A stretch of DNA of 64,000 bases, from the NCBI GenBank assembly GCA_964615175.1, contig CAZTOV010000001.1, forward strand, positions 42,439 through 106,438, read 5' to 3'. A program made the translations under genes and the position numbers. Source of the stretch: an uncultured Burkholderiales bacterium (lineage in GTDB: Bacteria > Actinomycetota > Acidimicrobiia > IMCC26256 > JACPCJ01). Shown piece by piece: positions 1 through 64,000 of this stretch (positions are counted from its first letter, which is position 1; each line of letters starts with the position of its first letter). The notes under the pieces were generated by a model. It was not told where the DNA came from. It did no database searches and saw nothing but the letters and a program-made list of their open reading frames with translations.

Positions 1-101
1 CCGACCCCGACCTCCAGCGTGTCGTGTTTATCCGATTTTGCGGCTAATGATGAAAGTCAAGACGCAGCGGCTCCCATTTTCAAAGGAAAAAGTTGTTGTG
101 G

Positions 102-137
102 AGCGACTCGTCACGAGCGCTCGTTCGTGTACCTGGT
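102..137 (+). promoter_or_regulatory. Bipartite motif copy 1 (GCGACTCG-N15-CGTGTACCTGG); candidate ECF-type promoter of giant surface protein gene A
   Basis: Box1 at 103-110 and box2 at 126-136. Spacing is identical to the 7 other copies, while the spacer sequence is not conserved. Lies ~105 nt upstream of the ATG at 241. Confidence 0.5.
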
Positions 138-240
138 GTGGACCCAGCGATTCGACGCCGTGACGCCAGGGTGGGCGCTTCTCCCCGAGCCTGCCGACAC
201 CAGCAGGTAACCGCGGTGGCCGCGGGCGGCGGGTGAGCGA

Positions 241-3200
241 ATGGGCCTGACAGGCGGCAGCTACCGCAGCCCGAAGCGGCTCGTGATTTTCACGGCCGCC
301 GTCCTCGCGGCGCTCATCGTTTCGACGGTACCCCTTCCCGGGCAGCATGGGTTGGCTACGGTCTCTACGGCCCGAGCACAGGAGCCTCCTGAGGACGCGC
401 CGGAGGCAGTCTGGCGGGCCATGCGGCGGGACTGGCTCACCGGCTGGGACCGGCAGTCTCACGGTGAAGCTACCGACTTCGGGAAATTCACCGGTGTCGC
501 CTTTCCGAGCGCCACCGTCGGTTTCGCCACGCTCAACCCCGCCGGCGCGCAGGGTGACGGGCTCCTGAGGACAGGGGACGGGGGGTCGACCTGGGTCGGT
601 CTCCCCCAGGCGGAGAGCTTCAAGAGCCTTGACGCGTTGGGAGTCGCGTTCCTGGATGAGAACCACGGTGTGGTCGTCGGTGAGAAGGGTGGGATTACCA
701 CGACACTGGATAGCGGTGGGTCGTGGACACCCGGGGAGAGCCCTCCCGGGACCCCGGATCTCAAGGGCGTCGCCTATGCGAGCCTCGGGGTCGTCGTGGC
801 CGTCGGAGACGACCACACGATCTTGCGAAGTGGCGACGGGGGCGCGTCGTGGAAGGAGGTCCGGCACGACCCGACGGCGCCGGACCTGTTGGCGGTGGCG
901 TTCGCGCCCGACGCCCGGCAGACCGGCGTGGCCGTCGGTGAAGGCGGTGAGATGTTGTGGACAGGTGACGCCGGGCGTACGTGGACTGAGGTGGAGAGCG
1001 GGGTCGAGACGGCGCTTCGCGATGTGGCCTTCTTCGCGACCGACCCGGACGGCGCGGATCTGGGAGTGGCGGTGGGCGATGACGGTGTGATCCTGCGGAC
1101 CACCGACGGGGGCCAGAACTGGAGTGGGGAGGGCGTGCGGACCACCTTCGACGAGGTGGACCGCGACGAGCGCCCGGGTTTCCTCGGGGTGGCGCTGACC
1201 GACACGACCGGCGAGGAGGCTTCTCGTGTCGGCTACGTGGTGGGCGAGCGGCTGACCGTCCTCGAGATGCGCGATCAGGAAGGGTCCCGCTGGGTGCCGG
1301 CCCCGGTCGATGCACGGGCGCTCATCAAGACGAGCCCCTTCACCGGGTTCTCATTGGCGGGGAATCCGACGGAGCACCTCACGGCGGTGGCGGTCGGGCC
1401 GGCCCACACAGAGGAAGGCGAGCCGACCGCTGTGGCGGTGGGCAACCTCGGGGCTGTGGTCAAGCGGACGCCGCTTGACGGCGGCGAGCGACTCGTCAAT
1501 GACACGTGGTGGAGGTGCGCACCCGACGCTGTCGTCAGTCAGGCGCCTGACGCGGCCACCGAACAGGCGCCTGACGAAGTCACCGAAGCGGTGTTGTGCG
1601 ACGAAGGGGAAATGCCCATCCCGAGCGCAGAAGAGGGGACAGGCCCAACTCCGGCCGGCGAGTGCGCGTTCTCGTCGGGCCAAACCGGTGCTGAGCAATT
1701 GCCCTGCGTGGCGACCTGGCAACCTCGTCACGAGGGCGGCGAGGTTCCTGACCCCGATGGAAAGTTCCGTGAGGATACATCCCAAGAACTGTTCGTCGAT
1801 GAGAACTTCGACGAGGGGCGGCGGGTGGTGCTGCTGCGGCAGGAGAAGTCGAGCGGGGTGATCCGCGTCCTGCTCTTCGATCCGGACGGTCTCGTGCAGA
1901 AGGGGGTGGACGGGTTCGGCAACAGCGGGGAAGCGGAGTTCGCTGGTCCTAGCTTCTTCGGCTTCGAGACCGGGGTGGTCAACCTGTCGCACATCAAGAC
2001 CCGGTCGGGGCGGGGGATCCCGTCGCTGACCGACGTCAGGTTGAGCGCGTACGACCCCGGCAACCACCGATTGTTCATGGCGACGAACAACATGTGCCTG
2101 CCGACCGCGGGATGTCAGGTCGATCCGGCGATCACGTCGGTGAGCATCACGGGCGAGTTCGCGCCCGCGGTCACGACCATCCCGCGCGTCAACAGCGACC
2201 TGCGCCCCAGCCTGAGGGTCCAGAGCACGGCTTTCGATGCGGGCCGGGAGATGCTGTACGTCGTCACCGAGACGAGCCCCGTCCACGACCAGATCGTCGG
2301 CCTTCACACGCCCCAGGAAGCGGCCACGACGGTGCAGGTCACGTTGCACGCCTTCGACGCGGGCGACGATCCGGCGACGCCCGAGGTGGATGAGAGCGAG
2401 GACGGCGGCCTGGTGCGCCGGTGGGCGGTGCCGGTGGAGGACCGCGGGTGCCGGACCACGTTCAACCTGCCCGGCTTGGGGGTGAGCCACGACGGTGATT
2501 CCATCGCCTTCGCGTGCCAGGGCCACTCGACGCCGTATTTCATGAACCCGCCGTTCGAGCCCCACAAGATCGTCAACGTAAACCTCAACCTGCGTGGGCA
2601 ACGCCACCCGCGTGAGCTGCAACCGAACCTTCCGGGTGACGTGACGGTCGACGTGGAGCCGATCAGCGGTGGGCTGGGCTTCCAAGAGGGCCCCCCGTTC
2701 TTCACGCATGTGATCCCGGAGCGGGAGTTGCTGGCGTGGACCCAACCGAACAGCGGGGCCACGCTCTACGACTACGAGGCCGGCGGCTGGATCGGTTCGG
2801 TGCCGGTGCCCGGCATCCAGCACATGGAGGGCGACGCGAGGACGGGCCGCCTGTACGCGGCATGCAGCAAGTGTCTTCAGAACGGGACAGAGCCGGGGTT
2901 GGTCATGGCCGACACGGTCAATCTCCCGGTCGACGACCTGGCGGCCAGGGTCTCGCCCGAACCGCACGTCAACAATCCCGGCAACGACGAGGATATCTCG
3001 CCGGCGATGGCGGTGGTGAGCCCGCGTCGCGGTGAGTCCGGCTCGACGCGATTGTTGGCCGCGGACCACTCGAAACCGTCGGTGCACATCTATGAGGACG
3101 CGGTGCCGCCGGCGCAGTTCCTCGAGAGCCCCGACCCCGATTCGGCGACCCGCGACATCGACGAGGCGGAGGCGTCGTCGGTGACGCGGATCGGTCGGGC

Positions 3201-5715
3201 GTCGGGGTATGGCGCCCGGGTGTGGTGGACGGGCCTGTCGACCGTGCTTCCGGGCGTGAAAGTGGATCCCTCGAAGACCAGTACCGCCGAGCCGTCTCTC
3301 ACCTACGACTGGCTGCTCAACAATCCGGGCAGTGAAGGCCGGAACTTCTTCGGTCCGCATCTGAGCGCGACTCCGGCACCACCCCATTCCGGGCAGCGGG
3401 AGTTGCGGTTGGGTGCGGTTCGTGACGCGGTGTTGGAGAACGGGTTGTCGGAGGCGGAGGCGGTGGGGTTGTTCTACGACGGGGGGCCGGCCGATTCGGA
3501 GGGTGGTGGCACGGGCGAGGATGTGAAGCGCCGGCGTGGTGGCGATGTGCACGATTTCTTCGACGCGCAGGTCGACGGGTTCTGTCGGAACGCGCCGTTC
3601 GGGTTCGGTGACCGGGAGGAGTGCGCGGAGTTCCAATCCAGGTTCCAGGACCACCACGAGGGCGATCCCGGCGATCCCGACGACGACGGGTTCGATGGGG
3701 AGTTCGGGCCGTATGAGGCGGGGTTCGAGGAGTTCGTGGATCGGGGGATGCGGGAGGTGGATGGTGACCGCCGCTTGGAGGGCGGGTGCCGGCCGCGTGA
3801 GGACCGCAACGGCGACGGGCGGATCGACGAGCAGGACAACAACGGGCGGTTCGAGCAGGCGGACGACCCGGACACGCAGGGTGTGAACGAGGCGGACTGC
3901 TGGGAGGAGTTCGACGGCGACGACCCGCGCTGCGACGAGGATGCCGACGGCAACGTCGATTGCAGTGATCAGGGGAGTGTGGAGGAGGACGCGGGGGTGA
4001 CGTACGCGTCGGAGTGCGCGGACCCGGGGTCCAAGGACGCGTCGTTCGCCGGGTCACAGACGTCGTGTAAGCAGGCCGAGTTCGGTCGCACCGAGGCGAG
4101 CGCGCAGCTCGAGCCGCTGGTGTTCACCCCCCGCGACGGGTCGGAGGCGTCGACGAGCTTCTCGGTGGGGGCGTCGGGGTCGGAGACCCGGGTGTTCCGT
4201 GATCTCGACGAGGGGATGGTGGTGGAGGTGACGGCCACCGCCTCGGACGTGGAGGTGGGGGTGCCGGAGAGGGGGTCGTTGTCGATCGGGGAGGTGCGCA
4301 CGACCGCCCGCGCCAAGGCGAAGGGCCGGCCGGGGACGGCGGGTTCGTGGGTCGAGATCCTCTACGAGGACGTGGTGATCCGCGATGCGGAGGGCGAGAC
4401 CCGACTGGCGTGTGGCCGTTCGGACCCGAATGCGGGTGCTTTGGGGGCTGATCCCGAGGCGGGCGCCGACAACCTCGACCGGGACGGCGACGGCGAGGCG
4501 GACGGCGACGACGCCCTGTACGCGGCGGGGTTGACGCCCGACGAACGGTTCGGCGGCGACGACGGGGATGCGGCGGCGGTGGCGTGCGACCCGCATCGGG
4601 TGGTCGAGGTGATCAACTCGGTGTTCACCGATCGGGTGCGGGCGACGACCTCGGGTCGGGACATGCGGCCGAAGTTCATGGGGAGCCCGGGCGGGGCGCA
4701 GGCGATCGTGCAGCGCGACCCGGTGGACCAGATGTCGGACCAGGTGATCAACGAGATCTTCGGGCTGGAGGAGCTGCCGGGCCTCCAGTTGACGATCTAC
4801 AACGACGGGTTCCGCGCCAACCGCGTCCAGATCGACCTGGCGGCGGTGTTCGCCGAATCGAAATACCAGATCGGTGATCCCCGCGGCGAGGTGGTGGAGA
4901 CGCCGGGGTCGGTGACGGTCGAGTTGTCCGACCCGGCGGGAGCGCCGCTGGCGGGTGGCCAGTTCGCGCTGGTCGCCGACAGGAACGGTGACGGCGCGCG
5001 GGGGTCCGGCGACGCGGTCGAGGACCAGTGCACGACCGGCGCTGGGGGGACATGTGGCTTCGGCGAGGTGGACGCGGGGTCGTACCTGGTGATGCAGCGC
5101 TCCGCGCCGCCCGGCTTCCTGGCCGAGGGCGCGCCGGCGCCGGTGTTCGTCTCGCAGGGAGCGAGCCAGACGGTCAGTTTTGTGAACGCGCCGAACTCGG
5201 CGGCAGTCGAGGTGCGCCTCGTCGACCCGACAGGGAACCCGCTGGCGGGCGGCGAGTTCGCGCTCGTCGGCGACGTGGACGGCGACGCGGCGCTGGACCC
5301 GACCGATCGGGTGGCGGGCTCGTGTGCGACCGGCGGCGCGGGCACCTGCCGCTTCGACCAGGTGGCGCTGGGAGCGTACGTGCTGCACCAGGGCGCCGCG
5401 CCGGGGGGCCTTCAGACCGCGGACGACATCGCGTTCTCGCTCGCCAACCCAGGTCAGGTGGCGCGGATCACCGTGGTCAACGGGCCTTCGGTGGCGAGCG
5501 GACGGGTGGAGATCATCGAGATCATCCATTCGCGCCCGACCTCGTCGGGGGACAACCCGTTCTGGCTCACACAACTCCCCGGGGCGCTGGCAGCGATCCT
5601 GCTGCGCGGATGGCTGCAAGCGTTGCTCTTCGCCCTCACCGGCCTGCTGTTCGGCGCGCCCGCCTATTTGGCACACCGCCGACGCGAGCTGGAAATAGCC
5701 AAGGAGGCCAGCTGA
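241..5715 (+). CDS. Giant surface-anchored BNR-repeat / TSP3-like Ca-binding / Cna-B(SpaA)-like domain protein, paralog A
   Basis: 1824-aa ORF with an N-terminal hydrophobic signal/anchor (VIFTAAVLAALIVSTVPLPG). Five Asp-box motifs (TGDGGSTW, TLDSGGSW, SGDGGASW, TGDAGRTW, TTDGGQNW). Acidic D-x-D-x-D-G runs (DRNGDGRIDEQDNNG, DEDADGNVDC, DRDGDGEADGDD). Two C-terminal prealbumin-fold-like repeats (PAGAPLAGGQFALV..GSYLVMQRSAPPGF and PTGNPLAGGEFALV..GAYVLHQGAAPGG). C-terminal TM helix plus HRRRE tail. ATG 241 is the first start after an in-frame TAA at 208. Confidence 0.9.
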   Translation: MGLTGGSYRSPKRLVIFTAAVLAALIVSTVPLPGQHGLATVSTARAQEPPEDAPEAVWRAMRRDWLTGWDRQSHGEATDFGKFTGVAFPSATVGFATLNPAGAQGDGLLRTGDGGSTWVGLPQAESFKSLDALGVAFLDENHGVVVGEKGGITTTLDSGGSWTPGESPPGTPDLKGVAYASLGVVVAVGDDHTILRSGDGGASWKEVRHDPTAPDLLAVAFAPDARQTGVAVGEGGEMLWTGDAGRTWTEVESGVETALRDVAFFATDPDGADLGVAVGDDGVILRTTDGGQNWSGEGVRTTFDEVDRDERPGFLGVALTDTTGEEASRVGYVVGERLTVLEMRDQEGSRWVPAPVDARALIKTSPFTGFSLAGNPTEHLTAVAVGPAHTEEGEPTAVAVGNLGAVVKRTPLDGGERLVNDTWWRCAPDAVVSQAPDAATEQAPDEVTEAVLCDEGEMPIPSAEEGTGPTPAGECAFSSGQTGAEQLPCVATWQPRHEGGEVPDPDGKFREDTSQELFVDENFDEGRRVVLLRQEKSSGVIRVLLFDPDGLVQKGVDGFGNSGEAEFAGPSFFGFETGVVNLSHIKTRSGRGIPSLTDVRLSAYDPGNHRLFMATNNMCLPTAGCQVDPAITSVSITGEFAPAVTTIPRVNSDLRPSLRVQSTAFDAGREMLYVVTETSPVHDQIVGLHTPQEAATTVQVTLHAFDAGDDPATPEVDESEDGGLVRRWAVPVEDRGCRTTFNLPGLGVSHDGDSIAFACQGHSTPYFMNPPFEPHKIVNVNLNLRGQRHPRELQPNLPGDVTVDVEPISGGLGFQEGPPFFTHVIPERELLAWTQPNSGATLYDYEAGGWIGSVPVPGIQHMEGDARTGRLYAACSKCLQNGTEPGLVMADTVNLPVDDLAARVSPEPHVNNPGNDEDISPAMAVVSPRRGESGSTRLLAADHSKPSVHIYEDAVPPAQFLESPDPDSATRDIDEAEASSVTRIGRASGYGARVWWTGLSTVLPGVKVDPSKTSTAEPSLTYDWLLNNPGSEGRNFFGPHLSATPAPPHSGQRELRLGAVRDAVLENGLSEAEAVGLFYDGGPADSEGGGTGEDVKRRRGGDVHDFFDAQVDGFCRNAPFGFGDREECAEFQSRFQDHHEGDPGDPDDDGFDGEFGPYEAGFEEFVDRGMREVDGDRRLEGGCRPREDRNGDGRIDEQDNNGRFEQADDPDTQGVNEADCWEEFDGDDPRCDEDADGNVDCSDQGSVEEDAGVTYASECADPGSKDASFAGSQTSCKQAEFGRTEASAQLEPLVFTPRDGSEASTSFSVGASGSETRVFRDLDEGMVVEVTATASDVEVGVPERGSLSIGEVRTTARAKAKGRPGTAGSWVEILYEDVVIRDAEGETRLACGRSDPNAGALGADPEAGADNLDRDGDGEADGDDALYAAGLTPDERFGGDDGDAAAVACDPHRVVEVINSVFTDRVRATTSGRDMRPKFMGSPGGAQAIVQRDPVDQMSDQVINEIFGLEELPGLQLTIYNDGFRANRVQIDLAAVFAESKYQIGDPRGEVVETPGSVTVELSDPAGAPLAGGQFALVADRNGDGARGSGDAVEDQCTTGAGGTCGFGEVDAGSYLVMQRSAPPGFLAEGAPAPVFVSQGASQTVSFVNAPNSAAVEVRLVDPTGNPLAGGEFALVGDVDGDAALDPTDRVAGSCATGGAGTCRFDQVALGAYVLHQGAAPGGLQTADDIAFSLANPGQVARITVVNGPSVASGRVEIIEIIHSRPTSSGDNPFWLTQLPGALAAILLRGWLQALLFALTGLLFGAPAYLAHRRRELEIAKEAS

Positions 5716-5836
5716 TGGACCAGCCGATCATCGGCAGCCGGCACCGCGCCGCCCGAGCCCTCTCGGGCGTCGGCGACACCGCCGGCCGCCACAGAGTTCG
5801 AGTTCACAAGTCTCGAGTACATGGAGGAAACTTCCG

Positions 5837-7450
5837 ATGAACGAGCGTGCAGCTTCGATGGCGGGTCCGCCGTCGGGAGCCAACCGGATCAACATGACGT
5901 CGATGCTGGCGGGCTTTGCCCTCGGCGCGGTGTTGGCGAGCCTCGCCTGGGTGCAGGTGGTGCCGGGCGAGACGTCGCCGCAGGCGGTGGACGCGGGCAA
6001 CTTCGTGCCCGTGTACCCGGGCGAGCCGGTCCCCGGCGGCGAGGACGGCGACGGCGGCCCGCAGGTGGAGCGCCGCGTCGTCGGGTCGGGCGGTGACGCG
6101 GCCGACGGCGGCGATGTCGGCGGTGGCGTGGACGTCGACGGCGGCGCCGGACCCGGTGCGGTCGGCGGCGGCGGTGGCGGGCCCGGGGGCTCGGGCTCGG
6201 CGCCGGGGGTGAGCGACCAGGCGATCCGGTTCGGGGCCACCTACGTGTCCGGGGGGATCGCCGAGGGGTTCCTCGGCGAGGTGCGCGACGCCATGGAGGC
6301 GGTGCGCAACCGGGTCAACAAGTCCGGGGGCGTGCACGGCCGCCAGATCGAGATCGACTACAAGGCCGACGACTGGGTGCCCGACACCGGCAAGCGGTTC
6401 ATCGAGAACCTGATCAAGGACGGCGTGTTCGCGTTCGCCGTCTCCCCGTCGTCGGAGGGCCTCAACCAGGCGTCGCTGGCGAACCTGTTCAAGGACAACG
6501 GCGTGCCGGTGGTGGGCGCCGACGGGCTGAACAACACCCAATTCCTCGACCCGTGGATCTGGCCGGTGGCGACGGCGACCACCACCAACGTGCACATCAT
6601 CATGAAGGAGGCGCACGAGCGGGCGGAGAAGGCGGGGACGGAGCTGCATCCCGCCATCGTGTTCGGGAACACCTACCGCTTCGGCGTCGAGGGCGCGTAC
6701 GCGTTCAACCAGGCGTACGAGCGCCTCTCGGACGAGGACATTCCCGGCTACGGCGACGGCGAGACGAGCTGCAAGCCCAACTCGCGTTACTGCGGGATCC
6801 CCGGCGACTTCAGCCAGGGCCCCCAGACCGGCGCGGTCGAGGACGCCTGCAAGGCGCAGGGCGAGGACCTGCCCAAGTGCAACTTCCTGCTGCTGCTCCT
6901 CGAGCCGGCGACGGCACAGAACTGGATGGAGAACTTCCGGATGGGCCCGAGCGACTTCTCGTTGGGGATGGCCGGCGCGCAGCCGCTGTTCACGACCGAC
7001 TTCGGCAACGGCTGCGGCAAGCGGTGCGAGGGCATGGTCGTGTGGACCGGCTACAACCCGCCGACCGGTGAGTTCACCCAGCGCGACGAGGTGGTCCGCT
7101 ACACCCGCGACTTCAAGCAGCAGAAGAACAACGCCGACGTCCACAACCAGTTCTCGCTCGGCGGCTACATCGGGATGGAGCTGCTGGTGCAGGCCCTCGA
7201 GGAGGCCGGACCCGACCTGACGCGGAAGCGCCTGGTCGAGGCGCTCAACTCGACGACCCTCGAGACCGGTCTGACGGCGTCGCCGAAGCTGTCGTGGTCG
7301 TCGTCGAAGCGGTACGCCAACGCGCACGCCCACGGCTACGAGATGACCTGGAACACGGCGCAGGGCAAGTTCGCCGGGTTCGTCAGAAAGTCCGGCGACT
7401 ATGTCGAGGACCCGTGGATCGGTCAAGACAACCGGCCGCCCGGGTCGTAG
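5837..7450 (+). CDS. Branched-chain-amino-acid-type (LivK/Leu-Ile-Val-binding family) ABC transporter substrate-binding protein with Gly/Asp-rich N-terminal linker
   Basis: 537-aa ORF with an N-terminal TM/signal (MLAGFALGAVLASLAWV), then a G/D low-complexity tract, then a periplasmic-binding-protein type-I-like body. First gene of the permease/ATPase operon. Confidence 0.8.
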   Translation: MNERAASMAGPPSGANRINMTSMLAGFALGAVLASLAWVQVVPGETSPQAVDAGNFVPVYPGEPVPGGEDGDGGPQVERRVVGSGGDAADGGDVGGGVDVDGGAGPGAVGGGGGGPGGSGSAPGVSDQAIRFGATYVSGGIAEGFLGEVRDAMEAVRNRVNKSGGVHGRQIEIDYKADDWVPDTGKRFIENLIKDGVFAFAVSPSSEGLNQASLANLFKDNGVPVVGADGLNNTQFLDPWIWPVATATTTNVHIIMKEAHERAEKAGTELHPAIVFGNTYRFGVEGAYAFNQAYERLSDEDIPGYGDGETSCKPNSRYCGIPGDFSQGPQTGAVEDACKAQGEDLPKCNFLLLLLEPATAQNWMENFRMGPSDFSLGMAGAQPLFTTDFGNGCGKRCEGMVVWTGYNPPTGEFTQRDEVVRYTRDFKQQKNNADVHNQFSLGGYIGMELLVQALEEAGPDLTRKRLVEALNSTTLETGLTASPKLSWSSSKRYANAHAHGYEMTWNTAQGKFAGFVRKSGDYVEDPWIGQDNRPPGS

Positions 7451-7458
7451 GAGCACCG

Positions 7459-8367
7459 ATGTCGTTCTTCCTCACTCAACTGGTGCTCGCGACCCCCCTG
7501 GTGGCGGCCTACGCGCTGTTCGCGCTCGGCATCGTGCTCATCTACCGGGCGTCGCGGGTGCTGAACCTCGCCCACGGGGTGATGGCCATGCTGCCCGCCT
7601 ACGCGGTGTTCGAGCTGCGAGGCAAGGGGGTCCCCCTCCCCCTCGCGGTGATCGCCGGCGTGGCGGTCGGGGCGCTCCTGGGCGTGGCGGTGGAGCGGAT
7701 CTTCGTCCGCCGGCTCCGGTCGGTCTCGCCGACCGCGCAGACCGTCGGCACCGTCGCCGTCTACGGGCTGGTCATCGCCTTGGCAGCGAAGTTCTTCGGC
7801 ACCGCGCCCCGCAACTCGCCGGCGCTGTTCGGCGAGGGCGAGGTGGTGATGGGCCCGGTCGCGTTCCGCCTCGACCAGGTGGGCCTGATCGTGGTGGCGG
7901 TCGGGCTGACCGTGGCGCTGTTCGCCACGTTCAAGTTCACGTCGCTGGGCCTGGCGATGCGAGGCTCGGCGTCGAACCGGACGGCCGCCGCGCTGGTGGG
8001 CGTCGATCCCGACCGCACCACCCAGGTCGCCTGGGCACTCGGCGGCGGTCTCGCCGCCGTGGCGGGGATCATGCTCGCCGCGTTGATCTCGCTCGAGCCG
8101 TTCGGCTTCCCACTCCAGGCGCTCCCCGGGTTCGTGGCCGCCCTGATCGGCGGGTTGGGCTCGCTGCCCGGCGCGCTCGTGGGCGCCGCAGTGGTCGGGT
8201 ACGCCACCGGCGGGGTTCCCGGGCTCGGGGTGATCCCCCTCTTCGACAACTTCGTGTCGTCGATCGGCGCGGCCCAGGCCGTGCTGGCCCTGGTGGCGTT
8301 CGTGGTGATGGCGCGACGCGGCGAGCGCCTCTCGGCCGGCGACGTGCGCTCGGCGGCGCTCACATGA
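7459..8367 (+). CDS. LivH-like ABC transporter permease
   Basis: ATG at 7459 (MSFFLTQLVLATPLVAAYALFALGIVLIYRASRVLNLAHG) is the typical LivH N-terminus and lies 9 nt after the SBP stop. Polytopic hydrophobic protein. The ORF-track start at 7294 overlaps the SBP gene and is unlikely. Confidence 0.85.
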   Translation: MSFFLTQLVLATPLVAAYALFALGIVLIYRASRVLNLAHGVMAMLPAYAVFELRGKGVPLPLAVIAGVAVGALLGVAVERIFVRRLRSVSPTAQTVGTVAVYGLVIALAAKFFGTAPRNSPALFGEGEVVMGPVAFRLDQVGLIVVAVGLTVALFATFKFTSLGLAMRGSASNRTAAALVGVDPDRTTQVAWALGGGLAAVAGIMLAALISLEPFGFPLQALPGFVAALIGGLGSLPGALVGAAVVGYATGGVPGLGVIPLFDNFVSSIGAAQAVLALVAFVVMARRGERLSAGDVRSAALT

Positions 8368-8431
8368 GCGCGCCGGCACCGCGGCGTCGCGGCCAAGCAC
8401 ACCGCTCGGAGGAGCAAGCGGAGGTGGCGGC

Positions 8432-10705
8432 ATGAGGGCCCGGACGCTGATCAAAGCGGGCGCGGTCGTGGCCGTGGTCGGCGCCGGGATCGCGATGCCG
8501 TTCTCCACCCTCGGCACCGTGAACCTGGCGCTGATCAACACCCTGGTGGCCGTGTCGCTGGTGGTGCTGACCGGCTGGGTCGGTCAGATCAGCCTGGCGC
8601 AGGCAGCGTTCGTGGGGATCGGCGCGTTCTCGACCGCGGTGATGGTGCGGTCGTTCGGGCTGGCGTTCCCCCTCACGATCGCGGTCGGCGCGATCGTGGC
8701 GATGATCAGCGCCGCGCTCCTCGGCATGGTCGCACTGCGCGTGCGGGGCCTCTACCTGGCGGTGGCGACCCTGATCTTCGCCTGGATGGCGCAGGGCTAC
8801 CTGTTCAACCTCCCCGAGCTGGCGGGCGTGGGAGGCGCGTCGACGGCCGTCACGCCGGCGCTGGGGGAGGAGGGGACCGTCCCCTACCTCGACTTCACCG
8901 AACGCCGCACCTTCTACTTCGTGATGCTGGCGGCGGTCGGGGCCTCGCTGCTCGCGATGGCGAACCTGCGCGACTCGAAGACCGGCCGGTCGTACTTCGC
9001 GGTGAAGGGCTCGGAGATCGCGGCGGCGAGCCTGGGCATCAACGTCACCCGCTCGAAGCTCTCGGCGTTCGCGGTGTCGGGGTTCCTCGCCGGGCTGGCC
9101 GGCTCGCTGCTGATGACCCACGAGAGCGTCGCCTCCGCGGGCCAGTTCACCGTGGAGCGCTCGCTCTTCTACCTGTCGGTGGCGGTGGTCGGCGGGCTCA
9201 CCAGCCTCGGCGGCGCGCTCGCGTCGGGGACGCTGTTCGCCTCGCTGGAGGAGCTGTTCTTCCGGGTCGACGCGCTCGCCGGCTTCCTGCTCGTCGTCTC
9301 GGCCACGCTCTTGGCCGCGGTGCTGTTGTTCTTCCCCGCGGGGCTTGCGGGCCTCCCGGCCCGCCTCAGCGGGATCGCCGCCCGGGTCGTGGCCCTGCCG
9401 CCGGTCCAGCGCCTCCGCGCCGCCTTCGCCGGCCGGCTGCCCGAATCCGTCGACGACACCGACGACACCGACGACCCCGACTCGAGTCCGGCGGACGCGG
9501 AGACGGAGGAAAGCGCGAGCGCGGACGACGAGGGCGACACCGAGGGCTCGGAAGAGCCCGTCGAAGCCGTGGCGGTCGACGCCGACGGTCAGGGACCGAA
9601 GGACGCGGTGGCCCGCGGCCTCGCCGCCGTGCGGTCGAGCCTGCGGAAGGCCCTGCCGGGATCCCGCCGTGATGGCGGTGGCGTGGGCCCGGGCGCCCCC
9701 GACCGCCTGCTCGACACCATCGCCGAGGAGGAGGACCGCCTCGCCGCCGAGGCCGAAGCCCGCGCCGAGGGCCCGGGCGGGTTGGTGTACGTGCCGGGCC
9801 AGGCGAAGAAGGTGCGCCTCCCCGCCCGGGCGAAGCGCGCCCCCATCCTGGCGGCGTCCGACATCACCGTGCGGTTCGGCGGGCTCACCGCGGTCGACTC
9901 GTTCGACCTCGAGGTCAGGGAGGGTGAGATCACCGCGCTGATCGGGCCGAACGGCGCGGGGAAGACCACCCTGTTCAACGCCGTCTCGGGCCTCAACCAG
10001 CCCACCTCGGGCTCGGTGGAGCTGTTCGGGGAGGACATCTCGACCTACCCGGTCCACATGCGAGCCCGGTTGGGGATGGGCCGCACCTTCCAGGTGCTCC
10101 AACTCTTCCCCGAGCTGTCGGTGTTCGAGAACCTGATGGTCGCCACCCACCAGCGCAACCCCACCGGGTTCTTCGCCCACCTGGCGGCGTCGTCGTCGGC
10201 GGTGGGCTGGGAGACCGCGTCGCGGGCGCGGGTCCGGCAGGTCGTCGAGCTGATGGGGCTCGAGGAAGAGGCCCATCGACCCGTCGCCGGACTCCCCTTC
10301 GGGCGCCTCCGCCTCGTCGAGCTGGCCCGGGCGCTCGTGACCGGCTCGCCGTTCCTGATGCTCGACGAGCCCGCCTCCGGCCTCGACAACGCCGAGACCG
10401 ACGCGTTCATGGACCTGCTGTTGTGGGTCCGCGAGCGCCTGGGGGTCACGATGCTGCTGATCGAGCACGACATGCGGGTCGTCATGGGCCTCGCCGACTA
10501 CGCGTACGTCATCGACCGGGGCAACAAGATCGCCGAGGGAACCACCAAGCACATCCAGAAGAACAAGGCCGTCATTGCCGCCTACCTGGGCACCGCCACG
10601 AGCGACGACGACGACGGCGGCGACGCCGAGGTGGAGGCCGCGGGAGACGACGGCGCAGACACAACCGGGCGGCGCGAGCGCGCCCGGACGGGGGCGAGGG
10701 CATGA
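8432..10705 (+). CDS. Fused LivM-like permease / LivG-like ATPase with ~140-aa acidic linker
   Basis: The N-terminal ~320 aa are polytopic (LTGWVGQISLAQAAFVGIGAF). The linker is rich in D/E/T (DDTDDTDDPDSSPADAETEESASADDEGDTEGSEE). The C-terminal half is an ABC ATPase with Walker A GPNGAGKTT, LSGG-like region and Walker B LLMLDEPASGL. Confidence 0.85.
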   Translation: MRARTLIKAGAVVAVVGAGIAMPFSTLGTVNLALINTLVAVSLVVLTGWVGQISLAQAAFVGIGAFSTAVMVRSFGLAFPLTIAVGAIVAMISAALLGMVALRVRGLYLAVATLIFAWMAQGYLFNLPELAGVGGASTAVTPALGEEGTVPYLDFTERRTFYFVMLAAVGASLLAMANLRDSKTGRSYFAVKGSEIAAASLGINVTRSKLSAFAVSGFLAGLAGSLLMTHESVASAGQFTVERSLFYLSVAVVGGLTSLGGALASGTLFASLEELFFRVDALAGFLLVVSATLLAAVLLFFPAGLAGLPARLSGIAARVVALPPVQRLRAAFAGRLPESVDDTDDTDDPDSSPADAETEESASADDEGDTEGSEEPVEAVAVDADGQGPKDAVARGLAAVRSSLRKALPGSRRDGGGVGPGAPDRLLDTIAEEEDRLAAEAEARAEGPGGLVYVPGQAKKVRLPARAKRAPILAASDITVRFGGLTAVDSFDLEVREGEITALIGPNGAGKTTLFNAVSGLNQPTSGSVELFGEDISTYPVHMRARLGMGRTFQVLQLFPELSVFENLMVATHQRNPTGFFAHLAASSSAVGWETASRARVRQVVELMGLEEEAHRPVAGLPFGRLRLVELARALVTGSPFLMLDEPASGLDNAETDAFMDLLLWVRERLGVTMLLIEHDMRVVMGLADYAYVIDRGNKIAEGTTKHIQKNKAVIAAYLGTATSDDDDGGDAEVEAAGDDGADTTGRRERARTGARA

Positions 10706-11481
10706 GCATCCTCGAGGTCAAGGACATCGACGTCCACTACGGGCAGATCCAGGCGCTCTTCGGCCTCTCGCTGCACGTCGAGGAGGGGGAGAAGGTCGCG
10801 CTGGTCGGGACCAACGGTGCGGGGAAGACCACCACGCTGCGCACGATCTCGGGCCTGTTGACCCCCACCCGGGGCGAGGTCTGGTTCGACGGCGAGCGCA
10901 TCGACGGGCTTCCCGCCTTCGAGGTCATCGAGCGCGGGCTCGCCCACCTGCCCGAAGGCCGAGAGCTGTTCGCCGACCTCTCCGTGCTCGACAACCTGCG
11001 CCTCGGCCACTGGACGCATCGCAAGGAGCGCTTCAAGGACAAGGCCGACGAGGTCATGGACCACTTCGCGATCCTCCGCGAGCGCGCGCACCAGGACGCC
11101 GGCACCCTCTCGGGCGGTGAGCAGCAGATGCTCGCGGTGGCGAGGGCGCTGATGTCGTCGCCGCGGATGCTGGTGGTCGACGAGCTGTCGCTCGGGCTCG
11201 CGCCCAAGATCGTGGCCCAGCTCTTCGACATCCTCGAGACCATCAACGAGGCGGGCACCTCGGTGATGATCGTCGAGCAGTTCGTGCATATGGCCCTCGA
11301 GCACACGGACCGCGCGTTCGCGCTCGCCAAGGGCGACGTCGTCCTCGAGGGCCGCTCCGAGCAGCTCGTCGACTCCCCCGAGCTGATGGAGGTGTACCTC
11401 GGCGAGGGCGGAGGCGACGCCGTTGCCGGCTCCGCCAACGGGAAGGCGAAGCAATCCGGCGGGAAGACGGCCAAGCGATGA
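10702..11481 (+). CDS. LivF-like ABC transporter ATP-binding protein
   Basis: ATG 10702 overlaps the upstream stop (ATGA). Walker A GTNGAGKTT, signature LSGGEQQML and Walker B MLVVDELSLGL are present. Confidence 0.9.
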   Translation: MSILEVKDIDVHYGQIQALFGLSLHVEEGEKVALVGTNGAGKTTTLRTISGLLTPTRGEVWFDGERIDGLPAFEVIERGLAHLPEGRELFADLSVLDNLRLGHWTHRKERFKDKADEVMDHFAILRERAHQDAGTLSGGEQQMLAVARALMSSPRMLVVDELSLGLAPKIVAQLFDILETINEAGTSVMIVEQFVHMALEHTDRAFALAKGDVVLEGRSEQLVDSPELMEVYLGEGGGDAVAGSANGKAKQSGGKTAKR

Positions 11482-12059
11482 TCGGGACGCTCGCGGTGGG
11501 GTCCAGGAGGCGGCCCCGCACCCGCGGCTTCCGCCTCGGACTCGTCGCCGGCCTCGCCCTCCCCCTGGTGCTGTTGGGCGCGTCGCTGATCGGCGGGAAC
11601 AGCTCGACCACCGACGCGCCGACCGCCGACCTCGCGGCCGAACGCCAGGCGCTGACCGACTTCGAGGACGAGCTGTCCCCCCTGGTCGAGCGGGGCGCCG
11701 CCACGGTGGTGTACGGCATGCGCCCCGGGGTCACCGACATCCACCAGAACGGTCTCGACGACGCCACCCTGGTCACGATGGCCTCCGGCTGGGTGGAGAC
11801 CATGGAAGGCATCCGCGACGACTTCGCCGAGATCGCACCACCGTCGTTCCTGGCAGAGGCCGCCTCGCTGTACACCGACGCCTTCGACGCCTACGCCGAG
11901 ACCGCCCGCTCCCTCCTCGCCGCCGCCGAAGCGTCAGGCGAGGAGCGCCAAGAACACGTGACGCACGCCGGGGAGGCGGGGAATCGAGCCGACGCCCTCT
12001 ACGACGCCGCCCAGGCCGACCTCGCACGCCACCGATCCCGCGTGGGGCTCGGCTCCTAG
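11478..12059 (+). CDS. Hypothetical membrane-anchored protein (operon-terminal)
   Basis: ATGA overlap with the livF-like stop. One N-terminal TM (LGLVAGLALPLVLLGASLIGG) followed by a helical domain. Its last 10 codons survive in the deletion scar at 20512-20568. Confidence 0.6.
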   Translation: MIGTLAVGSRRRPRTRGFRLGLVAGLALPLVLLGASLIGGNSSTTDAPTADLAAERQALTDFEDELSPLVERGAATVVYGMRPGVTDIHQNGLDDATLVTMASGWVETMEGIRDDFAEIAPPSFLAEAASLYTDAFDAYAETARSLLAAAEASGEERQEHVTHAGEAGNRADALYDAAQADLARHRSRVGLGS

Positions 12060-12060
12060 C

Positions 12061-13080
12061 TGTAGATCCCAGGGACGTTGGTCAGTCGGCTGGGAGCCGG
12101 CTGTCGGGCGCCTTGTGACCGAGGGAGCTGTGTGGTCGCTGTTGGTTGTAGTACGTGAGCCAGGTGGGGAGCACGTCTTTGCGGTGTTCTGAGCTGGTGT
12201 AGGCGGCGGCGTAGGCCCATTCGCGCAGCAGGGTTTGGATGAACCGTTCGGCTTTGCCGTTGGTGCGGGGCCGGTAGGGGCGGGTGCGGAGATGACGGAT
12301 CCGATGCTTTGTGCACCAGCGGGCCCAGGCTTTGGAGACGTAGCACCCGCCGTTGTCGCTCATGACCCGCTGGACGGTCACGCCGCGTTCGGCGAACCAG
12401 GCGACGGCTCGCTCGAGGAACCCGACAGCGGTGGCGGCCCGCTCGTCGTCGAGGACCTCGACGTAGGCGAGTCGGGAGCAGTCGTCGACACAGACGTGCA
12501 CGAACTCCCAGCCCGCTCGCGTTGAGCGCACCCGACGGTTGCCGGTGACCCGGTGGCCGGGCACCCGGATCCTCCCGAGCTTCTTGACGTCCACATGAAC
12601 GAGTTCGCCGGGATGCCGACGGCAGTAACGGTTCGGCGGCTCAGGCGGCTCAAGCTTGGAGAGACGGTTGAGGCCGAGGCGGGCGAGGACCACACCCACC
12701 GTCGAGACCGCCATCCCCAACTCGGCAGCGATCCTCGTCGAGGTGAACCGCAGCCGCCGCAGCTTCTCGATCACCTTCTCGACAGCCTTCGGGGTCCGGT
12801 TCGGCACCGAATGCGGTGCTGAGGAGCGGTCCTCCATCGACTCGCCCGCGTCGTAACGCGCCAACCAACGATGCGCCGTCCGAGGGGAACAGCCGGCCGC
12901 CGTCGCGGCGACCTGGACCGTCCAGTCCTCCTCACGCACCCGTCGGCACATGAGGTCTCGCTGGAACGGGGTCAAACGAGCATTAGCGTGCAGCTTCACG
13001 GGTCCTCCTTGAGGTGAGGGTGGTATCAGCACCCCCGAGTCTCAAGGAGGCCCGTGTGAACAACGTGGATGGGATCTACA
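12061..13080 (-). mobile_element. IS481-family insertion sequence (1020 bp) with 6-bp target-site duplication CCTAGC
   Basis: Imperfect terminal inverted repeats: TGTAGATCCCAGGGACGTTGGTCAG at 12061, and its reverse complement TGTAGATCCCATCCACGTTGTTCAC ending at 13080. Direct repeat CCTAGC at 12055-12060 and 13081-13086. A single DDE transposase ORF lies inside. Confidence 0.88.
12082..12999 (-). CDS. IS481-family DDE transposase (HTH + rve integrase core)
   Basis: Typical N-terminus VKLHANARLTPFQRDLM. Integrase-core motifs are HVDVKKLG, VCVDDCSRLAY, SDNGGCY and RPYRPRTNGKAERF. AAGGAGGA lies 3 nt before the GTG at 12999. The ORF-track start at 13032 is also possible. Confidence 0.9.
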   Translation of the reverse strand: MKLHANARLTPFQRDLMCRRVREEDWTVQVAATAAGCSPRTAHRWLARYDAGESMEDRSSAPHSVPNRTPKAVEKVIEKLRRLRFTSTRIAAELGMAVSTVGVVLARLGLNRLSKLEPPEPPNRYCRRHPGELVHVDVKKLGRIRVPGHRVTGNRRVRSTRAGWEFVHVCVDDCSRLAYVEVLDDERAATAVGFLERAVAWFAERGVTVQRVMSDNGGCYVSKAWARWCTKHRIRHLRTRPYRPRTNGKAERFIQTLLREWAYAAAYTSSEHRKDVLPTWLTYYNQQRPHSSLGHKAPDSRLPAD

Positions 13081-13107
13081 CCTAGCTGCCCCCCGGGCGC
13101 GGCACCG

Positions 13108-13533
13108 ATGCCCAGGAGCGGGTCCACCCTCCCCGAGGCCCTCGCGTGCCTCAGAGCCGTGCTCGCGGTCGTCGGCCTGCCGATGACCGGCGGCGAGCCA
13201 GTTGACAACGCGAACGCTACGGGCGGCACCGGCCCACTCGACGTAATCACACTCACGACCAGCTCGAGAATTTCATCGTCGGGTGTGACCCCGTGAGCGC
13301 TGAAGGATAGGGCGATCGCTCTGGCCATGTACGCGGTCAACGCCGCCGGTGGGACCGACGGCACTGCCGATAGCGCCTTCGCCGTAGACGCGGGGCCCCG
13401 AGTCGAGTTGCCCTTCTCCTGCTGTTGCGGTCACGCGAGGTGTTCGGGTAACGCGCGCAGAGTGCGTGGGGCGCGGGGAGAATTGGTGTCGCTCACCCGG
13501 TTGGGGGATGGACCGCGGCGAGATGCTTTCTAG
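13108..13533 (+). pseudogene. Chimeric pseudogene: signal-peptide region paralogous to 20587 gene fused to fragment paralogous to 13620 gene, with in-frame TGA
   Basis: The first ~35 codons (MPRSGSTLPEALACLRAVLAVVGLPMTGG) parallel MIRRRPTLPQALGCLGVVLAVVGLPVPGG of the 20587 gene. The rest (DNANATGGTG ... YAVNAAGGTDGTADSAF) parallels DNANGNGGVG ... YAVAAAGGTDGNADSAP of the 13620 gene. An in-frame stop at 13294-13296 splits it into two ORFs in the same frame. Confidence 0.55.
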
Positions 13534-13619
13534 CGTCCGCAGGGACCACGGCTGATTGTCGTTCTCTCGTGTTGCAGCAGGCCGGTCGTGGGATACGGAA
13601 GCGACCAAGGAGGAACGAC

Positions 13620-14567
13620 GTGAGACGGAGACTGTCTCTCGTAATCGCGTTCATCGGTGTGCTCGGCCTCGTCGGCTTTGCACCCACCGCAGACGCGGCC
13701 CACGACATCAAGACCAAGGACGGCGAGCACGAGTCGTCGCCTCGCCCACCGGCTCCGCCGACAGACCTTGACGGCGTCTGTGAGGTGGCAGGGCAGGTCT
13801 TCATCGACAACGCCAACGGCAACGGTGGCGTCGGCTCGGCGGAGTTGGGTGACGTCAACCACAACCACTACGAGTTCGAGGAGGTCTCGATCAGCTGCGA
13901 GCCGACGAGTCCGGACGGACTGGCATTCGGTCCGGCCGCATATGCGGTGGCTGCTGCCGGCGGGACCGACGGCAATGCCGATAGCGCTCCGGATATGGGT
14001 ACGACGACTCACGGTGAAGATGTGACGGTTGGTTGGAGTCATCAGAGTTGCTACGACGACGAGCAGCCGCAAGGTAAGGACAATTGTGACTTCTCGAACT
14101 CTAAGGTCGATGATCTCTACGACGGGACCAACGAGAACCCGCCGGGTTCGGGCAAGTGCTCGAACTGCGGGGAGATCGAAGTTCGAGAGGTTGCAGGTGC
14201 CCGCCAGTCGCTTTCGACCGAGAACTGGGTGAAGTTCTGCCGGGGCGACTACCTGGACTCGCAAGCGGGTGGTGACGCTGCCGGCGGTACGTGCAGCAAC
14301 CTTGACAACAACGCCGGCGGCGGGTTCCCCGTCAAGGCGCTCGATGGTGGTGACGTGATCGCGTGGGGTGTCTTGAAGGACTGGGTAGGTACCGGAACAA
14401 CTCAGGACCTGTGCTTCCTCACCGAGCTGACCTTCGAGACCTTGATCGACAACATGAATGGGCTCAAGTTCCGCCACGCGCTCCTCGAGGGCGCTGCGGT
14501 GGTATGGACGACGCCTGACGGCGACAAGTCCAGTTGCACCGGCCAGAAGGGGAAGAAGACATCCTGA
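13620..14567 (+). CDS. Secreted cysteine-containing protein of unknown function
   Basis: AAGGAGGA lies 5 nt upstream of the GTG at 13620. Signal peptide VRRRLSLVIAFIGVLGLVGFAPTADA|AHD. The mature part is rich in G/D/N/C with no family motif I recognise. Confidence 0.7.
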   Translation: MRRRLSLVIAFIGVLGLVGFAPTADAAHDIKTKDGEHESSPRPPAPPTDLDGVCEVAGQVFIDNANGNGGVGSAELGDVNHNHYEFEEVSISCEPTSPDGLAFGPAAYAVAAAGGTDGNADSAPDMGTTTHGEDVTVGWSHQSCYDDEQPQGKDNCDFSNSKVDDLYDGTNENPPGSGKCSNCGEIEVREVAGARQSLSTENWVKFCRGDYLDSQAGGDAAGGTCSNLDNNAGGGFPVKALDGGDVIAWGVLKDWVGTGTTQDLCFLTELTFETLIDNMNGLKFRHALLEGAAVVWTTPDGDKSSCTGQKGKKTS

Positions 14568-14651
14568 TCTTCCCAAGTTGAGTCTCGTGACAAAGTCGAG
14601 ACTCCAACATGCGTGACGCGACTCCTTGTCGCAGCCATGCTTCAGCGAGTT

Positions 14652-14689
14652 CGGGGTGGGGCCGGTCAAACTTGACCGGCCCCACCCCG
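14652..14689. terminator. Perfect 18-bp-arm GC-rich hairpin (possible bidirectional terminator / duplication boundary)
   Basis: CGGGGTGGGGCCGGTCAA-AC-TTGACCGGCCCCACCCCG. It lies 85 nt after the stop at 14567 and just before homology with the left end of the window begins (~14700). A weaker 8-bp hairpin is at 14580-14604. Confidence 0.45.
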
Positions 14690-14796
14690 CGTTGTCGGAT
14701 CCGCCCTGACCTCCGGCGTGTCGGTGTGCGCGAATTGCCGTTCATGACACAAGTCAGGACGGAGTGGCCTCCATTTCAAAGGAAAAGTTGTTGTGG

Positions 14797-14832
14797 CGCG
14801 ACTCGTCACCATCGCTCGTTCGTGTACCTGGT
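14797..14832 (+). promoter_or_regulatory. Bipartite motif copy 2 (GCGACTCG-N15-CGTGTACCTGG) upstream of giant surface protein gene B
   Basis: Box1 at 14798-14805 and box2 at 14821-14831. It is part of the duplicated upstream region, which also conserves the AT-rich tract CATTTCAAAGGAAAAGTTGTTGTGG. Confidence 0.5.
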
Positions 14833-14933
14833 GTGGACCGAGAGATTCGACTCGTGGTGCAGGGTGGGTGCTTCTCGCCGAACCTGCCACCGCCAGCAGG
14901 TGACCGCGGTGGCCGCGAGTGTCTAGTGAGCGA

Positions 14934-17900
14934 ATGGTCCTGACAGGCGGTAGCTACCGCAGCCCGAAGCGGCCTGTGACCCTCATGGCTGCCGTGCTCG
15001 CGGCGCTCATGGTGCCGGCTGCGCCCCTTCCTGGGCAGGAGCGCCAGCCCGTTGCGCAGGCCCAGAGCAGCGAGGACGCGCCGGAGGCGGTCTGGCGGGC
15101 CATGCGGCGGGACTGGCTGACCGGCTGGGACCAGGATCCCGACAACCCCGTTCTCACCTCCGGGCAATTCACCGACATCGCGTTTCCGAGCGCCACCGTC
15201 GGTTTCGCCACGCGCCACAAGACGGGCACGACGGGTGACCGCCTCCTGAGGACAGGTGACGGGGGGTCGACGTGGGTCGGTCTTCCCCAGGCGAAGAGCT
15301 TCGAGCAGGAGAATGCCCACGGAGTCGCGTTCTCGGACGAGGACCGCGGGGTGGTGGTGGGCGCGACGGGTGTGGTCACCACGACGGCCGACAGCGGTGC
15401 GTCGTGGACTCCGGGGCAGACTCCCTCGGGGACTCCGGATCTCAACGGCGTTGCCTATGCGAGTCCCGAGGTCGTCGTGGCCGTGGGCGACGACCACACG
15501 GTCCTGCGAAGTGGCGACGGGGGCGCGTCGTGGGAGGAGATCCGGCACGACGCGACGGCGCCCGACCTGTTGCGGGTGGCGTTCGCGCCCGGCGCTGCCG
15601 GGACCGGCGTGGCCGTCGGCGACGAGGGTGAGATGTTGTGGACGGGTGACGCCGGGCTTACGTGGACTGAGGTGGAGAGCGGGGTCGAGACGGCGCTTCG
15701 CGACGTGGCCTTCTTCCCGACCGATCCGGACGGCGCGGATCTCGGGGTCGCGGTGGGCGACGACGGCGTGATCCTGCGGACGACCGACGGGGGCGAGAGC
15801 TGGACTGGGGAGGGCGTGCGGACGACGTTCGACGAGGTGGAACGTGACGAGCGACCCGGTTTCCTCGGGGTGGCGCTGAGCGACACGGCCGACGAGGAGG
15901 CGCCTCGGGTCGGCTACGTGGTAGGCGAGCGGCTCACCGTCCTCGAGATGCGCGATCAGGAGGGGTCCCGCTGGGCGCCGGCCCCGGTCGACGCACGGGC
16001 GCTTACCAAGACGATGGCCTTGAGCGGGTTGGCTTTGGCGGGGAATCCGACGGAGCATCTCACCTCGGTGGCGATCGGGCTAGCCGACACGCAGGAAGGC
16101 GAGCCGACTGCCGTCACGGTGGGCAACGTCGGGGCTGTGGTCAAGCGGACGCCGCTCGACGACAGCCAGCAGCTCATCGATGACAGGTGGTGGAGATGCG
16201 CGCCCGACGCTGCGGCCGGGCAGGCCGAAGAAGCTCCCGAAGCGGCGCGATGCGATGAAGGGGAGATGCCCATTCCACGCGCAGAAGAGGGGACTGGGCC
16301 GACTCCGGCCGGCGAATGCACGTTCGCGCCGGGCCAAACCGGCGATGAGCAGTTGCCTTGCGTGGCGACCTGGCAACCCCGTAACGAGGACGGCGAGGTT
16401 CCTGACTCCGACGATGGTCGGTTTGCGCAAGATCATCGCCAGCAGATGTTCGTCGACGAGAACTTCGACGAGGGGCGGCGGGTCGTGCTCCTGCGACAGA
16501 CCGGCTCGACCGATGCCATTCGCGTGTTTCTCTTCGATCCGGACAAGCTGGTGCAGCGGGGCGTGGACGGGTTCGGCAACGGTGAGGAAGCAGCGTTCGC
16601 CGGTTCCAGCTTCTTCGGCTTCGAGACCGGGGTGGTCAACCTGTCGCACATCAAGACCCGGTCGGGGCGGGGGATCCCGTCGCTGACCGACGTCAGGTTG
16701 AGCGCGTACGACCCGGGCAACCACCGCCTGTTCATGGCTACCAGCAACACGTGCCGGGGGATTGACGGGTGTCAAGTCGATCCGGCTATCACGTCGATGA
16801 GCATCACCGGCGAGTTCGAGCCGGCGGTGACCACGGTGTCGAGAGTCGATCAAGGCGCGCGTACAAACCTCACGATTCAGAGCGTCGCCTTCGACGCCGA
16901 GCGCGAGATGTTGTACGTCGTCACCGAGACGAGCCCGTATCAAGATCAGTTCAATGTCTTTCCGCACGTCCCGCAAGAAGGGTTCACGACCGTGCAGGTC
17001 ACGCTGCACGCGTTCGATGCGGGGGACGATCCGGCGACGCCCGAGGTCGACGAGAGCGAGGACGGTGGTCTCGTGCACCGGTGGTCGGTGCCGGTGGAGG
17101 ACCGTGGGTGCCGGACCACGTTCAACCTGCCGGGCTTGGGGGTGAGCCACGACGGCGATTCCATCGCCTTCGCGTGCCAGGGATACTCGACGCCGTATTT
17201 CATGAACCCGCCGTTCGAGCCCCACAAGATCGTCAACGTGCAGCTCGACTTTCGGGGCCAACGCCACCCGCGAGAGCTGCGTCCGAACCTGCCCGGAGAC
17301 GTGACGATCGACGTCGAGCCAATCGGCGGGGGGCTCGGCTTCGTAGAGGGCCCCCCGTTTTTCACGCACGTGATCCCGGAACGCGAGCTGCTGGTGTGGA
17401 ACCAGCCAAACAGCGGGGCCACGCTCTACGACTACGGGGTCGGCGGCTGGATCGGCTCGGTGCCGGCGCCCCATATCCAGCAGATGGAGGGCGACGCGAG
17501 GACGGGTCGCCTGTACGCGTCGTGCATCAAATGTCTTCAGAACAGCGAGGGAAACCGCACGGATCGGGGCCTGGTCATGGCCGACACGGTCAACCTTCCG
17601 GTCGACGACCTGGCCGCCGAGGCGTTGCCCAAACCGCATCTGAACCATCCCAGCCAAGACGGCAAGGTCTCGACAGCGATGGCGGTGGTGAGCCCGCCCT
17701 CGGGTGAGTCAGGCTCGCCGAGAGTGGTGGCCGTGGACCACTCGGAGCCATCGGTGCACGTCTACGAGGACGCGGTGCCGCCGGCGCAGCTCCTCGAGAG
17801 CCCCGACCCCGACGCGGCCACCCGCGACATCGACGAAGCGGAGGCGTCGTCGGTGACGCGGATCGGCCGGGCGTCGGGGTACGGCGCTCGGCTGTGGTGG

Positions 17901-20390
17901 ACGGGCCTGTCGACGGTGCTGCCGGGCGTGAAGGTCGACACGTCGAAGAACAGTACCGCCGAGCCGTCTTTCACCTACGACTGGCTGTTCAACAATCCGA
18001 GTGGAGAGGCGCAGAACCATCTCGGTCCGCATCTGAGCGCGACCCCCGCACCACCCCATTCCGGTCAGCGGGAGCTGCGGTTGGGTGCGATTCGTGACGC
18101 GGTGTTGGAGAACGGGTTGTCGGAGGCGGAGGCGGTGGGGTTGTTCTACGACGGGGGGCCGGCCGATTCGGAGGGTGGTGGCACGGGCGAGGATGTGAAG
18201 CGCCGGCGTGGTGGCGATGTGCACGATTTCTTCGACGCGCAGGTCGACGGGTTCTGTCGGAACGCGCCGTTCGGGTTCGGTGACCGGGAGGAGTGCGCGG
18301 AGTTCCAATCCAGGTTCCAGGACCACCACGAGGGCGATCCCGGCGATCCCGACGACGACGGGTTCGATGGGGAGTTCGGGCCGTATGAGGCGGGGTTCGA
18401 GGAGTTCGTGGATCGGGGGATGCGGGAGGTGGACGGTGACCGTCGGCTCGAGGGGGGGTGCCGGCCGCGTGAGGACCGCAACGGTGACGGGCGGATCGAC
18501 GAGAAGGACAACAGCGGGCGGTTCGAGCAGGCGGACGATCCGGACACCGACGGGGTGAACGAGGCGGATTGTTGGGAGGAGTTCGACCGCGACGATCCGC
18601 GTTGCGACGAGGACGGCGACGGGAACGTGGATTGCCGCGGGCGGGGGAGTGTGGAGGAGGACGCGGGGGTGACGTACGCGTCGGAGTGCGCGGACCCCGG
18701 GTCCAAGGACGCGTCGTTCGCGGGGTCGCGGACGTCGTGTGAGCAGGCCGAGTTCGGCCGGACCGAGGCGAGCGCGCAGCTCGAGCCGCTGGTGTTCACC
18801 CCGAGCGGGGGGTCGGGGGCGTCGACGAGCTTCTCGGTGGGGGCGTCGGGCTCGGAGACCCGTGTCTTCCGTGATCCCGACGAGGGGATGGTGGTGGAGG
18901 TGACGGCCACCGCCTCGGACGTGGAGGTCGGGGTGCCGGAGAGGGGGTCGTTGTCGATCGGGGAGGTGCGCACGACCGCCCGCGCCAGGGCGAAGGGCCG
19001 TCCGGGGACCGCAGGTTCGTGGGCCGAGGTGGTCTACGAGGACGTGGTGATCCGCGATGCGGAGGGCGAGATCCGCCTGGCGTGTGGGCGCTCGGACCCG
19101 AATGCGGGCGCTGTGGGCGCCGACCCCGAGGCGGGCGCCGACAACCTCGATCGCAACGGGGATGGCGACTCGGACGGCGACGACGCGTTGTATGCGGCGG
19201 GGTTGACTCCCGACGAGCGGTTCGGCGGCGAGGACGGGGATGCGGCGGCGGTGGCGTGCGACCCGCACCGGGTGGTCGAGGTGATCAATGCGGTGTTCAC
19301 GGATCGGGTGCGGGCGACGACCTCGGGTCGGGACATGCGGCCCAAGTTCACGGGGAGCCCGGGTGGGGCGCAGGCGATGGTGCAGCGCGACCCGGTGGAC
19401 GAGATGTCGGACCGGGTGATCAACGAGATCTTCGGGCTGTGGGAGCTGCCGGGCCTCCAGTTGACGATCTACAACGACGGGTTCCGTGCCAACCGGGTCC
19501 AGATCGACCTGGCGGCGGTGTTCGCGGAGACCCACTACGAGATCGGCGATCCCCGCGGCGAGGTGGTGGAGACGCCGGGGTCGGTGTCGGTCGAGTTGTC
19601 GGACCCGGCGGGAGCGCCGCTGGCGGGCGGCCACTTCGCGCTGGTCGCCGACACCGACGGCGACGGCGAGCGCGGGCCCGCCGACGCAGTCGAGGACCAG
19701 TGCACGACCGGCGCGGCCGGATCCTGCAGCTTCGACGACCTGGACGTGGGCTCGTACCTGGTGATGCAGCGCTCCGCCCCGCCGGGCTTCCTGGCCGAGG
19801 GTGCGCCGGCGCCGGTGTTCGTCTCGCAGGGTGCGAGCCAGACGGTCAGTTTTGTGAACGCGCCGAACTCGGCGGCGGTCGAGGTGCAACTCGTCGACCC
19901 GTCAGGGACGCCGCTGGCGGGCGGCGAGTTCGCGCTGGTCGGCGACGTGGACGGCGACGGGGCGTTGGATCCGACCGATCGGGTGGCGGGCTCGTGTGTG
20001 ACCGGCGGGGCGGGCACATGCCGCTTCGATCAGGTGGCGCTGGGAGCGTACGTGCTGCAGCAGGGCGCGGCGCCGGGCGGCCTTCAGGCCGCGGACGACA
20101 TCGCGTTCTCGCTCGCCAACCCGGGTCAGGTGGCGCGCATCACGGTGGTGAACGGGCCTTCGGTGGCGAGCGGGCGGGTGGAGATCATCGAGATCATCCA
20201 TTCGCAACCGACCTCGTCGGACGGCCAGAACCCGTTCTGGCTCACACAACTCCCCGGGGCGCTGGCCGCGATCCTGCTGCGCGGATGGCTCCAAGCGCTG
20301 CTCTTCGCCCTCACCGGCCTGCTGTTCGGCGCCCCCGCGTACCTGGCGCACCGCCGGCGCGAGCTGGAAATGGCCAAGGAGGCGAGCTGA
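14934..20390 (+). CDS. Giant surface-anchored BNR / TSP3-like / Cna-B-like protein, paralog B
   Basis: Collinear with paralog A over its whole length, with the same Asp-boxes, acidic repeats, two prealbumin-like repeats and C-terminal TM. ATG 14934 corresponds to ATG 241 of copy A. The ORF-track GTG at 14919 is an alternative start. Confidence 0.9.
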   Translation: MVLTGGSYRSPKRPVTLMAAVLAALMVPAAPLPGQERQPVAQAQSSEDAPEAVWRAMRRDWLTGWDQDPDNPVLTSGQFTDIAFPSATVGFATRHKTGTTGDRLLRTGDGGSTWVGLPQAKSFEQENAHGVAFSDEDRGVVVGATGVVTTTADSGASWTPGQTPSGTPDLNGVAYASPEVVVAVGDDHTVLRSGDGGASWEEIRHDATAPDLLRVAFAPGAAGTGVAVGDEGEMLWTGDAGLTWTEVESGVETALRDVAFFPTDPDGADLGVAVGDDGVILRTTDGGESWTGEGVRTTFDEVERDERPGFLGVALSDTADEEAPRVGYVVGERLTVLEMRDQEGSRWAPAPVDARALTKTMALSGLALAGNPTEHLTSVAIGLADTQEGEPTAVTVGNVGAVVKRTPLDDSQQLIDDRWWRCAPDAAAGQAEEAPEAARCDEGEMPIPRAEEGTGPTPAGECTFAPGQTGDEQLPCVATWQPRNEDGEVPDSDDGRFAQDHRQQMFVDENFDEGRRVVLLRQTGSTDAIRVFLFDPDKLVQRGVDGFGNGEEAAFAGSSFFGFETGVVNLSHIKTRSGRGIPSLTDVRLSAYDPGNHRLFMATSNTCRGIDGCQVDPAITSMSITGEFEPAVTTVSRVDQGARTNLTIQSVAFDAEREMLYVVTETSPYQDQFNVFPHVPQEGFTTVQVTLHAFDAGDDPATPEVDESEDGGLVHRWSVPVEDRGCRTTFNLPGLGVSHDGDSIAFACQGYSTPYFMNPPFEPHKIVNVQLDFRGQRHPRELRPNLPGDVTIDVEPIGGGLGFVEGPPFFTHVIPERELLVWNQPNSGATLYDYGVGGWIGSVPAPHIQQMEGDARTGRLYASCIKCLQNSEGNRTDRGLVMADTVNLPVDDLAAEALPKPHLNHPSQDGKVSTAMAVVSPPSGESGSPRVVAVDHSEPSVHVYEDAVPPAQLLESPDPDAATRDIDEAEASSVTRIGRASGYGARLWWTGLSTVLPGVKVDTSKNSTAEPSFTYDWLFNNPSGEAQNHLGPHLSATPAPPHSGQRELRLGAIRDAVLENGLSEAEAVGLFYDGGPADSEGGGTGEDVKRRRGGDVHDFFDAQVDGFCRNAPFGFGDREECAEFQSRFQDHHEGDPGDPDDDGFDGEFGPYEAGFEEFVDRGMREVDGDRRLEGGCRPREDRNGDGRIDEKDNSGRFEQADDPDTDGVNEADCWEEFDRDDPRCDEDGDGNVDCRGRGSVEEDAGVTYASECADPGSKDASFAGSRTSCEQAEFGRTEASAQLEPLVFTPSGGSGASTSFSVGASGSETRVFRDPDEGMVVEVTATASDVEVGVPERGSLSIGEVRTTARARAKGRPGTAGSWAEVVYEDVVIRDAEGEIRLACGRSDPNAGAVGADPEAGADNLDRNGDGDSDGDDALYAAGLTPDERFGGEDGDAAAVACDPHRVVEVINAVFTDRVRATTSGRDMRPKFTGSPGGAQAMVQRDPVDEMSDRVINEIFGLWELPGLQLTIYNDGFRANRVQIDLAAVFAETHYEIGDPRGEVVETPGSVSVELSDPAGAPLAGGHFALVADTDGDGERGPADAVEDQCTTGAAGSCSFDDLDVGSYLVMQRSAPPGFLAEGAPAPVFVSQGASQTVSFVNAPNSAAVEVQLVDPSGTPLAGGEFALVGDVDGDGALDPTDRVAGSCVTGGAGTCRFDQVALGAYVLQQGAAPGGLQAADDIAFSLANPGQVARITVVNGPSVASGRVEIIEIIHSQPTSSDGQNPFWLTQLPGALAAILLRGWLQALLFALTGLLFGAPAYLAHRRRELEMAKEAS

Positions 20391-20511
20391 TGGACCAGCC
20401 GATCACCCGCAGCCGGCACCGCGCCGCCCGAACCCTCTCGGGCCCCGGCGAAGCGGCCGGCCGCCACAGAGTTGGAGTTCACAAGTCTCGAGTACATGGA
20501 GGATGTTTTCG

Positions 20512-20568
20512 ATGAACGAGCGTGCAGCTTTCGAACGCCACCGAGCGAGCGTGGGGCTCGGCTCCTAG
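20512..20568 (+). pseudogene. Deletion scar: 18-codon in-frame fusion of the SBP gene start and the 11478-12059 ORF end
   Basis: It encodes MNERAAFERHRASVGLGS*. The first 6 codons equal 5837-5854 (MNERAA), and the last ~10 parallel ..RHRSRVGLGS* at 12025-12059. Confidence 0.65.
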
Positions 20569-20586
20569 CTCCCGGGCGCGGCACCG

Positions 20587-22248
20587 ATGATCAGGAGGCG
20601 GCCCACACTTCCCCAGGCCCTCGGCTGCCTCGGAGTGGTGCTCGCGGTCGTCGGCCTGCCGGTGCCGGGCGGTGACGGAGCCGCCGCGGCCGGCAGCGAG
20701 CCACCGAACGAGCGTACGTGGACGGCGGTCGAACTCGACGACGCGCCCGCCGACCGACTCGCCTTGGCCGTGAGGCCCGGGGCCATCGCGGTGGCCCACG
20801 CCCGCGAGCAGCGCCAGGGGGGCGGTCTCGACTACCTGCTCTGCGACGCCGACTGCTCGTCGCGGTCGGGGTGGCGGCGCACGACTGTGGCCCGGGGGCC
20901 CTACGTCTGGCAGATCTCGACGGCCTTCGACCCCTGGGGGAACCCGCACCTCGCGTACCGCTCCGGCCAGGACCTCGTCTACGCCACGTGCGTGGACGCG
21001 TGCGACGATGAGGCGTCGTGGTCCGCGGTCAGCCTGGGGCCCGTCAGCGTGCACGACCGGGACTACGGGCACAGCACGTACACGGGGATCTCCATCGGCC
21101 TCGACGAGTGGGGGCGCCCCCGGATCGCCTACGTCGACGAGCGCACTGACGACGGCGACGCCGGCGGCCCCGCGCTGAAGTTCGCCTCCTGCGAGACGGC
21201 CTGCGACGACCCCGAGCAGTGGACCGTCGCGCGCATCGCCACGCCCGCCCCGTACCCCGCGCAGCCCCGGCTCTCGCACGCCGGTAACCGCCCGCGCATT
21301 GCCTACACGGCTCAGGTCGGCCTCGCCCGCACCGTGTTCTACACGGCCTGCGACGAGCACTGCCTCGGACCCGACCAGTGGCAGCACCAACGCATCCGAG
21401 GGAAGGGCCCGTCGCTCCATGGCTCCTTCGGCTTCCGCCTCGACGGTGACCGACCCCGGCTCGCCGTTCCCGCCGAGCACGCCGGATTCGTCCACTGCGA
21501 CGCTGCCTGCGCTGCCAGCGACCCGTGGCCCCAGCCGGTGATCGTCGACGACCGCTCGTTCGCCGGGCAAGCGGACCTCGCGCTCGCCCGTGACGGGCCC
21601 CGCCTCGTGTTCGTCAGCGGCCGCCGCGGCTGGTTGCACCTCGCCGCCTGCGACTCGTCCTGCGACCTCGCGGGATCGTGGACCGTGACCGAGTCGCGTT
21701 CGTTCGCGGGGCGACCCACGATCGCGGCCGACGGGCAACGCCTCCGCGTCGCCTACGTCAGCGATCGCGACGACCGCGGCGCCGGACCGCTCGTCGTCCA
21801 ACAGTGCGACACCCCCTGCGGCGAGCCGGCCGCGCTCCGACCCGCGCCCAGTGGCGAACCGCCCCCGTCGACCTCGACCCACCCGCCCACGCCCCCGGCC
21901 GCCACCGCGCAGCGGCAGGCGCCGCCGCCGCCACCGACCGACTTCGAAGGGCCGCCGGCGAGCGAGCTGCTCGAGGAGGCACCCGGGGCCCCGGCATCGC
22001 CGGACGCCCACGACGTCATCGACCGCCGACGAACCCATCCCGCGGGGGCTGGCTCGGCCACCGTGCCTCCTGGCAATGACCACGCGACCAGCGGCTCCGC
22101 GCCACCGCGGCCGTCGCGGGTAGGAACCACCAACTCCGGACCACCGATCACCTTCGTCCTCGCAGTCCTCGCCGGAACCCTCGCGTGGATCGCCAACCGC
22201 GCCCGCCGGCGACACCGCGCGATCGCCACCACCCTGCACCGCCGATGA
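20587..22248 (+). CDS. Secreted/membrane-anchored protein with seven CDxxC-x(4-5)-W repeats (propeller-like), Pro-rich stalk and C-terminal TM
   Basis: N-terminal signal (LGCLGVVLAVVGLPVPG). Repeats are LLCDADCSSRSGW, ATCVDACDDEASW, ASCETACDDPEQW, TACDEHCLGPDQW, VHCDAACAASDPW, AACDSSCDLAGSW and QQCDTPCGEP, most of them preceded by RPRIAY-like strands. A PPPS/T stalk and TM ITFVLAVLAGTLAWIANRARRRHR follow. Confidence 0.75.
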   Translation: MIRRRPTLPQALGCLGVVLAVVGLPVPGGDGAAAAGSEPPNERTWTAVELDDAPADRLALAVRPGAIAVAHAREQRQGGGLDYLLCDADCSSRSGWRRTTVARGPYVWQISTAFDPWGNPHLAYRSGQDLVYATCVDACDDEASWSAVSLGPVSVHDRDYGHSTYTGISIGLDEWGRPRIAYVDERTDDGDAGGPALKFASCETACDDPEQWTVARIATPAPYPAQPRLSHAGNRPRIAYTAQVGLARTVFYTACDEHCLGPDQWQHQRIRGKGPSLHGSFGFRLDGDRPRLAVPAEHAGFVHCDAACAASDPWPQPVIVDDRSFAGQADLALARDGPRLVFVSGRRGWLHLAACDSSCDLAGSWTVTESRSFAGRPTIAADGQRLRVAYVSDRDDRGAGPLVVQQCDTPCGEPAALRPAPSGEPPPSTSTHPPTPPAATAQRQAPPPPPTDFEGPPASELLEEAPGAPASPDAHDVIDRRRTHPAGAGSATVPPGNDHATSGSAPPRPSRVGTTNSGPPITFVLAVLAGTLAWIANRARRRHRAIATTLHRR

Positions 22249-22331
22249 AACGGCACCGCCATTCACGACGCGTCCGTACGTGTGATGCGGGGTCGAGAAC
22301 CTGCAGATGTGATGTCTTTCACCGGTGTAAC

Positions 22332-22347
22332 TCCCCCGATCGGGGGA
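22332..22347. repeat. Perfect 16-bp palindrome TCCCCCGATCGGGGGA (family copy)
   Basis: Exact 16-mer also found at 45579-45594 and inside 61263-61282. It lies 34 nt upstream of the amine oxidase start. Confidence 0.9.
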
Positions 22348-22381
22348 TCCGCGGCGTTCTTCGACCGCGCATGCTCCAGTC

Positions 22382-23995
22382 GTGAGTGAGCGGGCCGGTC
22401 TTCCTCCGACGACGGATGCGTTCGGAATCTCTCGACGCGGCTTCCTCGGCGCATCCGGAGCCGCGGGAGCAGTCGCGCTGACCGGACGGAGGGCCTCACG
22501 AGCGCTCGAGCGCATCGGCAAGGACGAACGTGCCGATGTCGCCATCGTGGGGGCGGGGATCGCAGGGCTCGTGGCCGCTCGGGCACTTCGGGCCGGTGGT
22601 CTCGATGTGCTCGTTCTCGAAGCGAGCGACCACGCAGGAGGGCGCGTCGCCTCCGGTGACGGCGACCTCCCGATCGATCCCGCGGTGCCGGCGACCCACG
22701 ACTCGGTGGTCCACCTCGCCGAGGCGATCGGCCTGCGAACCCGGTCGGTCACCTCGAGCGGCAAGCGGGTGATCCTCCACCGGCGGGAGCGCCGTCTCGG
22801 CGAAGGTAGTTCGATCTCGGGCGACGCGGCCCTCGATCGTGAGATCGGCGTCGCGCTGAGTCGCCTCAACCTGATGGCAGCGGAGGTCGACCCGGCGGCG
22901 CCGTGGGCGAAGCCCAACGCCGAGGCGCGTGACGCGACCGCCTTCGGCACCTGGATCGCGGCGAACGTGCGTCGAGGTCCGGCCGAGGACTTCATGACGC
23001 TGATCACGCGGGTGTTGTGGGCGGCCGAGCCGGCGGAGTTGTCACTGCTCCACGTGCTCGCCACCATCGCGGGTGCCGGAGGCGTGAGCCATCTCTTGAA
23101 CGCCTCGCTGGCGCCGGGGTTTCGCGGACCGGTCCTCGCTCCGACCCCCGGTCATCACTCAGCGGGGCGTGGCTGTCAGGCCTGCCGCAGCCACGACCAG
23201 CCCTGGGTGAGCATTCGTCGTGGCGACGTGCCGAGCGAACGAGTCAGAATCCAGGGTGGGCCCGCAGGGCTCGTAGATCGCCTCGTGAAGAGCGCGTCGG
23301 CGAGCTTGCGATCACCGGCCCCGGTGCAGACGATCGTGCAGGGCGACGCGGGCGTGACCCTCGAAGGACCCGACTTTCGGGTGACCGCGGGCCGCGCCTT
23401 GGTCGCGGTTCCCATGTCTTCGCTGACGCGCGTCGAGTTCCAGCCGGCCCTCACCGCCGACGAGTCCGGACTGCGCCTGTCGGGTGGTGACGTCGTGACC
23501 CTCGTTTGTCACTACGACCGCCCGTTCTGGGAGGGCAACGGTCTGTCGGGCCTGGCCCTGTCGACGAGCGGCCCGCTCACGCTCGGTCAGGCCCGACGGA
23601 ATGGCGGCGAGGGGGTGATCGTGAGCCACGCGTGCGGAGCCGCGGCAAGATCTTGGCTCGAACACGGGGGAACCAGCGTCGGGGATGCGCTCGGCGCCCT
23701 CGCCGACTGGTTCGGCCCCGAGGCCGCAGAACCGCGCGACGCCGTGCTCACCGATTGGAGGGACAGTCCGTGGCACGGCGTCGGGTGGGGCCTGGTCGCC
23801 CCTCCGGGCACCGTGACTTCGACCGTCCGCGCCTCGCGACGGCGGCATGATCGCGTCCACTGGGCAGGAGCCGAACGATCCGCGACCTGGGCCGGGTGGC
23901 TCGAAGGGGCGGTTCGGTCCGGTGAAGGCGCCGCCCGCGAGGTCCTGGCGGCCCTCGGCGAGCGCCCGTCCGCTGGGATCGGAGCCGAGCTGTGA
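22382..23995 (+). CDS. Flavin-dependent amine oxidase (monoamine/polyamine oxidase family) with twin-arginine (Tat) signal
   Basis: Tat motif SRRGFLGASGAAGAVAL and FAD dinucleotide fold DVAIVGAGIAGLVAARAL..VLEASDHAGGR. The C-terminal amine-oxidase region includes RVHWAGAERSATWAGWLEGAVRSG. Confidence 0.8.
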   Translation: MSERAGLPPTTDAFGISRRGFLGASGAAGAVALTGRRASRALERIGKDERADVAIVGAGIAGLVAARALRAGGLDVLVLEASDHAGGRVASGDGDLPIDPAVPATHDSVVHLAEAIGLRTRSVTSSGKRVILHRRERRLGEGSSISGDAALDREIGVALSRLNLMAAEVDPAAPWAKPNAEARDATAFGTWIAANVRRGPAEDFMTLITRVLWAAEPAELSLLHVLATIAGAGGVSHLLNASLAPGFRGPVLAPTPGHHSAGRGCQACRSHDQPWVSIRRGDVPSERVRIQGGPAGLVDRLVKSASASLRSPAPVQTIVQGDAGVTLEGPDFRVTAGRALVAVPMSSLTRVEFQPALTADESGLRLSGGDVVTLVCHYDRPFWEGNGLSGLALSTSGPLTLGQARRNGGEGVIVSHACGAAARSWLEHGGTSVGDALGALADWFGPEAAEPRDAVLTDWRDSPWHGVGWGLVAPPGTVTSTVRASRRRHDRVHWAGAERSATWAGWLEGAVRSGEGAAREVLAALGERPSAGIGAEL

Positions 23996-24020
23996 GACTG
24001 ACGCGAGGGGCTGTCCGGCG

Positions 24021-25964
24021 ATGGTGAGCATCGAGAGCCCCGGCGGCTACGTCGTCGATGTCCAGCCCTACGGGCCGTCGGACCGCGATCTCGAGGCTCT
24101 CCGCGGCGAGCTGGTTTCCGCCGGACCCCTGGCCCGGCTCCTCGACGGCGGGCGATTCCGCTGGTTGTCGTTCCACGTCGTCCCGCAGGTGCAGAAGGGC
24201 GAGCCCGAGCTGCTGCCACCTCGTGCCTATTCGGCGACGCTCTACGACTACACGAACAACTGGACCGTTGACGTCGCCGGTCTCCTGGACGACCCGACAA
24301 GGGTCGAGCTGGGCCAGACCGTCTCGCAGCCCATCCCGACCGTGGAGGAGTTTCGCGATGCGGTGGCCGTCCTCGGAGCCGACCCGCGGTGGGGCCCCCT
24401 CATCGAGTCGGGCGCCGTGCAGCCGTACATGCCGATGCCGCCGTTCTTCGACGACCCCCGACTCGACGGACGCCCGCACCGGATCCTGGCGGTCGGCCTC
24501 TACGCACCGGACCCAGCGGGAGACCGCCCGGACGCGCTGAACGAGCTGCTCGGCGACCGAGCGCACCAGCGAGTGGGCGTCGACCTCTCACAGCAGACGG
24601 TCGGTCCGCAGCAGATCCCCGAAGAGGGCGAACCGTGCGACTGCTCCGGTGACTGCGGCGCGCCCATCAGCGACGACGGGTGCCCCTCCACCGGATCGAG
24701 CGGAGAGGTCGAGATCGTGGTGTCGGCGCCGGACGGCAGCCAGATCTGGCGTCTTCTCGCGATCAGGCCCGCAGCGACGCGCGGGCCGGTGTTCGGCCCG
24801 CCGCTCGCGAGGATTCTCAGCGAACTCAACATCGACAACGACCACACCGTGAGCACCAACGGCTGCGGTGTCGAGCTGATCGATGTTCGCTACCGCACTC
24901 GGCGGGTGATGTTCCAGGGTCATGTGCCCATCTTGAACGTCGAATACCAGGGGCCCGAGCGGTGCTGCGGCTGCGGGCCGACGTTTCGCGACTGGCTCGA
25001 CAGCGAAGCCTGCTTCGAGGCCGTCGGCGACGACGTCATGCCCGGCATTCGTATGTGTACCGAGAAGCCCCGCACGCTGATCGACTCTGGCTTCGACGGT
25101 GGGAACTTCCGCGGGATGGCGATCTTCCTCGACGGCAACGACCTCATGCTGACCAGCGAGCTGAAGGCGGGCTGGTACCGGTACATGACCGAGTGGGGCC
25201 TGCTCTCGAACGGCACCATTCGGCCCCGCTTCGGGTTCTCGGCGATTCACAACCCGTGCACGTGCCAGACGCACATCCACCACGCCTACTGGCGGTTCGA
25301 CCTCGATGTCGACGGGACGTCCAATCGCGTCGAGGAGTTCAACGAAGACGACGAGCTGCTGGGCACAGGCTGGACGCCACTCCCTGTGGAGGTCTCGCGC
25401 CTTCGTGACGAGGCCACCAACCGGCACTGGAAGATCAGCTCGTCCTTCTTCCCCCTGTCGTCGAACGACGAGCACTACCTGCTCATGCCGGGGCCGCGCG
25501 ACGGAGAGGCCGACTTGTATGGGGGCGCCGACGTGTGGTTCCTCCACCACCACGACCACGAGATCGATGACGACCAGGGCTTCAACCAGAGCCCGGTGCT
25601 GACACGGCAGCGCATCGACCTGTTCATGGACGGGGAAGTCATCGAAGACCAGGACCTCGTCGTCTGGTACGCGGCGCACTTCACACACGAGCACGACGAA
25701 GAGGTGCCCGACGAGGAGGAGATCGGCGAGTTCCTCGGCCCGGATCTGGTCTGCTCCTGGGCTGAGGACATTCCCGATCCGACCACCACGACGACCACGA
25801 GCACGACCAGCACGACATCCACCTCGACGACGACCACGACGACTCCCGGTCAAGGGGGAGGCGGCGGTGGGGGAGGCGGCGGCGGTGGTGGAGGTGGCGG
25901 TGGTTCCGACCACGGCGGAGGAGGCGGCTCCGGCGGCGGAGGAGGCGGCAGTGGGAACACTTGA
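24021..25964 (+). CDS. Copper-amine-oxidase-like protein (His ligand motifs retained, TPQ Tyr apparently absent) with Thr-rich/poly-Gly tail
   Basis: THIHHAYWRFDLDVDG resembles the CuAO HxH..RLDxxxDG motif, and VVWYAAHFTHEHDEE resembles the third-His region. At the expected N-Y-D/E site the sequence is LTSELKAGWYRY. The C-terminus is TTTTTTSTTSTTSTSTTTTTTPGQ followed by G(17)SDHGGGGGSGGGGGG. ATG 24021 lies 26 nt after the upstream stop. Confidence 0.5.
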   Translation: MVSIESPGGYVVDVQPYGPSDRDLEALRGELVSAGPLARLLDGGRFRWLSFHVVPQVQKGEPELLPPRAYSATLYDYTNNWTVDVAGLLDDPTRVELGQTVSQPIPTVEEFRDAVAVLGADPRWGPLIESGAVQPYMPMPPFFDDPRLDGRPHRILAVGLYAPDPAGDRPDALNELLGDRAHQRVGVDLSQQTVGPQQIPEEGEPCDCSGDCGAPISDDGCPSTGSSGEVEIVVSAPDGSQIWRLLAIRPAATRGPVFGPPLARILSELNIDNDHTVSTNGCGVELIDVRYRTRRVMFQGHVPILNVEYQGPERCCGCGPTFRDWLDSEACFEAVGDDVMPGIRMCTEKPRTLIDSGFDGGNFRGMAIFLDGNDLMLTSELKAGWYRYMTEWGLLSNGTIRPRFGFSAIHNPCTCQTHIHHAYWRFDLDVDGTSNRVEEFNEDDELLGTGWTPLPVEVSRLRDEATNRHWKISSSFFPLSSNDEHYLLMPGPRDGEADLYGGADVWFLHHHDHEIDDDQGFNQSPVLTRQRIDLFMDGEVIEDQDLVVWYAAHFTHEHDEEVPDEEEIGEFLGPDLVCSWAEDIPDPTTTTTTSTTSTTSTSTTTTTTPGQGGGGGGGGGGGGGGGGGSDHGGGGGSGGGGGGSGNT

Positions 25965-25986
25965 CGTAGCCGGGCGCGCCGGGTCG

Positions 25987-26841
25987 ATGCGGCTCGTGAC
26001 GGTCGTCGTCGGTCTCCTTCTGCTGCTCTCTGCGTGCAAGGTCGAGATGGAGGTTGCGACGACCGTCGAAGAGGACGGGTCGGGCGAGCTCGCCGTCCAA
26101 CTCATGTTGGGTGAGACCGCCCGGTCGACCTTGCAGGAGAGCGAGCCGGCCACAGACGACTTGGAGGAGCGGAGGCGGATCATCGCGGAAGAGGGTCCGG
26201 AGGCTCTCGAGGTCAAGGGGCCCGATCCGGTCGATGTGCTCGCCGAGACAGTCCCCGACGGATGGCGTCACGAGCGCGTCGTCGACGGCAAGATCGAGGG
26301 ATTGCGTCTCACCACTCGATTCGGAGCTGTTGACGAGATCCCGGACCGTCTCGAGCGCTTGAACGATTGGGGTGACGAGTTCGCCACTCAATACGAGAGC
26401 GATGCAGCAGAGATCGGGCTCGGCGTGGTGACCAACGGGTTTGCCATCGAGCGCGATGACCCGCTGTTCCACCTTCGAGGGGAGCCTGATGCCCGCCCGT
26501 ATGAAGGGGCGACGGGCGGGCCCAACAACCTCCTCGCCGAATTCACCATCTCCGTGAAGCTCCCCGGCGGGGTTCGAGATCACAACGCCGACGAGGAGAC
26601 CGACGGCGCGCTGGTCTGGCACATCGCCCCCGGCACTGCACGCGAGATCTCGGCGACGTCGGACCTGACCTACGACCCCTTCGAGATCCCGTGGACGCCG
26701 ATCGCGGTGGGTGGCGCGACCGCCGGCATGGTCGGGCTCCTGGCGTTGCGGAGCCTGCGCGAGCGCCGCCGGGCGGCGTCGGGTCGCGACGAGCCGCCGG
26801 GGCCCACCGGGATGCACGACGACGTTCCCGTACCCGTCTGA
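25987..26841 (+). CDS. LppM-like lipoprotein (N-terminal lipobox, C-terminal TM)
   Basis: MRLVTVVVGLLLLLSAC has the lipobox LSAC. C-terminal helix WTPIAVGGATAGMVGLLALRSLRERRR. The family name is from memory (DUF3153/LppM) and is tentative. Confidence 0.6.
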   Translation: MRLVTVVVGLLLLLSACKVEMEVATTVEEDGSGELAVQLMLGETARSTLQESEPATDDLEERRRIIAEEGPEALEVKGPDPVDVLAETVPDGWRHERVVDGKIEGLRLTTRFGAVDEIPDRLERLNDWGDEFATQYESDAAEIGLGVVTNGFAIERDDPLFHLRGEPDARPYEGATGGPNNLLAEFTISVKLPGGVRDHNADEETDGALVWHIAPGTAREISATSDLTYDPFEIPWTPIAVGGATAGMVGLLALRSLRERRRAASGRDEPPGPTGMHDDVPVPV

Positions 26842-26862
26842 ATCGAGAGGAAGGCCGTACGC

Positions 26863-27021
26863 ATGAACGTCGGTGCCGGAGAACTTCTCGTCGTCCTCGC
26901 CGTGCTGCTGCTGCTCTTCGGAGCGAGCCAGCTTCCCAAACTCGCCCGCTCCCTCGGCGAGTCGGCCCGGGAGTTGCGCCAGGGCTTCGAGGACGACTCG
27001 GGCCGTGACGACACCGGCTGA
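26863..27021 (+). CDS. tatA: Twin-arginine translocase subunit TatA/E (52 aa; below ORF-track cutoff)
   Basis: Hand translation gives MNVGAGELLVVLAVLLLLFGASQLPKLARSLGESARELRQGFEDDSGRDDTG*. It has the canonical TM-FG-x(3)LP-amphipathic helix layout. GAGAGGAAGG lies ~9 nt upstream. Confidence 0.85.
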   Translation: MNVGAGELLVVLAVLLLLFGASQLPKLARSLGESARELRQGFEDDSGRDDTG

Positions 27022-27039
27022 CCCCTTGCCTTCGACGCC

Positions 27040-28857
27040 ATGACCACGGCGGTGAGGTCGCGGCCGAGCCATGAGGTCGATCGCGACCGCTTGCGGCGAC
27101 CGCCTGCTTCGAGGACCCTCGACCTGGCAGCCCGCGTCTGGTCGCGGCCCCTGTGGGCGCACGTGGCCGCGCTGGTGGTGCTCGTGGCCGTCGCGGTTCC
27201 CTTCATGCGCCTCGACGGCGCGGCGTGGGTGGAGGAGGAGGGCCGCCTGGGCCTCCAGGTCGAGGCGCTCGAGGGGGGCGACTGGTCGTACGGGTACTCG
27301 GGGGAGCCGTTCGATACCGAGGGCAGGTGGGCGCCGCTTCGGCCGGACCCCGGGGATTCCGAGCGGCTCGTTCCCTCCGCGGAGCAGCCGGCTCACGCGG
27401 TCGTGCTCACGGGGGTGGCCGCCGTCGCCGGCACGGGGATGGCGCTGTACCTGGTGCCCCTGGCCGGCCTCGTGCTCGCCGCCGTGGCGGCGTGGCTGCT
27501 GGGACGCGAGTTCGAACCCCAGGGCTCCCGACCGGCGTTCTGGCTCGTGGCCGGCGGGCCGTTGCTGGTCAACGCCTACGTGCTGTGGGCGTACACGCTG
27601 GTGGCCGCGGCGGCGGGGTTCGCGCTGCTCGCGGGGCTGCGCATCGCGCGGTTGGGCATGTCGCGGCGGCGGGCCCTCGGGCTGGCTGCTGCTCTCGGGA
27701 TCGGGGTGTTGCTTGCCCCCGAGGCCGCCTGGTTCGGGGTCGGTCTCGTCGGCGTGCTGCTCGGCGCGCTGGGGTGGCAGCGGCGGTGGGCAGATGCGTT
27801 GGCTGTCGGTGCCGGGTCGCTGGCGGGAATGGCAGCGGCGTTCGGCGGTGGCCAACTGTGGGTCGAGCGGATCACCGGCTCCTGGCCCGGCCTCGACAGC
27901 CTGTGGGCCGACGCCGGTGGTTCGGGGCTCGTCGATCGCCTCGAGAGCCGGGCCGGCGCCGCCTGGCGGTTCCTTTTCGACGGAGGCAACGTCGCCTTCG
28001 ACACGGAGCGGCTCGTGGTCGTCGCCATCGTCGCCGCGTTGGGCGGTGGCCTGTTCCTCCGGATGCGGGGCCGGGAAGGCCGGTTCCTGGGCGCCACGGT
28101 GGCGGTGGGGTCCGCGCTCGGGGTGGCCGTCATCCACGGCGCCCGGTCGGCGGACGCGCCCTTCCTGCCCGTCCTCGGGCTCCTGGCAGCGTGGCCGGTG
28201 GTGTTGTTCGGGCTGGCGGCGCTGCCGTGGCGGGAGACGTCGCTGCGAGAGCGTGTGATGGTGGCCGTTGCCGCCGCCTCGGCCGTGGTCGTGGTGGTCG
28301 CGCTGCCCGGTGGGGGGAGCGAGCGGGAGTGGGGAGGGCGCCTGCTGGCGCCCGTGGTCGTCCCGTTGGGTGTGGTGGTCGCCGTGGGGCTCGCGCGCCG
28401 GCTGCGACAACGCTCGTGGGAGCAGCAAGCCGCGGTCGTCGCCGGCCTGGTCGTCCTGGTGGCGTTCCCGGCCAGTCGTGGCCTCGCCACCGTCACCGAG
28501 TTCCGCGCCTCGTCGGCTGCGGTGTCGTCGGACATCGAGGCCGTGGCCACCGACGTCGTCGTCATCGACAACCCGAGGCTGATCCGCACGCCGGTCTTCT
28601 CGTGGCGCCTCGACGACGACGTCGACTGGTACGTGTCGTTCGGCGACGTCCCCGGGCTGCTGTCGGCGCTCTTCGAGGCGGGCGTCGACGAGGTCACCGT
28701 CCTCCCCGACCCCGAACGCGACACCCTCGATATCGCGCCGTACCCGACCGCCGAGGCGGTCACGACACCCGCCCTCGAGGCCCGGGGGATCCCGGCCTTT
28801 GTCCTCACGAACCCAGGTTCGGCTCAAGCTGCGTCCGGGGCCGCCGAGGGACGGTGA
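27040..28857 (+). CDS. Polytopic integral membrane protein (possibly GT-C/ArnT-like glycosyltransferase, weak)
   Basis: 605 aa with more than 10 hydrophobic helices and an extracytoplasmic C-terminal domain. No catalytic motif recognised. The long antisense ORF 25681-28827 is Arg/Pro/Gly-rich and judged spurious. Confidence 0.55.
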   Translation: MTTAVRSRPSHEVDRDRLRRPPASRTLDLAARVWSRPLWAHVAALVVLVAVAVPFMRLDGAAWVEEEGRLGLQVEALEGGDWSYGYSGEPFDTEGRWAPLRPDPGDSERLVPSAEQPAHAVVLTGVAAVAGTGMALYLVPLAGLVLAAVAAWLLGREFEPQGSRPAFWLVAGGPLLVNAYVLWAYTLVAAAAGFALLAGLRIARLGMSRRRALGLAAALGIGVLLAPEAAWFGVGLVGVLLGALGWQRRWADALAVGAGSLAGMAAAFGGGQLWVERITGSWPGLDSLWADAGGSGLVDRLESRAGAAWRFLFDGGNVAFDTERLVVVAIVAALGGGLFLRMRGREGRFLGATVAVGSALGVAVIHGARSADAPFLPVLGLLAAWPVVLFGLAALPWRETSLRERVMVAVAAASAVVVVVALPGGGSEREWGGRLLAPVVVPLGVVVAVGLARRLRQRSWEQQAAVVAGLVVLVAFPASRGLATVTEFRASSAAVSSDIEAVATDVVVIDNPRLIRTPVFSWRLDDDVDWYVSFGDVPGLLSALFEAGVDEVTVLPDPERDTLDIAPYPTAEAVTTPALEARGIPAFVLTNPGSAQAASGAAEGR

Positions 28858-29166
28858 GGACCGCGGCCTGCACGACTCGCACCGCGGGGATTCGTGTCAA
28901 CACATCGTGGCGTGCCGGCAGCAGACGAGCGAAGGCAAGGGAGCGCGTGTGCGGCCGTCGTCTGATCCGTGACATGTCCGCCGCCGCAGCCTCGCCTCGG
29001 CGTATATGCACGAGGAAGAGTGTGGCTCGACCTTGGTCGGTGGTCGTGAGAACACGTTGCGCGGTGGCGCGGGAAGTTCCTCGAGATCACCCGGTCGGGG
29101 GAGGACTCGTCACCCCTTCGTGCGTACGGTCCCGCGGCAATCGCTCCTGAGCAAGGAGGTCGCCAC

Positions 29167-31254
29167 ATGCCCGAGGGGCACCCCAGCCACCGTCCCCACG
29201 CTCGCGAGGGAGGAGGTGGAACTCCTCCGCCGACGGGCTGGGTGGGGAGATCGGGCCGGGAACTGATCTTCGCCGCGGCCGTCGCCACCCTGCGGGACGG
29301 CCAGTCGCAGAGCTTCTTCGACCCGTTCGTGCCGTTCGTGGCCGAGGCGCTGCGTGAGGCATCGGGAACGGCGCTGTCGGTGGAGGAGGTGCAGCGGCTC
29401 GTCGAAGAACGCTTCGGGCTGCCGATCCCGCAAGGAGCGCTCCGGTCGGTGCTCAAGCGGGCGGGGAGCCGGTTCGACCTGGTCGAGCGGCGCAACCACC
29501 GGTTCGTCCCCCGACCCGACGTGCTGGACCGGTTGAGCATGCGGCCGCTTCAGGAGAAGTTCTTCACCCACCACCGGACCGTGGTGCGCGATCTCTGTCG
29601 CTTCGCGGAGGAGCGGTACGGCATCGAGATCGACGAGGCGACGGCGGAGGACGAGCTGCTCGCGTTCGTCGGCGAGACGGCGGCGCTGCTCGCGCTGCAC
29701 GAACGGGTCGAGGCGCTCGGCGTCTCGGCGCTGAAGGGTGGAGAGCCCGTCCTCGAGTATGTGATCGCGGCGTACGTCAACCACATCCGGGAGCATGACG
29801 AGGAGGCATTTGGGTACCTCGAGACCGTGGTGCAGGGCGTGATGTGGCAGGCCTACCTCTACGTCGACGACCTGGGTTCGGTCCAGCGCAAGTTCTCGGA
29901 CTCGACAGTGTTCTTCCTCGACACCGAGGTGCTCCTGCGCGCCCGCGGGTTCGAAGGCCCCGAGCTGGAGGCCGCCACCCGCGAGCTCCTGAAGCTGTGC
30001 AAGCTCAGCAACGCCCGGGTGGCGTGCTTCGATATCACGGTCGACGAGGCCTCTCGGCTGCTCCGGGGAATCGCCGCCACCATCCACTCGGGGGCACGCC
30101 CGGAGCGCATGGCGGAGGCACCGTCGGTGATCGAACAGCACTTCCTCGAGCAGGCCGTCCCGCCGTCCCGGATCGAGGGCCACGCCGAGGCCCTCGAGGA
30201 CGACCTGCGGTCGCGAGGGATCGAGGTGGTGCCGTGCCCCTTGGAACGTGGAGGTGGCGGTGACCCGGTACGTGCACGACTCCGCCAGGCCTTCGGAAAC
30301 TACAAGCACGAGCGCGCTCGTGCCCACGACGCCGACGTGCTCGTGGCCGTCAACCGGCGTCGAGGCGGATCGCGGCCGCGGTTCTGGGAGGACTGCCCCG
30401 CGCTCTTCGTGACCACGAACCAGCGCCACGTCGAGGTCGCCGGCGACGAGTTCGAGCTTGCCGGTGACGAGGGACGGTGGCCGCTGGCGGTCCTCGACGA
30501 ACACCTGTCGATTCTCCTGTGGCTCAAGCAGCCCCTGGCCGCTCCCGATCTGCCCCGGCTGCGCATCGCCGCCGATTGCTACGGGGCGTTGCGGCCGACC
30601 CCTCGCTGGTGGGAGCAGTTCCTCGCCGCGCTGGCGCGCCTGCGCACCTCGGGTGACCTCCAGCACGACGACTACCAGCGCCTGCGATTCTCACTCGCCG
30701 CCCGCGAGACGCTCATGGACCGCACCCAGGGCGATCCGGAACGGATCACCGACGAGACCGTCGTCGAACTGCTGGAGATCGCGCGTGCGCGCCGACCCGA
30801 CCACGTGGAGGTGGAGGTGGCCATCCAGGATCTGGCCCGCGAGCAGAGCGAGCAGCTTCGGGTCAGCATGAACGAACTGCGCGACGAGATCGCCGCGGTG
30901 GTGAACGAGCTGCCCGACATCGTGCAGGACAGGGTCGAGGCCGAACTCCGGAAGCGCGAGCTGGAGACCAGGCGCCGGCGTCGGAGGCGACGGGTCCGGC
31001 GTTCGGTCTACGGCGCCTTCATGCTCCTGGCGACCGTGCTGATCGTTGCTCCCATGGCCGCGTTCTTGGTGCGGCCCGAGGCGGGGGTGCTCGTCGCGGG
31101 GACCGAGGCGGCGACCTTGAGTGTCGCCCGATCGATCTGGGGCCGGCTCTTCAGCGTGCGTCGCCTTTTCCGGCAGGTCGAACGCTGTCTCCTCCGACGC
31201 CTCGACGCCCGGGCGGTTCCAGAGCACGCTCGGGACGTATCTCCAGCTCGCTGA
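29167..31254 (+). CDS. Membrane-anchored PIN-like domain protein (695 aa)
   Basis: The central segment STVFFLDTEVLLRARGF has the PIN-type hxDT(N/E)vLl first acidic motif, followed by ITVDEASRL and AHDADVLVAVN. A coiled-coil follows, then an R8 tract and TM (VYGAFMLLATVLIVAPMAAFLV). Plus-strand composition is protein-like, unlike the overlapping minus ORF 29110-30666. Confidence 0.6.
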   Translation: MPEGHPSHRPHAREGGGGTPPPTGWVGRSGRELIFAAAVATLRDGQSQSFFDPFVPFVAEALREASGTALSVEEVQRLVEERFGLPIPQGALRSVLKRAGSRFDLVERRNHRFVPRPDVLDRLSMRPLQEKFFTHHRTVVRDLCRFAEERYGIEIDEATAEDELLAFVGETAALLALHERVEALGVSALKGGEPVLEYVIAAYVNHIREHDEEAFGYLETVVQGVMWQAYLYVDDLGSVQRKFSDSTVFFLDTEVLLRARGFEGPELEAATRELLKLCKLSNARVACFDITVDEASRLLRGIAATIHSGARPERMAEAPSVIEQHFLEQAVPPSRIEGHAEALEDDLRSRGIEVVPCPLERGGGGDPVRARLRQAFGNYKHERARAHDADVLVAVNRRRGGSRPRFWEDCPALFVTTNQRHVEVAGDEFELAGDEGRWPLAVLDEHLSILLWLKQPLAAPDLPRLRIAADCYGALRPTPRWWEQFLAALARLRTSGDLQHDDYQRLRFSLAARETLMDRTQGDPERITDETVVELLEIARARRPDHVEVEVAIQDLAREQSEQLRVSMNELRDEIAAVVNELPDIVQDRVEAELRKRELETRRRRRRRRVRRSVYGAFMLLATVLIVAPMAAFLVRPEAGVLVAGTEAATLSVARSIWGRLFSVRRLFRQVERCLLRRLDARAVPEHARDVSPAR

Positions 31255-31609
31255 AGCTGCAGCCAGCCGTCGACTCGTCGAGGAACTCCAAAGCGACGGA
31301 CGCTTCACTGACCCGAGACCGCTGTCGGAAACACCGTTCTCCAGACCATCCGGAGATGACGTGGTCCCTCGATTGGGGCATCAAGACCATCGATTTCGGC
31401 TTCGTACGGTGACCTGACTGGTGCGGGTCCCCGAGCGTTCCATCTGCACAACGTGTGTGATCGACGCCGCCGCGGCGCTCGACCGCGCTGGCTGACTTGG
31501 CCCGCCACCGGTTGGCCGGGAATCGGGAATTCCGGCATTCCGGGGTCACTGTGACGCGGGTGTCAGGCGGAAGACCTGGCACCAACCTTGGTAGGCCCTG
31601 GCAGTGTGC

Positions 31610-32203
31610 TCAGGAGCGATGCCGAAGTGTCAAGGACAGCCGTGTTCCTCCGTGGGGTTTCCCCACGCTGTGCATCGGACGGCCATCCTCCACGCCCTGA
31701 AACCCGGGCGCGCGAACGAGAACGAGGCTTCCAGGGTGGACGATCCATTCGTCAATGGCACCATTGCCATCGCGATCGCTCACGACTGAGAAACGCGCTG
31801 ATCCTTCAAGAGTGAGGATCGCCACCAATAGCTTGTAGGACGCGCTGTCACGATGAGGTGAGACGCCCAGACGCGTTCCTTCGTAGCGCTGGTAGATAGC
31901 TTCCGCGAACCGAAGGGCTTCCAGCCCGAAGGCTTCGGCGTCCGCCTGATGGACTAAGCCCTCTAGCTCCTCTGCCAACTCGTCGATGATTGCGACCGTG
32001 CCCCGCTCAAATCGCTCGGCAGAAGCCGCCTGCTGCACGAGTCCAACCTCAGGAGGGAGTTCTTCGAAGGCGCGCGGGACCGCAGCGAGTGCTTGAAGGT
32101 GAGAGGCTTCGAGAACCCCTTCGATCATCGCCGAACCGCGGCGAGCGACCATGCGCAGAGCATCACAGAGGAATCGCGGATCTAACGCAAGGTGGGGGCT
32201 CAT
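31610..32203 (-). CDS. AlkB-type 2OG-Fe(II) dioxygenase (third gene of operon)
   Basis: HxD (SPHRDS), distal His (RPMHSV) and RxSxTxR (RLSLTLR) occur in the canonical order and spacing. The start lies 7 nt after the stop of the upstream gene. Confidence 0.75.
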   Translation of the reverse strand: MSPHLALDPRFLCDALRMVARRGSAMIEGVLEASHLQALAAVPRAFEELPPEVGLVQQAASAERFERGTVAIIDELAEELEGLVHQADAEAFGLEALRFAEAIYQRYEGTRLGVSPHRDSASYKLLVAILTLEGSARFSVVSDRDGNGAIDEWIVHPGSLVLVRAPGFQGVEDGRPMHSVGKPHGGTRLSLTLRHRS

Positions 32204-32210
32204 GGCCCGG

Positions 32211-34763
32211 TCATGATTCGTCAGGGCGCGTCAGCGCAGCTTCCAGGAGCCGGAGACCGACGATCACGGGTGCCGCTTCCAAGGGGCTCCATGGCAGGGC
32301 GGACTCCGCGTCGAAGGCAGCCGGCACCTCCGCCTGACGAGCAAGGTCTACGACATGCTTCGCTTCTGGCAGCAAGACTTCCTGGCACGCAGCGATGGGC
32401 AACTTGCCCTGTGCTCCAGCAAGGAGCAACTCGGGGATGAGGAGCTTTCGATCGGCATCGGTCGCCCTCGCCAATGTCTCCCTGATGGCATTAGCCCCCT
32501 CACGCCCGTCTGCCCCCCACCAGACCTCATTCGGCTGAACCCAGCGCAATACAGCGGCGATGATCAAGGGGTCGAAGTAGGAGCGAAGGATCGCGACCAT
32601 CTCGAATGCCCGCCAGAGGGGCGTGCCTTCTTCGGCAGCGGCTTCTCTTGCGCTCTGCAGCGCCGCTCCTACGCCAGCGTAGGTAGTCAGCGCTCGGCAA
32701 CGTTGGCCGAAGATTGAGCCAGGACGAAGGGTGGGTGAATGACGGGCTGCCCAGTCGACTACCGCCGCGTCTGTATCATTCGGTGGGTCGAGCGCGATCC
32801 CCCAGAACACCGCGTACGGATCGACGGGAGATGATTGAACGGACCCCACGCGGGTACACCAATCACGCTCGCTTGGTTCGACATAGAAGCCTCGCCCGTC
32901 TCGGAAGGCGTCGGCCGCGGCGTCAAATGGGTCCTCGGCCGCCTCGCCGTGCGTCGGCCTTCCCCATGAGCCTAAGAGATTCAGCGTGTCGTGCTCCTCC
33001 TTCAACGGCGAGTGTTGAGGCAGGTGGGTCAGCCACAGCGCTTCCAGCCTTCGATTGAACGCGTTGCGGAGCACAATCCACTCCCGGCGGCGTTGAGGAC
33101 GCCCATGGATGATGATTCCGCCGACTGGGCTGCCCGTCACATCGTGAACACCGACGAGGAGTTGCTGGAGCGTACTCCCGGTCATTGCCCCCACCGTGAC
33201 CACCAATACGCGGTGAGCCTCAGCCAGAACGGCACTACCCTCATCCGGGACAAGCGTGTACGGCGGTTCCACGACCACGATCCTGTCCGGCTCCCAGGGC
33301 GTCCTTCCGAGTCCGTTCGCAAGCGCGTTCAGGAAGTCGAGAAAGCCAGGCGCGTCTCCGTCAGCGGCGGTTGTTACCACCACGTCGCAATGGGCAGGGT
33401 CCCAGGACTTTGGTGGCTTGGCTAAGTCAGGTTCCTGTCTCGCTCGGAGACGGGCGGTCTTCGCGGCCTCCGTCACCTCGTTAAGGAACTCGCCACGCGC
33501 CGCGCTGTCGCGGTCTTCGTCGAACAGCGTGTGGGGGAAGCACCGGATCTCCAACGGCTCATCGTCTCGCCTGAGATTGATGGTTTCGTCCGGCGGGAGA
33601 CAACGCAGCCCCACTGCATCAGCGGTGTCATATTGCTCCCAGAGGTTCTTTGCCTCCTCGGCGCTGTTGAGGTCCGGCATCAGAAGCTTGGGCTGCGGAA
33701 GGACGGTGGCCTCGAAGCTCGAGGGATCGATCGAAACAAGCCGCGCCGACGTTGCCCTCGCGCAGAGTTCACAGCGATCGGAATCGAACACATGGACTGC
33801 CTCCCGCCCCAGACCAAGCCAAGGTTCGGGTGGGGTCACTAACTCCTCGTCTTCTGCATAGAGAAGCTCGGCCGCGGTGTTTGCACGTCGGTCGACGACC
33901 ACTTCCAACCGTGACTCTTGCATCTCTCGTTCAAGGGCATGCTGAATGTGGGAAGCGGTTTGTCCACTGGAACTCACCGACAGCAGACCCAAGAGACGAG
34001 CTGATGCCCGCAGCGATGCGACCGCTCGATCGACCTCGAGTTCGCTGATCGGGTACTCGCTCAGACTGACAACCGGTCCTGGTCGTTCCCCGGCGGCGCG
34101 CAATGCTCCGTGGAGAGCGAGCACGATAGGCACGAGCGTGGCACTGTCAATGATCACACCCAGATCTTCTACAGCCCAGTGATGAAGCCAGGTTGCTAAG
34201 GCAACCGCGTCGCGGGGGGTGCGGACAGCGTCGGCCACGCGGATGAAGACCGACGTGTGCTCTCCCGAGGGAAGCCGGTAGTGGTACTTGCGAGGACGCC
34301 AGATCCCGTGACCGACCTCCAGCAAGACCTCGAGCTCGACAGCCCGGGCACGCGCAAGGAGTTCTGCGTCCGGAACTCTGGGTGGCGCTGACCAGGTGAG
34401 TCGAGGTCGCTCACCGATCGGAAATGTGACCAGCCCCGTCGGGAGTCGGCGACCGGCCACCCTTGCGAGGTCATCAGCAAGCTCGGCCGCACGATCCTGA
34501 TCGTCTCCATGGTCTGTGTCTGCGCTGGAGACCTGGGTCGTTCCCGGCCACCGTACCAAGAGGTGCTCCGCCTGCGTCAGGATGGCGGGGGGTACTGTGC
34601 GGAGTTGCTTGAGGACCGCCTCGACCAGGCGCTGGTGAACGCGGTCGTCGGCAGAGGGTTCGAGATCGACGTCGACGAACACGAGGGCATCACGTCGCTC
34701 GGGAACCTCCGGGGCAAAGACGAGGCGCCCCGGACGAACGCGTACGTAGCCGTCCTGACTCAC
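32211..34763 (-). CDS. 850-aa protein with two degenerate type-I phosphoribosyltransferase-like domains and helical C-terminal domain
   Basis: Domain 1: HYRLPSGEHTSVFIRV..DLGVIIDSATLVPIVLAL..LLGLLSVSSSGQTA. Domain 2: CDVVVTTAADGDAPGFLDFLNALA..HRVLVVTVGAMTGSTL. In both PRPP-loop equivalents the acidic DD pair is replaced (SV and TV). A CELC motif sits between the domains. Confidence 0.6.
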   Translation of the reverse strand: MSQDGYVRVRPGRLVFAPEVPERRDALVFVDVDLEPSADDRVHQRLVEAVLKQLRTVPPAILTQAEHLLVRWPGTTQVSSADTDHGDDQDRAAELADDLARVAGRRLPTGLVTFPIGERPRLTWSAPPRVPDAELLARARAVELEVLLEVGHGIWRPRKYHYRLPSGEHTSVFIRVADAVRTPRDAVALATWLHHWAVEDLGVIIDSATLVPIVLALHGALRAAGERPGPVVSLSEYPISELEVDRAVASLRASARLLGLLSVSSSGQTASHIQHALEREMQESRLEVVVDRRANTAAELLYAEDEELVTPPEPWLGLGREAVHVFDSDRCELCARATSARLVSIDPSSFEATVLPQPKLLMPDLNSAEEAKNLWEQYDTADAVGLRCLPPDETINLRRDDEPLEIRCFPHTLFDEDRDSAARGEFLNEVTEAAKTARLRARQEPDLAKPPKSWDPAHCDVVVTTAADGDAPGFLDFLNALANGLGRTPWEPDRIVVVEPPYTLVPDEGSAVLAEAHRVLVVTVGAMTGSTLQQLLVGVHDVTGSPVGGIIIHGRPQRRREWIVLRNAFNRRLEALWLTHLPQHSPLKEEHDTLNLLGSWGRPTHGEAAEDPFDAAADAFRDGRGFYVEPSERDWCTRVGSVQSSPVDPYAVFWGIALDPPNDTDAAVVDWAARHSPTLRPGSIFGQRCRALTTYAGVGAALQSAREAAAEEGTPLWRAFEMVAILRSYFDPLIIAAVLRWVQPNEVWWGADGREGANAIRETLARATDADRKLLIPELLLAGAQGKLPIAACQEVLLPEAKHVVDLARQAEVPAAFDAESALPWSPLEAAPVIVGLRLLEAALTRPDES

Positions 34764-34784
34764 GGGTCCTCAACTCGGCACGTG

Positions 34785-36143
34785 TCAGCGTCTGCGGTCT
34801 GGCGCCGTCACCGCACCGGCATCGGGCCGTAGGGATTCCCCCCTGCTTGGATGTGGCATGGGCACGTTCACCATGACCACAGTGCCCTGAACCGGAATCT
34901 GAGGGTATTCCTCAACGATGATCGTGCCGTCTGTATGAGCGCGGGCAAGCACACACCCGGTCCTGTCATCGGTGCTGGTAACGATGGCGAGCTGTGACCC
35001 ATCACTGGGCTCGTCATCCTCTACCCGATCATCGACTGCCAAACCGAGGAGATCGACGAAGCTCGTTCGCACCCAGGGTAGGCCTGGATCGGCCACCGTA
35101 GCCTCGGCACGGTCCTGTGCTGATCGTCGAGCCGCGAGTCCCAACTCGATCGCATATTGCACGATGGCCCTCGCCGGTTCGTCTATGAGACTTCGCTCGC
35201 GGTCATCGTCCAAGTCAAGTTTTGGGCGGAACGTTCGTGGAATCCCATGGCCATTATCATGCACGAGGAGGTGGAGTCGAGGGTGGCTGGACCCTCGTTC
35301 TCCCTCGGGGCCTCCGCCATCGGTGCGAGCAAGGAACAGCAGCGAGGCTCGCGTTCGCTGATCGAGGGGTGGGGCTCCCTGGGGGCACGTGAAGGCGTGC
35401 CGCTTGACGTTGGTGAGGACCTCGGTGAGCACGGTATTGGTCACGATGTCGCCCCATGCTTGTCGGGCCCCTTCTCTTCGGGGGTCATCAGATCTCGGGG
35501 TTACGAGGGTTACCCACCCGCGCTGACCGTGTGCGGCGTCGGCGAGGATCTTGTCGAGCGACTGGCGATGAAAATCGACAACGAGCCGGGTCGCGTTCTT
35601 GACGTTGGCGGCCTTCCGGATCAGACCCGACTCCCGCGCAGCACTGCGACCACCTGGCGTGTCCTTCGCGTCCGCAACCCGAGGTTCGTCGTCGAACAGC
35701 CTCCCGTCAATCCCAGAGCCGAGGGGGTTCCAAGGCACGCGCCAGAGGTCAAGCCAGCGAAAGAGTGCTGATGAATCAGCAGCCCCGGCGATGCGGTCCG
35801 CTCCGACGCTTTGGCTCCGATGGGTCAAGGCAAAGGGGAGCCCCGACCTGATGAATGCCAGCCGAGGCTGGTCGCTCTCCGAGGTCGGCAGCGTCACTCG
35901 GAGCGGCAGGTGACCAAATCGCGAGAGAACGAGGTTTGCCAGACACGCCAACCACACTCGGTCGAGCCTCTCCGGCGCCTTGGCCCGGTTACCCGAACCC
36001 TCACCGAGGGGCCGGAAGTCAAGGTGGACCGACTTGTCAGATCGCTCAGCGCCGACGAAGGCCTCCACCACGGGGATGAAGCCCTCGGCGGCGGCAACCG
36101 TGTCTCGGGACACGGCAATCTCGACGAATGATTCCTTGCTCAA
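34785..36143 (-). CDS. GHKL/HATPase_c (RsbW/SpoIIAB-like) ATPase-domain protein with unassigned N-terminal domain (first gene of operon)
   Basis: N-box VLTEVLTNVKRHA and G1 box LLVHDNGHGIP lie in the C-terminal half. The first ~200 aa have no recognisable motif. The gap to the next gene is 21 nt. Confidence 0.65.
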   Translation of the reverse strand: MSKESFVEIAVSRDTVAAAEGFIPVVEAFVGAERSDKSVHLDFRPLGEGSGNRAKAPERLDRVWLACLANLVLSRFGHLPLRVTLPTSESDQPRLAFIRSGLPFALTHRSQSVGADRIAGAADSSALFRWLDLWRVPWNPLGSGIDGRLFDDEPRVADAKDTPGGRSAARESGLIRKAANVKNATRLVVDFHRQSLDKILADAAHGQRGWVTLVTPRSDDPRREGARQAWGDIVTNTVLTEVLTNVKRHAFTCPQGAPPLDQRTRASLLFLARTDGGGPEGERGSSHPRLHLLVHDNGHGIPRTFRPKLDLDDDRERSLIDEPARAIVQYAIELGLAARRSAQDRAEATVADPGLPWVRTSFVDLLGLAVDDRVEDDEPSDGSQLAIVTSTDDRTGCVLARAHTDGTIIVEEYPQIPVQGTVVMVNVPMPHPSRGESLRPDAGAVTAPDRRR

Positions 36144-36676
36144 GCTGCAACTCCCGCAGTGCCCGCCTCGGAGAAACTCAACCGATCCTGCTGCTCATTT
36201 CTTCTCCCGGTCGGCTCGGTAGGACGCGGCGACTGGAAGACTCGCGTCAAGCTAGCTGAGCCGCGTCGATGTGCCGCATGCCAATTGTGGTCTTGCGTCT
36301 GGCGGCCTCGCCAGTGTCGCGTCGACGACAACGGAACCATCCCTGATCGATTGCTCACTGACGATAATCGCGGTTGGAGCCTGACGGGTGCAGGCCCACG
36401 ATGGCCACCGAGGAATCTCAGGGGCAGCACTGCCAAACACCGTGGCTTGGCACGCCGCACCCTACCTTGGCGATTTGTGGCTCTCCTGACTGATTTGTGG
36501 GTGTCTCCGTGACCCACGCGCGGGTGCACGCCGCCTCCTCCCTACGTTTCCGGGCTGTCCAAGGCTCGGCGACGATGGGGAGGAGGCGACGTGCGGGACG
36601 CGAGATTATGGCGGTGGCTGTCATACCCCGTCCGTATGGTGTCGACATCGGTTATCGGAGCACGAGAGGAAGCACC

Positions 36677-37117
36677 ATGGATACATGGCATGACGTTGAG
36701 TACCCGCTGCTGAGAGCGATTGCTGAGGAATGGGAGGCCGGACATGCCCAACTCGGCAATGGAGTGCTGGTGGAGAAAACCGGGCTCGACAAGGATGTGG
36801 TCGATCGTTCCTTGGAGCGACTACTAGCAGCGAGCTACATCGACGGCATCGACGTTCCGGATGCGTCCACCGTCTACGTGCAACTTCTGAGGATTCAGTT
36901 GACCGAACGAGGCCTTCGCGCGGTCGGTCAGTGGCCCTCGGAGGATCACTACGAATCGCTACTCGGTCTCCTTGAAACCCGGATCGACCAGGAGCCTGAC
37001 GACCGGGCAGGACATTGGCTGCGGACGCTACGAGATGCGCTCGCGGACGCACCCGCGGGAGTGGCCACTTCGTTTTTGAGCGCGTGGTTGCAGTCGCGCC
37101 TCGGGTTGGCATCATGA
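36677..37117 (+). CDS. Winged-helix (MarR-like) DNA-binding protein, divergent from the GHKL operon
   Basis: GAGAGGAAG precedes the ATG at 36677. The segment EYPLLRAIAE..VEKTGLDKDVVDRSLERLLAASYI is wHTH-like. The ORF-track start at 36497 is probably too far upstream. Confidence 0.5.
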   Translation: MDTWHDVEYPLLRAIAEEWEAGHAQLGNGVLVEKTGLDKDVVDRSLERLLAASYIDGIDVPDASTVYVQLLRIQLTERGLRAVGQWPSEDHYESLLGLLETRIDQEPDDRAGHWLRTLRDALADAPAGVATSFLSAWLQSRLGLAS

Positions 37118-37410
37118 GTGCTGATACCCGGCCTCGCGCGGCAGCGGAGACGACGAACCGTGAGGCGGCATCGACCGCGCTTCTCGCCGCGCTCGACGCC
37201 AGCCATCAGCGTCTCGTCGATCTTCTCGCCGACGTCTTCTTTGCCATCGGGGAGTGGCCGACGTTCCACCACGTCGAAGCGATCCTCGACCAAGATGGGC
37301 CCGACGCTGGCGAACTTCTCGCTTCGTTCCCTCGCATCGGGGGGAGCATCACGGGTACAGCACTGTTCAGCGGTCCACTGGCGGCATCAGATCGGCGTCG
37401 AAGACCGTAG
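37114..37410 (+). CDS. Hypothetical protein (98 aa), translationally coupled to 36677 gene
   Basis: ATGA start/stop overlap at 37114-37117. No motif recognised. Confidence 0.4.
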   Translation: MSADTRPRAAAETTNREAASTALLAALDASHQRLVDLLADVFFAIGEWPTFHHVEAILDQDGPDAGELLASFPRIGGSITGTALFSGPLAASDRRRRP

Positions 37411-37528
37411 CGATCGAGTTGCTCTCACCCTGGTCGGCTTCTCCCATTGCTAGGGCGGTGGGCGTTCACAACGCTAGGCTGATAGCAAATATCATATCGA
37501 ACATACGACGGGGACGGGGAGAGCCATC

Positions 37529-38101
37529 GTGGATACGAGTTCGATGCTGCTGCGTCAGACGAGGCGGTCGTGCCAGTTGTCCCAGCGCGAGGCCGGTCGG
37601 CGTTCGGCGGTGTCACAGCCGGCGCTGGCGGACTGGGAGTCGGGCCGCCACGACCCGGTGACCGAGAACCTGGTCCGGGTGCTCGGCGCGCTCGGCCACC
37701 GCCTCGTTGCCGTCCCCACCCTCCGGCATTCGGCCGCGGAGGCTGCCGACGCGGTGTGGCGGCACCTCCGTGCCGGCGACGAGCGCCGCGCCTACCGCGA
37801 ACTGATCCAGCTCAACGACGACCTGGCCGCCGAACACGGCGCGGTGCGGGTGGTCCTGGCGGTGTCCCGACCCGCCCCCACCGGGGACGCTCGCTTCGAC
37901 GCGTTCATCGCCGCGCTGGTAGAGCACCGCCTCTTGGAGGAGGGCCTCCCGGTGCCCGAGTGGGTCCACGACCCCTCCCGGTTCCTCGACGAGACGTGGG
38001 TGGTCGACCCCCACGCCCCGCCGATCGAGCATGCGCAGACACCGACCGCGTTCAGCCGCCACGGCGTCGTCGTCCACCCCGACGAGTTGGCGAGCGCGTG
38101 A
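37529..38101 (+). CDS. XRE-family HTH protein (antitoxin-like) with C-terminal extension
   Basis: LLRQTRRSCQLSQREAGRRSAVSQPALADWESGRHDP is a classic Cro/C1-type HTH. Its stop overlaps the next start by 1 nt. Confidence 0.7.
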   Translation: MDTSSMLLRQTRRSCQLSQREAGRRSAVSQPALADWESGRHDPVTENLVRVLGALGHRLVAVPTLRHSAAEAADAVWRHLRAGDERRAYRELIQLNDDLAAEHGAVRVVLAVSRPAPTGDARFDAFIAALVEHRLLEEGLPVPEWVHDPSRFLDETWVVDPHAPPIEHAQTPTAFSRHGVVVHPDELASA

Positions 38102-38619
38102 TGGCCACCTTCGAGCGAGCCGACCTCGAGGACGCGCTCACCCAGCTCGTCGATCTCCTGTCGGAGCGGGGCGTCGCGGCGAAGATCCGCCTGGTGGGAG
38201 GGGCGGCCCTCTCGCTCGCCTACTTCGATCGCGCCGCGACCGCGGACGTGGACGCCGTCTTGCATCCGGCCGAGCTTGTCAAGGAGGCAGCAGCCGAGAT
38301 CGCCGCCCGGAACGGCTGGCCGGTCGACTGGCTCAACGACCGGGCCCTCGCCTACATGAGCAACTACGACACCGAGGGCGACTGGCGCGTCCTGATGTCG
38401 CGAGGCGGGGTGACGGTGTGGGTGGCGTCGGCGGAGATGCTGCTGGCGATGAAGCTCTGGGCCGCCCGAGGCCGGCGCGACCACGACGACCTGGACGACC
38501 TGCTGTCCCATCGCGGAGTGACGTCGAAGGATGAGGCCGTGGCCGTCTTCGAGCGCTACTACCCGGAGGAGGCGCTCAACGCCCGGGCGATGCGGTATCT
38601 CGAGGCCCGCTTCCCGTAG
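38101..38619 (+). CDS. Minimal nucleotidyltransferase-fold protein (AbiEii/MNT-like toxin candidate)
   Basis: The NTase signature hGG..(x)n..DVDAVL is present as KIRLVGGAALSLAYFDRAATADVDAVL. Translationally coupled to the upstream HTH gene. Confidence 0.55.
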   Translation: MATFERADLEDALTQLVDLLSERGVAAKIRLVGGAALSLAYFDRAATADVDAVLHPAELVKEAAAEIAARNGWPVDWLNDRALAYMSNYDTEGDWRVLMSRGGVTVWVASAEMLLAMKLWAARGRRDHDDLDDLLSHRGVTSKDEAVAVFERYYPEEALNARAMRYLEARFP

Positions 38620-38680
38620 GTGTTGGCTGCCGCGCGGTAAGGGGTCGCCTCCGCCCGGCAGTCGTGGTCAGCCGTTCGCC

Positions 38681-39121
38681 TCACGACCATCGGTCGATCA
38701 CGGACCCAGGGCCGCCGATCGACGTCTTGGTGAGACGACGCGGGATTTCGACCGACACGTTCGAGGGTCTCGGGCGTGCGCCTGTGAAGAGGGGTGCCGC
38801 GGAGCCCTCCCGGGGGGCCGGAAGGGATGCGTGGGCCGAGGCTTCGGCGTAGACCTCGCCGTCGGTGCGGGCGTCGGCGGCCCAGATCTCGCAGACCACG
38901 ACCTCGCCCTGGTCGTTGATCCGGTAGACGACCCGCCAGTGTCGATGCCCAACCACCAGCTTGCGGTAGCCGGTGAGGTCACCACCGGGCGGCGCACCCG
39001 CTTCGGGATCGGTTTCCAGGAGCAGGATCTTCTTGAGCATCCGCGGCGCGACCGATGGCCCGACCCTCCGGAGGTCGTCGATGGCGGGGTCGGTGAAGAC
39101 GACCCGGACCTGCTGGGACAT
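38681..39121 (-). CDS. ParE/RelE-family toxin (with C-terminal extension)
   Basis: VVFTDPAIDDLRRV..LTGYRKLVVGHRHWRVVYRINDQGEVVVCEIW has the ParE/RelE layout. Located 21 nt downstream of the Phd/YefM gene. Confidence 0.7.
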   Translation of the reverse strand: MSQQVRVVFTDPAIDDLRRVGPSVAPRMLKKILLLETDPEAGAPPGGDLTGYRKLVVGHRHWRVVYRINDQGEVVVCEIWAADARTDGEVYAEASAHASLPAPREGSAAPLFTGARPRPSNVSVEIPRRLTKTSIGGPGSVIDRWS

Positions 39122-39142
39122 GACGACCGACCGGCCGGCCCC

Positions 39143-39412
39143 TCACTCGGGCAGTTCGGAGAGAGACTCGCGCGTGTGTCCGAAGGCAGCGAGAACCTGG
39201 TCGAAGTCGGTGCGAGCGCCGCCGTCGGTGACCTGGCGCGAGACCGCGAGGGCGAGGTCACGGAGATCGTCACGGAGTTCTTCGGCAGCGGCGAGCTGCT
39301 CCATGCTGACGATGGCAGCGACCGGCTCGTGGTGGCGGGTAACCACGACCGTCTTGCCTTCCTGGGTGTCGGAGACCAGACCGGAGACGCCGCGGCGCGT
39401 CGCTTCCGTCAC
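39143..39412 (-). CDS. Phd/YefM-family type II antitoxin
   Basis: GVSGLVSDTQEGKTVVVTRHHEPVAAIVSMEQL is the typical Phd/YefM N-terminal fold sequence. Confidence 0.8.
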   Translation of the reverse strand: MTEATRRGVSGLVSDTQEGKTVVVTRHHEPVAAIVSMEQLAAAEELRDDLRDLALAVSRQVTDGGARTDFDQVLAAFGHTRESLSELPE

Positions 39413-39599
39413 CGACTACTCGTGGACCTCGATCCGTCCCTCACGAGCCGTATCCCGTGCGTCCATGTCGTTAACTATAGAGATTTCTGTGTAGATCAGG
39501 ACCCGGGGGCAGGCCCACGGCTTTCTCGTTGTTCCCGTCGCAGGGCGGAATTACGCTGGTGTGAGTCTTCCTTGCCGTGCGTACTGAGAGGATCGGACC

Positions 39600-40607
39600 A
39601 TGAGTCACCCGGCACCCAAGACAGCAATAGGAGAGTTCGGGTGGTACGTCGCTCGCAAGCAGGGCGCCGACGTGGACAAGCTCTGCGGCGCGGCGGGCAG
39701 CCTCGTGCTCCTCGGAAAGGCCGGGCTCGAGCGAGGCCGGCGCCTCCGCAACGGAGGTTGGGAGGGACGACTGCGTCTCGACCCGGGTCAGCACGAAGTT
39801 CCCTCAGCTACGGATTGGGCGGCCGTGCAGCGCGAGCTGGAGGTCGCGGAGCTGATCTCGCCTGGTGGACTTGTCACCGTCGACGATCCGGCATCTCTGG
39901 AACGTGTCGTTGAATCCCAGAGGGCGTGGGTTGGCGACCATGGTGGGAGGATGTCGGTCGCTTTGGAGCGGAAGCTTCTCGGGACGGCAGAAGTGTCCCT
40001 CGTGCTCGATGCCCTCGCTGATGCGGGTGTTCCGGTGATGATCACGTTGGAAGATGCGAACGACCCTCTCGGCTATGTCGGTGCCGTCGACGGGTTTCGG
40101 CAGCTCATCCACGGGCTCGACGACGTGGCGGTCCAGCGGATCGACCTCGGAGGTATCGGAGCGCTTGCCCACGGGGCGCGGTTCGCGGGGATCGGGATCG
40201 CCGGCTCGAGCCGGCACTACGTTCGAGAGGGAAAGGGGGGCGGCGGCTCTGGCGTTGTCAGCCCCTCCGTGGTGGTGCGCGACCTCGTTGGCTACTTCCA
40301 AGCGTTCCTGCTGCAGCGGTGGAGCACGCACCCGAAGGGGAAGATCCCGTGCCTTTACGAGCCGTGTTCCGGGCAGTCGCTCGATCGTTTCGTATTTGAG
40401 CAGTACGCGGACGAAGTGTTGGCCCACAACATGCATACGGTCGAAGGGATGGTCGAAGAGTTGAATGGCGAAACAGAGGTGCTGGACCGCCAGACGTGGT
40501 GGGCCCAGTTGTGTCGCGACGCCGAAGTCCGACGTCGCGAACTGAGCCGAGTGACGAGTGAGGACGTCAGGGTCGACTACCAGCTCCGGGGCTGGGCCGG
40601 CACGTAG
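39600..40607 (+). CDS. Hypothetical protein (335 aa)
   Basis: Protein-like composition with ATG start, but no motif recognised. Confidence 0.5.
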   Translation: MSHPAPKTAIGEFGWYVARKQGADVDKLCGAAGSLVLLGKAGLERGRRLRNGGWEGRLRLDPGQHEVPSATDWAAVQRELEVAELISPGGLVTVDDPASLERVVESQRAWVGDHGGRMSVALERKLLGTAEVSLVLDALADAGVPVMITLEDANDPLGYVGAVDGFRQLIHGLDDVAVQRIDLGGIGALAHGARFAGIGIAGSSRHYVREGKGGGGSGVVSPSVVVRDLVGYFQAFLLQRWSTHPKGKIPCLYEPCSGQSLDRFVFEQYADEVLAHNMHTVEGMVEELNGETEVLDRQTWWAQLCRDAEVRRRELSRVTSEDVRVDYQLRGWAGT

Positions 40608-41211
40608 CGAGATAGGCGGCGTAGACGGCCTCGGCGAACCGCCACGGGTACAAGCCAGGCAGTCTGGGGTGTGCGCCCGGGGGAGTGACGATCTCGCCGT
40701 TCAGTACCAACCCCACGCCGAGCCAGGTCGCCTCGAGCACGGCAAGCTGGGGCTCACGGGGCGTTCGCTCGCACACGGCGAGGCGTTGGCAGAGCAGACC
40801 GAACTTGCTGGCCGCTGTCAGCGCCGGCCTCCAGCCGGCGCGGTGAACCGCCACGCACCGCACGTGGAGTGGCGGCTTCAAGGCTCGCATCACTCGACCG
40901 TCTTTGATGCTGAATGTGGCGTCGCCTGCCGCGGCGACCGTTTGAAACAGGTCCATCACGTCGTCGGTGGTCTCCACCGGCTCGTTCAGCGGTAGGGAGA
41001 GTGCGGCGTCGAGCACGTCCCAACTGGTGATCGCCTCGAGTCCCGCGGCACGGCGCCGTTCGTGCTCGTGCGGGTCGAGATCGAAGGCAGCCAGGCCACC
41101 GAGGTCGTCGATCTGGAACTCGACGGCCTCGGCGTCTCCGAAGCCAGCGGCGTGAAGCGCGTGTTCGAGCTGGGTCGTTACGGCTTTATTCGCGCTACGT
41201 GAACTGGCCAT
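40567..41211 (-). CDS. Hypothetical protein downstream of HTH gene
   Basis: Overlaps the 3' end of the 41178-41456 HTH gene by 34 nt, so the start is uncertain. No motif recognised. Confidence 0.4.
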   Translation of the reverse strand: MASSRSANKAVTTQLEHALHAAGFGDAEAVEFQIDDLGGLAAFDLDPHEHERRRAAGLEAITSWDVLDAALSLPLNEPVETTDDVMDLFQTVAAAGDATFSIKDGRVMRALKPPLHVRCVAVHRAGWRPALTAASKFGLLCQRLAVCERTPREPQLAVLEATWLGVGLVLNGEIVTPPGAHPRLPGLYPWRFAEAVYAAYLATCRPSPGAGSRP

Positions 41212-41456
41212 GGTTCCCGCGTCTCGGTGTCAAGCTCGTCGAGATCCACACCGAGCACCCGAGCGATCTCGGCGACGACCACGAATGCCGGTTGCTTCTT
41301 CGGGTGCTCGAAGTACTTCTTGACCCGCTCGTAGTCGAGCCCCGTCTCGCAGGCGAGTGCGGTGAGTGTGAGGTCATCCGGCTTCGCAGCGGTAAGTCGC
41401 TGCCAGATCCGTTCGACGCGACGGCGCTCAGAATCAGGCACTTCCTTGCGGGCCAT
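41178..41456 (-). CDS. HTH (XRE-like) DNA-binding protein
   Basis: LTLTALACETGLDYERVKKYFEHPKKQPAFVVVAEIARVLGVDLDEL is HTH-like. Confidence 0.6.
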   Translation of the reverse strand: MARKEVPDSERRRVERIWQRLTAAKPDDLTLTALACETGLDYERVKKYFEHPKKQPAFVVVAEIARVLGVDLDELDTETREPWPVHVARIKP

Positions 41457-41577
41457 GACAGGAAACTAATACAGGAAAACAATACTCACCAGCGAGTCCG
41501 GGCGGGCTGATCCTGATCCTCGATGGAGCGGAGCGCCGTTTGGCCCTGTGCATGAACGTGCACTACAGCTATTGTGA

Positions 41578-41871
41578 ATGAACGTGCACACGGATTCGAT
41601 GCGGATCAGAACGGCGATCGAGCTGGGTGCGCTGATTCGTGACCGGCGGCAGGCAGCCGGATTCACCCAGACCGAGCTGGCTTCGAAGGCCGGGGTGAGT
41701 CGGAGATGGCTCGCCTCACTGGAGGCGGGGAAGGCGACGAGCGCGTTCGAACTGATTCTCAGGACACTCGACGCCCTCGGTCTCGTGATCTCTGTCGACG
41801 AGGAACCGGAGGTGTCCGTCGACGTTGATCTCGACCAGGTTCTCGGGACCTACGACGAGACCCCGGGATGA
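41578..41871 (+). CDS. HipB-like XRE-family antitoxin, orphan (no intact HipA downstream)
   Basis: IELGALIRDRRQAAGFTQTELASKAGVSRRWLASLEAGKATSAFELILRTLDALGL is the y4mF/HipB-type HTH. Confidence 0.75.
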   Translation: MNVHTDSMRIRTAIELGALIRDRRQAAGFTQTELASKAGVSRRWLASLEAGKATSAFELILRTLDALGLVISVDEEPEVSVDVDLDQVLGTYDETPG

Positions 41872-42068
41872 GCGGTCGTCCGACGCCGTCGCCGGGCCGG
41901 CGCGTCGGTGTGTCCGCGAGCTGTCCTGACCTCCGCCGCTACGGGCCCGGGGCGCCGCAGCTCTCGAGGTCGGCCGTGTTGTCGGGTCGGCCGAGTATGT
42001 GCTGTCGTCGGGGCCGCCCCAGCCGATGTTGGTGATGCCGGCCGCGCACAGCACCAACACGTCAGTGA

Positions 42069-42482
42069 AGTGCGTCGACCTCGCACCGGCGCTCGATCTG
42101 GCGGGGAGGGGCGCTGACCGGTGCAGTAGGGCGAGATCCATCGGCACTCACCGAACGGGGCCACCTCCTCGAGACGTTCGTCGTCGGCGAGTTCCTCAAG
42201 CAGACGTCGTGGGTTGACGGGCTTGCCGGGGTTGGTCACTGGCGGACCCACGGCAACGACGAGGTCGACTTCGTTGTCGAGCGTGACGACGGCGCCGTCT
42301 TGGCGCTCGAGGTCAAGGCCGCCGCACGTATACCCGGCGACCAGCTCCGGCCGCTGCGGAAGCTCCGCGATGCGGTGGGCAGTGTCTTCGTGGCCAGCAT
42401 CGTGATCAGCCTTGGCTCACGCTCGCACACCTTCGAGGACCGGCTCCACGTCATGCCCGCCGATCGGCTCCGGACTCCCTGA
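42069..42482 (+). pseudogene. C-terminal (DUF4143-type) fragment of an AAA-family ATPase
   Basis: Hand translation of this frame gives ..LTERGHLLETFVVGEFLKQ..THGNDEVDFVVERDDGAVLALEVKAAARIPGDQLRPLRKLRDAVG..VMPADRL. This is the typical C-terminus of DUF4143 ATPases. The ATPase N-terminal two thirds are absent, and an in-frame stop lies at 42066. Confidence 0.6.
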
Positions 42483-42545
42483 AGGGGCGAGCCGTCAGGC
42501 GCTGGAGGAGCCCGTCGGCCGTGGCAGAAGTGGGCGAGGACTCCG

Positions 42546-43496
42546 CTACGCCTCGGTCGTGTCGGGAACACCGTGCTTGCTCGGGGCAATGGCCGCCACG
42601 CCGGTGCTCGCTCCGACGGCGGCGACGACCATGGCGCCGAAGGCGACCAGGAACGTCTGCGGGTCGGCGCCGAAACTGGCGTCGGCCTGCACGTTCTGAC
42701 GCCAATACGTGTACGCGCCCGCGAGCGCGGCGGCCCCGAGCCAGAACGGTCTCACGGAGAACCACTTGACGAACAGCTTGGCGGTTCCCTGGCCCGTGGC
42801 AGCCTTCCGGAGCTGATGCCGGTGGGCCGACCAACCGGCCCAGAGCGCGGCGGCCGCAGCCAGCGGAACTCCGGGGAGGAACAGCCACCAGATGTGGGGT
42901 GACTGCACCTTCACCGTCACGGGCATGGCGACGTCCCGCAGGCGAGGGTCCTGAGCGAAGACCGACCCCGAATAGGTCCCCGGCGACAACGAGTCCACCG
43001 AGCCCGGGTCGATACACAGCTCGACCTCGATCAGCCGGCGGCCGTTCCTGTCGCGGTCCACCCGGTCGAGGACCTGCGCCACGACGGCGTCGTCGCCGGC
43101 GATCTCCTCTTTGCCGCGTAGGAAGGGACCGGCGGCGAATCGGTACTGCTCGACGTCGTCCACCAGGTTCTCGGCGTTGCCCTTCACCGAGTAATGGATG
43201 AACACGCGTCCGGGCCGTTGGTCACGTCCCAACTCGAGGGTCTCGTCATCGAGCGGCCGCCCCAGCACCGGCCGCTGGTCGAACGGCAGCGGCGTCGGAT
43301 CCGCGGCGACGTCAGGGCGGCCGCAGTCCCTGCCTCCGGGCGAGGTCGCATTCCACACCAGGGCCCCGCCCACGAGCGTCGACGCCGCCACGGCGATGAC
43401 CACAGTCCAGATCAGATGCTTGATCGTCACGGCCCTCCCCTCACGGAGCCGAAAGCCGGGCCGACTGTAGAGGACCGCGCCCACTCGCAACATCAC
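42546..43496 (-). CDS. Hypothetical membrane protein
   Basis: One N-terminal TM (LIWTVVIAVAASTLVGGALVW), an extracytoplasmic domain, then 3-4 C-terminal TM helices. The start is uncertain. Confidence 0.5.
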   Translation of the reverse strand: MMLRVGAVLYSRPGFRLREGRAVTIKHLIWTVVIAVAASTLVGGALVWNATSPGGRDCGRPDVAADPTPLPFDQRPVLGRPLDDETLELGRDQRPGRVFIHYSVKGNAENLVDDVEQYRFAAGPFLRGKEEIAGDDAVVAQVLDRVDRDRNGRRLIEVELCIDPGSVDSLSPGTYSGSVFAQDPRLRDVAMPVTVKVQSPHIWWLFLPGVPLAAAAALWAGWSAHRHQLRKAATGQGTAKLFVKWFSVRPFWLGAAALAGAYTYWRQNVQADASFGADPQTFLVAFGAMVVAAVGASTGVAAIAPSKHGVPDTTEA

Positions 43497-43658
43497 CCAT
43501 CCGGGTGACCGGGCTGTATCGGTGAGGTCGTACTTCCGGATCTCCCGTCGGACGCCGTCGCAGGGCCGTGGCGACCATCAACCCCTCGTGAGTTGTGAGC
43601 ATCGACGGCCGGGGCCGCTCGAGAGGGGGGTAGTCCTTGCTCCCCCGCGAAATCGTTG

Positions 43659-43678
43659 AACCCCCCGGTTGGGGGATT
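43659..43678. repeat. Variant of the C5/G5 palindrome family (AACCCCCCGGTTGGGGGATT)
   Basis: A CCCCC/GGGGG stem with a 4-nt loop, flanked by GAA..GGGGGATTG as in the other copies. Confidence 0.7.
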
Positions 43679-43758
43679 GATTCGACGATTCGGCTCCGTA
43701 CGTTCCGCGTGTCCCCCGGGACGCGCGCGCCGAACGGCGCCCCGTTGCGTGTGCCGGG

Positions 43759-43839
43759 ACACGGATCCCGCCCCCCGAACTCCCACCGCGAGCCGAGCCC
43801 AACGCGAGTGGTGGAGAGGGAGGGGGGCGGGATCCGTGT
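43759..43839. repeat. 81-nt inverted repeat / long hairpin (perfect 18-bp arms)
   Basis: ACACGGATCCCGCCCCCC (43759-43776) pairs perfectly with GGGGGGCGGGATCCGTGT (43822-43839). The 45-nt interior is partly self-complementary (CTCCCACCGCG / CGCGAGTGGTGGAG). Intergenic. Confidence 0.8.
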
Positions 43840-43860
43840 ACGGCTGGACCCGACCATGCC

Positions 43861-44496
43861 ATGGTGACGAACGAACTGTTGATCATCGACCGGGCATCGC
43901 CCGGGAGCGGCCGTGGAGTCGAAGAGCGGGCGCTCGTGGCCGCGTGCGCTCACGTGCGCCGGCGCCGTGGATGGTGGGCCGGTCTCGCGCGGGGCGACTC
44001 CCCGGAAGGACGAGGGGCGGAACTCCGGCGCCAGGCCTTCGCCCTGCTCGCCCGAGACCCCCAGGGGCGCCCGGTGGCGTGGCTCGGCGACACCGAACAC
44101 TCGCGGGACCGCGACCCGGAGGACCTTGCGCGCCTCGCCGAAGGTCTGGTCGCCGGCTGTGCTGTCATCTGGGTCGACCCCCCGCCGAGGGGCCGGCGCC
44201 TGGCGCGTGCCTGGCGGGCGCTCGCCCGCGCCCACGCCCGCGCCCTGCTGGGGCGGGCGGCCGGGCTCCCCGAGCCGCTGTGCCGCCGGCTGAGCAGCGA
44301 CGAGCCCGCGGCGATCAGGCGGGCGGTGCGGGCGTGGCTCGACGGGGACGAGACCGTCGCCGTCGACCTGGTCAACAGTGCCCTCGTCGAACACGTCATC
44401 CGCGGGGAGCCCGGATACGTCGAACCGGGCTACGTCGAACCCGGGTTCTGGGAGCGGGGCTTCAGTCGCCCGCCCGCGGATTCGGAACGAGGGTGA
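43861..44496 (+). CDS. Hypothetical protein
   Basis: 211-aa ORF with an Arg/Ala-rich body and a tandem GYVEPGYVEPGF near the C-terminus. Coding status uncertain. Confidence 0.35.
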   Translation: MVTNELLIIDRASPGSGRGVEERALVAACAHVRRRRGWWAGLARGDSPEGRGAELRRQAFALLARDPQGRPVAWLGDTEHSRDRDPEDLARLAEGLVAGCAVIWVDPPPRGRRLARAWRALARAHARALLGRAAGLPEPLCRRLSSDEPAAIRRAVRAWLDGDETVAVDLVNSALVEHVIRGEPGYVEPGYVEPGFWERGFSRPPADSERG

Positions 44497-44559
44497 ACGA
44501 TGCGCCGTGGGCAGCGGCCGCAATTCACCCGGTCGGGGGATTGACCGGAAGTTTCATCC

Positions 44560-45258
44560 GTGTCATTTATGGCGCGGGCTCGGCTCGTGACCCGATCGGA
44601 GGACACGCTGGAGCCCACGGAGATGACCGAGGTCGCCCCTCGCCTGTTCGAGGTGGCGTTGCACTACACACGCGCCATCAGCGCCGGGGCCTTCGGCCAG
44701 GTGATGCTCCATGATCGCGCCGCGGGGGTTCCCGTGCACACGGTCGGAGGGAGCGAGCTGCCACCCGGCGCCCGGGGGGCGATCGAGGAGCTGGTCGGAC
44801 GAGAGCTCACCGTCCTGAACGCCCGGGCACGGACCGCCACCCTGCGATGTCCCCGGGGCGAGCGCGAGCGGATCGACACGTATGCCGTCCTGGACGCGGC
44901 GATCGGACGCGACGCCTGGTTCGCCGCGTGTCGCGTGACCTGGCCCATGGCCGACTTCCGGGACAACGACTGCGCCCAACGCCACGATCGCATCGTCGTG
45001 GCGGTCGACGACGACGAACACGGCGATGTCGGGCTCTACCGACTGTCGTACGACGACGTCGAGGGTGCGAGCCTCCGGGTGGTCGTGCGCGACGCCCTCC
45101 TGCGGAGCCTCGTGTTGGGCCCGGCCTTCGGCTCGGGCCCGCGGCACTCCGGCCCGGCGGGGTTCGCGGGTTCGGCGCCCCCGGCGGGGGAGGCCGGCCG
45201 CGCGTCCGGGAGGGTGACGTCGCCGAGCGCCGGTCGAGGGAGTCGGCCGGGTCGCTGA
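44560..45258 (+). CDS. Hypothetical protein
   Basis: 232-aa ORF. The first ~170 aa have protein-like composition and the tail is low-complexity G/S/P/R. Confidence 0.4.
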   Translation: MSFMARARLVTRSEDTLEPTEMTEVAPRLFEVALHYTRAISAGAFGQVMLHDRAAGVPVHTVGGSELPPGARGAIEELVGRELTVLNARARTATLRCPRGERERIDTYAVLDAAIGRDAWFAACRVTWPMADFRDNDCAQRHDRIVVAVDDDEHGDVGLYRLSYDDVEGASLRVVVRDALLRSLVLGPAFGSGPRHSGPAGFAGSAPPAGEAGRASGRVTSPSAGRGSRPGR

Positions 45259-45273
45259 CGCGCCGCCTCGCCG

Positions 45274-45477
45274 CTACTGCGTGTGGCAGGCGCGAGAGCA
45301 GTAGTAGCAGCCGTTCACCTGCCGGTAGTGCTTCCGCGCCTCCTTGACGGCAGGCCGGCAATTCGAGAACTCGCCGAGGTAGATGCGGTTCTCGAAGTCG
45401 GGCATGAACGAGCACCCCCTCTTGTGCACCTCGTGGTCGCCGTTCGACTGAGCGTTCTTGTTGACGTAGTAGCGCAC
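45274..45477 (-). CDS. Small conserved Cys/His-rich protein (67 aa)
   Basis: GGAGGG lies 5 nt upstream of the GTG at 45477. The product is VRYYVNKNAQSNGDHEVHKRGCSFMPDFENRIYLGEFSNCRPAVKEARKHYRQVNGCYYCSRACHTQ. It has 5 Cys including a CYYC pair and a terminal ACH, suggesting a metal site. The long ORF-track version (45274-45924) is over-extended. Confidence 0.7.
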   Translation of the reverse strand: MRYYVNKNAQSNGDHEVHKRGCSFMPDFENRIYLGEFSNCRPAVKEARKHYRQVNGCYYCSRACHTQ

Positions 45478-45578
45478 GTGATCCCTCCCATTGTTGACGT
45501 GACCGGACCACGGCCGATCGTCGGGAACACGATCGAGTGGCCCGGGGGGATCGCACCTGCCCCGTCGGGCATGACGAA

Positions 45579-45594
45579 TCCCCCGATCGGGGGA
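45579..45594. repeat. Perfect 16-bp palindrome TCCCCCGATCGGGGGA (family copy)
   Basis: Exact copy of 22332-22347. Lies in the divergent intergenic region between the small Cys-protein gene and the M23 gene. Confidence 0.9.
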
Positions 45595-45818
45595 TGGTGG
45601 CGATGACGACGATGCGTAGCGTCCCGCGCCGCAGCTCGTCGGGGAGGAGCCCCGACGGATCGCTCGAGCGCTCGACTTCGACCCGGCTCGCCTCGTCGAG
45701 GGGTTCGGGTAGCGAGCCGCCGCGCTGATCCTGTGGTGCAGTTTGTGATGGCCTGGGTGATTGTTACCTCCCCCGAACGGGTGAGCAGCGGAGAAAATTC
45801 GGGGTTCTGGGGTGATGA

Positions 45819-45854
45819 CGCGACTCCAACGGCCTCCCCAACCGTGTACCTGGT
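45819..45854 (+). promoter_or_regulatory. Bipartite motif copy 3 (GCGACTCC-N15-CGTGTACCTGG) upstream of M23 peptidase
   Basis: Box1 at 45820-45827 and box2 at 45843-45853, about 50 nt before the ATG at 45903. Confidence 0.5.
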
Positions 45855-45902
45855 GTGTACGTGGTTGGGAGCACGGATGCTCCCCGAACCCGGAGGTGAT
45901 GC

Positions 45903-47465
45903 ATGCGTCCGAAGCCTGCCGCACGGAAGCGGCACCGCGCGCCCGAGGTCCCCGGACCCCCGACGGTGGGTCGCGACCTCAGCGGCGCGCGGCTGGGACG
46001 GCGTCGTGGCTGGACCGCGGCCCTCGTCGCCGGGTGTCTGCTCGCGCTCGTCTCGGGTGCGACCGGATTCCCGCCCTCGGCGGCCTTCGGAGCCCCCTTC
46101 GATGAGGTCGACGATCCCACCAGCGGCGGCGATTCCACGACCACCTCGACGAGCAGCACGACCACGAGCACACTGCTCGATTCCTCCGAGACCCCCACCT
46201 CGCTCGACCCGGTGCTCGACGATGCAAAGGACACCGTCAACGGCGCCCTCGACACGGTCGACGAGGACGGCGCATTGCCTCGCCTCCCCGAGGAGGAAGA
46301 GGAGGACGACGGTGGGGACGAATCCCCTGACGAAACGAAGGACGAAGACGACGAGGACGACGAAGACGACACGCCAGACGAAGACCCTGACGCCGACGAC
46401 GAAGGCGACGACGAGGGCGACGACGAGGAAGAAGAGGCTCCGGTCCCGCCCCGCACCCAGGCAAGCCTCACCGCTCTGCGTACGTTCGACATCGGCTCGG
46501 CCATCCCGATCGTCGAGGTCGGCACTCCGCTGAGCCGGTTGCCGCTCGACGGGTTCGTCGACGTGCCCCTCGGGCCCCGTACCACCAAGGACGTCGTCGA
46601 CCTCCTCGAGTCGGTCGGAGCCTCCGATCAGAAGATCGCCGAGGTTCTCGCGCCCTTCCCCGTGGCCGGACCAGCCCAGTACTCCAACGACTGGGGGGCT
46701 GCCCGGCACGTTCCGACCTTCCACCCCCACGAGGGCACCGACGTCTTCGCGTCGCGCGGCACGCCCATCGTGTCGCCCACTGACGGTGTGGTCGAGAACC
46801 TGAGCGCGGGCACGCCGATCGGCGGCAACTCGCTGCGGGTGGCCCGACCTGGCGGCGGCTTCTTCTACTTCTCGCACCTCGACGGCTTTGCTCCGGGGAT
46901 CGGCAACGGGAGCCTCGTGCGGACCGGCGACGTCATCGGCTACGTCGGGAACACCGGCAATGCTGCGGGGACGCCCCCGCACCTCCACTTCGAGGTCCAC
47001 CCCGACGGGGGAGAGGCCGTGCCCCCGCTGCCGTACCTCGACCAGTGGCTCGCCGACGCCCGAGCCGAGGCCCAGGCCCTCGCCGGGCTCGAGCCGCAGC
47101 CCGCCCCGCAGGTCGGCGGGGGGTTCAGCCCCTTCGCTTCCTCCCCGCCCCAGGCAGGAATCTTCGAGCCGGCGGCCTCGCACCGCGACTCGCCGGCCGC
47201 CACCGTGGCGCTGCTGATCGTTCTCGTCGGTGGCGTGTTTGCCTACCGACGCCGCCGCATGGTGCTGCGATGGGCCGCCCCCGTGATCGAAGCCGTCGCC
47301 CCCCGGCAGGTGCGGAGCCGCCGCCCGCCGTCCGGCTCTCCCACCGGGTGGTTCTCGTGGGACATGTCGGAAGACACCGACTCCGAACCGGCGGCGCGCG
47401 ACGTGCTCGCCCCACTGCTCGAGGAGCGGGACCGTGAGCGTGAACGTGTCGGCGCCGGCCGGTGA
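45903..47465 (+). CDS. M23-family (LytM-like) metallopeptidase with acidic low-complexity region and C-terminal TM
   Basis: HxxxD (HEGTDVFA) and HxH (PPHLHFEVH) are present, with GDVIGYVGNTGNA between them. N-terminal anchor LVAGCLLALVSGA, acidic run EEEEDDGGDESPDETKDEDDEDDEDD.. and C-terminal helix TVALLIVLVGGVFAYRRRR. Confidence 0.88.
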   Translation: MRPKPAARKRHRAPEVPGPPTVGRDLSGARLGRRRGWTAALVAGCLLALVSGATGFPPSAAFGAPFDEVDDPTSGGDSTTTSTSSTTTSTLLDSSETPTSLDPVLDDAKDTVNGALDTVDEDGALPRLPEEEEEDDGGDESPDETKDEDDEDDEDDTPDEDPDADDEGDDEGDDEEEEAPVPPRTQASLTALRTFDIGSAIPIVEVGTPLSRLPLDGFVDVPLGPRTTKDVVDLLESVGASDQKIAEVLAPFPVAGPAQYSNDWGAARHVPTFHPHEGTDVFASRGTPIVSPTDGVVENLSAGTPIGGNSLRVARPGGGFFYFSHLDGFAPGIGNGSLVRTGDVIGYVGNTGNAAGTPPHLHFEVHPDGGEAVPPLPYLDQWLADARAEAQALAGLEPQPAPQVGGGFSPFASSPPQAGIFEPAASHRDSPAATVALLIVLVGGVFAYRRRRMVLRWAAPVIEAVAPRQVRSRRPPSGSPTGWFSWDMSEDTDSEPAARDVLAPLLEERDRERERVGAGR

Positions 47466-47508
47466 GGAGCGATGTGGTGACATCGCGCTCCCCCCTCAGA
47501 CTCCTGAA

Positions 47509-47524
47509 CCCCCCGTTCGGGGGA
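47509..47524. repeat. Variant of the C5/G5 palindrome family (CCCCCCGTTCGGGGGA)
   Basis: Located ~45 nt after the M23 stop, in the context TGAACCCCCCGTTCGGGGGATGG. Confidence 0.7.
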
Positions 47525-47569
47525 TGGACGGGCAGCAGGCCATCCGTACGGTCTGAGTCGAGGGAGGGG

Positions 47570-48091
47570 ATGGTGATCGACAAGCCGCTCACCGACGACG
47601 AATTCGAGGAGATGTGTACCCGGCGCCTCGATCACACTCGGTACGAGCGCCTCTTCATCGAGTCGAGCTACGTGAAGACTCGCGTCGAGGGCTCGGTCCG
47701 CTACGAAGCGGTCGTCGGCCTCATCGGGGAGCGCAGCGACGGACCCATCGAGATCCTCGGCTTCGACGTCGGCGACAGCGAGGATTCCGAGTTCTGGTCG
47801 CGGGTCCTGTTCGTGCTGCGGATCCGAGGACTCCGGGGCCTCCGAGAAGTCGTGTCGCAGGACGAGCACAGCGGCCTTGCGGACGCGCTGTCGGCCACCT
47901 TCCCCGGAGTCGTGCTGACCTGCGGCGAAGACGCGCGTGAATCCGAGACGCGTCGCCGAACGTCCGACGAAGATCCGAACCACTCGGTCTCGGCGCCGCC
48001 GCGGTGGCAAACGTACGCATCCCCCGGTGCAGTACGCCACCCCGGCGGCGCCGGTTCATCGAGTCGGGCGTGGCCTCCAGCAGCTCGTTGA
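47570..48091 (+). pseudogene. IS256(Mutator)-family transposase-derived fragment with degenerate catalytic residues
   Basis: RRLDHTRYERLFIESSYVKTRVEGSVRYEAVVGLIGERSDGPIEILGFDVGDSEDSEFWSRVLFVLRIRGLRGLREVVSQDEHSGL matches the IS256 core layout (yp.lwlDatyvKvR....v.vAiGv..dG.reiLG..vg.sE....W..fl..L..RGL.gv.lviSDah.G), recalled from memory. It lacks the N- and C-terminal thirds, and the first catalytic D is replaced by E. Confidence 0.6.
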
Positions 48092-48195
48092 GATGCCGCC
48101 CGTCGATGTGAGACCCGGGGATTGATCCCCCTGCCGGAACCACATCAGCGGGCGGAGCTGGGGCGGGCTCCCGCCGGACGGCGCGGTGGCCGCCG

Positions 48196-49713
48196 GTGGG
48201 AGCGCCCCTTCCGCTCTTGGTCGCTGCCGGCACCCCGCAGCCTTCAGCTCCGACACGTCGGATCACGACCGATGCAGAGACGGTCGGACAGGCTTGCGCG
48301 GGAGCGGCGGTGAGGACAAGGGACCGGCGGGTGGCGGCTGGCGTGACACTGTTCGTCGCTGCTTCCGCGTCGTCGGTGCTCGCGTTCGGAGGCAGCGAAC
48401 CCGACGACCGAGCCGCCCCCCTTGATGCCAACGCCGTTCGGACTCCATCGCCCGTCGACTCCGACACCCGACGGGTGCTGCTCTCGCGTGAGGGCGAGCG
48501 GGGTTGGAGTCTCGTCGCGATCGTCAAGGCGGGGCGGCCTCGACTGACCCTGAGCGCGGTCGACGGGAAGGAGTGGGGCGTCGACCGGTACGGCGACCCG
48601 GTGAGCCTGCGCGAGGCCGAGGCGTGGGTGGTGCCCGGTGACGCCGGCGACGGCGATCCGTTCCAGACCCTGATCGTGGGACCGATGCCGGGTGACCACG
48701 CCGTCGACGCGGTGGCGGTCGAGGAGCAGGAGAGTGAGGTGCGGGTCCTCGCCGAGGTCGTCCCGGTCGGGGGCGACGACTTCTACGTGGCCCGGTTCGA
48801 TCGAGCGGTCCGCCACCTCGAGGTGATCGGGTTCAGCGACCGTGCGGAGGTCTTCCGGGAACCCCGGCAGGCGACCTACACCGACATCGGGGCGGGCCCG
48901 ATCGAGGGCGACGCCTGGGTCCTCGACCTGGTGGGCGAGCGGCAGTGGCGTCGCATCGACGTGCTCGTCACCGGCCAGCCCGACGGCGAGCCGGTGCGCA
49001 CGACCGTATGGGGCCCGTACGATTTCGTCGAGCGACGCGTCTCCGACGGCCACGTGTACGACGCCTTCGTGGATCAGGTGCGCGTCACACCTCACGCGAG
49101 GGGGCACGTGATCACCGACCGACGATTCGATTCCTGCCCACCGGAGGCGGGGAGCGGGAACGCGACGGCGGCGGGCGACGTCCGGCCCGAGGCCGGCTTC
49201 GGGGCAAGCGCCCGCTACCACATCGGACCCTGGCGTGAAATCGAATGGCTCCGGGAACATGTCGATCACGTCGAGGTCGTCGAGGAGACGATCGTCGGCG
49301 GACGGCCGACCCTCCGGGTTCGCTTCACCTTCCGCGACAACACACCGCCCCGGCTCGCCACCAAGCGCCGCTATCCGGACGGGCTGGTGTGGTTGATCGA
49401 TCGCCAGACCGGTGTGCTGGTCGGGGAGGAGGGGCCGTTCACCTCGCCGACCGAGGTGAAGATCCTCGGCGTCGACGACGCGGTCGAGCCTCTGGCACCG
49501 AGTGACGTCCGCCTTCCGGGCGGGTCGATCTCCTACCGCCTCCCCCCTGAGGAAACGCCAGGCGATCGGGTTCGCCAGCCTTCGGGGGCGGGTCAGCGGT
49601 CGCCGGCCGTCGAAGGCGGAAGTTCGCTCGCCGACGTTCTCGATCAGTTGGCTCCGGCCGATCGTGAACCGAACGACTGCCCGCGTCGATCGGCGCGTGC
49701 GAGTCGGCCGTGA
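48196..49713 (+). CDS. Hypothetical exported/membrane-anchored protein
   Basis: An internal GTG near 48310 gives VRTRDRRVAAGVTLFVAASASSVLAFGG (signal/anchor). The stop overlaps the PBP start. No family motif recognised. Confidence 0.5.
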   Translation: MGAPLPLLVAAGTPQPSAPTRRITTDAETVGQACAGAAVRTRDRRVAAGVTLFVAASASSVLAFGGSEPDDRAAPLDANAVRTPSPVDSDTRRVLLSREGERGWSLVAIVKAGRPRLTLSAVDGKEWGVDRYGDPVSLREAEAWVVPGDAGDGDPFQTLIVGPMPGDHAVDAVAVEEQESEVRVLAEVVPVGGDDFYVARFDRAVRHLEVIGFSDRAEVFREPRQATYTDIGAGPIEGDAWVLDLVGERQWRRIDVLVTGQPDGEPVRTTVWGPYDFVERRVSDGHVYDAFVDQVRVTPHARGHVITDRRFDSCPPEAGSGNATAAGDVRPEAGFGASARYHIGPWREIEWLREHVDHVEVVEETIVGGRPTLRVRFTFRDNTPPRLATKRRYPDGLVWLIDRQTGVLVGEEGPFTSPTEVKILGVDDAVEPLAPSDVRLPGGSISYRLPPEETPGDRVRQPSGAGQRSPAVEGGSSLADVLDQLAPADREPNDCPRRSARASRP

Positions 49714-51590
49714 GCCTGCAGCGGCGTCGCCTCCTCGCGCTCGGCGCGGCCGTGGGCCTCCTTCTCGTCGCGGCGCTGACCTGGTTCTTGACCCGTCCGA
49801 GCGGGCCGCAGCGGAGCCCCTCGGCACTCGCGCCGGCGTTCCTCGAGCGGTGGGAGGAGTCCGACTGGACGGGCCTCGCCGAACTGGTCCTGCCGCCGGA
49901 TGAGGCGGCCGCAGCCGAGTACGAGCGGCTCGCCGAGGCCCTCGATCTCGATGCCGTGAACGCCGAACTCGGCACGGTCGAGAGCGAGGGCGATGGCGGG
50001 TCAGCCACGTTCACCGCCTCCCTCACTCTCGCGGGCCTGGACGAGTGGGCCTATGAGGGCCGGCTCGCCCTGGTGCGCTCCGACGGGAAGTGGTGGGTCG
50101 ACTGGTCACCCGAGGCGATCCACCCGGAACTCGGTTCGGGACAGCGCCTCGAACGGACGCGCACCTGGCCGGAGCGCGCGCCGATTCTGGGCACCGGCGG
50201 GGACGTCGTCGTGGGGCCTCACGAGGTGATCGATGTCGGTGTCGAGCCCCGCCGGATCGAGGACCGCGACGAGTTGCTCGAGGCGCTGGAGACCCACCTC
50301 GGCCTGGGTCCCGACGCGGTGGTCGCCGAGTTGGAGCGGCCCGGGGTGCAACGCGACTGGTTCGTCCCCCTCACGCAGCTCCGCCCCGACCCGTACGAGG
50401 CGGTGAAACCCGACATCTACTCGGTGCCGGGCACCGTGTTCCGCCGCACCGAGGCGAGGGTGACACCGGAGCGCGACCTGGCCAACCACGTCGCCGGCCG
50501 CACGGGAGAGATCACCGCCGAGCTGCTCGAACGATGGGGCCACCCCTACGTGCAGGGCGACGTGGTCGGCCTGGCGGGCCTCGAACTGGTGTTCCAGGAG
50601 CGCTTGGCGGGGCGACCGTGGGGCGACGTGCGAGTGGTCGACGAGGCGGGCGACCTCGTGAGCGTCCTCCACGACTTCCCCGGCGAGGAGCCGAAACCGC
50701 TGCGGACCAGCCTCGACCTCGACGCGCAACTGGCGGCCGAGGCGTCCCTCGACGGGGTGGAGGAGCCGGCCGCGTTGGTGACGGTCGACACCGCGACGAG
50801 CGAGATCCGGGCGGTCGTGTCGCGACCGGACGACGAGCTGAACCGAGCGCTGGCGGCCCGATACCCGCCCGGGTCGACCTTCAAGATCGTCACCGCGGCC
50901 GCCGCCATCGAGGCCGGCCTCACCGCTCCATCGACGTTCTCGTGTCCCGGCGAGGTGACGGTCGGGGGCAAGCCGTTCCGCAACGCCGGGGGCGAAGCGT
51001 TGGGGCCCGTCTCGTTCGAAGAGGCTTTCGCCGAGTCGTGCAACACCGTGTTCGCAACTCTGGCCGCGGAAGCCGGGGCCGACGCGTTGGCTGACGCCGC
51101 CGAGCGGTTCGGCTTCGGCGCCGAGTACGAGTTGCCGCTCCCGGTGGCGGGTGGGCGCTTCCCCCGGCCCGACGACGATGCGGAGCTGGCCGCCGCCGGG
51201 ATCGGCCAGGGCCGGGTCGAGGCCAGCCCGATCCACATGGCGACGGTGGCCGCGGCGGTCGCTCGCGGGACTTGGCGGCCGCCGGCGTTCTCCGACGACG
51301 CCGTCGGGACCGACGATCGACAGATCGGCTCCTCGACGGCTGATCGTCTGGGCGGCCTGATGCGCACGGTGGTGCAGTCGGGCACCGGGCAGGCGGCCGC
51401 GGTCGACGGCCGTGACGTCGCCGGCAAGACCGGGAGTGCCGAATTCGGCGACGACGACCCGCCCCGCACCCACGCCTGGTTCGTCGGTTTCTCCGACGGG
51501 CTCGCGGTGGCGGTCCTGGTGGAGGGCGGCGGTTCCGGCGGTGAGGTGGCCGCCCCGATCGCCGCCCGCTTCTTCGAGGCGCTTGGATAG
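49710..51590 (+). CDS. Class B penicillin-binding protein (transpeptidase)
   Basis: SxxK (GSTFKIV), SxN (ESCNTVF) and KTG (AGKTGSAEF) occur in the correct order. N-terminal TM (LLALGAAVGLLLVAALTWFL) plus a non-catalytic N-domain. Confidence 0.9.
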   Translation: MSLQRRRLLALGAAVGLLLVAALTWFLTRPSGPQRSPSALAPAFLERWEESDWTGLAELVLPPDEAAAAEYERLAEALDLDAVNAELGTVESEGDGGSATFTASLTLAGLDEWAYEGRLALVRSDGKWWVDWSPEAIHPELGSGQRLERTRTWPERAPILGTGGDVVVGPHEVIDVGVEPRRIEDRDELLEALETHLGLGPDAVVAELERPGVQRDWFVPLTQLRPDPYEAVKPDIYSVPGTVFRRTEARVTPERDLANHVAGRTGEITAELLERWGHPYVQGDVVGLAGLELVFQERLAGRPWGDVRVVDEAGDLVSVLHDFPGEEPKPLRTSLDLDAQLAAEASLDGVEEPAALVTVDTATSEIRAVVSRPDDELNRALAARYPPGSTFKIVTAAAAIEAGLTAPSTFSCPGEVTVGGKPFRNAGGEALGPVSFEEAFAESCNTVFATLAAEAGADALADAAERFGFGAEYELPLPVAGGRFPRPDDDAELAAAGIGQGRVEASPIHMATVAAAVARGTWRPPAFSDDAVGTDDRQIGSSTADRLGGLMRTVVQSGTGQAAAVDGRDVAGKTGSAEFGDDDPPRTHAWFVGFSDGLAVAVLVEGGGSGGEVAAPIAARFFEALG

Positions 51591-51600
51591 GTCGAAGCTG

Positions 51601-51636
51601 ACCGACCCGTTTCGCCTCCCCGCACGTGTACCTGGG
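51601..51636 (+). promoter_or_regulatory. Bipartite motif copy 4 (ACCGACCCG-N15-CGTGTACCTGGG) upstream of LPXTG gene / ECF sigma operon
   Basis: Begins 11 nt after the PBP stop and lies 53 nt upstream of ATG 51689. The ECF sigma gene follows the LPXTG gene on the same strand. Confidence 0.55.
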
Positions 51637-51688
51637 TGAAGGACGGTCGCGCTGGCACCGACCGCGCGGATACACAGATCGGACAAAT

Positions 51689-52225
51689 ATGCAGAAACTC
51701 ACCATTTTTCTGGCCGCCACCGCCGTTGCCTTCCTCGGGATGGCCGGCACGGCCGCAGCCGACGGGCACGAAGCAGCCTGTGACCCCATCCCCACCACCG
51801 AAGACGCCGACAAGGAAGGGGAGGAGATGGGCTCACCGAGCGAGGACTCGGGCCCCGTCGGCCCCGTCGTCGGAGGTCTCCGTGACACGTGCCTGAGCAA
51901 TTCGGAGGACGGACCGAGCCCGGGTGTGCTCTGCGGCGTGGCTGACGGTGTCATTCGCGTGACCGACCAGGCGAGCGAGGACATCGGCGCAGGGATCACG
52001 GGGAGTGACCAGTACGACGAGTTCTGTGTCGCCGGCGACGACGATGACGACGACGGTGATGATGACGACGACGACTCCAACGGCGGAAACGAGAACGACG
52101 GCGTCGCCGCCGCCCAGCAGCAGAGCGCCGGCGCCGACGGGACCCTTCCCCGCACGGGTGGCTTCTCGGTCGCCGGGTTCGGTCTCGTGTCGATCGGCGC
52201 TCTCGTCCGCCGCCTGATCGCATAG
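51689..52225 (+). CDS. LPXTG-anchored acidic cell-wall protein
   Basis: Signal peptide MQKLTIFLAATAVAFLGMAGTAAA, acidic core (DDDDDDGDDDDDD), and the C-terminal sorting signal LPRTG + FSVAGFGLVSIGALV + RRLIA. Confidence 0.8.
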   Translation: MQKLTIFLAATAVAFLGMAGTAAADGHEAACDPIPTTEDADKEGEEMGSPSEDSGPVGPVVGGLRDTCLSNSEDGPSPGVLCGVADGVIRVTDQASEDIGAGITGSDQYDEFCVAGDDDDDDGDDDDDDSNGGNENDGVAAAQQQSAGADGTLPRTGGFSVAGFGLVSIGALVRRLIA

Positions 52226-52316
52226 CCAGAACCGCAGGTCGCCCGCCGATTGCGAAGCCCCCGGTAATCGCGCGTGGTCATCCGGCCATAGAGAGGGTGA
52301 GAGCGCGCATCCGGGG

Positions 52317-52919
52317 GTGAGTGGTGCAGGACGGCGAGCGAGGAGAGTCGTGGCGGCGACCGACGAGCGGTGGTTCGAAGACCTCTGGGATGCGCACGCC
52401 GACCAGGTCAGGGCGTATGCACAGCGGCGGAGCGACGACGAGACCGCCGGCGATGTCGTGGCCGGCACCTTCCTCGTGGCCTGGCGACGGCGCGACGAGG
52501 TGCCCGACGACCCACTGCCCTGGCTCTACGGCGTCGCCCGACGCGTCCTCGCCGACCAGCGCCGCACCCACGGCCGCCAGGCTCGCGTCGCCGAGCGCCT
52601 CGGCGACACGACGAGCGACCGTTCGCCATCCGATCCGTCGGACCAGGTCGCCCAGCGTGACGCCGTGCTCAGGGCGCTCGACCAACTCGGCGAGGCCGAC
52701 CGCGAGGCCCTCCGGCTCGGCTGTTGGGAGCAGCTCACGCCGAAGGAGGCGGCACGCGTGCTCGGATGCTCGGCACCCACGTTCAACGTCCGGCTGCACC
52801 GCGCCCGGCGCCGTCTCCGCCGTCACCTCGACGGATCGCTCGACTCCGGCCGGTGTGGCTCGTCGAGTGTTCAGGACGCCGATGAGAGTCCCGCGCGTGG
52901 CGAGAGGAGCAACCGATGA
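52317..52919 (+). CDS. ECF (group 4) sigma-70 family factor
   Basis: Region 2 (AGDVVAGTFLVAWRRRDEVPDDPLPWLYGVARRVLADQRR) and region 4 HTH (LTPKEAARVLGCSAPTFNVRLHRARRRLRRHL). About 200 aa. Confidence 0.85.
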   Translation: MSGAGRRARRVVAATDERWFEDLWDAHADQVRAYAQRRSDDETAGDVVAGTFLVAWRRRDEVPDDPLPWLYGVARRVLADQRRTHGRQARVAERLGDTTSDRSPSDPSDQVAQRDAVLRALDQLGEADREALRLGCWEQLTPKEAARVLGCSAPTFNVRLHRARRRLRRHLDGSLDSGRCGSSSVQDADESPARGERSNR

Positions 52920-54172
52920 CCGCTGATGAGCGCATCGACGAGCATCTCCGGGCTGCCAACCCCGTCCTCGAGGACGAGGCGGGGGGATGGGCCGACTCGC
53001 CTGAGGGGCGCGAGGCGTTCGACGGCGTGATGCGCATGGCCGCGCTGGGCGACGCCGGTGAGCCCTCGCGCGGCGCTCCCCGGCGCGCCCGAGCGTGGCC
53101 CCGCCGGCTCGCGCTGGCCGGGGTGGCTGCGGTGGCGCTGGCGGCGCTCGGCATCTCGCTCGCGAATCTCTGGGACGGCGACGACGGTGGCGACGCGTTC
53201 GTGGTGTCCGACGAAGGCGAGTTCTTCGCGGTGAGAGGAGGCGAGTCGGACGACTCCGGCTTGGAGGATGGGCCCCCGTTGTTGGCGATGCCGGTCGGCC
53301 CCGACGCGGCTCATTCCCACGAGGACTCCTCCCCGCAACGGGTCATGTTGAGCCCGAGAGCAAGCGGAGCGGGGTCGTCGGCACCCGGCATCGCCCTCGA
53401 GGCAGGCGCAGGCGGAGGCGAGGCGGGCGGCGCCGCGTCGACGTCCGGCACCCGGGAACCGGCCCTCGGCCGCGGTCCCGGAGCCGAGATCGTCAAGACC
53501 GCCCAACTCGAGATCGACGTCGAGGAACGGGGGATCGAGCGGGCCCAGGCCGAGGTGCGCGGCACCGTCGACCGAGCCGGCGGGTTCGTCGCGAGTTCCG
53601 AGCGGTCTCCCCGATCGGCCACGTTGACGGTGAGGATCCCGGCCGACCGCTTCGAAGCCGTCCTCGACGAGGCCGAAGCCCTAGGTGAGGTCCGACAGCA
53701 GTCGGTGAGCGGGGAGGACGTCAGCGCCGAGCTGGTCGACGTCGAAGCCCGGTTGCGCCACTGGCAGGCCCAGGAGACCGTGCTCCTCGAGCTGATGGAG
53801 CAGGCGACGACGGTGTCAGAGTCGATCGACGTGCGCAACGAGCTGGCTCCCGTTCAGGAGACCATCGAGCGCCTCGAAGGTCGCCTGCGAGCCCTCGAGG
53901 ACGACGTGGAGTTCTCGACCGTCACCCTCTTCCTCGTCGATCCCGATGTCGAGGTACCCGGTGAGCCCGAGCCCGAGCCCGACGAAGGCTGGTTCTCGGA
54001 GGTGTGGGACGACGCCACCGATCTCGGGAGCGGCATCGTGCGCGGGACGGCGATCGCTCTCGGGGCGCTCGTGCCGATCGCCGTGCTGTGGGTCGCGCCG
54101 CTGGTGGGAATCGCGTGGCTGATCCAGCGACGCCGGACCGGGTCCTCGATGCGTGACGAGGACCCCGCCTGA
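52916..54172 (+). CDS. Membrane protein with DUF4349-like extracytoplasmic coiled-coil domain; candidate anti-sigma partner
   Basis: ATGA overlap with the sigma gene stop. Short cytoplasmic N-segment, TM (LALAGVAAVALAALGISLANLW), a DUF4349-like segment (KTAQLEIDVEE..TLTVRIPADRFEAVLDE..VDVEARLRHWQAQE..VEFSTVTLFL) and C-terminal TM helices. Confidence 0.65.
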   Translation: MTADERIDEHLRAANPVLEDEAGGWADSPEGREAFDGVMRMAALGDAGEPSRGAPRRARAWPRRLALAGVAAVALAALGISLANLWDGDDGGDAFVVSDEGEFFAVRGGESDDSGLEDGPPLLAMPVGPDAAHSHEDSSPQRVMLSPRASGAGSSAPGIALEAGAGGGEAGGAASTSGTREPALGRGPGAEIVKTAQLEIDVEERGIERAQAEVRGTVDRAGGFVASSERSPRSATLTVRIPADRFEAVLDEAEALGEVRQQSVSGEDVSAELVDVEARLRHWQAQETVLLELMEQATTVSESIDVRNELAPVQETIERLEGRLRALEDDVEFSTVTLFLVDPDVEVPGEPEPEPDEGWFSEVWDDATDLGSGIVRGTAIALGALVPIAVLWVAPLVGIAWLIQRRRTGSSMRDEDPA

Positions 54173-54261
54173 AGGGTCGGTCGAACCCTCGACGACCGGT
54201 GAGCGGTAACGTGACCACCGGCTCGGCTCGCGGTTGAGATCACCGATCCGGGAGAGAGCCG

Positions 54262-55065
54262 ATGGCCGCGACGCAGGCTCGTGACGAGCGGGGCGAGCGG
54301 GGCGAGCCCGCACGGTCGCCGACGAACGAGCTGCCGCCCGCCGCATTCGACTTCGCAACGGTCCGCGACGGCGTGGCTCCGGGCATCGGCCGTCACATCC
54401 TCGTGGTCGACGGCGACGCCGACGACCGCCGGCGCATCAGTCGAACCCTGGAGTTCCAGGGTTTCGCGGTCACGACCGTGTCCCGCATCGACCACGGTCG
54501 GGAGGTCCTCGACCCTGGCCGGGTCGACCTCGTGGTGTTCGATCCCGCGGCCGATGGCGAATGGCCCGAAACGGTCGTTCGCCTCCGCCAGGAGCTTCAC
54601 CTTCCCGTGATCGTCGTGAGCCACGGTGCCGCGGAAGGAGATCGCGTGATGGCGCTGACGCTCGGCGCCGACGACTACCTGGTGAAGCCGCTCTCCACCT
54701 TGGAGCTCGCGGCGCGCGTGCTCGCCGTGTTGCGTCGCTACGACGATCGTGGGTCTCGTGTCGACATCCTCTCGTTCGGTGACATCGAGATCGATCGGAC
54801 CGCCCATGAGGTGAGGGTGCACGGCCACCGGGTGGAGCTGACGCCCAAGGAGTACGACCTGTTGGTCACCCTGGCCGGCCGACCGGGCCGTAGCTGTGGC
54901 CGTGATGAGTTGCTCGGGCGGGTGTGGGGATCGTCAGCCGAATTCCAGGATCCGGCGACGGTGACCGAGCACGTCCGGAGGCTCCGCAAAAAGCTGGGGG
55001 AGGACGCCGAGTCCCCCCGACACCTCGTGACGGTGCGGGGCGCCGGCTACCGCTGGGAACCGTAG
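54262..55065 (+). CDS. OmpR/PhoB-family response regulator (orphan; atypical acidic pocket)
   Basis: Receiver domain (ILVVDGDADDRRRI..DLVVFDPAADG..GADDYLVKP) plus winged-helix domain (LTPKEYDLLVTLAG..HVRRLRKKLGED..LVTVRGAGYRWEP). No histidine kinase gene is adjacent. A ~45-aa N-terminal extension makes the start uncertain. Confidence 0.85.
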   Translation: MAATQARDERGERGEPARSPTNELPPAAFDFATVRDGVAPGIGRHILVVDGDADDRRRISRTLEFQGFAVTTVSRIDHGREVLDPGRVDLVVFDPAADGEWPETVVRLRQELHLPVIVVSHGAAEGDRVMALTLGADDYLVKPLSTLELAARVLAVLRRYDDRGSRVDILSFGDIEIDRTAHEVRVHGHRVELTPKEYDLLVTLAGRPGRSCGRDELLGRVWGSSAEFQDPATVTEHVRRLRKKLGEDAESPRHLVTVRGAGYRWEP

Positions 55066-55237
55066 GACCGGCCGGCGATCCCGAACCCCTCGACTTCCTC
55101 CGGGGTGAGGACGTGGCAGCCTCCACGCTCCGGGTCCGGCTCCTCCCCGGCTCTCCAGAGTTGCCTTCAGCCACGTGCCGGAGCGGATGCTCGCAGTCGA
55201 GTGCGACTGCCGGTGACGGTCGTGTTCGAAGTGCAGC

Positions 55238-55285
55238 TTGCCTCCCGGGCGGTCCTGGGGGAGGCCATTCCAGCCCGGGAGGCAA
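55238..55285. repeat. 13-bp-stem hairpin in response regulator / S8 intergenic region
   Basis: TTGCCTCCCGGGC (55238-55250) pairs with GCCCGGGAGGCAA (55273-55285) around a 22-nt loop. Lies ~40 nt downstream (minus sense) of motif copy 5. Confidence 0.75.
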
Positions 55286-55321
55286 CGCTGCCTTTGCGCA
55301 CCGGGGGGCCCAGTGCGTCCA

Positions 55322-55357
55322 CCCAGGTACACGGTCGAGAGCCCCGAAAGTGTCGGT
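55322..55357 (-). promoter_or_regulatory. Bipartite motif copy 5, minus strand (ACCGACACT-N15-CGTGTACCTGGG)
   Basis: The reverse complement of 55322-55357 reads ACCGACACTTTCGGGGCTCTCGACCGTGTACCTGGG. It points away from the S8 gene toward the hairpin and the response-regulator 3' end. No convincing ORF lies downstream. Confidence 0.45.
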
Positions 55358-55423
55358 CGATGTCGAAGAAATCGGGAATTCGTGACTGAGGACACTGTGA
55401 GGACGAAGGCCGAAGCCGCATGC

Positions 55424-55459
55424 CCCGACCCGTTTCCTACCCTCGATCGTGCACCTGGG
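55424..55459 (+). promoter_or_regulatory. Bipartite motif copy 6 (CCCGACCCG-N15-CGTGCACCTGGG) immediately upstream of S8 peptidase
   Basis: Box2 at 55448-55458 has one T-to-C change. AGGAGGG at 55461-55467 and starts at 55469/55472 follow directly, implying a very short leader if this is a promoter. Confidence 0.45.
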
Positions 55460-55468
55460 TAGGAGGGT

Positions 55469-56947
55469 GTGATGTCGTCGTCGATGCGTGACAGAGCGGG
55501 CGAGCGAGCCACAAGGCGTGGTGTCGCGCGCCTCGCCACGATCGTCGTGCTCCCGCTCCTCGCCGCCGGCCCCGCCTTGGCGGGGGCCGCTGCCCCGAAC
55601 GACCCCGGATTGGAGCAGCAGTGGGCCCTCGACACGATCGGCGCGCCGGAGGGCTGGGCGCGGGGCACCGGCGCCGGGATGGCGATCGCCATCGTCGACA
55701 GCGGTGTCGACCTCGACCACGAAGACCTCGCGTCGAAGATCGACGACCGCGACCGTGTGTCGTGCATCGGCTCGGGCGGCGACGCGGCCAACTGCAAGCC
55801 CGGTGGCGACGACGACCACGGACATGGCACCCATGTGGCCGGCATCGCCGCCGCTGCCACCGGCAACGGCCGGGGCGTTGCCGGGGTGGCACCCGACGCC
55901 CGCCTCATGGTCGTGAAGGTGCTCGAGAACGACGAGGCCACCGGCGACGCGTCCGGGACTGCTTCCGACGTCCGCGCGGGGATCGTGTGGGCCGTCGACC
56001 ACGGCGCCGACGTGATCAACCTGTCCCTCGGTGAGAACGTCCTGATCCGGGGGCTGATCGGCAGCTCGCTCGAGGATGCCGTCACGTACGCGTGGAACAA
56101 CGGCGCCGTCCCGGTTGTCGCCGCGGGCAACGCCGACACCCTGTTCGGGAGCGGATACGGCGATCTCCCCGCCCTCGTCGTGACCGCGACGAACCGGAAC
56201 GACGCCAAGGCCTCCTACGCGAGCAACGTCGGCGACGCGGAATGGGGGATGGCTGCCCCTGGCGGCGAGGGAACGGACGAGGGCACGGCGATCCTCTCCA
56301 CCTTCTGGGATCCCGAGGATCCAGAGAACCATCGATCGTATGGGTCGGGGTCGGGCACGTCGATGGCGGCACCACACGTCGCCGGAGCGGCGGCGATCCT
56401 CCGATCCCTCGGGCTCTCCCGCGACGACACCGTGAACCGGCTCCTCGACACCGCGGCCGATATCGGGCCTCCCGGCGACGACTCGCAGACGGGCGCCGGA
56501 CGCCTCGACCTCGACGCCGCCACCGCAGGGTTGGGCAGCAGCTCCGGGCCGGACGGGTCACCCAGCACGACCACCACTGCGCAGCGGGTGACGACCACCA
56601 CCGCCATGGCGCAGCCGGGCGGTCGCGATGGCTCGGGGCCGTCGGGGCCCGACGACATGATCGTCACCGGCGAGGAGCCGGTGCCCGGAGGCGACGGCGG
56701 CTCCGACCCCTCGTCACCGGGGAGTGAACCGCGTGACACCTCGGACCCGTCGGTCCGCGATGACCCCCGTGCCGCGCCGCCCGCGGACGGTTCGGCCTCC
56801 CGCCCGCCCGCTCCAGGCGACGGCGGGTCGGGCGCCGCGTTGTGGGTGATCCTCGGCCTCGCCGCCCTGTTCGTGGCGCCGGTGGGCTACCGGTGGTGGC
56901 GTGGCCGCTCCGGGTCGCCTGCGCCCGACGACACGGGGCGCCGGTAG
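55469..56947 (+). CDS. Subtilisin-like S8 serine peptidase with Pro-rich stalk and C-terminal TM anchor
   Basis: Catalytic triad motifs VDSGVDLDH, HGTHVAGIAAA and GTSMAAPHVAGAAA. Signal peptide LATIVVLPLLAAGPALAGAAA. C-terminal helix ALWVILGLAALFVAPVGYRWWRGR. The start may instead be ATG 55472 or 55484. Confidence 0.9.
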   Translation: MMSSSMRDRAGERATRRGVARLATIVVLPLLAAGPALAGAAAPNDPGLEQQWALDTIGAPEGWARGTGAGMAIAIVDSGVDLDHEDLASKIDDRDRVSCIGSGGDAANCKPGGDDDHGHGTHVAGIAAAATGNGRGVAGVAPDARLMVVKVLENDEATGDASGTASDVRAGIVWAVDHGADVINLSLGENVLIRGLIGSSLEDAVTYAWNNGAVPVVAAGNADTLFGSGYGDLPALVVTATNRNDAKASYASNVGDAEWGMAAPGGEGTDEGTAILSTFWDPEDPENHRSYGSGSGTSMAAPHVAGAAAILRSLGLSRDDTVNRLLDTAADIGPPGDDSQTGAGRLDLDAATAGLGSSSGPDGSPSTTTTAQRVTTTTAMAQPGGRDGSGPSGPDDMIVTGEEPVPGGDGGSDPSSPGSEPRDTSDPSVRDDPRAAPPADGSASRPPAPGDGGSGAALWVILGLAALFVAPVGYRWWRGRSGSPAPDDTGRR

Positions 56948-56998
56948 GCGCCGTCGCCGGCCCTGGAGTACCAACCCGATAAGTGCTATACAGTAAGG

Positions 56999-57481
56999 AT
57001 GACTCAGGTACACGCCACCATCGCTCGTCACGAGTTCACCTTGGACCGTCGAGGGATCGAGCGACGGCTCGCGGACGAACTTCCAGAACCGCTCGACGAG
57101 CACTACGTGGTGGTGGGCGGGCGCCGCTTCCCGCCGAAGCAGGTCATCGGCCTCGTGACCGGCCTCGACCGGGCCGACTTCAACACGCACCAGGCACGGC
57201 GGGTGCTCAGCCGGATCGGGTTCACCGTCGGACGCCGTGAAGCGACCCCCGACGTCGGTGGCGGCGACCCGGCGCGGCCGGGGCCTCACCACGGCCGGGA
57301 GGCCGACGCGCTGCGACCGTTCACCGGCCGGTGGGTGGCGCAGCGGGGCCTCGAGGTCCTGGTCGCAGCCGACACACCCGAGGAGGTGTTGGCCTGGCTG
57401 GAGCGGCACAACCAGCAGGCTGACGCCATGTTCCGGGTACCCGCCGACGAGGTCGAGGCGACGGGGCTCGCCCCCGCGTGA
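56999..57481 (+). CDS. Hypothetical protein (160 aa), upstream partner of retropepsin-like gene
   Basis: ATG follows AAGGATGA. No firm motif. The C-terminal segment WVAQRGLEVLVAADTPEEVLAWLERH vaguely recalls small antitoxin-like domains (low confidence). Confidence 0.5.
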   Translation: MTQVHATIARHEFTLDRRGIERRLADELPEPLDEHYVVVGGRRFPPKQVIGLVTGLDRADFNTHQARRVLSRIGFTVGRREATPDVGGGDPARPGPHHGREADALRPFTGRWVAQRGLEVLVAADTPEEVLAWLERHNQQADAMFRVPADEVEATGLAPA

Positions 57482-57873
57482 AGTTCCTCTTCAAGGAGCT
57501 CCCGGGTCAGACAGGCGATTCCACGCGACCCGTCGTGCCCGTCGAGGTCGAGGGGCTGACGCGTGCGCCCCAGTTGTGCCTCCTCGACACCGGTGCGCTC
57601 CACAACCGGTTCGGCGCGTGGGTGGCAGAGGCAGCCGGCATCGACCTCACGTCCTCCGAGGAGGAGCAGCTCGCGGTCGGCGGCTTTCGCACGGTCGCTC
57701 GCTCCGCGTCGGTGCAGTTGACGCTCGGCGACGAGACCTGGGAGGCGCCGGTGTGGTTCTGCGATCCCTGGCCGCTCGGCTTCCATCTCCTGGGCCAGGA
57801 GGGCTTCTTTCGTTGGTTCGACGTTCGCGTGCGAGCCGCCCGCTACACGGTCGAGGTTGTTTCGGAGCAGTGA
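57478..57873 (+). CDS. Retropepsin-like (clan AA) aspartic peptidase-fold protein
   Basis: The hallmark hh-D-T-G-A is present (CLLDTGALHNRF), and a C-terminal LLGQEGF-type motif follows. The GTGA start overlaps the upstream stop. Confidence 0.6.
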   Translation: MKFLFKELPGQTGDSTRPVVPVEVEGLTRAPQLCLLDTGALHNRFGAWVAEAAGIDLTSSEEEQLAVGGFRTVARSASVQLTLGDETWEAPVWFCDPWPLGFHLLGQEGFFRWFDVRVRAARYTVEVVSEQ

Positions 57874-58208
57874 GGCCGGCGGTTCGACGGTCACCCGGCT
57901 GGTCGGGACGGCACGGCGATCGGCGGCCCGAAACGAGCATCACCCGGGGGAGCGGCGCCGGTTGCGGCGTTGCGGTGGGCCCGGTCGAAGCGGGTCGGCG
58001 CGGCTCGTAGAAGCCCCGCAGTGGGCCCCGGTGGCATCCCCGCTTCGGGGTTCTGGGCCCTCGCCGGATCCTTTGGGGGCCCTGGCTGCGATCACTCTGC
58101 GTCCACGTACCTGGTCCGAGCCTTCGCACGGGTCGCGCTCCGCGTCGTTCGTGCGGGCGGGCAGCCCGTTTCTTTGGGTCGCGACCGACTCTTTCGGCCC
58201 TCTCATTC

Positions 58209-59456
58209 GTGACCCTGGAGGGGGAGGCATCGGCCCGAAGCTGGTTGAGGCCGGTGCAGTGCCGTCGCCGAGGCAGGGGAGCGAGGAGGCTGACCGTGGA
58301 CCGACAGGAGCAGGCAGACCACAGAACGTCACCGCCCACTCACGGAGCGGGGGGTGAGATCTTCACGGTCGAGGCCCTGTGGCACGAACACGGGGCGCGC
58401 CTCGTGCGCCTGGCCCGCCGCCTGCTCGACGATCGGGGTTCGGCTGATGCCGCCAGCCACGCCGTGTTGGTGCGGGCGGCCGCATGGCTCGATCTCACCG
58501 CGCGGCCCGTCCCCGAGTCGGCGGCCTGGTGGTGGCTCGAGCGGCTCTGCCACGACGTCTCGCGTGAGATCGGCGACCACGGCGTCGACCCGGCATGGGT
58601 GACCGGTGAACCGCTGCCTCGGTCGGTTCCCGAACGACTGCGAGCCCGTCTCCGATCGTGGGCGCTCGAGACGACATCGAGGGCTTCGGAGTCCGCTGGT
58701 CCGATCAGCCAGGCGAGACACCGCGACCGCGCGCGCTGGCGGGAGCTGTTCGACCGCAAGCTGCGCGATCTTCCCGTCGTGGTGCTCCTCCCCGGACTGG
58801 TCCGGAGAGCCGCCGCCGGCACAGGTCGGGCGGCGCGGGCGGCGTGGCGCCGGTCGGAGGCCCTCTCTCCGGCGAGCATGTCGACCCAGCGGGTGGTCGG
58901 GATGTTCGCCGCCGGTCCCGGCGTGCTGGAGGCGGCAGCCGCCTTCACGGTTGCGTTGGCCGTGGGGAGCGGGCTTTCCGGGTCGGTCACCCCGCCGGCG
59001 CCCCCGCCGGTGCCGCTCGCCCAGCGCGTCGAGGTGGCCATGGCGCAGTCGGAGCTTGAGCCACCACCCGACGAGCCCGTCGAAGTCGAGGTCGCCCCGC
59101 CCCCCGTCGCGCCGGAGCCGGCACCCGAGCCCGACGCGACCACGGAGCCTGCCCCTGATCCGGAGCCGGAACCGGAGGCCGACCCCCTGCCCGTCGCCGC
59201 CACCGTGTCCGCCGATCCGGTCAAGAACGTCGAAGAGCCGGTCCAGGAAGACGATTGGGAAGGTGGGAAGCGCTACCGCACCCCGAGCGAGCGGGTGAGC
59301 GTCGACGCCGATGGTGATGGCGAAGAGGATGCCTTCGCGACGACACCCACCGCGGGTTGGAACTGTCCCAATGACCCAGACAAACGGAGACCTGGCAGCG
59401 AGTACGTGTGTCCAGTGCTTGAGGAGTCAGGCATTCCAACAGAGGAGATGGGCTGA
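58209..59456 (+). CDS. Hypothetical membrane protein with sigma-region-2-like N-terminus and Pro/Glu-rich extracytoplasmic segment
   Basis: ALWHEHGARLVRLARRLLDDRGSADAASHAVLVRA is weakly similar to sigma-70 region 2. A central TM (VVGMFAAGPGVLEAAAAFTVALAVG) is followed by a PEP-rich tract. Start uncertain. Confidence 0.4.
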   Translation: MTLEGEASARSWLRPVQCRRRGRGARRLTVDRQEQADHRTSPPTHGAGGEIFTVEALWHEHGARLVRLARRLLDDRGSADAASHAVLVRAAAWLDLTARPVPESAAWWWLERLCHDVSREIGDHGVDPAWVTGEPLPRSVPERLRARLRSWALETTSRASESAGPISQARHRDRARWRELFDRKLRDLPVVVLLPGLVRRAAAGTGRAARAAWRRSEALSPASMSTQRVVGMFAAGPGVLEAAAAFTVALAVGSGLSGSVTPPAPPPVPLAQRVEVAMAQSELEPPPDEPVEVEVAPPPVAPEPAPEPDATTEPAPDPEPEPEADPLPVAATVSADPVKNVEEPVQEDDWEGGKRYRTPSERVSVDADGDGEEDAFATTPTAGWNCPNDPDKRRPGSEYVCPVLEESGIPTEEMG

Positions 59457-59504
59457 GTCATGCGTTCCCGTTGGCTTGCGCTCTCCACGGGCGTCGCGAA
59501 GCCT

Positions 59505-59777
59505 TCACATGTTGTCAATGCAGAAGAAGTAGTCCCACGTGATCCCGAAGGCTCCGCCGGGATTGGGCCCGAAGGTTCCTCCGGGCCCACACGTCCAATC
59601 GTTGCAATACGACACGACGGTCTCGGTGGTGGTGGTGCTGTCGTTCCCGACCTCGACGTAGCCGCACGGAGCGGGATGCTCGTCGGCCTGGGCCGACGTG
59701 GTCGAAAGACCGATGCCGAGCGCCGACGTCACGGCGACGGTGGTGGCGATCAGGCGGATCAGCGCGGCTCGGGTCAC
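59505..59777 (-). CDS. Small secreted cysteine-rich peptide (90-aa precursor)
   Basis: GGAGGAGGA lies 6 nt upstream of the GTG at 59777. Signal peptide MTRAALIRLIATTVAVTSALGIGLSTTSAQA|DEH. The mature ~58 aa contain 4 Cys and an aromatic C-terminus (ITWDYFFCIDNM). Confidence 0.65.
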   Translation of the reverse strand: MTRAALIRLIATTVAVTSALGIGLSTTSAQADEHPAPCGYVEVGNDSTTTTETVVSYCNDWTCGPGGTFGPNPGGAFGITWDYFFCIDNM

Positions 59778-59847
59778 CGGTCGTCCTCCTCCATCACGTC
59801 CGTCTCAACGGTGCGTCAACGACACCGTACGTGCCCTGGCTCGACCC

Positions 59848-59873
59848 CTCCCTCCCCCGGTCGGGGGAGGGAG
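59848..59873. repeat. Extended member of the C5/G5 palindrome family (11-bp stem)
   Basis: CTCCCTCCCCC-GGTC-GGGGGAGGGAG, located between the divergent small-peptide gene and the PucR-like gene. Confidence 0.8.
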
Positions 59874-59910
59874 CCCACATCTCCTCGTCGTCCCGAGGGG
59901 GTGGCCGGTC

Positions 59911-61236
59911 ATGGCTGAGGCCGAGAACGGCGCCGGGGGCGAGGTCGGGTGGCTCGCCCTCGCGGCCATGGTGTCGCTCACCAACGATGCCGACACGGTG
60001 GTCGCCGAGGTGGTCGAGCGAGTACGCGAGCACGAGGCCGCCGACGAGGCGGTGGTCGCCGGCGTGGTCGAGGGATCCGACGTCGAGGTGCTGGTGCGCG
60101 AGGTCGCGGGGTTGCTGGGTGAGGCGCTCCGGGCCCGCCGCCCACTCGACGCCTCCGAGACCGCGGTGGTCTCGGAGAGGGCCGACGGCATGATCGCCAC
60201 GGGTGCGCCGCTCGAGATCGTCCGCCAGGCGGTCCACGCCACCTGCGCGGTGGTGCTCGACCGCCTCGCGACGGCCGGGCAGGCGCGTCCGGCCGAGGCG
60301 CCACCCGAGCTGCTCGGGCGCCTGTTCGGCATCGTCGCCGACTGCGAGTTCGACCTCCTCGGCGCCATCGGCGCGGCGGCGCGCAGTGTGGGCGACGACG
60401 ATGCCACCCGCGACGAGCGCCTGCGCGAGGCGTTCCTGCACCGGGTGCTCGAGGGGCCGGTCCACGACCCCGTGGCCACGGCTCGGCAGGGCCGCGCGCT
60501 GAAGCTCGACCTGACCCCGCCCTTCGGCTTGGTGCTCCTGATCGAGCCCCTCGGGTGGACCGACGACCCCTCGACCGAGTCGTTCGAGGAGCAGGTGCTC
60601 CGCTGCCGCCGCCGGCCCGAGCAGCGCCTGCTGCCGGCGGTGTTCGTCGAACCCGACCCGGCGGTGCCCCAGAGCGCCATCCTCGTCGTGCCGGCCCACG
60701 CGGGGGAGGCGGCCGAAGCGGTAGAGGAGGCGCTGATCGAGGAGCGCGACGCGTCGGGGCTTCTCTTCGTCACGGCGACCGCTGCCAGCATCGGGGAGAT
60801 TCCCGCCGTCTACCACCGCATGCGCCGGATCGTCCCGGTCATGCCCCGGTGCGCGCGCCACCTGGACGCGGTGCCCACGCTCGACGCGGTGCTGCCCTAC
60901 TGGTCGGCGGAGCGACTCCCCGACGTGTGGGCCGAGTACCTGCTGCGCGCGGAGGTGGGCCCGCTCATGGCGAGCGTGCGGACCAGCCGGCTCGTGCACA
61001 CCTGGCTCCTCTTGGTCCGCGAGCGCCTCACCGACGCCGAGGCCGCCGAGCGGCTCCATGTGGCCCCCGGCACGGTGCGGAAGCGCCGGAGGACGATCGA
61101 GGGGTTGACCGGGCGCCGCCCGGGCCCGGAGTCGTTCCACGCGCAGCTCGCCTCCTACGTCTACGAGTTGTGGGAGCCGGACCTGCCGGTCCCGGGCGAC
61201 CCCTGGTGGACGGGCGACGATGCGTCGGCGGACTGA
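59911..61236 (+). CDS. PucR/CdaR-like transcriptional regulator
   Basis: The C-terminal HTH LTDAEAAERLHVAPGTVRKRRRTIEGLTG resembles the PucR-type HTH, and the N-terminal domain is helical. ATG 59911 is preferred over the ORF-track 59698, which overlaps the minus-strand peptide gene. Confidence 0.55.
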   Translation: MAEAENGAGGEVGWLALAAMVSLTNDADTVVAEVVERVREHEAADEAVVAGVVEGSDVEVLVREVAGLLGEALRARRPLDASETAVVSERADGMIATGAPLEIVRQAVHATCAVVLDRLATAGQARPAEAPPELLGRLFGIVADCEFDLLGAIGAAARSVGDDDATRDERLREAFLHRVLEGPVHDPVATARQGRALKLDLTPPFGLVLLIEPLGWTDDPSTESFEEQVLRCRRRPEQRLLPAVFVEPDPAVPQSAILVVPAHAGEAAEAVEEALIEERDASGLLFVTATAASIGEIPAVYHRMRRIVPVMPRCARHLDAVPTLDAVLPYWSAERLPDVWAEYLLRAEVGPLMASVRTSRLVHTWLLLVRERLTDAEAAERLHVAPGTVRKRRRTIEGLTGRRPGPESFHAQLASYVYELWEPDLPVPGDPWWTGDDASAD

Positions 61237-61262
61237 TCCACCCGCCCTCGCCGGCTCCGCTC

Positions 61263-61282
61263 GCTCCCCCGATCGGGGGAGC
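61263..61282. repeat. 20-bp perfect palindrome GCTCCCCCGATCGGGGGAGC containing the family 16-mer
   Basis: Located 27 nt after the PucR-like stop. Could act as a terminator hairpin. Confidence 0.9.
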
Positions 61283-61447
61283 CGCCGTCTGGCGTCGGGA
61301 TCAAGGGGCGCCGATGGAGTGGTTTCCGCACGTTCTCGACGCCGAAACGTAGCGGCGCGCGCCCTCGACCCGCTCGCTCGCTCTTCGTACGGTGCGGCCG
61401 GAGTTCGAAGGAGGTGACGACGACTCGGCATCCAGCACGGTCGCACG

Positions 61448-62350
61448 TTGCCTCGTAGACGCCGCTCCGCGGCCCCGTCACGCGGGGACCGCGCGAGCCA
61501 CGAGTGGTGGAGGACCTCACTGTTGCCTTCGCAGGTCGACCAAGCACAACGGCACATCGAAGAGGTGCGCGCCCGCGAGGAGGTTCCCGACGCGGACGCG
61601 TATCGCGCCCTCCTGCGCGCCTGCGCCGAGGAACCCCAGCCCGACATCGCGGTGCAGACGGTGGCCGAGATGGGCCACGACGGCATCACCGTCGGTGCTG
61701 CCGACCACGACGCCCTCCTGATCGCTCACCTGTTCCGGGGGCGCGCCGAGGATGCCGAGGCCTATCTCCGTGCGCTCCCATGGGGGGTCGTCACCCCCGA
61801 CCACTACCGGTGGGTCCTCTGGGCGTACGCCGTCCGGGGTCGCGTGGACGAGGTCGAGCGGCTCTTCGAGGAGTTCGACGGCTCGCCCGTCCTCCCCGAC
61901 GACGACTGCCGGCTCTTGCTCCTGTCCACGTTGACCCAGGGTTGCCATGCCGCCCGCGCCCGCCGCTGGTACTCGCGGTTCGTCCCCCGCGACCGCAAGC
62001 CCGAGCCGCTGTTCGTCGCGCGCCTCATCGACGCCCACGGCCACCCCGATCACCACGAGGAGCTGGTCGCCATCTACGAGCGGTTCGGTGACGAGGTCGG
62101 CCGCCATCCTGAGGTCGCCGCCGCGCTCGTGCACGCCTTCGCCCTTGCCGACGATCCCGTACGCGCCGAAGAGCTGCTGCGCCTGGCCCTCCGGGTTGTC
62201 CGAGACCCCGACGTGTGCGAGGAGATGTTCCTCGAATGCGTCACTGCCTACCAGCGGGTCGGCCGGGAGCGGGAGACCGACACCGGCGAATCCGTCGAGC
62301 GCCTCGCCGCGCTGGCCAACGAGAAGGACGTCGCCGTCGAGTACCTCTGA
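61448..62350 (+). CDS. Helical-repeat protein with PPR/TPR-like ~35-aa repeats
   Basis: Repeats include AYRALLRACAEEPQPDIAVQTVAEMGHDGITVGAA, DHDALLIAHLFRGRAEDAEAYLRALPWGVVTP and DHYRWVLWAYAVRGRVDEVERLFEEFDGSPVLPD. They follow the PPR pattern (aromatic-x-x-L-hydrophobic..G..deA..lf.eM...G..P). Start uncertain. Confidence 0.55.
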   Translation: MPRRRRSAAPSRGDRASHEWWRTSLLPSQVDQAQRHIEEVRAREEVPDADAYRALLRACAEEPQPDIAVQTVAEMGHDGITVGAADHDALLIAHLFRGRAEDAEAYLRALPWGVVTPDHYRWVLWAYAVRGRVDEVERLFEEFDGSPVLPDDDCRLLLLSTLTQGCHAARARRWYSRFVPRDRKPEPLFVARLIDAHGHPDHHEELVAIYERFGDEVGRHPEVAAALVHAFALADDPVRAEELLRLALRVVRDPDVCEEMFLECVTAYQRVGRERETDTGESVERLAALANEKDVAVEYL

Positions 62351-62523
62351 CCGACGACACCGCGTATGAAGAGGTGTTTGCCAGCGCCATCCCGATCGGT
62401 GGCCGCGAGATCGACGGCATGCCGTTGACCTTCGTCATGATCACCGGCTTGAACGCGGGTGGCGACCCCGAACCGCTCGCATACCTCTCCGGCTACGCGG
62501 CCGGGCTGCAGCTGGTGTGGTGA
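62351..62523 (+). pseudogene. C-terminal fragment of a GDPEPL-family (IS256-derived) paralog
   Basis: ..AYEEVFASAIPIGGREIDGMPLTFVMITGLNAGGDPEPLAYLSGYAAGLQLVW* parallels ..PEAFVAAARVGSREINDIPFTVVTVTGLNRAGDPEPLTYFSGYA of the 63670 gene, and nucleotide similarity is visible too. It has no N-terminal half and no obvious start. Confidence 0.5.
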
Positions 62524-62556
62524 AGCCGGAGGGTCGGGTCGCGGAATGTGGGGCCC

Positions 62557-62674
62557 AAGGACCTCAGCGGATAGGTCGAATTACCGTTGCGTTCTTGACT
62601 GTGAATTGCCCGCTCAGCGGGCAATTCACAGTCAAGAACCAGGACTCGATGTGCGCCTATCCGCTGAGGTCCTT
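62557..62674. repeat. Nested perfect palindrome: 19-bp outer inverted repeat enclosing a 49-bp perfect palindrome (24-bp arms)
   Basis: Outer repeat: AAGGACCTCAGCGGATAGG (62557-62575) pairs with CCTATCCGCTGAGGTCCTT (62656-62674). Inner palindrome: GTTCTTGACTGTGAATTGCCCGCT-C-AGCGGGCAATTCACAGTCAAGAAC (62591-62639). It is locally AT-richer than its surroundings. Confidence 0.9.
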
Positions 62675-62685
62675 AGGCGAAGGCA

Positions 62686-62792
62686 ACGGTGACCGAGCCC
62701 TCCGGAGGCTTCGCAAGAAGCTGGGAGAGGATTCCGAGTCCCTCAGACACCTCGTGACGGTGCGGGGCGCGGGGTGCCGCTGGGATCCCTGA
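62686..62792 (+). pseudogene. Remnant copy of the 3' end of the OmpR-type response regulator gene
   Basis: ACGGTGACCGAGCCCTCCGGAGGCTTCGCAAGAAGCTGGGAGAGGATTCCGAGTCCCTCAGACACCTCGTGACGGTGCGGGGCGCGGGGTGCCGCTGGGATCCCTGA parallels 54959-55065. It encodes ..LRRLRKKLGEDSESLRHLVTVRGAGCRWDP* against ..VRRLRKKLGEDAESPRHLVTVRGAGYRWEP*. Confidence 0.8.
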
Positions 62793-62814
62793 TCTTGGCC
62801 GATCGGTCGAACGG

Positions 62815-62850
62815 ACCGACCCGAATCACGCCCTCGTTCGTGTACCTGGA
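62815..62850 (+). promoter_or_regulatory. Bipartite motif copy 7 (ACCGACCCG-N15-CGTGTACCTGGA)
   Basis: Box1 at 62815-62823 and box2 at 62839-62849. It sits between the response-regulator remnant and the 62874 ORF. Confidence 0.5.
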
Positions 62851-62873
62851 GAGCGCTGGTTGCGTCGGGGTGA

Positions 62874-63413
62874 ATGCCGCGGACGAGCGTCAACCAAGTC
62901 AAGCGAGTGGGGATGGCGAATATGGGGGAGCAGGACTTCAGGACACGTGCCCGGCAGGGTGCCGATGCCCGTCTCGATGAGGCGCTCCGGCAGCTGCTCG
63001 AGGTGGCCGACGACCTTCAGCAGAACCGTGGGGTGGCCCTCGATCTTGTGATGGAGGATCTCTTGGATGTGGTGATGACGAGGCCGCTTCACGACCTGCG
63101 GATCCAGGAGGTCTACATCGAGGCCACCCGTTCCCATCCCGGGCGTTCGGTCGTCGTCACAGCCACCGGTCTTGATGACGTCGGCGATCCGGAACCGTTG
63201 GACGTCATTCATGCGGAGGATGTCTCACCGTCGACGCTCGCCACCCAACTCCTGATGCGTTTGCGCGACCGGGGGCTTGGAGGTGTTCGTCGAGTCGTGT
63301 CGAGCGCCGGTACGAACCTCGTCGGCGTGGTTCCGGCGGTATTTCCCGATGCCGGATGGCTTCCGCTCGGAACGGGTGAACGTCCATCGTGGCTCACGCT
63401 TCCCGAGGTGTGA
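62874..63413 (+). CDS. GDPEPL-family protein: IS256-transposase-core-derived, catalytic residues lost
   Basis: EVYIEATRSHPGRSVVVTATGLDDVGDPEPLDVIHAEDVSPSTLATQLLMRLRDRGLGGVRRVVSSAGTNLVGVVPAVFPDAGW aligns position by position with the 47570 fragment and the IS256 core. The D of lDatY is replaced (IEATR) and SDahxG becomes SSAGTN. The start may be ATG 62913 or 62922. Confidence 0.55.
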   Translation: MPRTSVNQVKRVGMANMGEQDFRTRARQGADARLDEALRQLLEVADDLQQNRGVALDLVMEDLLDVVMTRPLHDLRIQEVYIEATRSHPGRSVVVTATGLDDVGDPEPLDVIHAEDVSPSTLATQLLMRLRDRGLGGVRRVVSSAGTNLVGVVPAVFPDAGWLPLGTGERPSWLTLPEV

Positions 63414-63605
63414 ACGCGCCACCCATACGCCATTCTCACTCGCAAAACTGGGGAGGCGACCAACCATTCCCCACGCAGGAGGCGGCGTGTCGGCGTGTCC
63501 GCACCAGCGGTCCGACGGCTTCGGGGCGGTTCGAACGCCCCGCCCGTCGAAGACGTCCATCCCTGGTGACCGCAACCGGCGCGGAACAGAAAAACAGGGA
63601 GCGTC

Positions 63606-63641
63606 ACCGACCCGTTTGGGGGGTCGGAACGTGTACCTGGG
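63606..63641 (+). promoter_or_regulatory. Bipartite motif copy 8 (ACCGACCCG-N15-CGTGTACCTGGG)
   Basis: Box1 at 63606-63614 and box2 at 63630-63640, lying 29-54 nt upstream of ATG 63670/63694. Confidence 0.5.
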
Positions 63642-63669
63642 AGAGGGCGTCCAATGCCCTGACCAACCC

Positions 63670-64000
63670 ATGAACTCGCCCCAGGAACCCACCATGACTT
63701 CGAGCGACGAACCGGCGAACGCCGGATCCTCCCTCGACGGACTGCTCCGTCGCCTCCTCACGCTCACCGAGGCCCCTGTGCCTGACGAACTCCTGGAGGC
63801 TGACCTGGACGTCGTTCTCGAGGAGATCGAGGACGAGGTCGGTTCCCGTCGCCTCAACGACTCCTACCCCGAGGCCTTCGTCGCCGCGGCCCGCGTGGGC
63901 TCGCGCGAAATCAACGACATCCCGTTCACCGTGGTCACGGTCACCGGCTTGAACCGTGCCGGCGACCCCGAACCGCTCACCTATTTCTCGGGGTACGCCG
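63670..64000 (+). CDS. GDPEPL-family (IS256-derived) paralog, 3'-truncated by window edge
   Basis: Hand translation gives MNSPQEPTMTSSDEPANAGSSLDGLLRRLLTLTEAP..RRLNDSYPEAFVAAARVGSREINDIPFTVVTVTGLNRAGDPEPLTYFSGYA. Not in the ORF track because no stop lies inside the window. Confidence 0.55.
   Translation, partial: MNSPQEPTMTSSDEPANAGSSLDGLLRRLLTLTEAPVPDELLEADLDVVLEEIEDEVGSRRLNDSYPEAFVAAARVGSREINDIPFTVVTVTGLNRAGDPEPLTYFSGYA

Follow-up and report, generated by a model that had tools for sequence, protein, structure and literature searches.

A bipartite motif with features of an ECF-type promoter in front of cell-envelope genes, and a sigma-like protein family as candidate for its recognition

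Within the window, i.e., the 64-kb stretch of DNA analyzed here, a 36-bp bipartite motif (motif a) was found in eight strong copies and one weaker copy, most of them in front of genes for exported or membrane-anchored proteins (Table 1). Since the motif is real, keeps a fixed spacing, lies between genes, is conserved in relatives and has a -10 box fitting that of Mtb sigma-L, we infer that it is best read as an ECF-type promoter. We give about even chances to the full proposal that it defines a lineage-specific regulon, that its reader is most likely not the ECF sigma factor encoded at 52350-52919, and that the leading candidate is a family comprising the product of 58296-59456 and a 410-aa ECF of the related locus L132.

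Table 1. Positions of motif copies, genes and a structured element in the window.
Feature	Position	Strand	Remarks
Motif a copy 1	103..136	+	GCGACTCG-N15-CGTGTACCTGG; 105 nt 5' of 241-5715
Giant BNR/SpaA-domain surface protein gene	241-5715		behind motif a copy 1
Motif a copy 2	14798..14831	+	5' of giant BNR/SpaA paralog 14919-20390
Motif a copy 3	45820..45853	+	M23 peptidase gene 45903-47465 begins 50 nt downstream
Motif a copy 4	51602..51635	+	54 nt 5' of small acidic LPXTG (LPRTG) protein gene 51689-52225
Motif b	52263..52290	+	GGTAAT-N15-GGCCATA; immediately 5' of ECF sigma gene
ECF sigma factor, canonical	52350..52919	+	189 aa (P0001)
DUF4349 protein	52916..54172	+	translationally coupled to ECF gene
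OmpR/PhoB-family response regulator	54262..55065	+	without adjacent kinase
Conserved structured element	55205..55319	-	downstream of motif a copy 5; 16-bp hairpin
Motif a copy 5	55323..55356	-	no protein-coding gene faced
Motif a copy 6	55425..55458	+	CGTGCACCTGG variant; 5' of S8 peptidase gene 55469/55472-56947
Motif a copy 9, weaker	58185..58218	+	CCGACTCT-N15-CGTGACCCTGG; 77 nt 5' of 58296-59456
Sigma region 2-like N-terminal-domain protein	58296..59456	+	predicted to be membrane-anchored
PucR-like regulator	59698..61236	+	C-terminal HTH
TPR/PPR-like repeat protein	61448..62350	+	third member of conserved module
Motif a copy 7	62816..62849	+	25 nt 5' of IS256-derived small protein gene 62874-63413
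Motif a copy 8	63607..63640	+	30 nt 5' of small protein gene paralogous to 62874-63413

Motif a Combines Two Conserved Boxes with a Rigid Gap

With up to two mismatches allowed, the pattern SCGACYCS-N15-CGTGTACCTGG matched the window eight times, while 0.03 matches were expected from shuffled sequences. The eight copies listed in the initial annotation were recovered within 1 nt, and all of them fit SCGACNCN-N15-CGTG(T/C)ACCTGG. The invariant spacing claimed there was likewise borne out: CGAC-N18-CGTGTACCTGG (up to two mismatches) yielded nine matches, whereas other spacings gave zero to two each. The count of eight needed revision on two points. A weaker ninth copy was found, and copies 1 and 2 lie in one duplicated upstream region of 240 bp (86% identical) and were therefore counted as a single independent event; the genes behind them are paralogs with 84% amino acid identity. 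For all other pairs, similarity was confined to the two boxes. Contrary to the earlier description, the spacer is partly conserved: it opens T-rich (TTTCG) and carries yCTCG 3-8 nt ahead of CGTG. A weak PWM match at 38752 is covered by a coding-like minus-strand ORF and was discarded.

As annotated before, all eight strong copies are intergenic and seven point into a downstream gene, with the start codon 13-105 nt away. Most of the downstream products bear signal peptides or membrane anchors, in keeping with the proposed link to secreted and envelope proteins. The M23 peptidase gene is followed by an IS256-derived fragment gene (47462-48091), and the gene behind copy 8 starts at 63670 or 63694 and extends beyond the window end. 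In the case of the S8 peptidase gene, the ATG (55472) is located only 13 nt past copy 6, with a Shine-Dalgarno sequence (GGAGGG) 3 nt 3' of the motif. Given this distance, the -10 element can only be the CGTG.ACC box, which resembles ECF and not sigma-A -10 elements. No sigma-A-type -10 (TANNNT) was seen within or downstream of motif a.

Copies 5 and 6 stand back to back, 68 bp apart, and orthologues of copy 5 are present in the related loci L132 and L003. The structured element downstream of copy 5 showed five compensatory pairs among three sequences and indels that are not multiples of three. Judged from this pattern, it is a candidate small RNA or shared terminator.

Motif a Is Conserved within the Lineage

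Orthologous copies were kept in L003, L129, L130, L132 and L133 despite diverged flanks, the boxes being nearly invariant and the spacers diverged. L003 retained the copy 5' of the LPXTG gene (orthologue of copy 4), and L132 retained that 5' of the S8 gene together with the divergent minus-strand copy. Extra copies stand before a gene for a giant Calx-beta protein (L129) and one for a protein with a TIG domain (L132). Homologues of 58296-59456 (39-59% amino acid identity) had motif a upstream in five of five cases, and the weaker variant seen in copy 9 recurred in this position in L129, L132, L130 and L133. The motif was dense in every examined contig of this lineage, with about one copy per 4-7 kb in its loci.

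Outside the lineage, exact motif a was found as 40 single matches in 185,579 species genomes. This is chance level, with about 35 matches expected by our own estimate; each of the 40 is covered by an ORF no shorter than 450 nt, and in almost every case its codon-position G+C is coding-like. In 80 unrelated ECF loci, no match of at least 17 bits to the motif a PWM was obtained.

The -10 Box of Motif a Resembles That of Mtb Sigma-L Promoters

Promoters of sigma-L of Mycobacterium tuberculosis (Mtb) are likewise bipartite and have a -10 element of C-14 G-13 T-12 G-11 N C/A (P-sigL: CGTGTCAG), and the CG dinucleotide is preferred by at least eight of ten ECF holoenzymes from Mtb (PMC6372665). Motif a reads CGTGTACC at the sigma-L -10 positions, and its CG-TG-T-A matches the sigma-L -10 consensus. 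Mtb sigma-L recognizes a -35 box TGAACC and has a regulon related to the cell envelope. Motif a differs from sigma-L promoters by CC instead of AG at -8/-7, by five further invariant bases (CTGG plus G/T) and by its -35 box, CCGAC(C). A sigma-L orthologue was not found. Two features speak against an ECF promoter: the AAC core that ECF promoters typically have is missing from the -35 box, and the invariant -10/discriminator block of 11 nt is longer than usual. However, the fixed bipartite boxes, intergenic and co-oriented positions, conservation amid diverged flanks and the sigma-L-like -10 argue for the ECF-type promoter suggested in the initial annotation.

According to this reading, CCGACCCG-N15-CGTGTACCTGG would constitute the -35 and -10 elements used by an ECF-type alternative sigma factor. 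If, by analogy with Mtb sigma-L, CG-TGTA occupies positions -14 to -9, transcription should start about 3-4 nt past CCTGG. In the window, such a lineage-specific regulon would take in the two giant BNR/SpaA surface proteins, the M23 and S8 peptidases, the sortase-anchored LPXTG protein, the sigma-like protein with its membrane anchor, the two small proteins derived from transposases and a single short structured RNA.

The ECF Sigma Gene 52350-52919 Is Preceded by Motif b

The gene 52350-52919 is the sole canonical ECF sigma gene detected within the window. Its true start is probably 52350 and not 52317, and for its product, none but the generic superfamily model passed its cut-off. Motif b was conserved in front of 6/6 DUF4349-linked relatives (57-99% identity). 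In a loose form, GTAA-N(15-18)-GNCA, it was present upstream of 50 of 81 family members, compared with 1/81 on the reverse strand, 0/86 coding controls and a mean of 1.7 in shuffles. In an unbiased dyad count, GTAA..GACA, i.e., motif b, ranked top (36/75 vs. 1/75), whereas the motif a dyads scored 3 vs. 3.

Autoregulation is usual for ECFs, whose target motifs are shared within a group, and motif b behaves exactly as predicted by this framework for autoregulated ECF/anti-sigma operons (Casas-Pastor et al. 2021; PMC7826278). Motif b is probably the family-typical, autoregulatory promoter of the ECF sigma gene. Autoregulation is not universal, since the sigE promoter of S. coelicolor depends on the adjacent CseB and is not a sigma-E target (PMC6767563). 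Because of this precedent, motif b is not strict proof of what the 52350 sigma recognizes. In addition to its own promoter, the gene would probably be reached by read-through from motif a at 51602, and the two promoters may form a cascade.

The DUF4349 protein is presumed to be the anti-sigma partner; a published DUF4349-ECF link was not found in a literature search. The best NCBIfam matches of the response regulator were PhoB, MtrA and CseB, all far below cut-offs. The order of ECF gene, extracytoplasmic/membrane protein gene and OmpR-type regulator gene is the same as in sigE-cseA-cseB-cseC of S. coelicolor (PMC6767563), but here no sensor kinase is adjacent, and the second gene encodes a DUF4349 protein instead of the CseA lipoprotein.

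A Sigma-Like Family Is the Candidate Reader of Motif a

Our leading candidate for the cognate factor is a family of ECF-like proteins that is restricted to the lineage and has a C-terminal extension spanning the membrane. Its representative in the window is 58296-59456 and that in the syntenic L132 is the 410-aa ECF; motif a lies directly in front of both. Comparison of the 58296-59456 family profile with the L132 ECF by hhalign (probability 96%, E 3e-9, over sigma region 2) showed homology to sigma region 2 at the level of sequence profiles. The protein 58296-59456 further has a TM helix, a region rich in Pro and a Cys motif at its C-terminus. A Pfam sigma match was not obtained (E 2.1), sigma region 4 was not demonstrable in this protein, and its structure model was of low confidence (pLDDT 48). 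Given its predicted membrane anchor, it may not function as a sigma factor. Among 1.84 billion proteins just 12 belong to the family, and this great rarity matches the restricted distribution of motif a.

The L132 protein is a canonical ECF: Pfam regions 2 and 4 come first, then a hydrophobic segment, a stretch rich in Pro and the Cys motif it has in common with 58296-59456. Motif a ends 41 nt ahead of its start, and an orthologue of it was not found within the 64-kb window. Among the modes of ECF regulation, C-terminal extensions rank second in frequency (PMC7826278). The L132 ECF is similar in layout to such proteins, e.g., the Cys-rich actinobacterial ECF287 and ECF263 with transmembrane helices. 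With the L132 ECF, 58296-59456 shares the region 2 homology and the Cys motif, but region 4 was undetected, and it would need membrane release or a partner to act as a sigma factor. The position of motif a before the 58296-59456 family follows the same pattern as group-specific ECF promoters, and motif a is not conserved with the 52350 sigma family. As motif a is frequent in these loci, however, the sites in front of 58296-59456 and the L132 ECF could merely mark regulon members.

In four loci, the PucR-like gene is a conserved neighbor of the 58296-59456 gene, always separated from it by one small minus-strand gene. Its true start is probably at about 59860-59950, and HTH_30 scored higher than Sigma70_r4_2 for its HTH. 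Purely by analogy, region-2-like and C-terminal-HTH proteins encoded close by are reminiscent of the two-subunit sigma SigO-RsoA of B. subtilis, from which the present pair differs in the predicted membrane anchor of the region-2-like protein and the PucR-like nature of the HTH protein.

Alternative Explanations for Motif a

The initial annotation had assigned the regulon to the ECF sigma with the start given as 52317. Held by the DUF4349 anti-sigma, it would read motif a, autoregulate via the copy at 51602 and drive a cell-surface regulon, while motif b would be recognized by some other factor. Consistent with this, no other canonical sigma gene shares the window, 7/9 motif a copies are located within 18 kb of this one, and the LPXTG-ECF-DUF4349 unit has motif a in front of it both in the window and in L003, with a weak variant 30 nt 5' of motif b in L048; moreover, the sigE example indicates that ECF genes need not autoregulate from the nearest promoter (PMC6767563). 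However, motif b and not motif a stands directly 5' of the gene and is conserved family-wide, and motif a is missing in front of L004 and L046, which are DUF4349-linked relatives (57-61%), and from all 80 metagenomic homologues. The syntenic L132 keeps five motif a sites, but another ECF stands where the window has the ECF-DUF4349 pair. This assignment is unlikely. Also unlikely, if slightly less so, is that motif a is read by an alternative sigma factor or an activator that has no relation to the 58296-59456 family and whose gene lies beyond the window, the local regulators being mere regulon members. Only 64 kb are visible, the density of motif a in all examined lineage contigs suggests a large regulon with a master regulator that could be encoded at any place, and the sigma-like protein has no demonstrable region 4. 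Against such a factor stand the canonical ECF directly behind motif a in L132 and the co-occurrence of a rare sigma-like family with motif a in 5/5 homologues, and positive evidence for a further factor was not found.

Motif a might also be an operator at which the OmpR-type (54262-55065) or the PucR-like regulator (59698-61236) activates an overlapping promoter, the former having been considered in the initial annotation. The response regulator has orthologues in L003, where it follows DUF4349, and in L132, where, as in the window, it is encoded beside the divergent motif a pair; CseB provides a precedent, as it activates the sigE promoter and its gene lies beside an ECF gene (PMC6767563), and the PucR-like gene is part of the conserved module. 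The operator reading is nonetheless quite improbable: by inspection, the two boxes differ from one another and tandem direct repeats with a period of 10-11 bp, the hallmark of OmpR/PhoB sites, could not be seen, and neither the lack of a TANNNT -10 nor the short distance to the S8 ATG fits. Least credible by far is a spread by transposition and not by regulatory selection, the copies being mobile-element remnants or outward-firing ends, e.g., an IS256-type terminal repeat. Two copies do precede IS256-derived gene fragments, one pair is arranged back to back, and some spacer similarity exists between copies. Yet similarity stops at the boxes save for one gene duplication, and every copy lies between genes and, copy 5 excepted, points toward one. 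The initial annotation had taken conserved boxes with a free spacer to speak for a promoter and against a mobile-element remnant. The contrast between near-invariant boxes and diverged spacers also holds between orthologous sites in relatives, and a complete element or target-site duplication was not seen.

Motif a is a pair of boxes at fixed spacing

Motif a consists of two boxes at a fixed spacing, a CGAC-type and a CGTG-type box separated by 15 nt within 36 bp. When the window was searched for CGTGTACCTGG with at most one mismatch, 12 matches were found, compared with 0.76 expected. When up to two mismatches were allowed in the whole pattern SCGACYCS-N15-CGTGTACCTGG, exactly eight copies matched (0.03 expected), and these are the eight copies that the initial annotation had listed. 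With CGAC as the anchor and up to two mismatches permitted in the second box, CGAC-N18-CGTGTACCTGG gave nine matches, while every other spacing from 15 to 23 gave 0–2. The ninth match, which is weaker, had been missed before (Table). A low-scoring position weight matrix (PWM) match at 38752 was dropped, as it lies inside a coding-like minus-strand ORF. The spacer had been described as non-conserved. Its sequence is indeed largely free and differs between copies and between orthologous sites; a residual bias was seen nonetheless, with TTTCG at its start and yCTCG shortly ahead of CGTG.

All nine copies are intergenic, and eight of them have a same-strand start codon 13–105 nt downstream, in agreement with the earlier description of copies pointing into downstream genes. 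The window has a G+C content of about 70%, and searches with Pfam and NCBIfam confirmed the identities of its genes. The LPXTG protein, the BNR proteins and both peptidases (M23 and S8) clearly carry a signal peptide or membrane anchor. The proteins encoded at 62874-63413 and from 63670 onward are paralogues (38–42% identity) and distant kin of the Transposase_mut fragment. An ECF-family HMM detected a single ECF sigma gene in the window. This gene probably starts at 52350, where the recorded protein P0001 begins, and not at GTG 52317; an exact look-up of the protein from 52317 gave no match. The pair 43861-44496 and 44623-45258 was rejected as paralogues, BLAST finding no match between the two. 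Rfam and tRNA scans of the window revealed neither Rfam families nor tRNA genes.

BLAST comparison of ±250 nt around all copies showed that only copies 1 and 2 (103 and 14798) are alike beyond the boxes, over 240 nt with 86% identity. They stand upstream of the giant paralogues, which are 84% identical. Because of this shared upstream region and the paralogy of the genes, the two copies were counted as one independent event. The upstream regions of both BNR/SpaA genes were duplicated along with the genes. An IS481-family transposase gene (12082-13032, minus strand) lies between these paralogues, and branched-chain amino-acid ABC transporter genes follow the first of them.

Table. Genes of the window discussed in the text, and motif-a copies before members of the 58296-59456 family in the window and at homologous loci of relatives (L129, L130, L132 and L133).
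Feature	Locus	Coordinates	Strand	Boxes
BNR/SpaA-domain protein, 1,824 aa	window	241-5715		
BNR/SpaA-domain protein, 1,824 aa	window	14919-20390		
M23 peptidase	window	45903-47465		
IS256 (Transposase_mut) fragment	window	47462-48091		
Penicillin-binding protein	window	49710-51590		
Small acidic protein, C-terminal LPRTG and membrane anchor	window	51689-52225		
ECF sigma factor, recorded protein P0001	window	52350-52919		
DUF4349 protein	window	52916-54172		
OmpR-type response regulator	window	54262-55065		
S8 peptidase	window	55472-56947		
Small antisense gene	window	~59505-59777	minus	
PucR-like HTH protein	window	59698-61236		
TPR/PPR-like protein	window	61448-62350		
Motif-a copy before 58296-59456 (ninth, weaker match)	window	58185-58218		CCGACTCT-N15-CGTGACCCTGG
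Motif-a copy before 58296-59456 homologue	L129			CCGACACG-N15-CGTGACCCTGT
Motif-a copy before 58296-59456 homologue	L132			GCGACACG-N15-CGTGACCCTGT
Motif-a copy before 58296-59456 homologue	L130			CCGCCCCT-N15-CGTGTACCTGT
Motif-a copy before 58296-59456 homologue	L133			CCGACTCC-N15-CGTGTCCCTGT

Motif a is retained in relatives

The exact degenerate pattern was scanned in one genome per species from 185,579 species, a set to which the source genome does not belong. The scan yielded 40 single matches in unrelated taxa, close to our back-of-envelope expectation of about 35. All 40 fall within ORFs that are 450 nt or longer, and codon-position G+C is coding-like in nearly all of these. Since only single matches were obtained, none of the sampled species genomes carries multiple copies of this exact pattern.

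The closest relatives of the window proteins were found only in a few SRA-derived assemblies. At locus L003, where the ECF shows 88% identity, the copy before the LPXTG gene persists as CCGACCCG-N15-CGTGTACCTGT with a changed spacer. Locus L132 is syntenic with the window (response regulator, S8 peptidase, sigma-like gene, PucR-like gene, TPR gene) and keeps both the copy before the S8 gene and the divergent minus-strand copy; the sigma-like gene is preceded by a weak variant, and additional copies stand before an ECF gene and a TIG-domain gene. Locus L129 has a perfect copy before a giant Calx-beta protein that is without a homologue in the window. The density in contigs of this lineage is about one copy per 4–7 kb, and no PWM match of at least 17 bits was found in the control set of 80 unrelated ECF loci (about 290 kb). 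Boxes that are kept while spacers drift and flanks are unrelated form the pattern that selection on a cis-regulatory site would produce.

Motif a resembles an ECF-type promoter

Motif a is likely to be an ECF-type promoter. The putative -10 box, CGTG(T/C/A)(A/C)CC, is present in every copy, in line with the earlier reading of a -10 element starting with CGT, and it fits the sigma-L consensus of Mycobacterium tuberculosis. In that consensus, T-12 G-11 N C/A A G is preceded by C-14 G-13 (Lin et al., PMC6372665), and the second box of motif a, read as CG-TG-T-A-CC, matches sigma-L positions -14 to -9. The sigL promoter itself reads CGTGTCAG, and the CG dinucleotide is preferred by at least eight of ten M. 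tuberculosis ECF holoenzymes (PMC6372665). Two features set motif a apart from a textbook ECF promoter. The -35 box, (C/G)CGAC(C/T/A)C, reads CCGAC without the usual AAC, sharing only AC with the AAC of GGAAC or AAC-type boxes, and the invariant CCTGG after the -10 box is longer than usual. ECF groups vary in their -35 boxes, so that this difference speaks neither for nor against an ECF promoter. A literature search returned nothing usable on DUF4349, on SigL/TGAACC or on the literal sequence of motif a.

By sigma-L numbering, transcription would start 3–4 nt after CCTGG. At the S8 gene, where a near-leaderless mRNA had been suspected, the ATG follows the motif by 13 nt, and the predicted leader of about 10 nt would begin with the Shine-Dalgarno sequence GGAGGG. 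The L132 orthologue is arranged in the same way.

The neighbouring ECF gene is preceded by a different motif

A second bipartite element, motif b (GGTAAT-N15-GGCCATA, 52263-52290), is located in the gap between the LPXTG and ECF genes and occurs once in the window. It precedes the ECF gene in all six DUF4349-linked relatives (L001, L003, L045, L046, L048 and L004; 57–99% identity), with divergent spacers. In addition, 80 metagenomic loci encoding ECF family members 40–55% identical were retrieved. For 50 of 81 ECF genes, the loose form GTAA-N(15-18)-GNCA was found upstream on the coding strand, compared with 1/81 on the other strand, 0/86 in coding sequence and a shuffle mean of 1.7. In an unbiased count over 75 independent loci, GTAA..GACA was the top 4-mer dyad (36 vs. 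1), and motif-a dyads such as CGAC..CGTG were not enriched (3 vs. 3). The 52350 family is large, with more than 4,000 matches, and is associated with motif b.

Most ECF sigma factors control their own expression, and the members of an ECF group have a conserved target motif (Casas-Pastor et al., PMC7826278). Since motif b is conserved in the family and ECFs usually autoregulate, the parsimonious reading is that sigma 52350 recognises motif b. In Streptomyces coelicolor, however, sigma-E does not target the sigE promoter, which requires CseB, a regulator encoded next to it (PMC6767563); in view of this precedent, the adjacency of motif b is strong evidence, but falls short of proof. The order is motif a, LPXTG gene, motif b, ECF gene, with no obvious terminator on inspection. 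This suggests a downstream position of the canonical ECF operon as a target, which would make a sigma cascade.

At L046 (1023-1130, minus strand), an ECF-DUF4349 locus with 61% identity, a second, divergently transcribed ECF gene (164 aa) is preceded by GTAAACCTTTCG-N15-TGTGTACCGG, the -10 region of which is similar to that of motif a.

A rare sigma-like membrane protein family co-occurs with motif a

The gene behind the weak ninth copy (58296-59456) encodes a protein of 386 aa that matched no Pfam family (Sigma70_r2 only at E 2.1). Its family has 12 representatives among 1.84 billion proteins. When region 2 of an L132 ECF was compared with a 14-member profile of this family, hhalign gave a probability of 96% (E 3e-9, residues 22-100); the comparison with the 52350 family was weaker (23%, E 9e-4). 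Thus, the N-terminus looks like sigma region 2. A sigma region 4 in residues 98-200 was not supported, as hhalign gave only E 0.29 against the L132 ECF and E 0.15 against the 52350 family, and Pfam found no region 4 HTH either. The AlphaFold model (pLDDT 48) was too poor for a fold search, and the profile had no meaningful match among PDB sequences.

The L132 protein (L132:2160-3392, 410 aa) is a genuine ECF in which Pfam recognises regions 2 and 4; behind these come a hydrophobic segment, a stretch rich in Pro and a Cys motif. The 58296-59456 protein has the same architecture, with a hydrophobic helix at about residues 197-224, then Pro-rich sequence and a conserved Cys motif at the C-terminus, the last being common to both proteins. 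This extension, which lies outside the sigma core, could serve to control activity. In L132, 41 nt separate the end of motif a from the start of the gene for the 410-aa ECF, which sits where the window has the LPXTG, ECF and DUF4349 genes. An orthologue of this ECF may be encoded outside the window.

Among the family members with readable upstream DNA, motif a precedes all five that share 39–59% identity (Table). It is absent before the most distant member, at L131 (29% identity). At the contig edge of that locus (L131:1-30), about 140 nt upstream of the start, CCGGACAT forms a typical motif-b -10 box, which may be a coincidence or a sign of a change of promoter type across the sigma-like family. 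The gene belongs to a four-gene module, found at four loci (window 58296-62350; L129:697-4732; L130:6478-10862; L132:7053-11071), in the order sigma-like membrane protein, small antisense gene, PucR-like HTH protein and TPR/PPR-like protein. The rarity of the family parallels the narrow distribution of motif a. This correlation is no more than suggestive, since with so frequent a motif the pattern would be the same for any conserved member of the regulon.

Candidate readers of motif a and alternative readings

The initial annotation had motif a read by the neighbouring ECF sigma factor (52317/52350), which was taken to drive the regulon. This is unlikely. It is motif b that adjoins the gene and is conserved, in the six DUF4349-linked relatives as well as in 50 of 81 family members, whereas motif a is absent upstream of L004 and L046 and from the 80 metagenomic loci, and L048 has only a degenerate copy 30 nt upstream of motif b. 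Nor do motif a and the sigma 52350 gene occur together consistently, as L132 keeps five motif-a sites with a different ECF and without a DUF4349 gene at the syntenic locus. Motif a may instead be read by the ECF-like family with a membrane extension, to which 58296-59456 in the window and the 410-aa ECF of L132 belong; we regard this as a tentative assignment, somewhat short of an even chance. The remaining probability within the ECF-promoter reading falls to an unseen factor. A further reading is a split, signal-released sigma factor built from module 58296-62350, in which 58296-59456, once freed from the membrane, would recognise the -10 box and the separate PucR-like HTH protein the -35 box. 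Bacillus subtilis SigO-RsoA is a split sigma of similar logic, but the one proposed here would be limited to a poorly sampled actinobacterial lineage, and we consider it a long shot.

Outside the ECF-promoter reading, motif a could be the operator of a transcriptional activator, which is improbable. The OmpR-type regulator encoded nearby had been proposed for this role, but on inspection the boxes CCGACCCG and CGTGTACC are dissimilar, the aligned copies contain no internal repeat, in particular no tandem direct repeats with a periodicity of about 10–11 bp, and no conserved TANNNT occurs in or after the motif, which at the S8 gene is followed by the ATG after 13 nt. An OmpR/PhoB operator before a housekeeping promoter is therefore unlikely. 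Very improbable is the end of a mobile element or a dispersed repeat (IS terminal repeat, MITE or REP), a reading that the initial annotation had already set aside in favour of a promoter. Although copies 103 and 14798 share more, the boxes alone are common to the others, copy orientation follows the genes, and orthologous sites keep the boxes while spacers drift and flanks are unrelated.

Implications of motif a as an ECF-type promoter

If the ECF-promoter reading is right, motif a can be used directly as the signature of a regulon in a high-G+C Gram-positive lineage that has hardly been sampled, and one alternative sigma factor would join giant adhesin-like surface proteins, a sortase substrate and cell-wall peptidases. 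Regulon signatures of the ECF type are known as such; motif a, its lineage and its gene set are new. Since sigma 52350 has its own family-typical promoter, the locus is also a cautionary case, the sigma gene closest to the motif being outranked by another candidate. Two points are notable, the putative tandem in which different ECF-type promoters stand before a single sigma operon and the association of motif a with a rare region-2-like membrane protein; both stay within known principles unless a split or tethered sigma is real. The very rare membrane-anchored family offers a testable lead to unusual sigma control, and the -10/discriminator block CGTGTACCTGG, being invariant over an unusual length, could help in studies of how ECFs read sequence past the -10 element.

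Further features of the window

About 100 nt following the minus-strand motif-a copy (window 55205-55319; L132:4585-4699; L003:20-134; all minus strand) are conserved in two relatives, including L003, where the adjoining genes differ. This stretch contains a 16-bp hairpin with five compensatory pairs among the three sequences and is a candidate small RNA or shared bidirectional terminator. A 51-codon leaderless ORF after the same copy was rejected because the indels between orthologues are not multiples of three.

The segment 31600-37100 has a G+C content of 63–65%, compared with about 70% for the window, and contains two big minus-strand ORFs without a Pfam match (32211-34763, 850 aa; 34785-36143, 452 aa). 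It was possibly acquired horizontally. Three short proteins (about 175–210 aa; 47462-48091, 62874-63413 and 63670-63999) derive from the central part of IS256/Mutator transposases, and the two that are paralogues each have their own motif-a copy. These proteins look like domesticated fragments that are controlled like the surface-protein genes.

Follow-up and report, generated by a model that had tools for sequence, protein, structure and literature searches.

Probably domesticated, non-catalytic proteins derived from half of the IS256/Mutator transposase catalytic domain

Results

Three intact short genes and two gene remnants

The window, the 64,000-nucleotide stretch of DNA analysed here, contains three intact short genes, named A, C and D, and two dead fragments of further paralogues, B and C1'. 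All of these lie on the plus strand, as do the M23 gene, motif copies 3, 7 and 8 and the two 3' gene remnants located below. Gene A (47462–48091), which matches both Pfam PF00872 and the NCBIfam IS256 family, follows an M23 peptidase gene (45903–47465; Pfam PF01551, E = 8e-18) that is its conserved upstream neighbour. The database start of A is 47570; translation probably begins instead at a candidate GTG codon at 47462, which shares bases with the M23 stop codon. With this start A would also be downstream of copy 3 of a promoter-like bipartite motif (45821–45853), which is located 5' of the M23 gene.

Gene C (62913–63413; 166 amino acids, P0001) is preceded by motif copy 7 (62817–62849), and gene D (63694–64000; 167 amino acids, P0006) by motif copy 8 (63608–63640). 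D continues past the end of the window, and locus L001 places its end at window coordinate 64197. The longest open reading frame of C begins at 62874, and M14 (62913) is most likely the start. A preliminary description of this DNA had named four loci, all of which exist in the frames given. It had started C and D at 62874 and 63670, for which 62913 and 63694 are the likely positions. B, previously delimited as 62351–62523, is a doubly truncated D-like fragment at 62350–62516, and a fifth locus, C1', has to be added to the list.

B corresponds to about codons 63–118 of a D-like paralogue, with 54% amino acid and 79% nucleotide identity to D and 78% nucleotide identity to the D-like gene of locus L005. 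Its 5' and 3' ends are both lost; the fragment is bounded by the stop codon of a PPR-like gene on the 5' side and by a 38-nt element on the 3' side. C1' (55069–55130; GDPEPLDFLRGEDVAASTL) is the remnant of a C-like gene, found by tblastn with 60% identity to C over 25 amino acids. It begins 5 nt past the stop codon of a response-regulator gene, to which it is fused, and shares 82–88% nucleotide identity with the C-like genes of three loci from other assemblies (L004, L006 and L007). The presence of two such dead remnants shows birth-and-death turnover in the family.

The region from 54.2 to 64 kb is a patchwork of gene remnants from duplication and deletion. The 3' remnant of an OmpR-type response-regulator gene (62683–62792), 87–88% identical in nucleotides to 54954–55061, travels with motif copy 7 and C, and L004 and L007 carry an intact regulator gene at this place. 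Similarly, the 3' remnant of an S8 peptidase gene (63509–63570, ending in VEDVHPW and a stop codon) is homologous to the S8 3' end and the intergenic region of L005 and L091, and travels together with motif copy 8 and D. Between B and the regulator remnant lies a near-perfect 126-nt hairpin (62553–62678; MFE −123 kcal/mol, z −10), an element that is repeated in the source genome. An Rfam scan of the window and L001 returned no match, and PADLOC found no defence system.

Relationship to the IS256/Mutator transposase core

Sequence comparisons show A, C and D to be homologous to the IS256/Mutator catalytic domain over its first half. Within the window, tblastn connects B with D (54% over 48 amino acids, E = 1e-14), C with D (E = 1e-5 to 1e-6) and C with A (E = 1e-3). 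In the core motif previously described as shared by the loci, the GDPEPL element is not found in A, which reads GPIEIL. In hhalign comparisons, the C/D family aligns with the A family (98.5%, E = 1.9e-15), and the C/D profile aligns with 49 full-length IS256 transposases (98.3%, E = 1.5e-14).

The expected match to Mutator/IS256 profiles is significant. Against PF00872, A passes the cut-off of 21 with a score of 74.8 (E = 7.8e-21, profile positions 145–248 of 379), whereas C remains under it (18.3–18.5, E = 1.2e-3); all eight members of the C/D family match at E ≤ 1, the best at 2e-5. The PF00872 matches are confined to profile positions about 145–250 of 379. The NCBIfam IS256 model (NF033543) gives E values of about 1e-6 for C and D and 2e-19 for A, and the scores of 26–70 bits (C 26.1, D 27.1, A 69.7) are far under its cut-off of 150 bits. 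In an hmmsearch of the PDB, the ISCth4 transposase was the sole match (E = 1e-5 for C/D, 7e-14 for A). The aligned region covers ISCth4 residues about 143–265 and ends where the catalytic domain gives way to the insertion domain, in agreement with the earlier claim that the N- and C-terminal thirds of the transposase are absent. When full-length transposases were used as tblastn queries, the cores of A and C were the sole matches in the window, and no N- or C-terminal transposase parts were found there. Identity to the closest real transposase cores is 38–49% for A and about 31% for C; the nearest A-like gene is in an Acidimicrobiia MAG (L008).

Catalytic residues lost and segments gained

The catalytic residues of ISCth4 are D175, D241 and E348, and C262 and H265 are further landmarks (PMC7780238). 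Compared with ISCth4 TnpA (PDB 6xg8, 6xgw and 6xgx; PMC7780238), the short proteins retain the RNase H-like β-sheet core and the RxL, LR.RGL and FPxAxW landmarks. They lack the N-terminal dimerisation/DNA-binding domains, the NDB and HTH domains, the α-helical insertion domain with its C/DxxH (CxxH) motif, and the region of the third catalytic residue, E348. The first catalytic Asp (D175) is replaced by Glu in A and C and by Ala in D, the stretches at this position in the four loci, B included, reading IESSY, FASAI, IEATR and VAAAR, as had been noted. The second (D241), which had also been reported lost, is Ser in C and Pro in D in the alignment to ISCth4; A keeps the Asp. The description of these proteins as catalytically dead is borne out insofar as the triad is incomplete in all three, with the second Asp still present in A. 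A, C and D cannot be transposases.

The AF2 model of C (pLDDT 86.5, pTM 0.79) shows two helices followed by a β-β-β-α-β-α-β arrangement. Foldseek matched this model best to ISCth4 chains (E = 2e-6) and next to integrases and RNase H, and C is thus predicted to adopt the RNase H-like catalytic-core fold. The model of A is poor (pLDDT 54), so no structural conclusion is drawn for A. The N-terminal helices of C and D had been considered new. The first has no detectable ancestor, whereas the second aligns to the helix preceding strand 1 in real transposases. Derivation of the first helix from the transposase dimerisation domain is unsupported (HMMER sub-hit −1.3 bits; hhalign alternative probability 0.5%). 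The C-terminal (E)RPxWLxL segment of C and D is new relative to transposases and conserved; together with the new N-terminal helix, it may stabilise the half-domain in the C/D branch. The short proteins are acidic and carry no signal peptide, with a median pI of 4.84 for the family compared with 9.44 for full-length transposases; for C and D the pI is about 4.2–4.7.

A bipartite promoter-like motif upstream of the short genes

The bipartite motif has the consensus CGAC(C/T)CG-N15-CGTGTACCTGG and occurs in eight copies in the window, with 0.08 expected by chance. Its placement directly ahead of two of the short genes was described correctly: C begins 63 nt behind copy 7, and D 53 nt behind copy 8. 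A differs from these two in that the M23 peptidase gene stands between it and copy 3. Elsewhere the motif is found ahead of the genes for secreted proteases (M23, S8), for two giant surface proteins and for a surface protein of the LPXTG type. The counterpart of copy 7 is kept 5' of the C-like genes of L004, L006 and L007, and that of copy 8 is kept 5' of the D-like genes of L005 and L091. No sigma-70-type promoter was found in 62300–64000. From this position and conservation, we infer that the motif is an ECF-sigma-type promoter, in which case production of the short proteins would be coupled to that of an envelope/protease regulon. ECF-type sigma factors of the lineage are encoded at 52317–52919 in the window and include the sigma-BNR proteins of L004, L006, L007 and L094. 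An exact-motif scan of JGI metagenomes returned 43 single matches, which were taken as chance occurrences because none was near a family member.

If the motif were instead the terminal repeat of a composite element that is still mobile, the short genes would be parts of that element. Each short gene does travel with the motif and with a short piece, a few dozen bases long, from the 3' end of the gene upstream, and one divergent motif pair is present at 55323(−) and 55426(+). But the motif copies all point to the downstream gene and do not form inverted pairs around the short genes, they are also found 5' of proteases and giant surface proteins, and the proteins are devoid of everything that catalysis requires. 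The nearest real IS256 elements have unrelated terminal repeats (GTCCCG..GAGTGGTGGG), which are not above chance in the window, and none of A, C and D has inverted repeats on its flanks. This identity of the motif was rejected, its conservation upstream of orthologues in other genomes speaking against it as well, and the mobile-element reading is close to refuted.

Purifying selection and conserved gene order

High-GC genomes keep long open reading frames open by chance, so that intact frames by themselves are weak evidence for function. One rival view is that the short genes are plain pseudogenes, old IS256 relics left as open frames. Purifying selection acts on the short genes: dN/dS (NG86) is 0.17–0.43, well below 1 and as low as in the neighbouring genes (0.32–0.69), with Fisher p values of 1e-5 to 1e-17. 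The comparisons that include C of the window are saturated in dS; C has no close orthologue, and selection on this copy is read from a long, saturated branch. In A, the constrained core (47570–47914) has a dN/dS of 0.27 and a GC3 of 0.88, and the tail (47915–48091) has values of 0.90, i.e. neutral, and 0.64. The GC3 of C is unusually low (0.71, compared with 0.83–0.91 in its homologues).

The short genes occupy conserved chromosomal positions and are immobile. Orthologues in other assemblies have the same length and the same neighbours, their truncation points are identical at 54–82% identity, and none carries a frameshift; the A orthologues P0010–P0013 are all short. In L088, the motif, the M23 gene and an A-like gene follow in the same order as in the window. 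C-like genes are found in the order response regulator, motif, C-like gene and GAF kinase gene, and D-like genes in the order S8 gene, motif, D-like gene and then genes for 575 and 142 amino acids, the step from S8 to the D-like gene being seen in L005. L094 contains four short paralogues, of which three follow a motif copy, and in addition M23 and S8 peptidase genes and a kinase/regulator/sigma set; a C-like gene there overlaps an S8 gene.

B and C1' are clearly relics, and the neutral tail of A, the low GC3 of C and the patchwork of remnants around them all fit with decay. But the core selection values, the identical lengths and truncation points, the conserved synteny and upstream motif, the confident and compact model of C with its conserved new C-terminal segment, and the lack of further transposase parts nearby all argue against it, and it is very unlikely that A, C and D are pseudogenes. 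The preliminary description had favoured a domesticated family over decaying relics. This holds for A, C and D, which behave as maintained genes; B and C1' are plain relics of lost paralogues. Its overall preference for domestication is supported, as none of the three tests proposed to refute it, on the profile match, selection and the motif as a terminal repeat, did so.

The short genes are repeatedly found beside peptidase genes: an A-like gene comes after M23 in two genomes, a D-like gene after S8 in L005, and in L094 a C-like gene and an S8 gene overlap. This could also mean that the short proteins serve the adjacent secreted peptidases as dedicated partners in the cytoplasm, for example in the role of chaperone, inhibitor or immunity-like factor; their acidity and lack of a signal peptide would be compatible with this. 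Membership in a common regulon can account for the adjacency as well, however, and the C-like genes of L004, L006 and L007 are preceded by a response regulator rather than a peptidase. To our knowledge, a protease partner with an RNase H-like fold is without precedent, and such a role is distinctly unlikely.

The wider family

The short forms comprise about 58 sequence clusters at 50% identity, which are grouped apart from canonical transposases in a neighbour-joining tree. Support for this clade is moderate, with the exact grouping recovered in 27 of 100 bootstraps and a grouping within five leaves of it in 89 of 100, for taxa that were chosen by the C/D profile. The family members found all come from a small number of metagenome assemblies. 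Neither GTDB representative genomes nor JGI metagenome contigs yielded C/D-like genes in pattern scans; one family member, P0018, is nevertheless located on a JGI metagenome contig (L094).

Discussion

Taken together, A, C and D probably constitute a domesticated, non-catalytic, stand-alone family that is co-regulated with secreted proteases. The family is lineage-specific, descends from one half of an IS256/Mutator transposase and consists of proteins of about 150–200 amino acids. In contrast to IS256 transposases, the short genes have no terminal inverted repeats and are fixed in position, and their products are acidic rather than basic. We suggest that the short proteins have a non-enzymatic role, as an adaptor or regulator that binds another protein. 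As the family is strongly acidic and real transposases are basic, protein is a more likely ligand than nucleic acid.

One such partner could be the transposase itself: truncated cores, induced by stress, might bind and poison active IS256 transposases as dominant-negative inhibitors. Truncated transposases inhibit transposition in other systems, namely Tn5 Inh and the P-element KP repressor, which are encoded inside an active element and are near-identical to its transposase. Like these, the proteins described here are shortened, catalytically incompetent transposase derivatives that could act through protein–protein binding. An acidic family would suit binding to basic transposases, and related Acidimicrobiia, like other Actinomycetota, commonly carry full-length IS256 elements. 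The short genes differ, however, in being stand-alone chromosomal genes with several old, diverged paralogues at fixed non-IS loci beside protease genes and with a promoter-like element of their own. Their products are only about 30–49% identical to any real transposase core, there is no intact IS256 in the window, and the canonical N-terminal dimerisation domain is absent, no homology of the new helix to it having been found (hhalign 0.5%). Inhibition of active transposases is unlikely.

DDE transposase domestication is well documented in eukaryotes. Bacterial cases are rarely documented, and transposase fragments in bacteria are routinely set aside as pseudogenes. A literature search for a bacterial domesticated IS256 or Mutator core found nothing relevant. 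In a broader and more tentative version of the scenario, which we hold to be possible and somewhat short of probable, a single ancient truncation of an IS256 transposase would have produced an acidic half-RNase-H domain that diversified into dozens of subfamilies in an Acidimicrobiia-like lineage. The catalytic residues would have been lost progressively, and an ECF-type promoter shared with secreted proteases and giant surface proteins would have been acquired gene by gene. Such proteins would form a class of regulators or adaptors, derived from a domesticated transposase, that has not been described before in bacteria; they might work as a DNA mimic or as a protein decoy.

It appears that half of a catalytic domain, lacking any DNA-binding part, has been kept for long, duplicated and placed with envelope proteases under a dedicated regulatory element. 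If this is true, stabilisation can turn an incomplete RNase H fold into a module with a new, non-enzymatic use, and annotations as 'truncated IS256 transposase' can hide real genes. The motif and the short genes would then also serve as a marker set by which to recognise an uncharacterised regulon in Acidimicrobiia-like bacteria, a poorly studied group.

Two other cases of recruitment offer a comparison. TldR, a nuclease-dead TnpB derivative of the RuvC type, is an RNA-guided bacterial regulator in which nucleic-acid binding is kept as the mechanism. It resembles the present family as a bacterial transposon-encoded nuclease that has lost catalysis and been recruited by the host, but it belongs to another protein superfamily, and neither a guide RNA nor nucleic-acid binding is indicated here. 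FHY3/FAR1 and MUSTANG, eukaryotic domesticated Mutator-like transposases that function as transcription factors, have kept the N-terminal DNA-binding domain and most of their length. They share with the short proteins the superfamily, immobility, purifying selection and, on the reading favoured here, recruitment to host regulation. The proteins described here are bacterial, keep only half of the catalytic core and are acidic, which makes DNA binding unlikely.

Short proteins built on the core of an IS256 transposase

The 44–64 kb portion of the window, whose overall G+C content is ~70%, carries genes for envelope and secreted functions. These encode an M23 peptidase (45903–47465), a penicillin-binding-protein-like product, an acidic LPXTG protein, an ECF sigma factor (52317–52919) with a DUF4349 protein gene after it, an OmpR-type response regulator (54262–55065) and an S8 peptidase (55469–56947), the last intact with its own complete 3' end. 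Four loci, A (47570–48091 by the database call, or possibly from a GTG at 47462), B (62350–62516), C (62874–63413, likely start 62913) and D (63694 to beyond the window end), had been described as related to one another and to IS256 transposases, and Pfam profile and tblastn matches confirmed this with small corrections only. A matched positions 145–248 of the 379 in the Pfam Transposase_mut profile (E = 7.8e-21) and the match of C to that stretch was weak (E = 1.2e-3); for B and D, the window portions alone gave no match to this profile. By tblastn within the window, B paired with D (54% over 48 aa, E = 1e-14), C with D (E = 1e-5 to 1e-6) and C with A (E = 1e-3). Among named genomes, the database relative nearest to A belongs to an Acidimicrobiia MAG (L008), which places the source organism only tentatively. 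A Logan contig overlapping the window end (L001) completed D as a protein of 167–175 aa ending ...YPDTEWLRLPPGSMPAWLHLGGDERR, parallel to ...FPDAGWLPLGTGERPSWLTLPEV at the end of C. All collected homologues were short, whether C-like (n = 4, 54–59% identity, 170–177 aa), D-like (n = 2, 80–82%, 167–182 aa) or A-like (n = 8, 42–67%, 144–215 aa).

All eight C/D sequences matched PF00872 (best E = 2e-5). The NCBIfam IS256 model also recognized A, C and D (E = 2.1e-19, 3.8e-6 and 1.9e-6), at scores of 26–70 bits that lie far under the family cut-off of 150. The C/D profile aligned with the A profile over 109 columns (98.5% probability, E = 1.9e-15) and with an alignment of 49 full-length IS256 transposases (98.3%, E = 1.5e-14). 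Among all PDB sequences, the sole significant match was TnpA of ISCth4 (E = 1.1e-5 for C/D, 6.8e-14 for A), an IS256-family element (PMC7780238). The AlphaFold2 model of C, built on only 8 sequences, is nevertheless confident (pLDDT 86.5, pTM 0.79) and contains two N-terminal helices followed by a beta-beta-beta-alpha-beta-alpha-beta fold. Its best structural matches in the PDB were ISCth4 chains (E = 2e-6, TM 0.5 on query), and then retroviral integrases and RNase H domains.

The ISCth4 transposase comprises dimerisation (1–56), NDB (56–108) and HTH (108–165) domains and a catalytic domain (165–261 plus 325–407) with an insertion (261–325) bearing C262/H265; its catalytic residues are D175, D241 and E348 (PMC7780238). 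The short proteins align only with residues ~143–265, covering the last pre-catalytic helix and the first half of the catalytic domain, and their end coincides exactly with the start of the insertion domain; the typical N- and C-terminal thirds are absent, as had been proposed. The proposed loss of both catalytic aspartates holds for the first, which is Glu in A and C and Ala in D, and in part for the second, which is Ser in C and Pro in D but still Asp in A. E348, the CxxH motif and any N-terminal DNA-binding part are missing from A, C and D. Full-length transposase queries matched only the cores of A and C by tblastn, and no other transposase parts in the 64 kb. Judged from sequence, the missing catalytic and DNA-binding parts exclude transposase activity of A, C and D. 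The helical N-termini of C and D, described as new, are so only for the first helix, for which profile comparisons with transposases found no ancestor; the second is homologous to the transposase helix preceding strand 1. A C-terminal (E)RPxWLxL segment is conserved and specific to the C/D branch. A 313-aa protein from the representative search (P0023) is a natural tandem fusion of an A-like and then a C/D-like domain, a hint that the modules may function as dimers.

A full HMMER scan with the C/D profile returned 272 matches among 1.84 billion representatives, the best ~40 of which were almost all 140–220 aa long. The innermost matches lack one or both aspartates, and the outer ones, A-like proteins included, retain DATY...SD.HGG. 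In a neighbour-joining tree of a 98-column core, 58 short-form clusters formed one group with canonical and full-length transposases outside; this clade recurred exactly in 27 of 100 bootstraps and with at most five leaf changes in 89. For this set of taxa, chosen by the C/D profile, the grouping is taken as moderate support for a single old truncation followed by radiation of the short forms.

A bipartite motif precedes envelope genes and short paralogues

The bipartite motif CGAC(C/T)CG-N15-CGTGTACCTGG has eight copies in the window, where chance alone would give 0.08 (104–136, 14799–14831, 45821–45853, 51603–51635, 55323–55355 on the reverse strand, 55426–55458, 62817–62849 and 63608–63640), with a weak ninth at 58186–58218. 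They precede two giant 1824-aa surface-protein genes, the M23, LPXTG and S8 genes and the short IS256-core genes. C and D indeed sit directly behind the motif, with 63 and 53 nt to their likely starts (62913 and 63694), each having its own copy (copies 7 and 8); A follows copy 3 with the M23 peptidase gene in between. The motif is kept at equal spacing before short paralogues (C-like, D-like and others) in L004, L005, L006, L007, L091, L093 and L094, contigs from other assemblies; in related contigs the M23, S8, kinase and giant-protein orthologues also have it upstream. The nearest full-length IS256 elements carry unrelated terminal repeats (GTCCCG..GAGTGGTGGG, ~1.39 kb apart), which speaks for the preliminary description and against an IS end; these repeats were not above chance in the window.

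The two conserved blocks, with ~17 nt separating CGAC from CGT, lie 10–110 nt before start codons in a single orientation, and no sigma-70-type promoter was predicted within 62300–64000. Because of this form and position, the coherent envelope set of genes behind it and the ECF-type sigma genes close by, the motif is read as a putative ECF-sigma-type promoter. Position and form would likewise make the short proteins members of its regulon.

The 1824-aa secreted or anchored proteins are paralogues (241–5715 and 14919–20390, ~14.7 kb apart) preceded by near-identical motif copies, and are 36–37% homologous to a giant protein 3' of the sigma gene in L007. Runs of GACGAC/GAAGAC at 46285–46447 and 52014–52101 encode low-complexity repeats rich in Asp and Glu in the M23 peptidase and the LPXTG protein, each behind a motif copy. 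The sequence ATCCCCCGATCGGGGGAT, a perfect palindrome of 18 bp at ~45578–45595, precedes copy 3. A similar GC hairpin just past the M23 stop (47506–47527), inside the possible N-terminal extension of A, encodes 'PFGGW', which is conserved among A-like orthologues; this hairpin could be a terminator, an attenuator or simply a protein motif.

Conservation and selection of A, C and D

Plain pseudogenes would be one reading of A, C and D. Their architecture is conserved elsewhere: L088 has the window's order of motif, M23 peptidase and A-like gene. In L005, L091, L093 and L001 the same secreted 561–576-aa gene comes after the D-like gene, and in the first three a 141–142-aa Cys-rich gene comes next; L001, the window's own continuation, ends short of that position. 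C-like genes in L004 and L007 stand between an OmpR-type regulator gene and those for a GAF kinase, a GerE regulator and a large sigma factor, and L006 has the same downstream genes with a hydrolase gene upstream instead. The more distant contig L094 (JGI 3300042194, Ga0395770_0000147) combines four of the short paralogues with genes for M23 and S8 peptidases and the same kinase/regulator/sigma set in 16 kb. In this cluster (2749–14388) three of the four short paralogues lie behind motif variants; the kinase is a GAF histidine kinase, the GerE protein is a response regulator and the sigma factor bears a BNR/sortilin-like extension.

Nei-Gojobori dN/dS was 0.17–0.43 for C-like pairs, 0.25–0.36 for D-like pairs and 0.27 for the A core, all significantly below 1 (Fisher p 1e-5 to 1e-17); flanking genes in the same genome pairs gave 0.32–0.69. 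The tail of A, 57 codons long, evolves neutrally (0.90) with a non-coding-like GC3 of 0.64, versus 0.88 in the core, and A therefore consists of a constrained core and a drifting tail. Conserved architecture, dN/dS, the conserved motif and the breadth of the family together speak for A, C and D being maintained as genes, and support the earlier preference for domestication over decay.

A putative protein-binding role

Immobile and under selection, A, C and D encode non-catalytic proteins. The short family has a median pI of 4.84, with net charges of -10 (C) and -19 (D), against a median of 9.4 for full-length transposases and ~6.5 for their core regions. This strongly acidic composition makes direct nucleic-acid binding unlikely, and favours a role in which the short proteins would act non-enzymatically by binding protein, as adaptor, decoy or regulator. 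Candidate partners would be signalling proteins of the regulon, adjacent peptidases, as in a reading of the short proteins as peptidase partners, or a DNA-binding protein of basic charge, for instance a transposase. The last would suit transposition inhibitors; classical truncated-transposase inhibitors, however, are encoded inside an active element, and the short genes are not.

Compared with IS256 transposases, the short proteins are homologous and keep the core fold but otherwise lack the functional hallmarks of the family. Like domesticated transposases generally, they are transposase-derived, immobile and under selection. Eukaryotic Mutator-derived domesticated proteins keep a DNA-binding domain, which the short proteins lack. 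They have no separate Pfam family, PADLOC gave no defence-system match for them, and a literature search found no paper on such a bacterial family. The evidence supports a case of transposase domestication with a still putative role. Its interest is moderate to high, because bacterial examples are, to our knowledge, scarce and only half a catalytic domain has been kept and amplified.

Duplication and loss at 54–64 kb

B, a D-like fragment, shares 79% of its nucleotides with D and 78% with the D-like gene in L005; its left edge is the stop codon of a PPR-like gene, and a 38-nt element and then a 126-nt hairpin follow its right edge. A fifth fragment, missed in the preliminary description, was found by tblastn at 55071–55145 (GDPEPLDFLRGEDVAASTL), a few bases past the response-regulator stop. 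Over 55069–55130 its nucleotide identity to the C-like genes in L004, L006 and L007 is 82–88%, and it has no detectable DNA similarity to the window's own C, which marks it as the remnant of the true orthologue. The intact C is a paralogue that has diverged further; its GC3 is low (0.71 over 62913–63413, versus 0.83–0.91 in homologues and 0.84–0.88 in neighbouring genes), and the final 2 kb of the window also has a lower G+C (0.658), which may reflect foreign or recombinant origin or relaxed constraint.

C is accompanied by 110 nt left over from the 3' end of a response-regulator gene, 87–88% identical to the intact gene, and D by a ~60-nt S8 peptidase 3'-end remnant. The copy at 54262–55130 thus keeps the response regulator and S8 peptidase with only a stub of the C-like gene, and that at 62683–63640 keeps C and D with only 3' stubs of the other two; the pair is therefore a segmental duplication with complementary losses. 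The short genes might alternatively be parts of a mobile cassette, but this turnover shows birth-and-death of the family rather than transposition.

The 126-nt near-perfect hairpin (62553–62678; MFE -123 kcal/mol, z -10) recurs in the source genome as a MITE-like or REP-like element, since Logan contigs L001–L003 start within it and its right half terminates L089 and L090 from the same samples. The 38-nt element, GTGGTGAAGCC.G.GGGTCGGGTCGCGGAATGTGGGGC, had no match in Rfam; it is 92% conserved among 62517–62554, L001:2385–2422 and L005:11410–11446, and two of these three copies lie between a D-like gene and the 575-aa gene.
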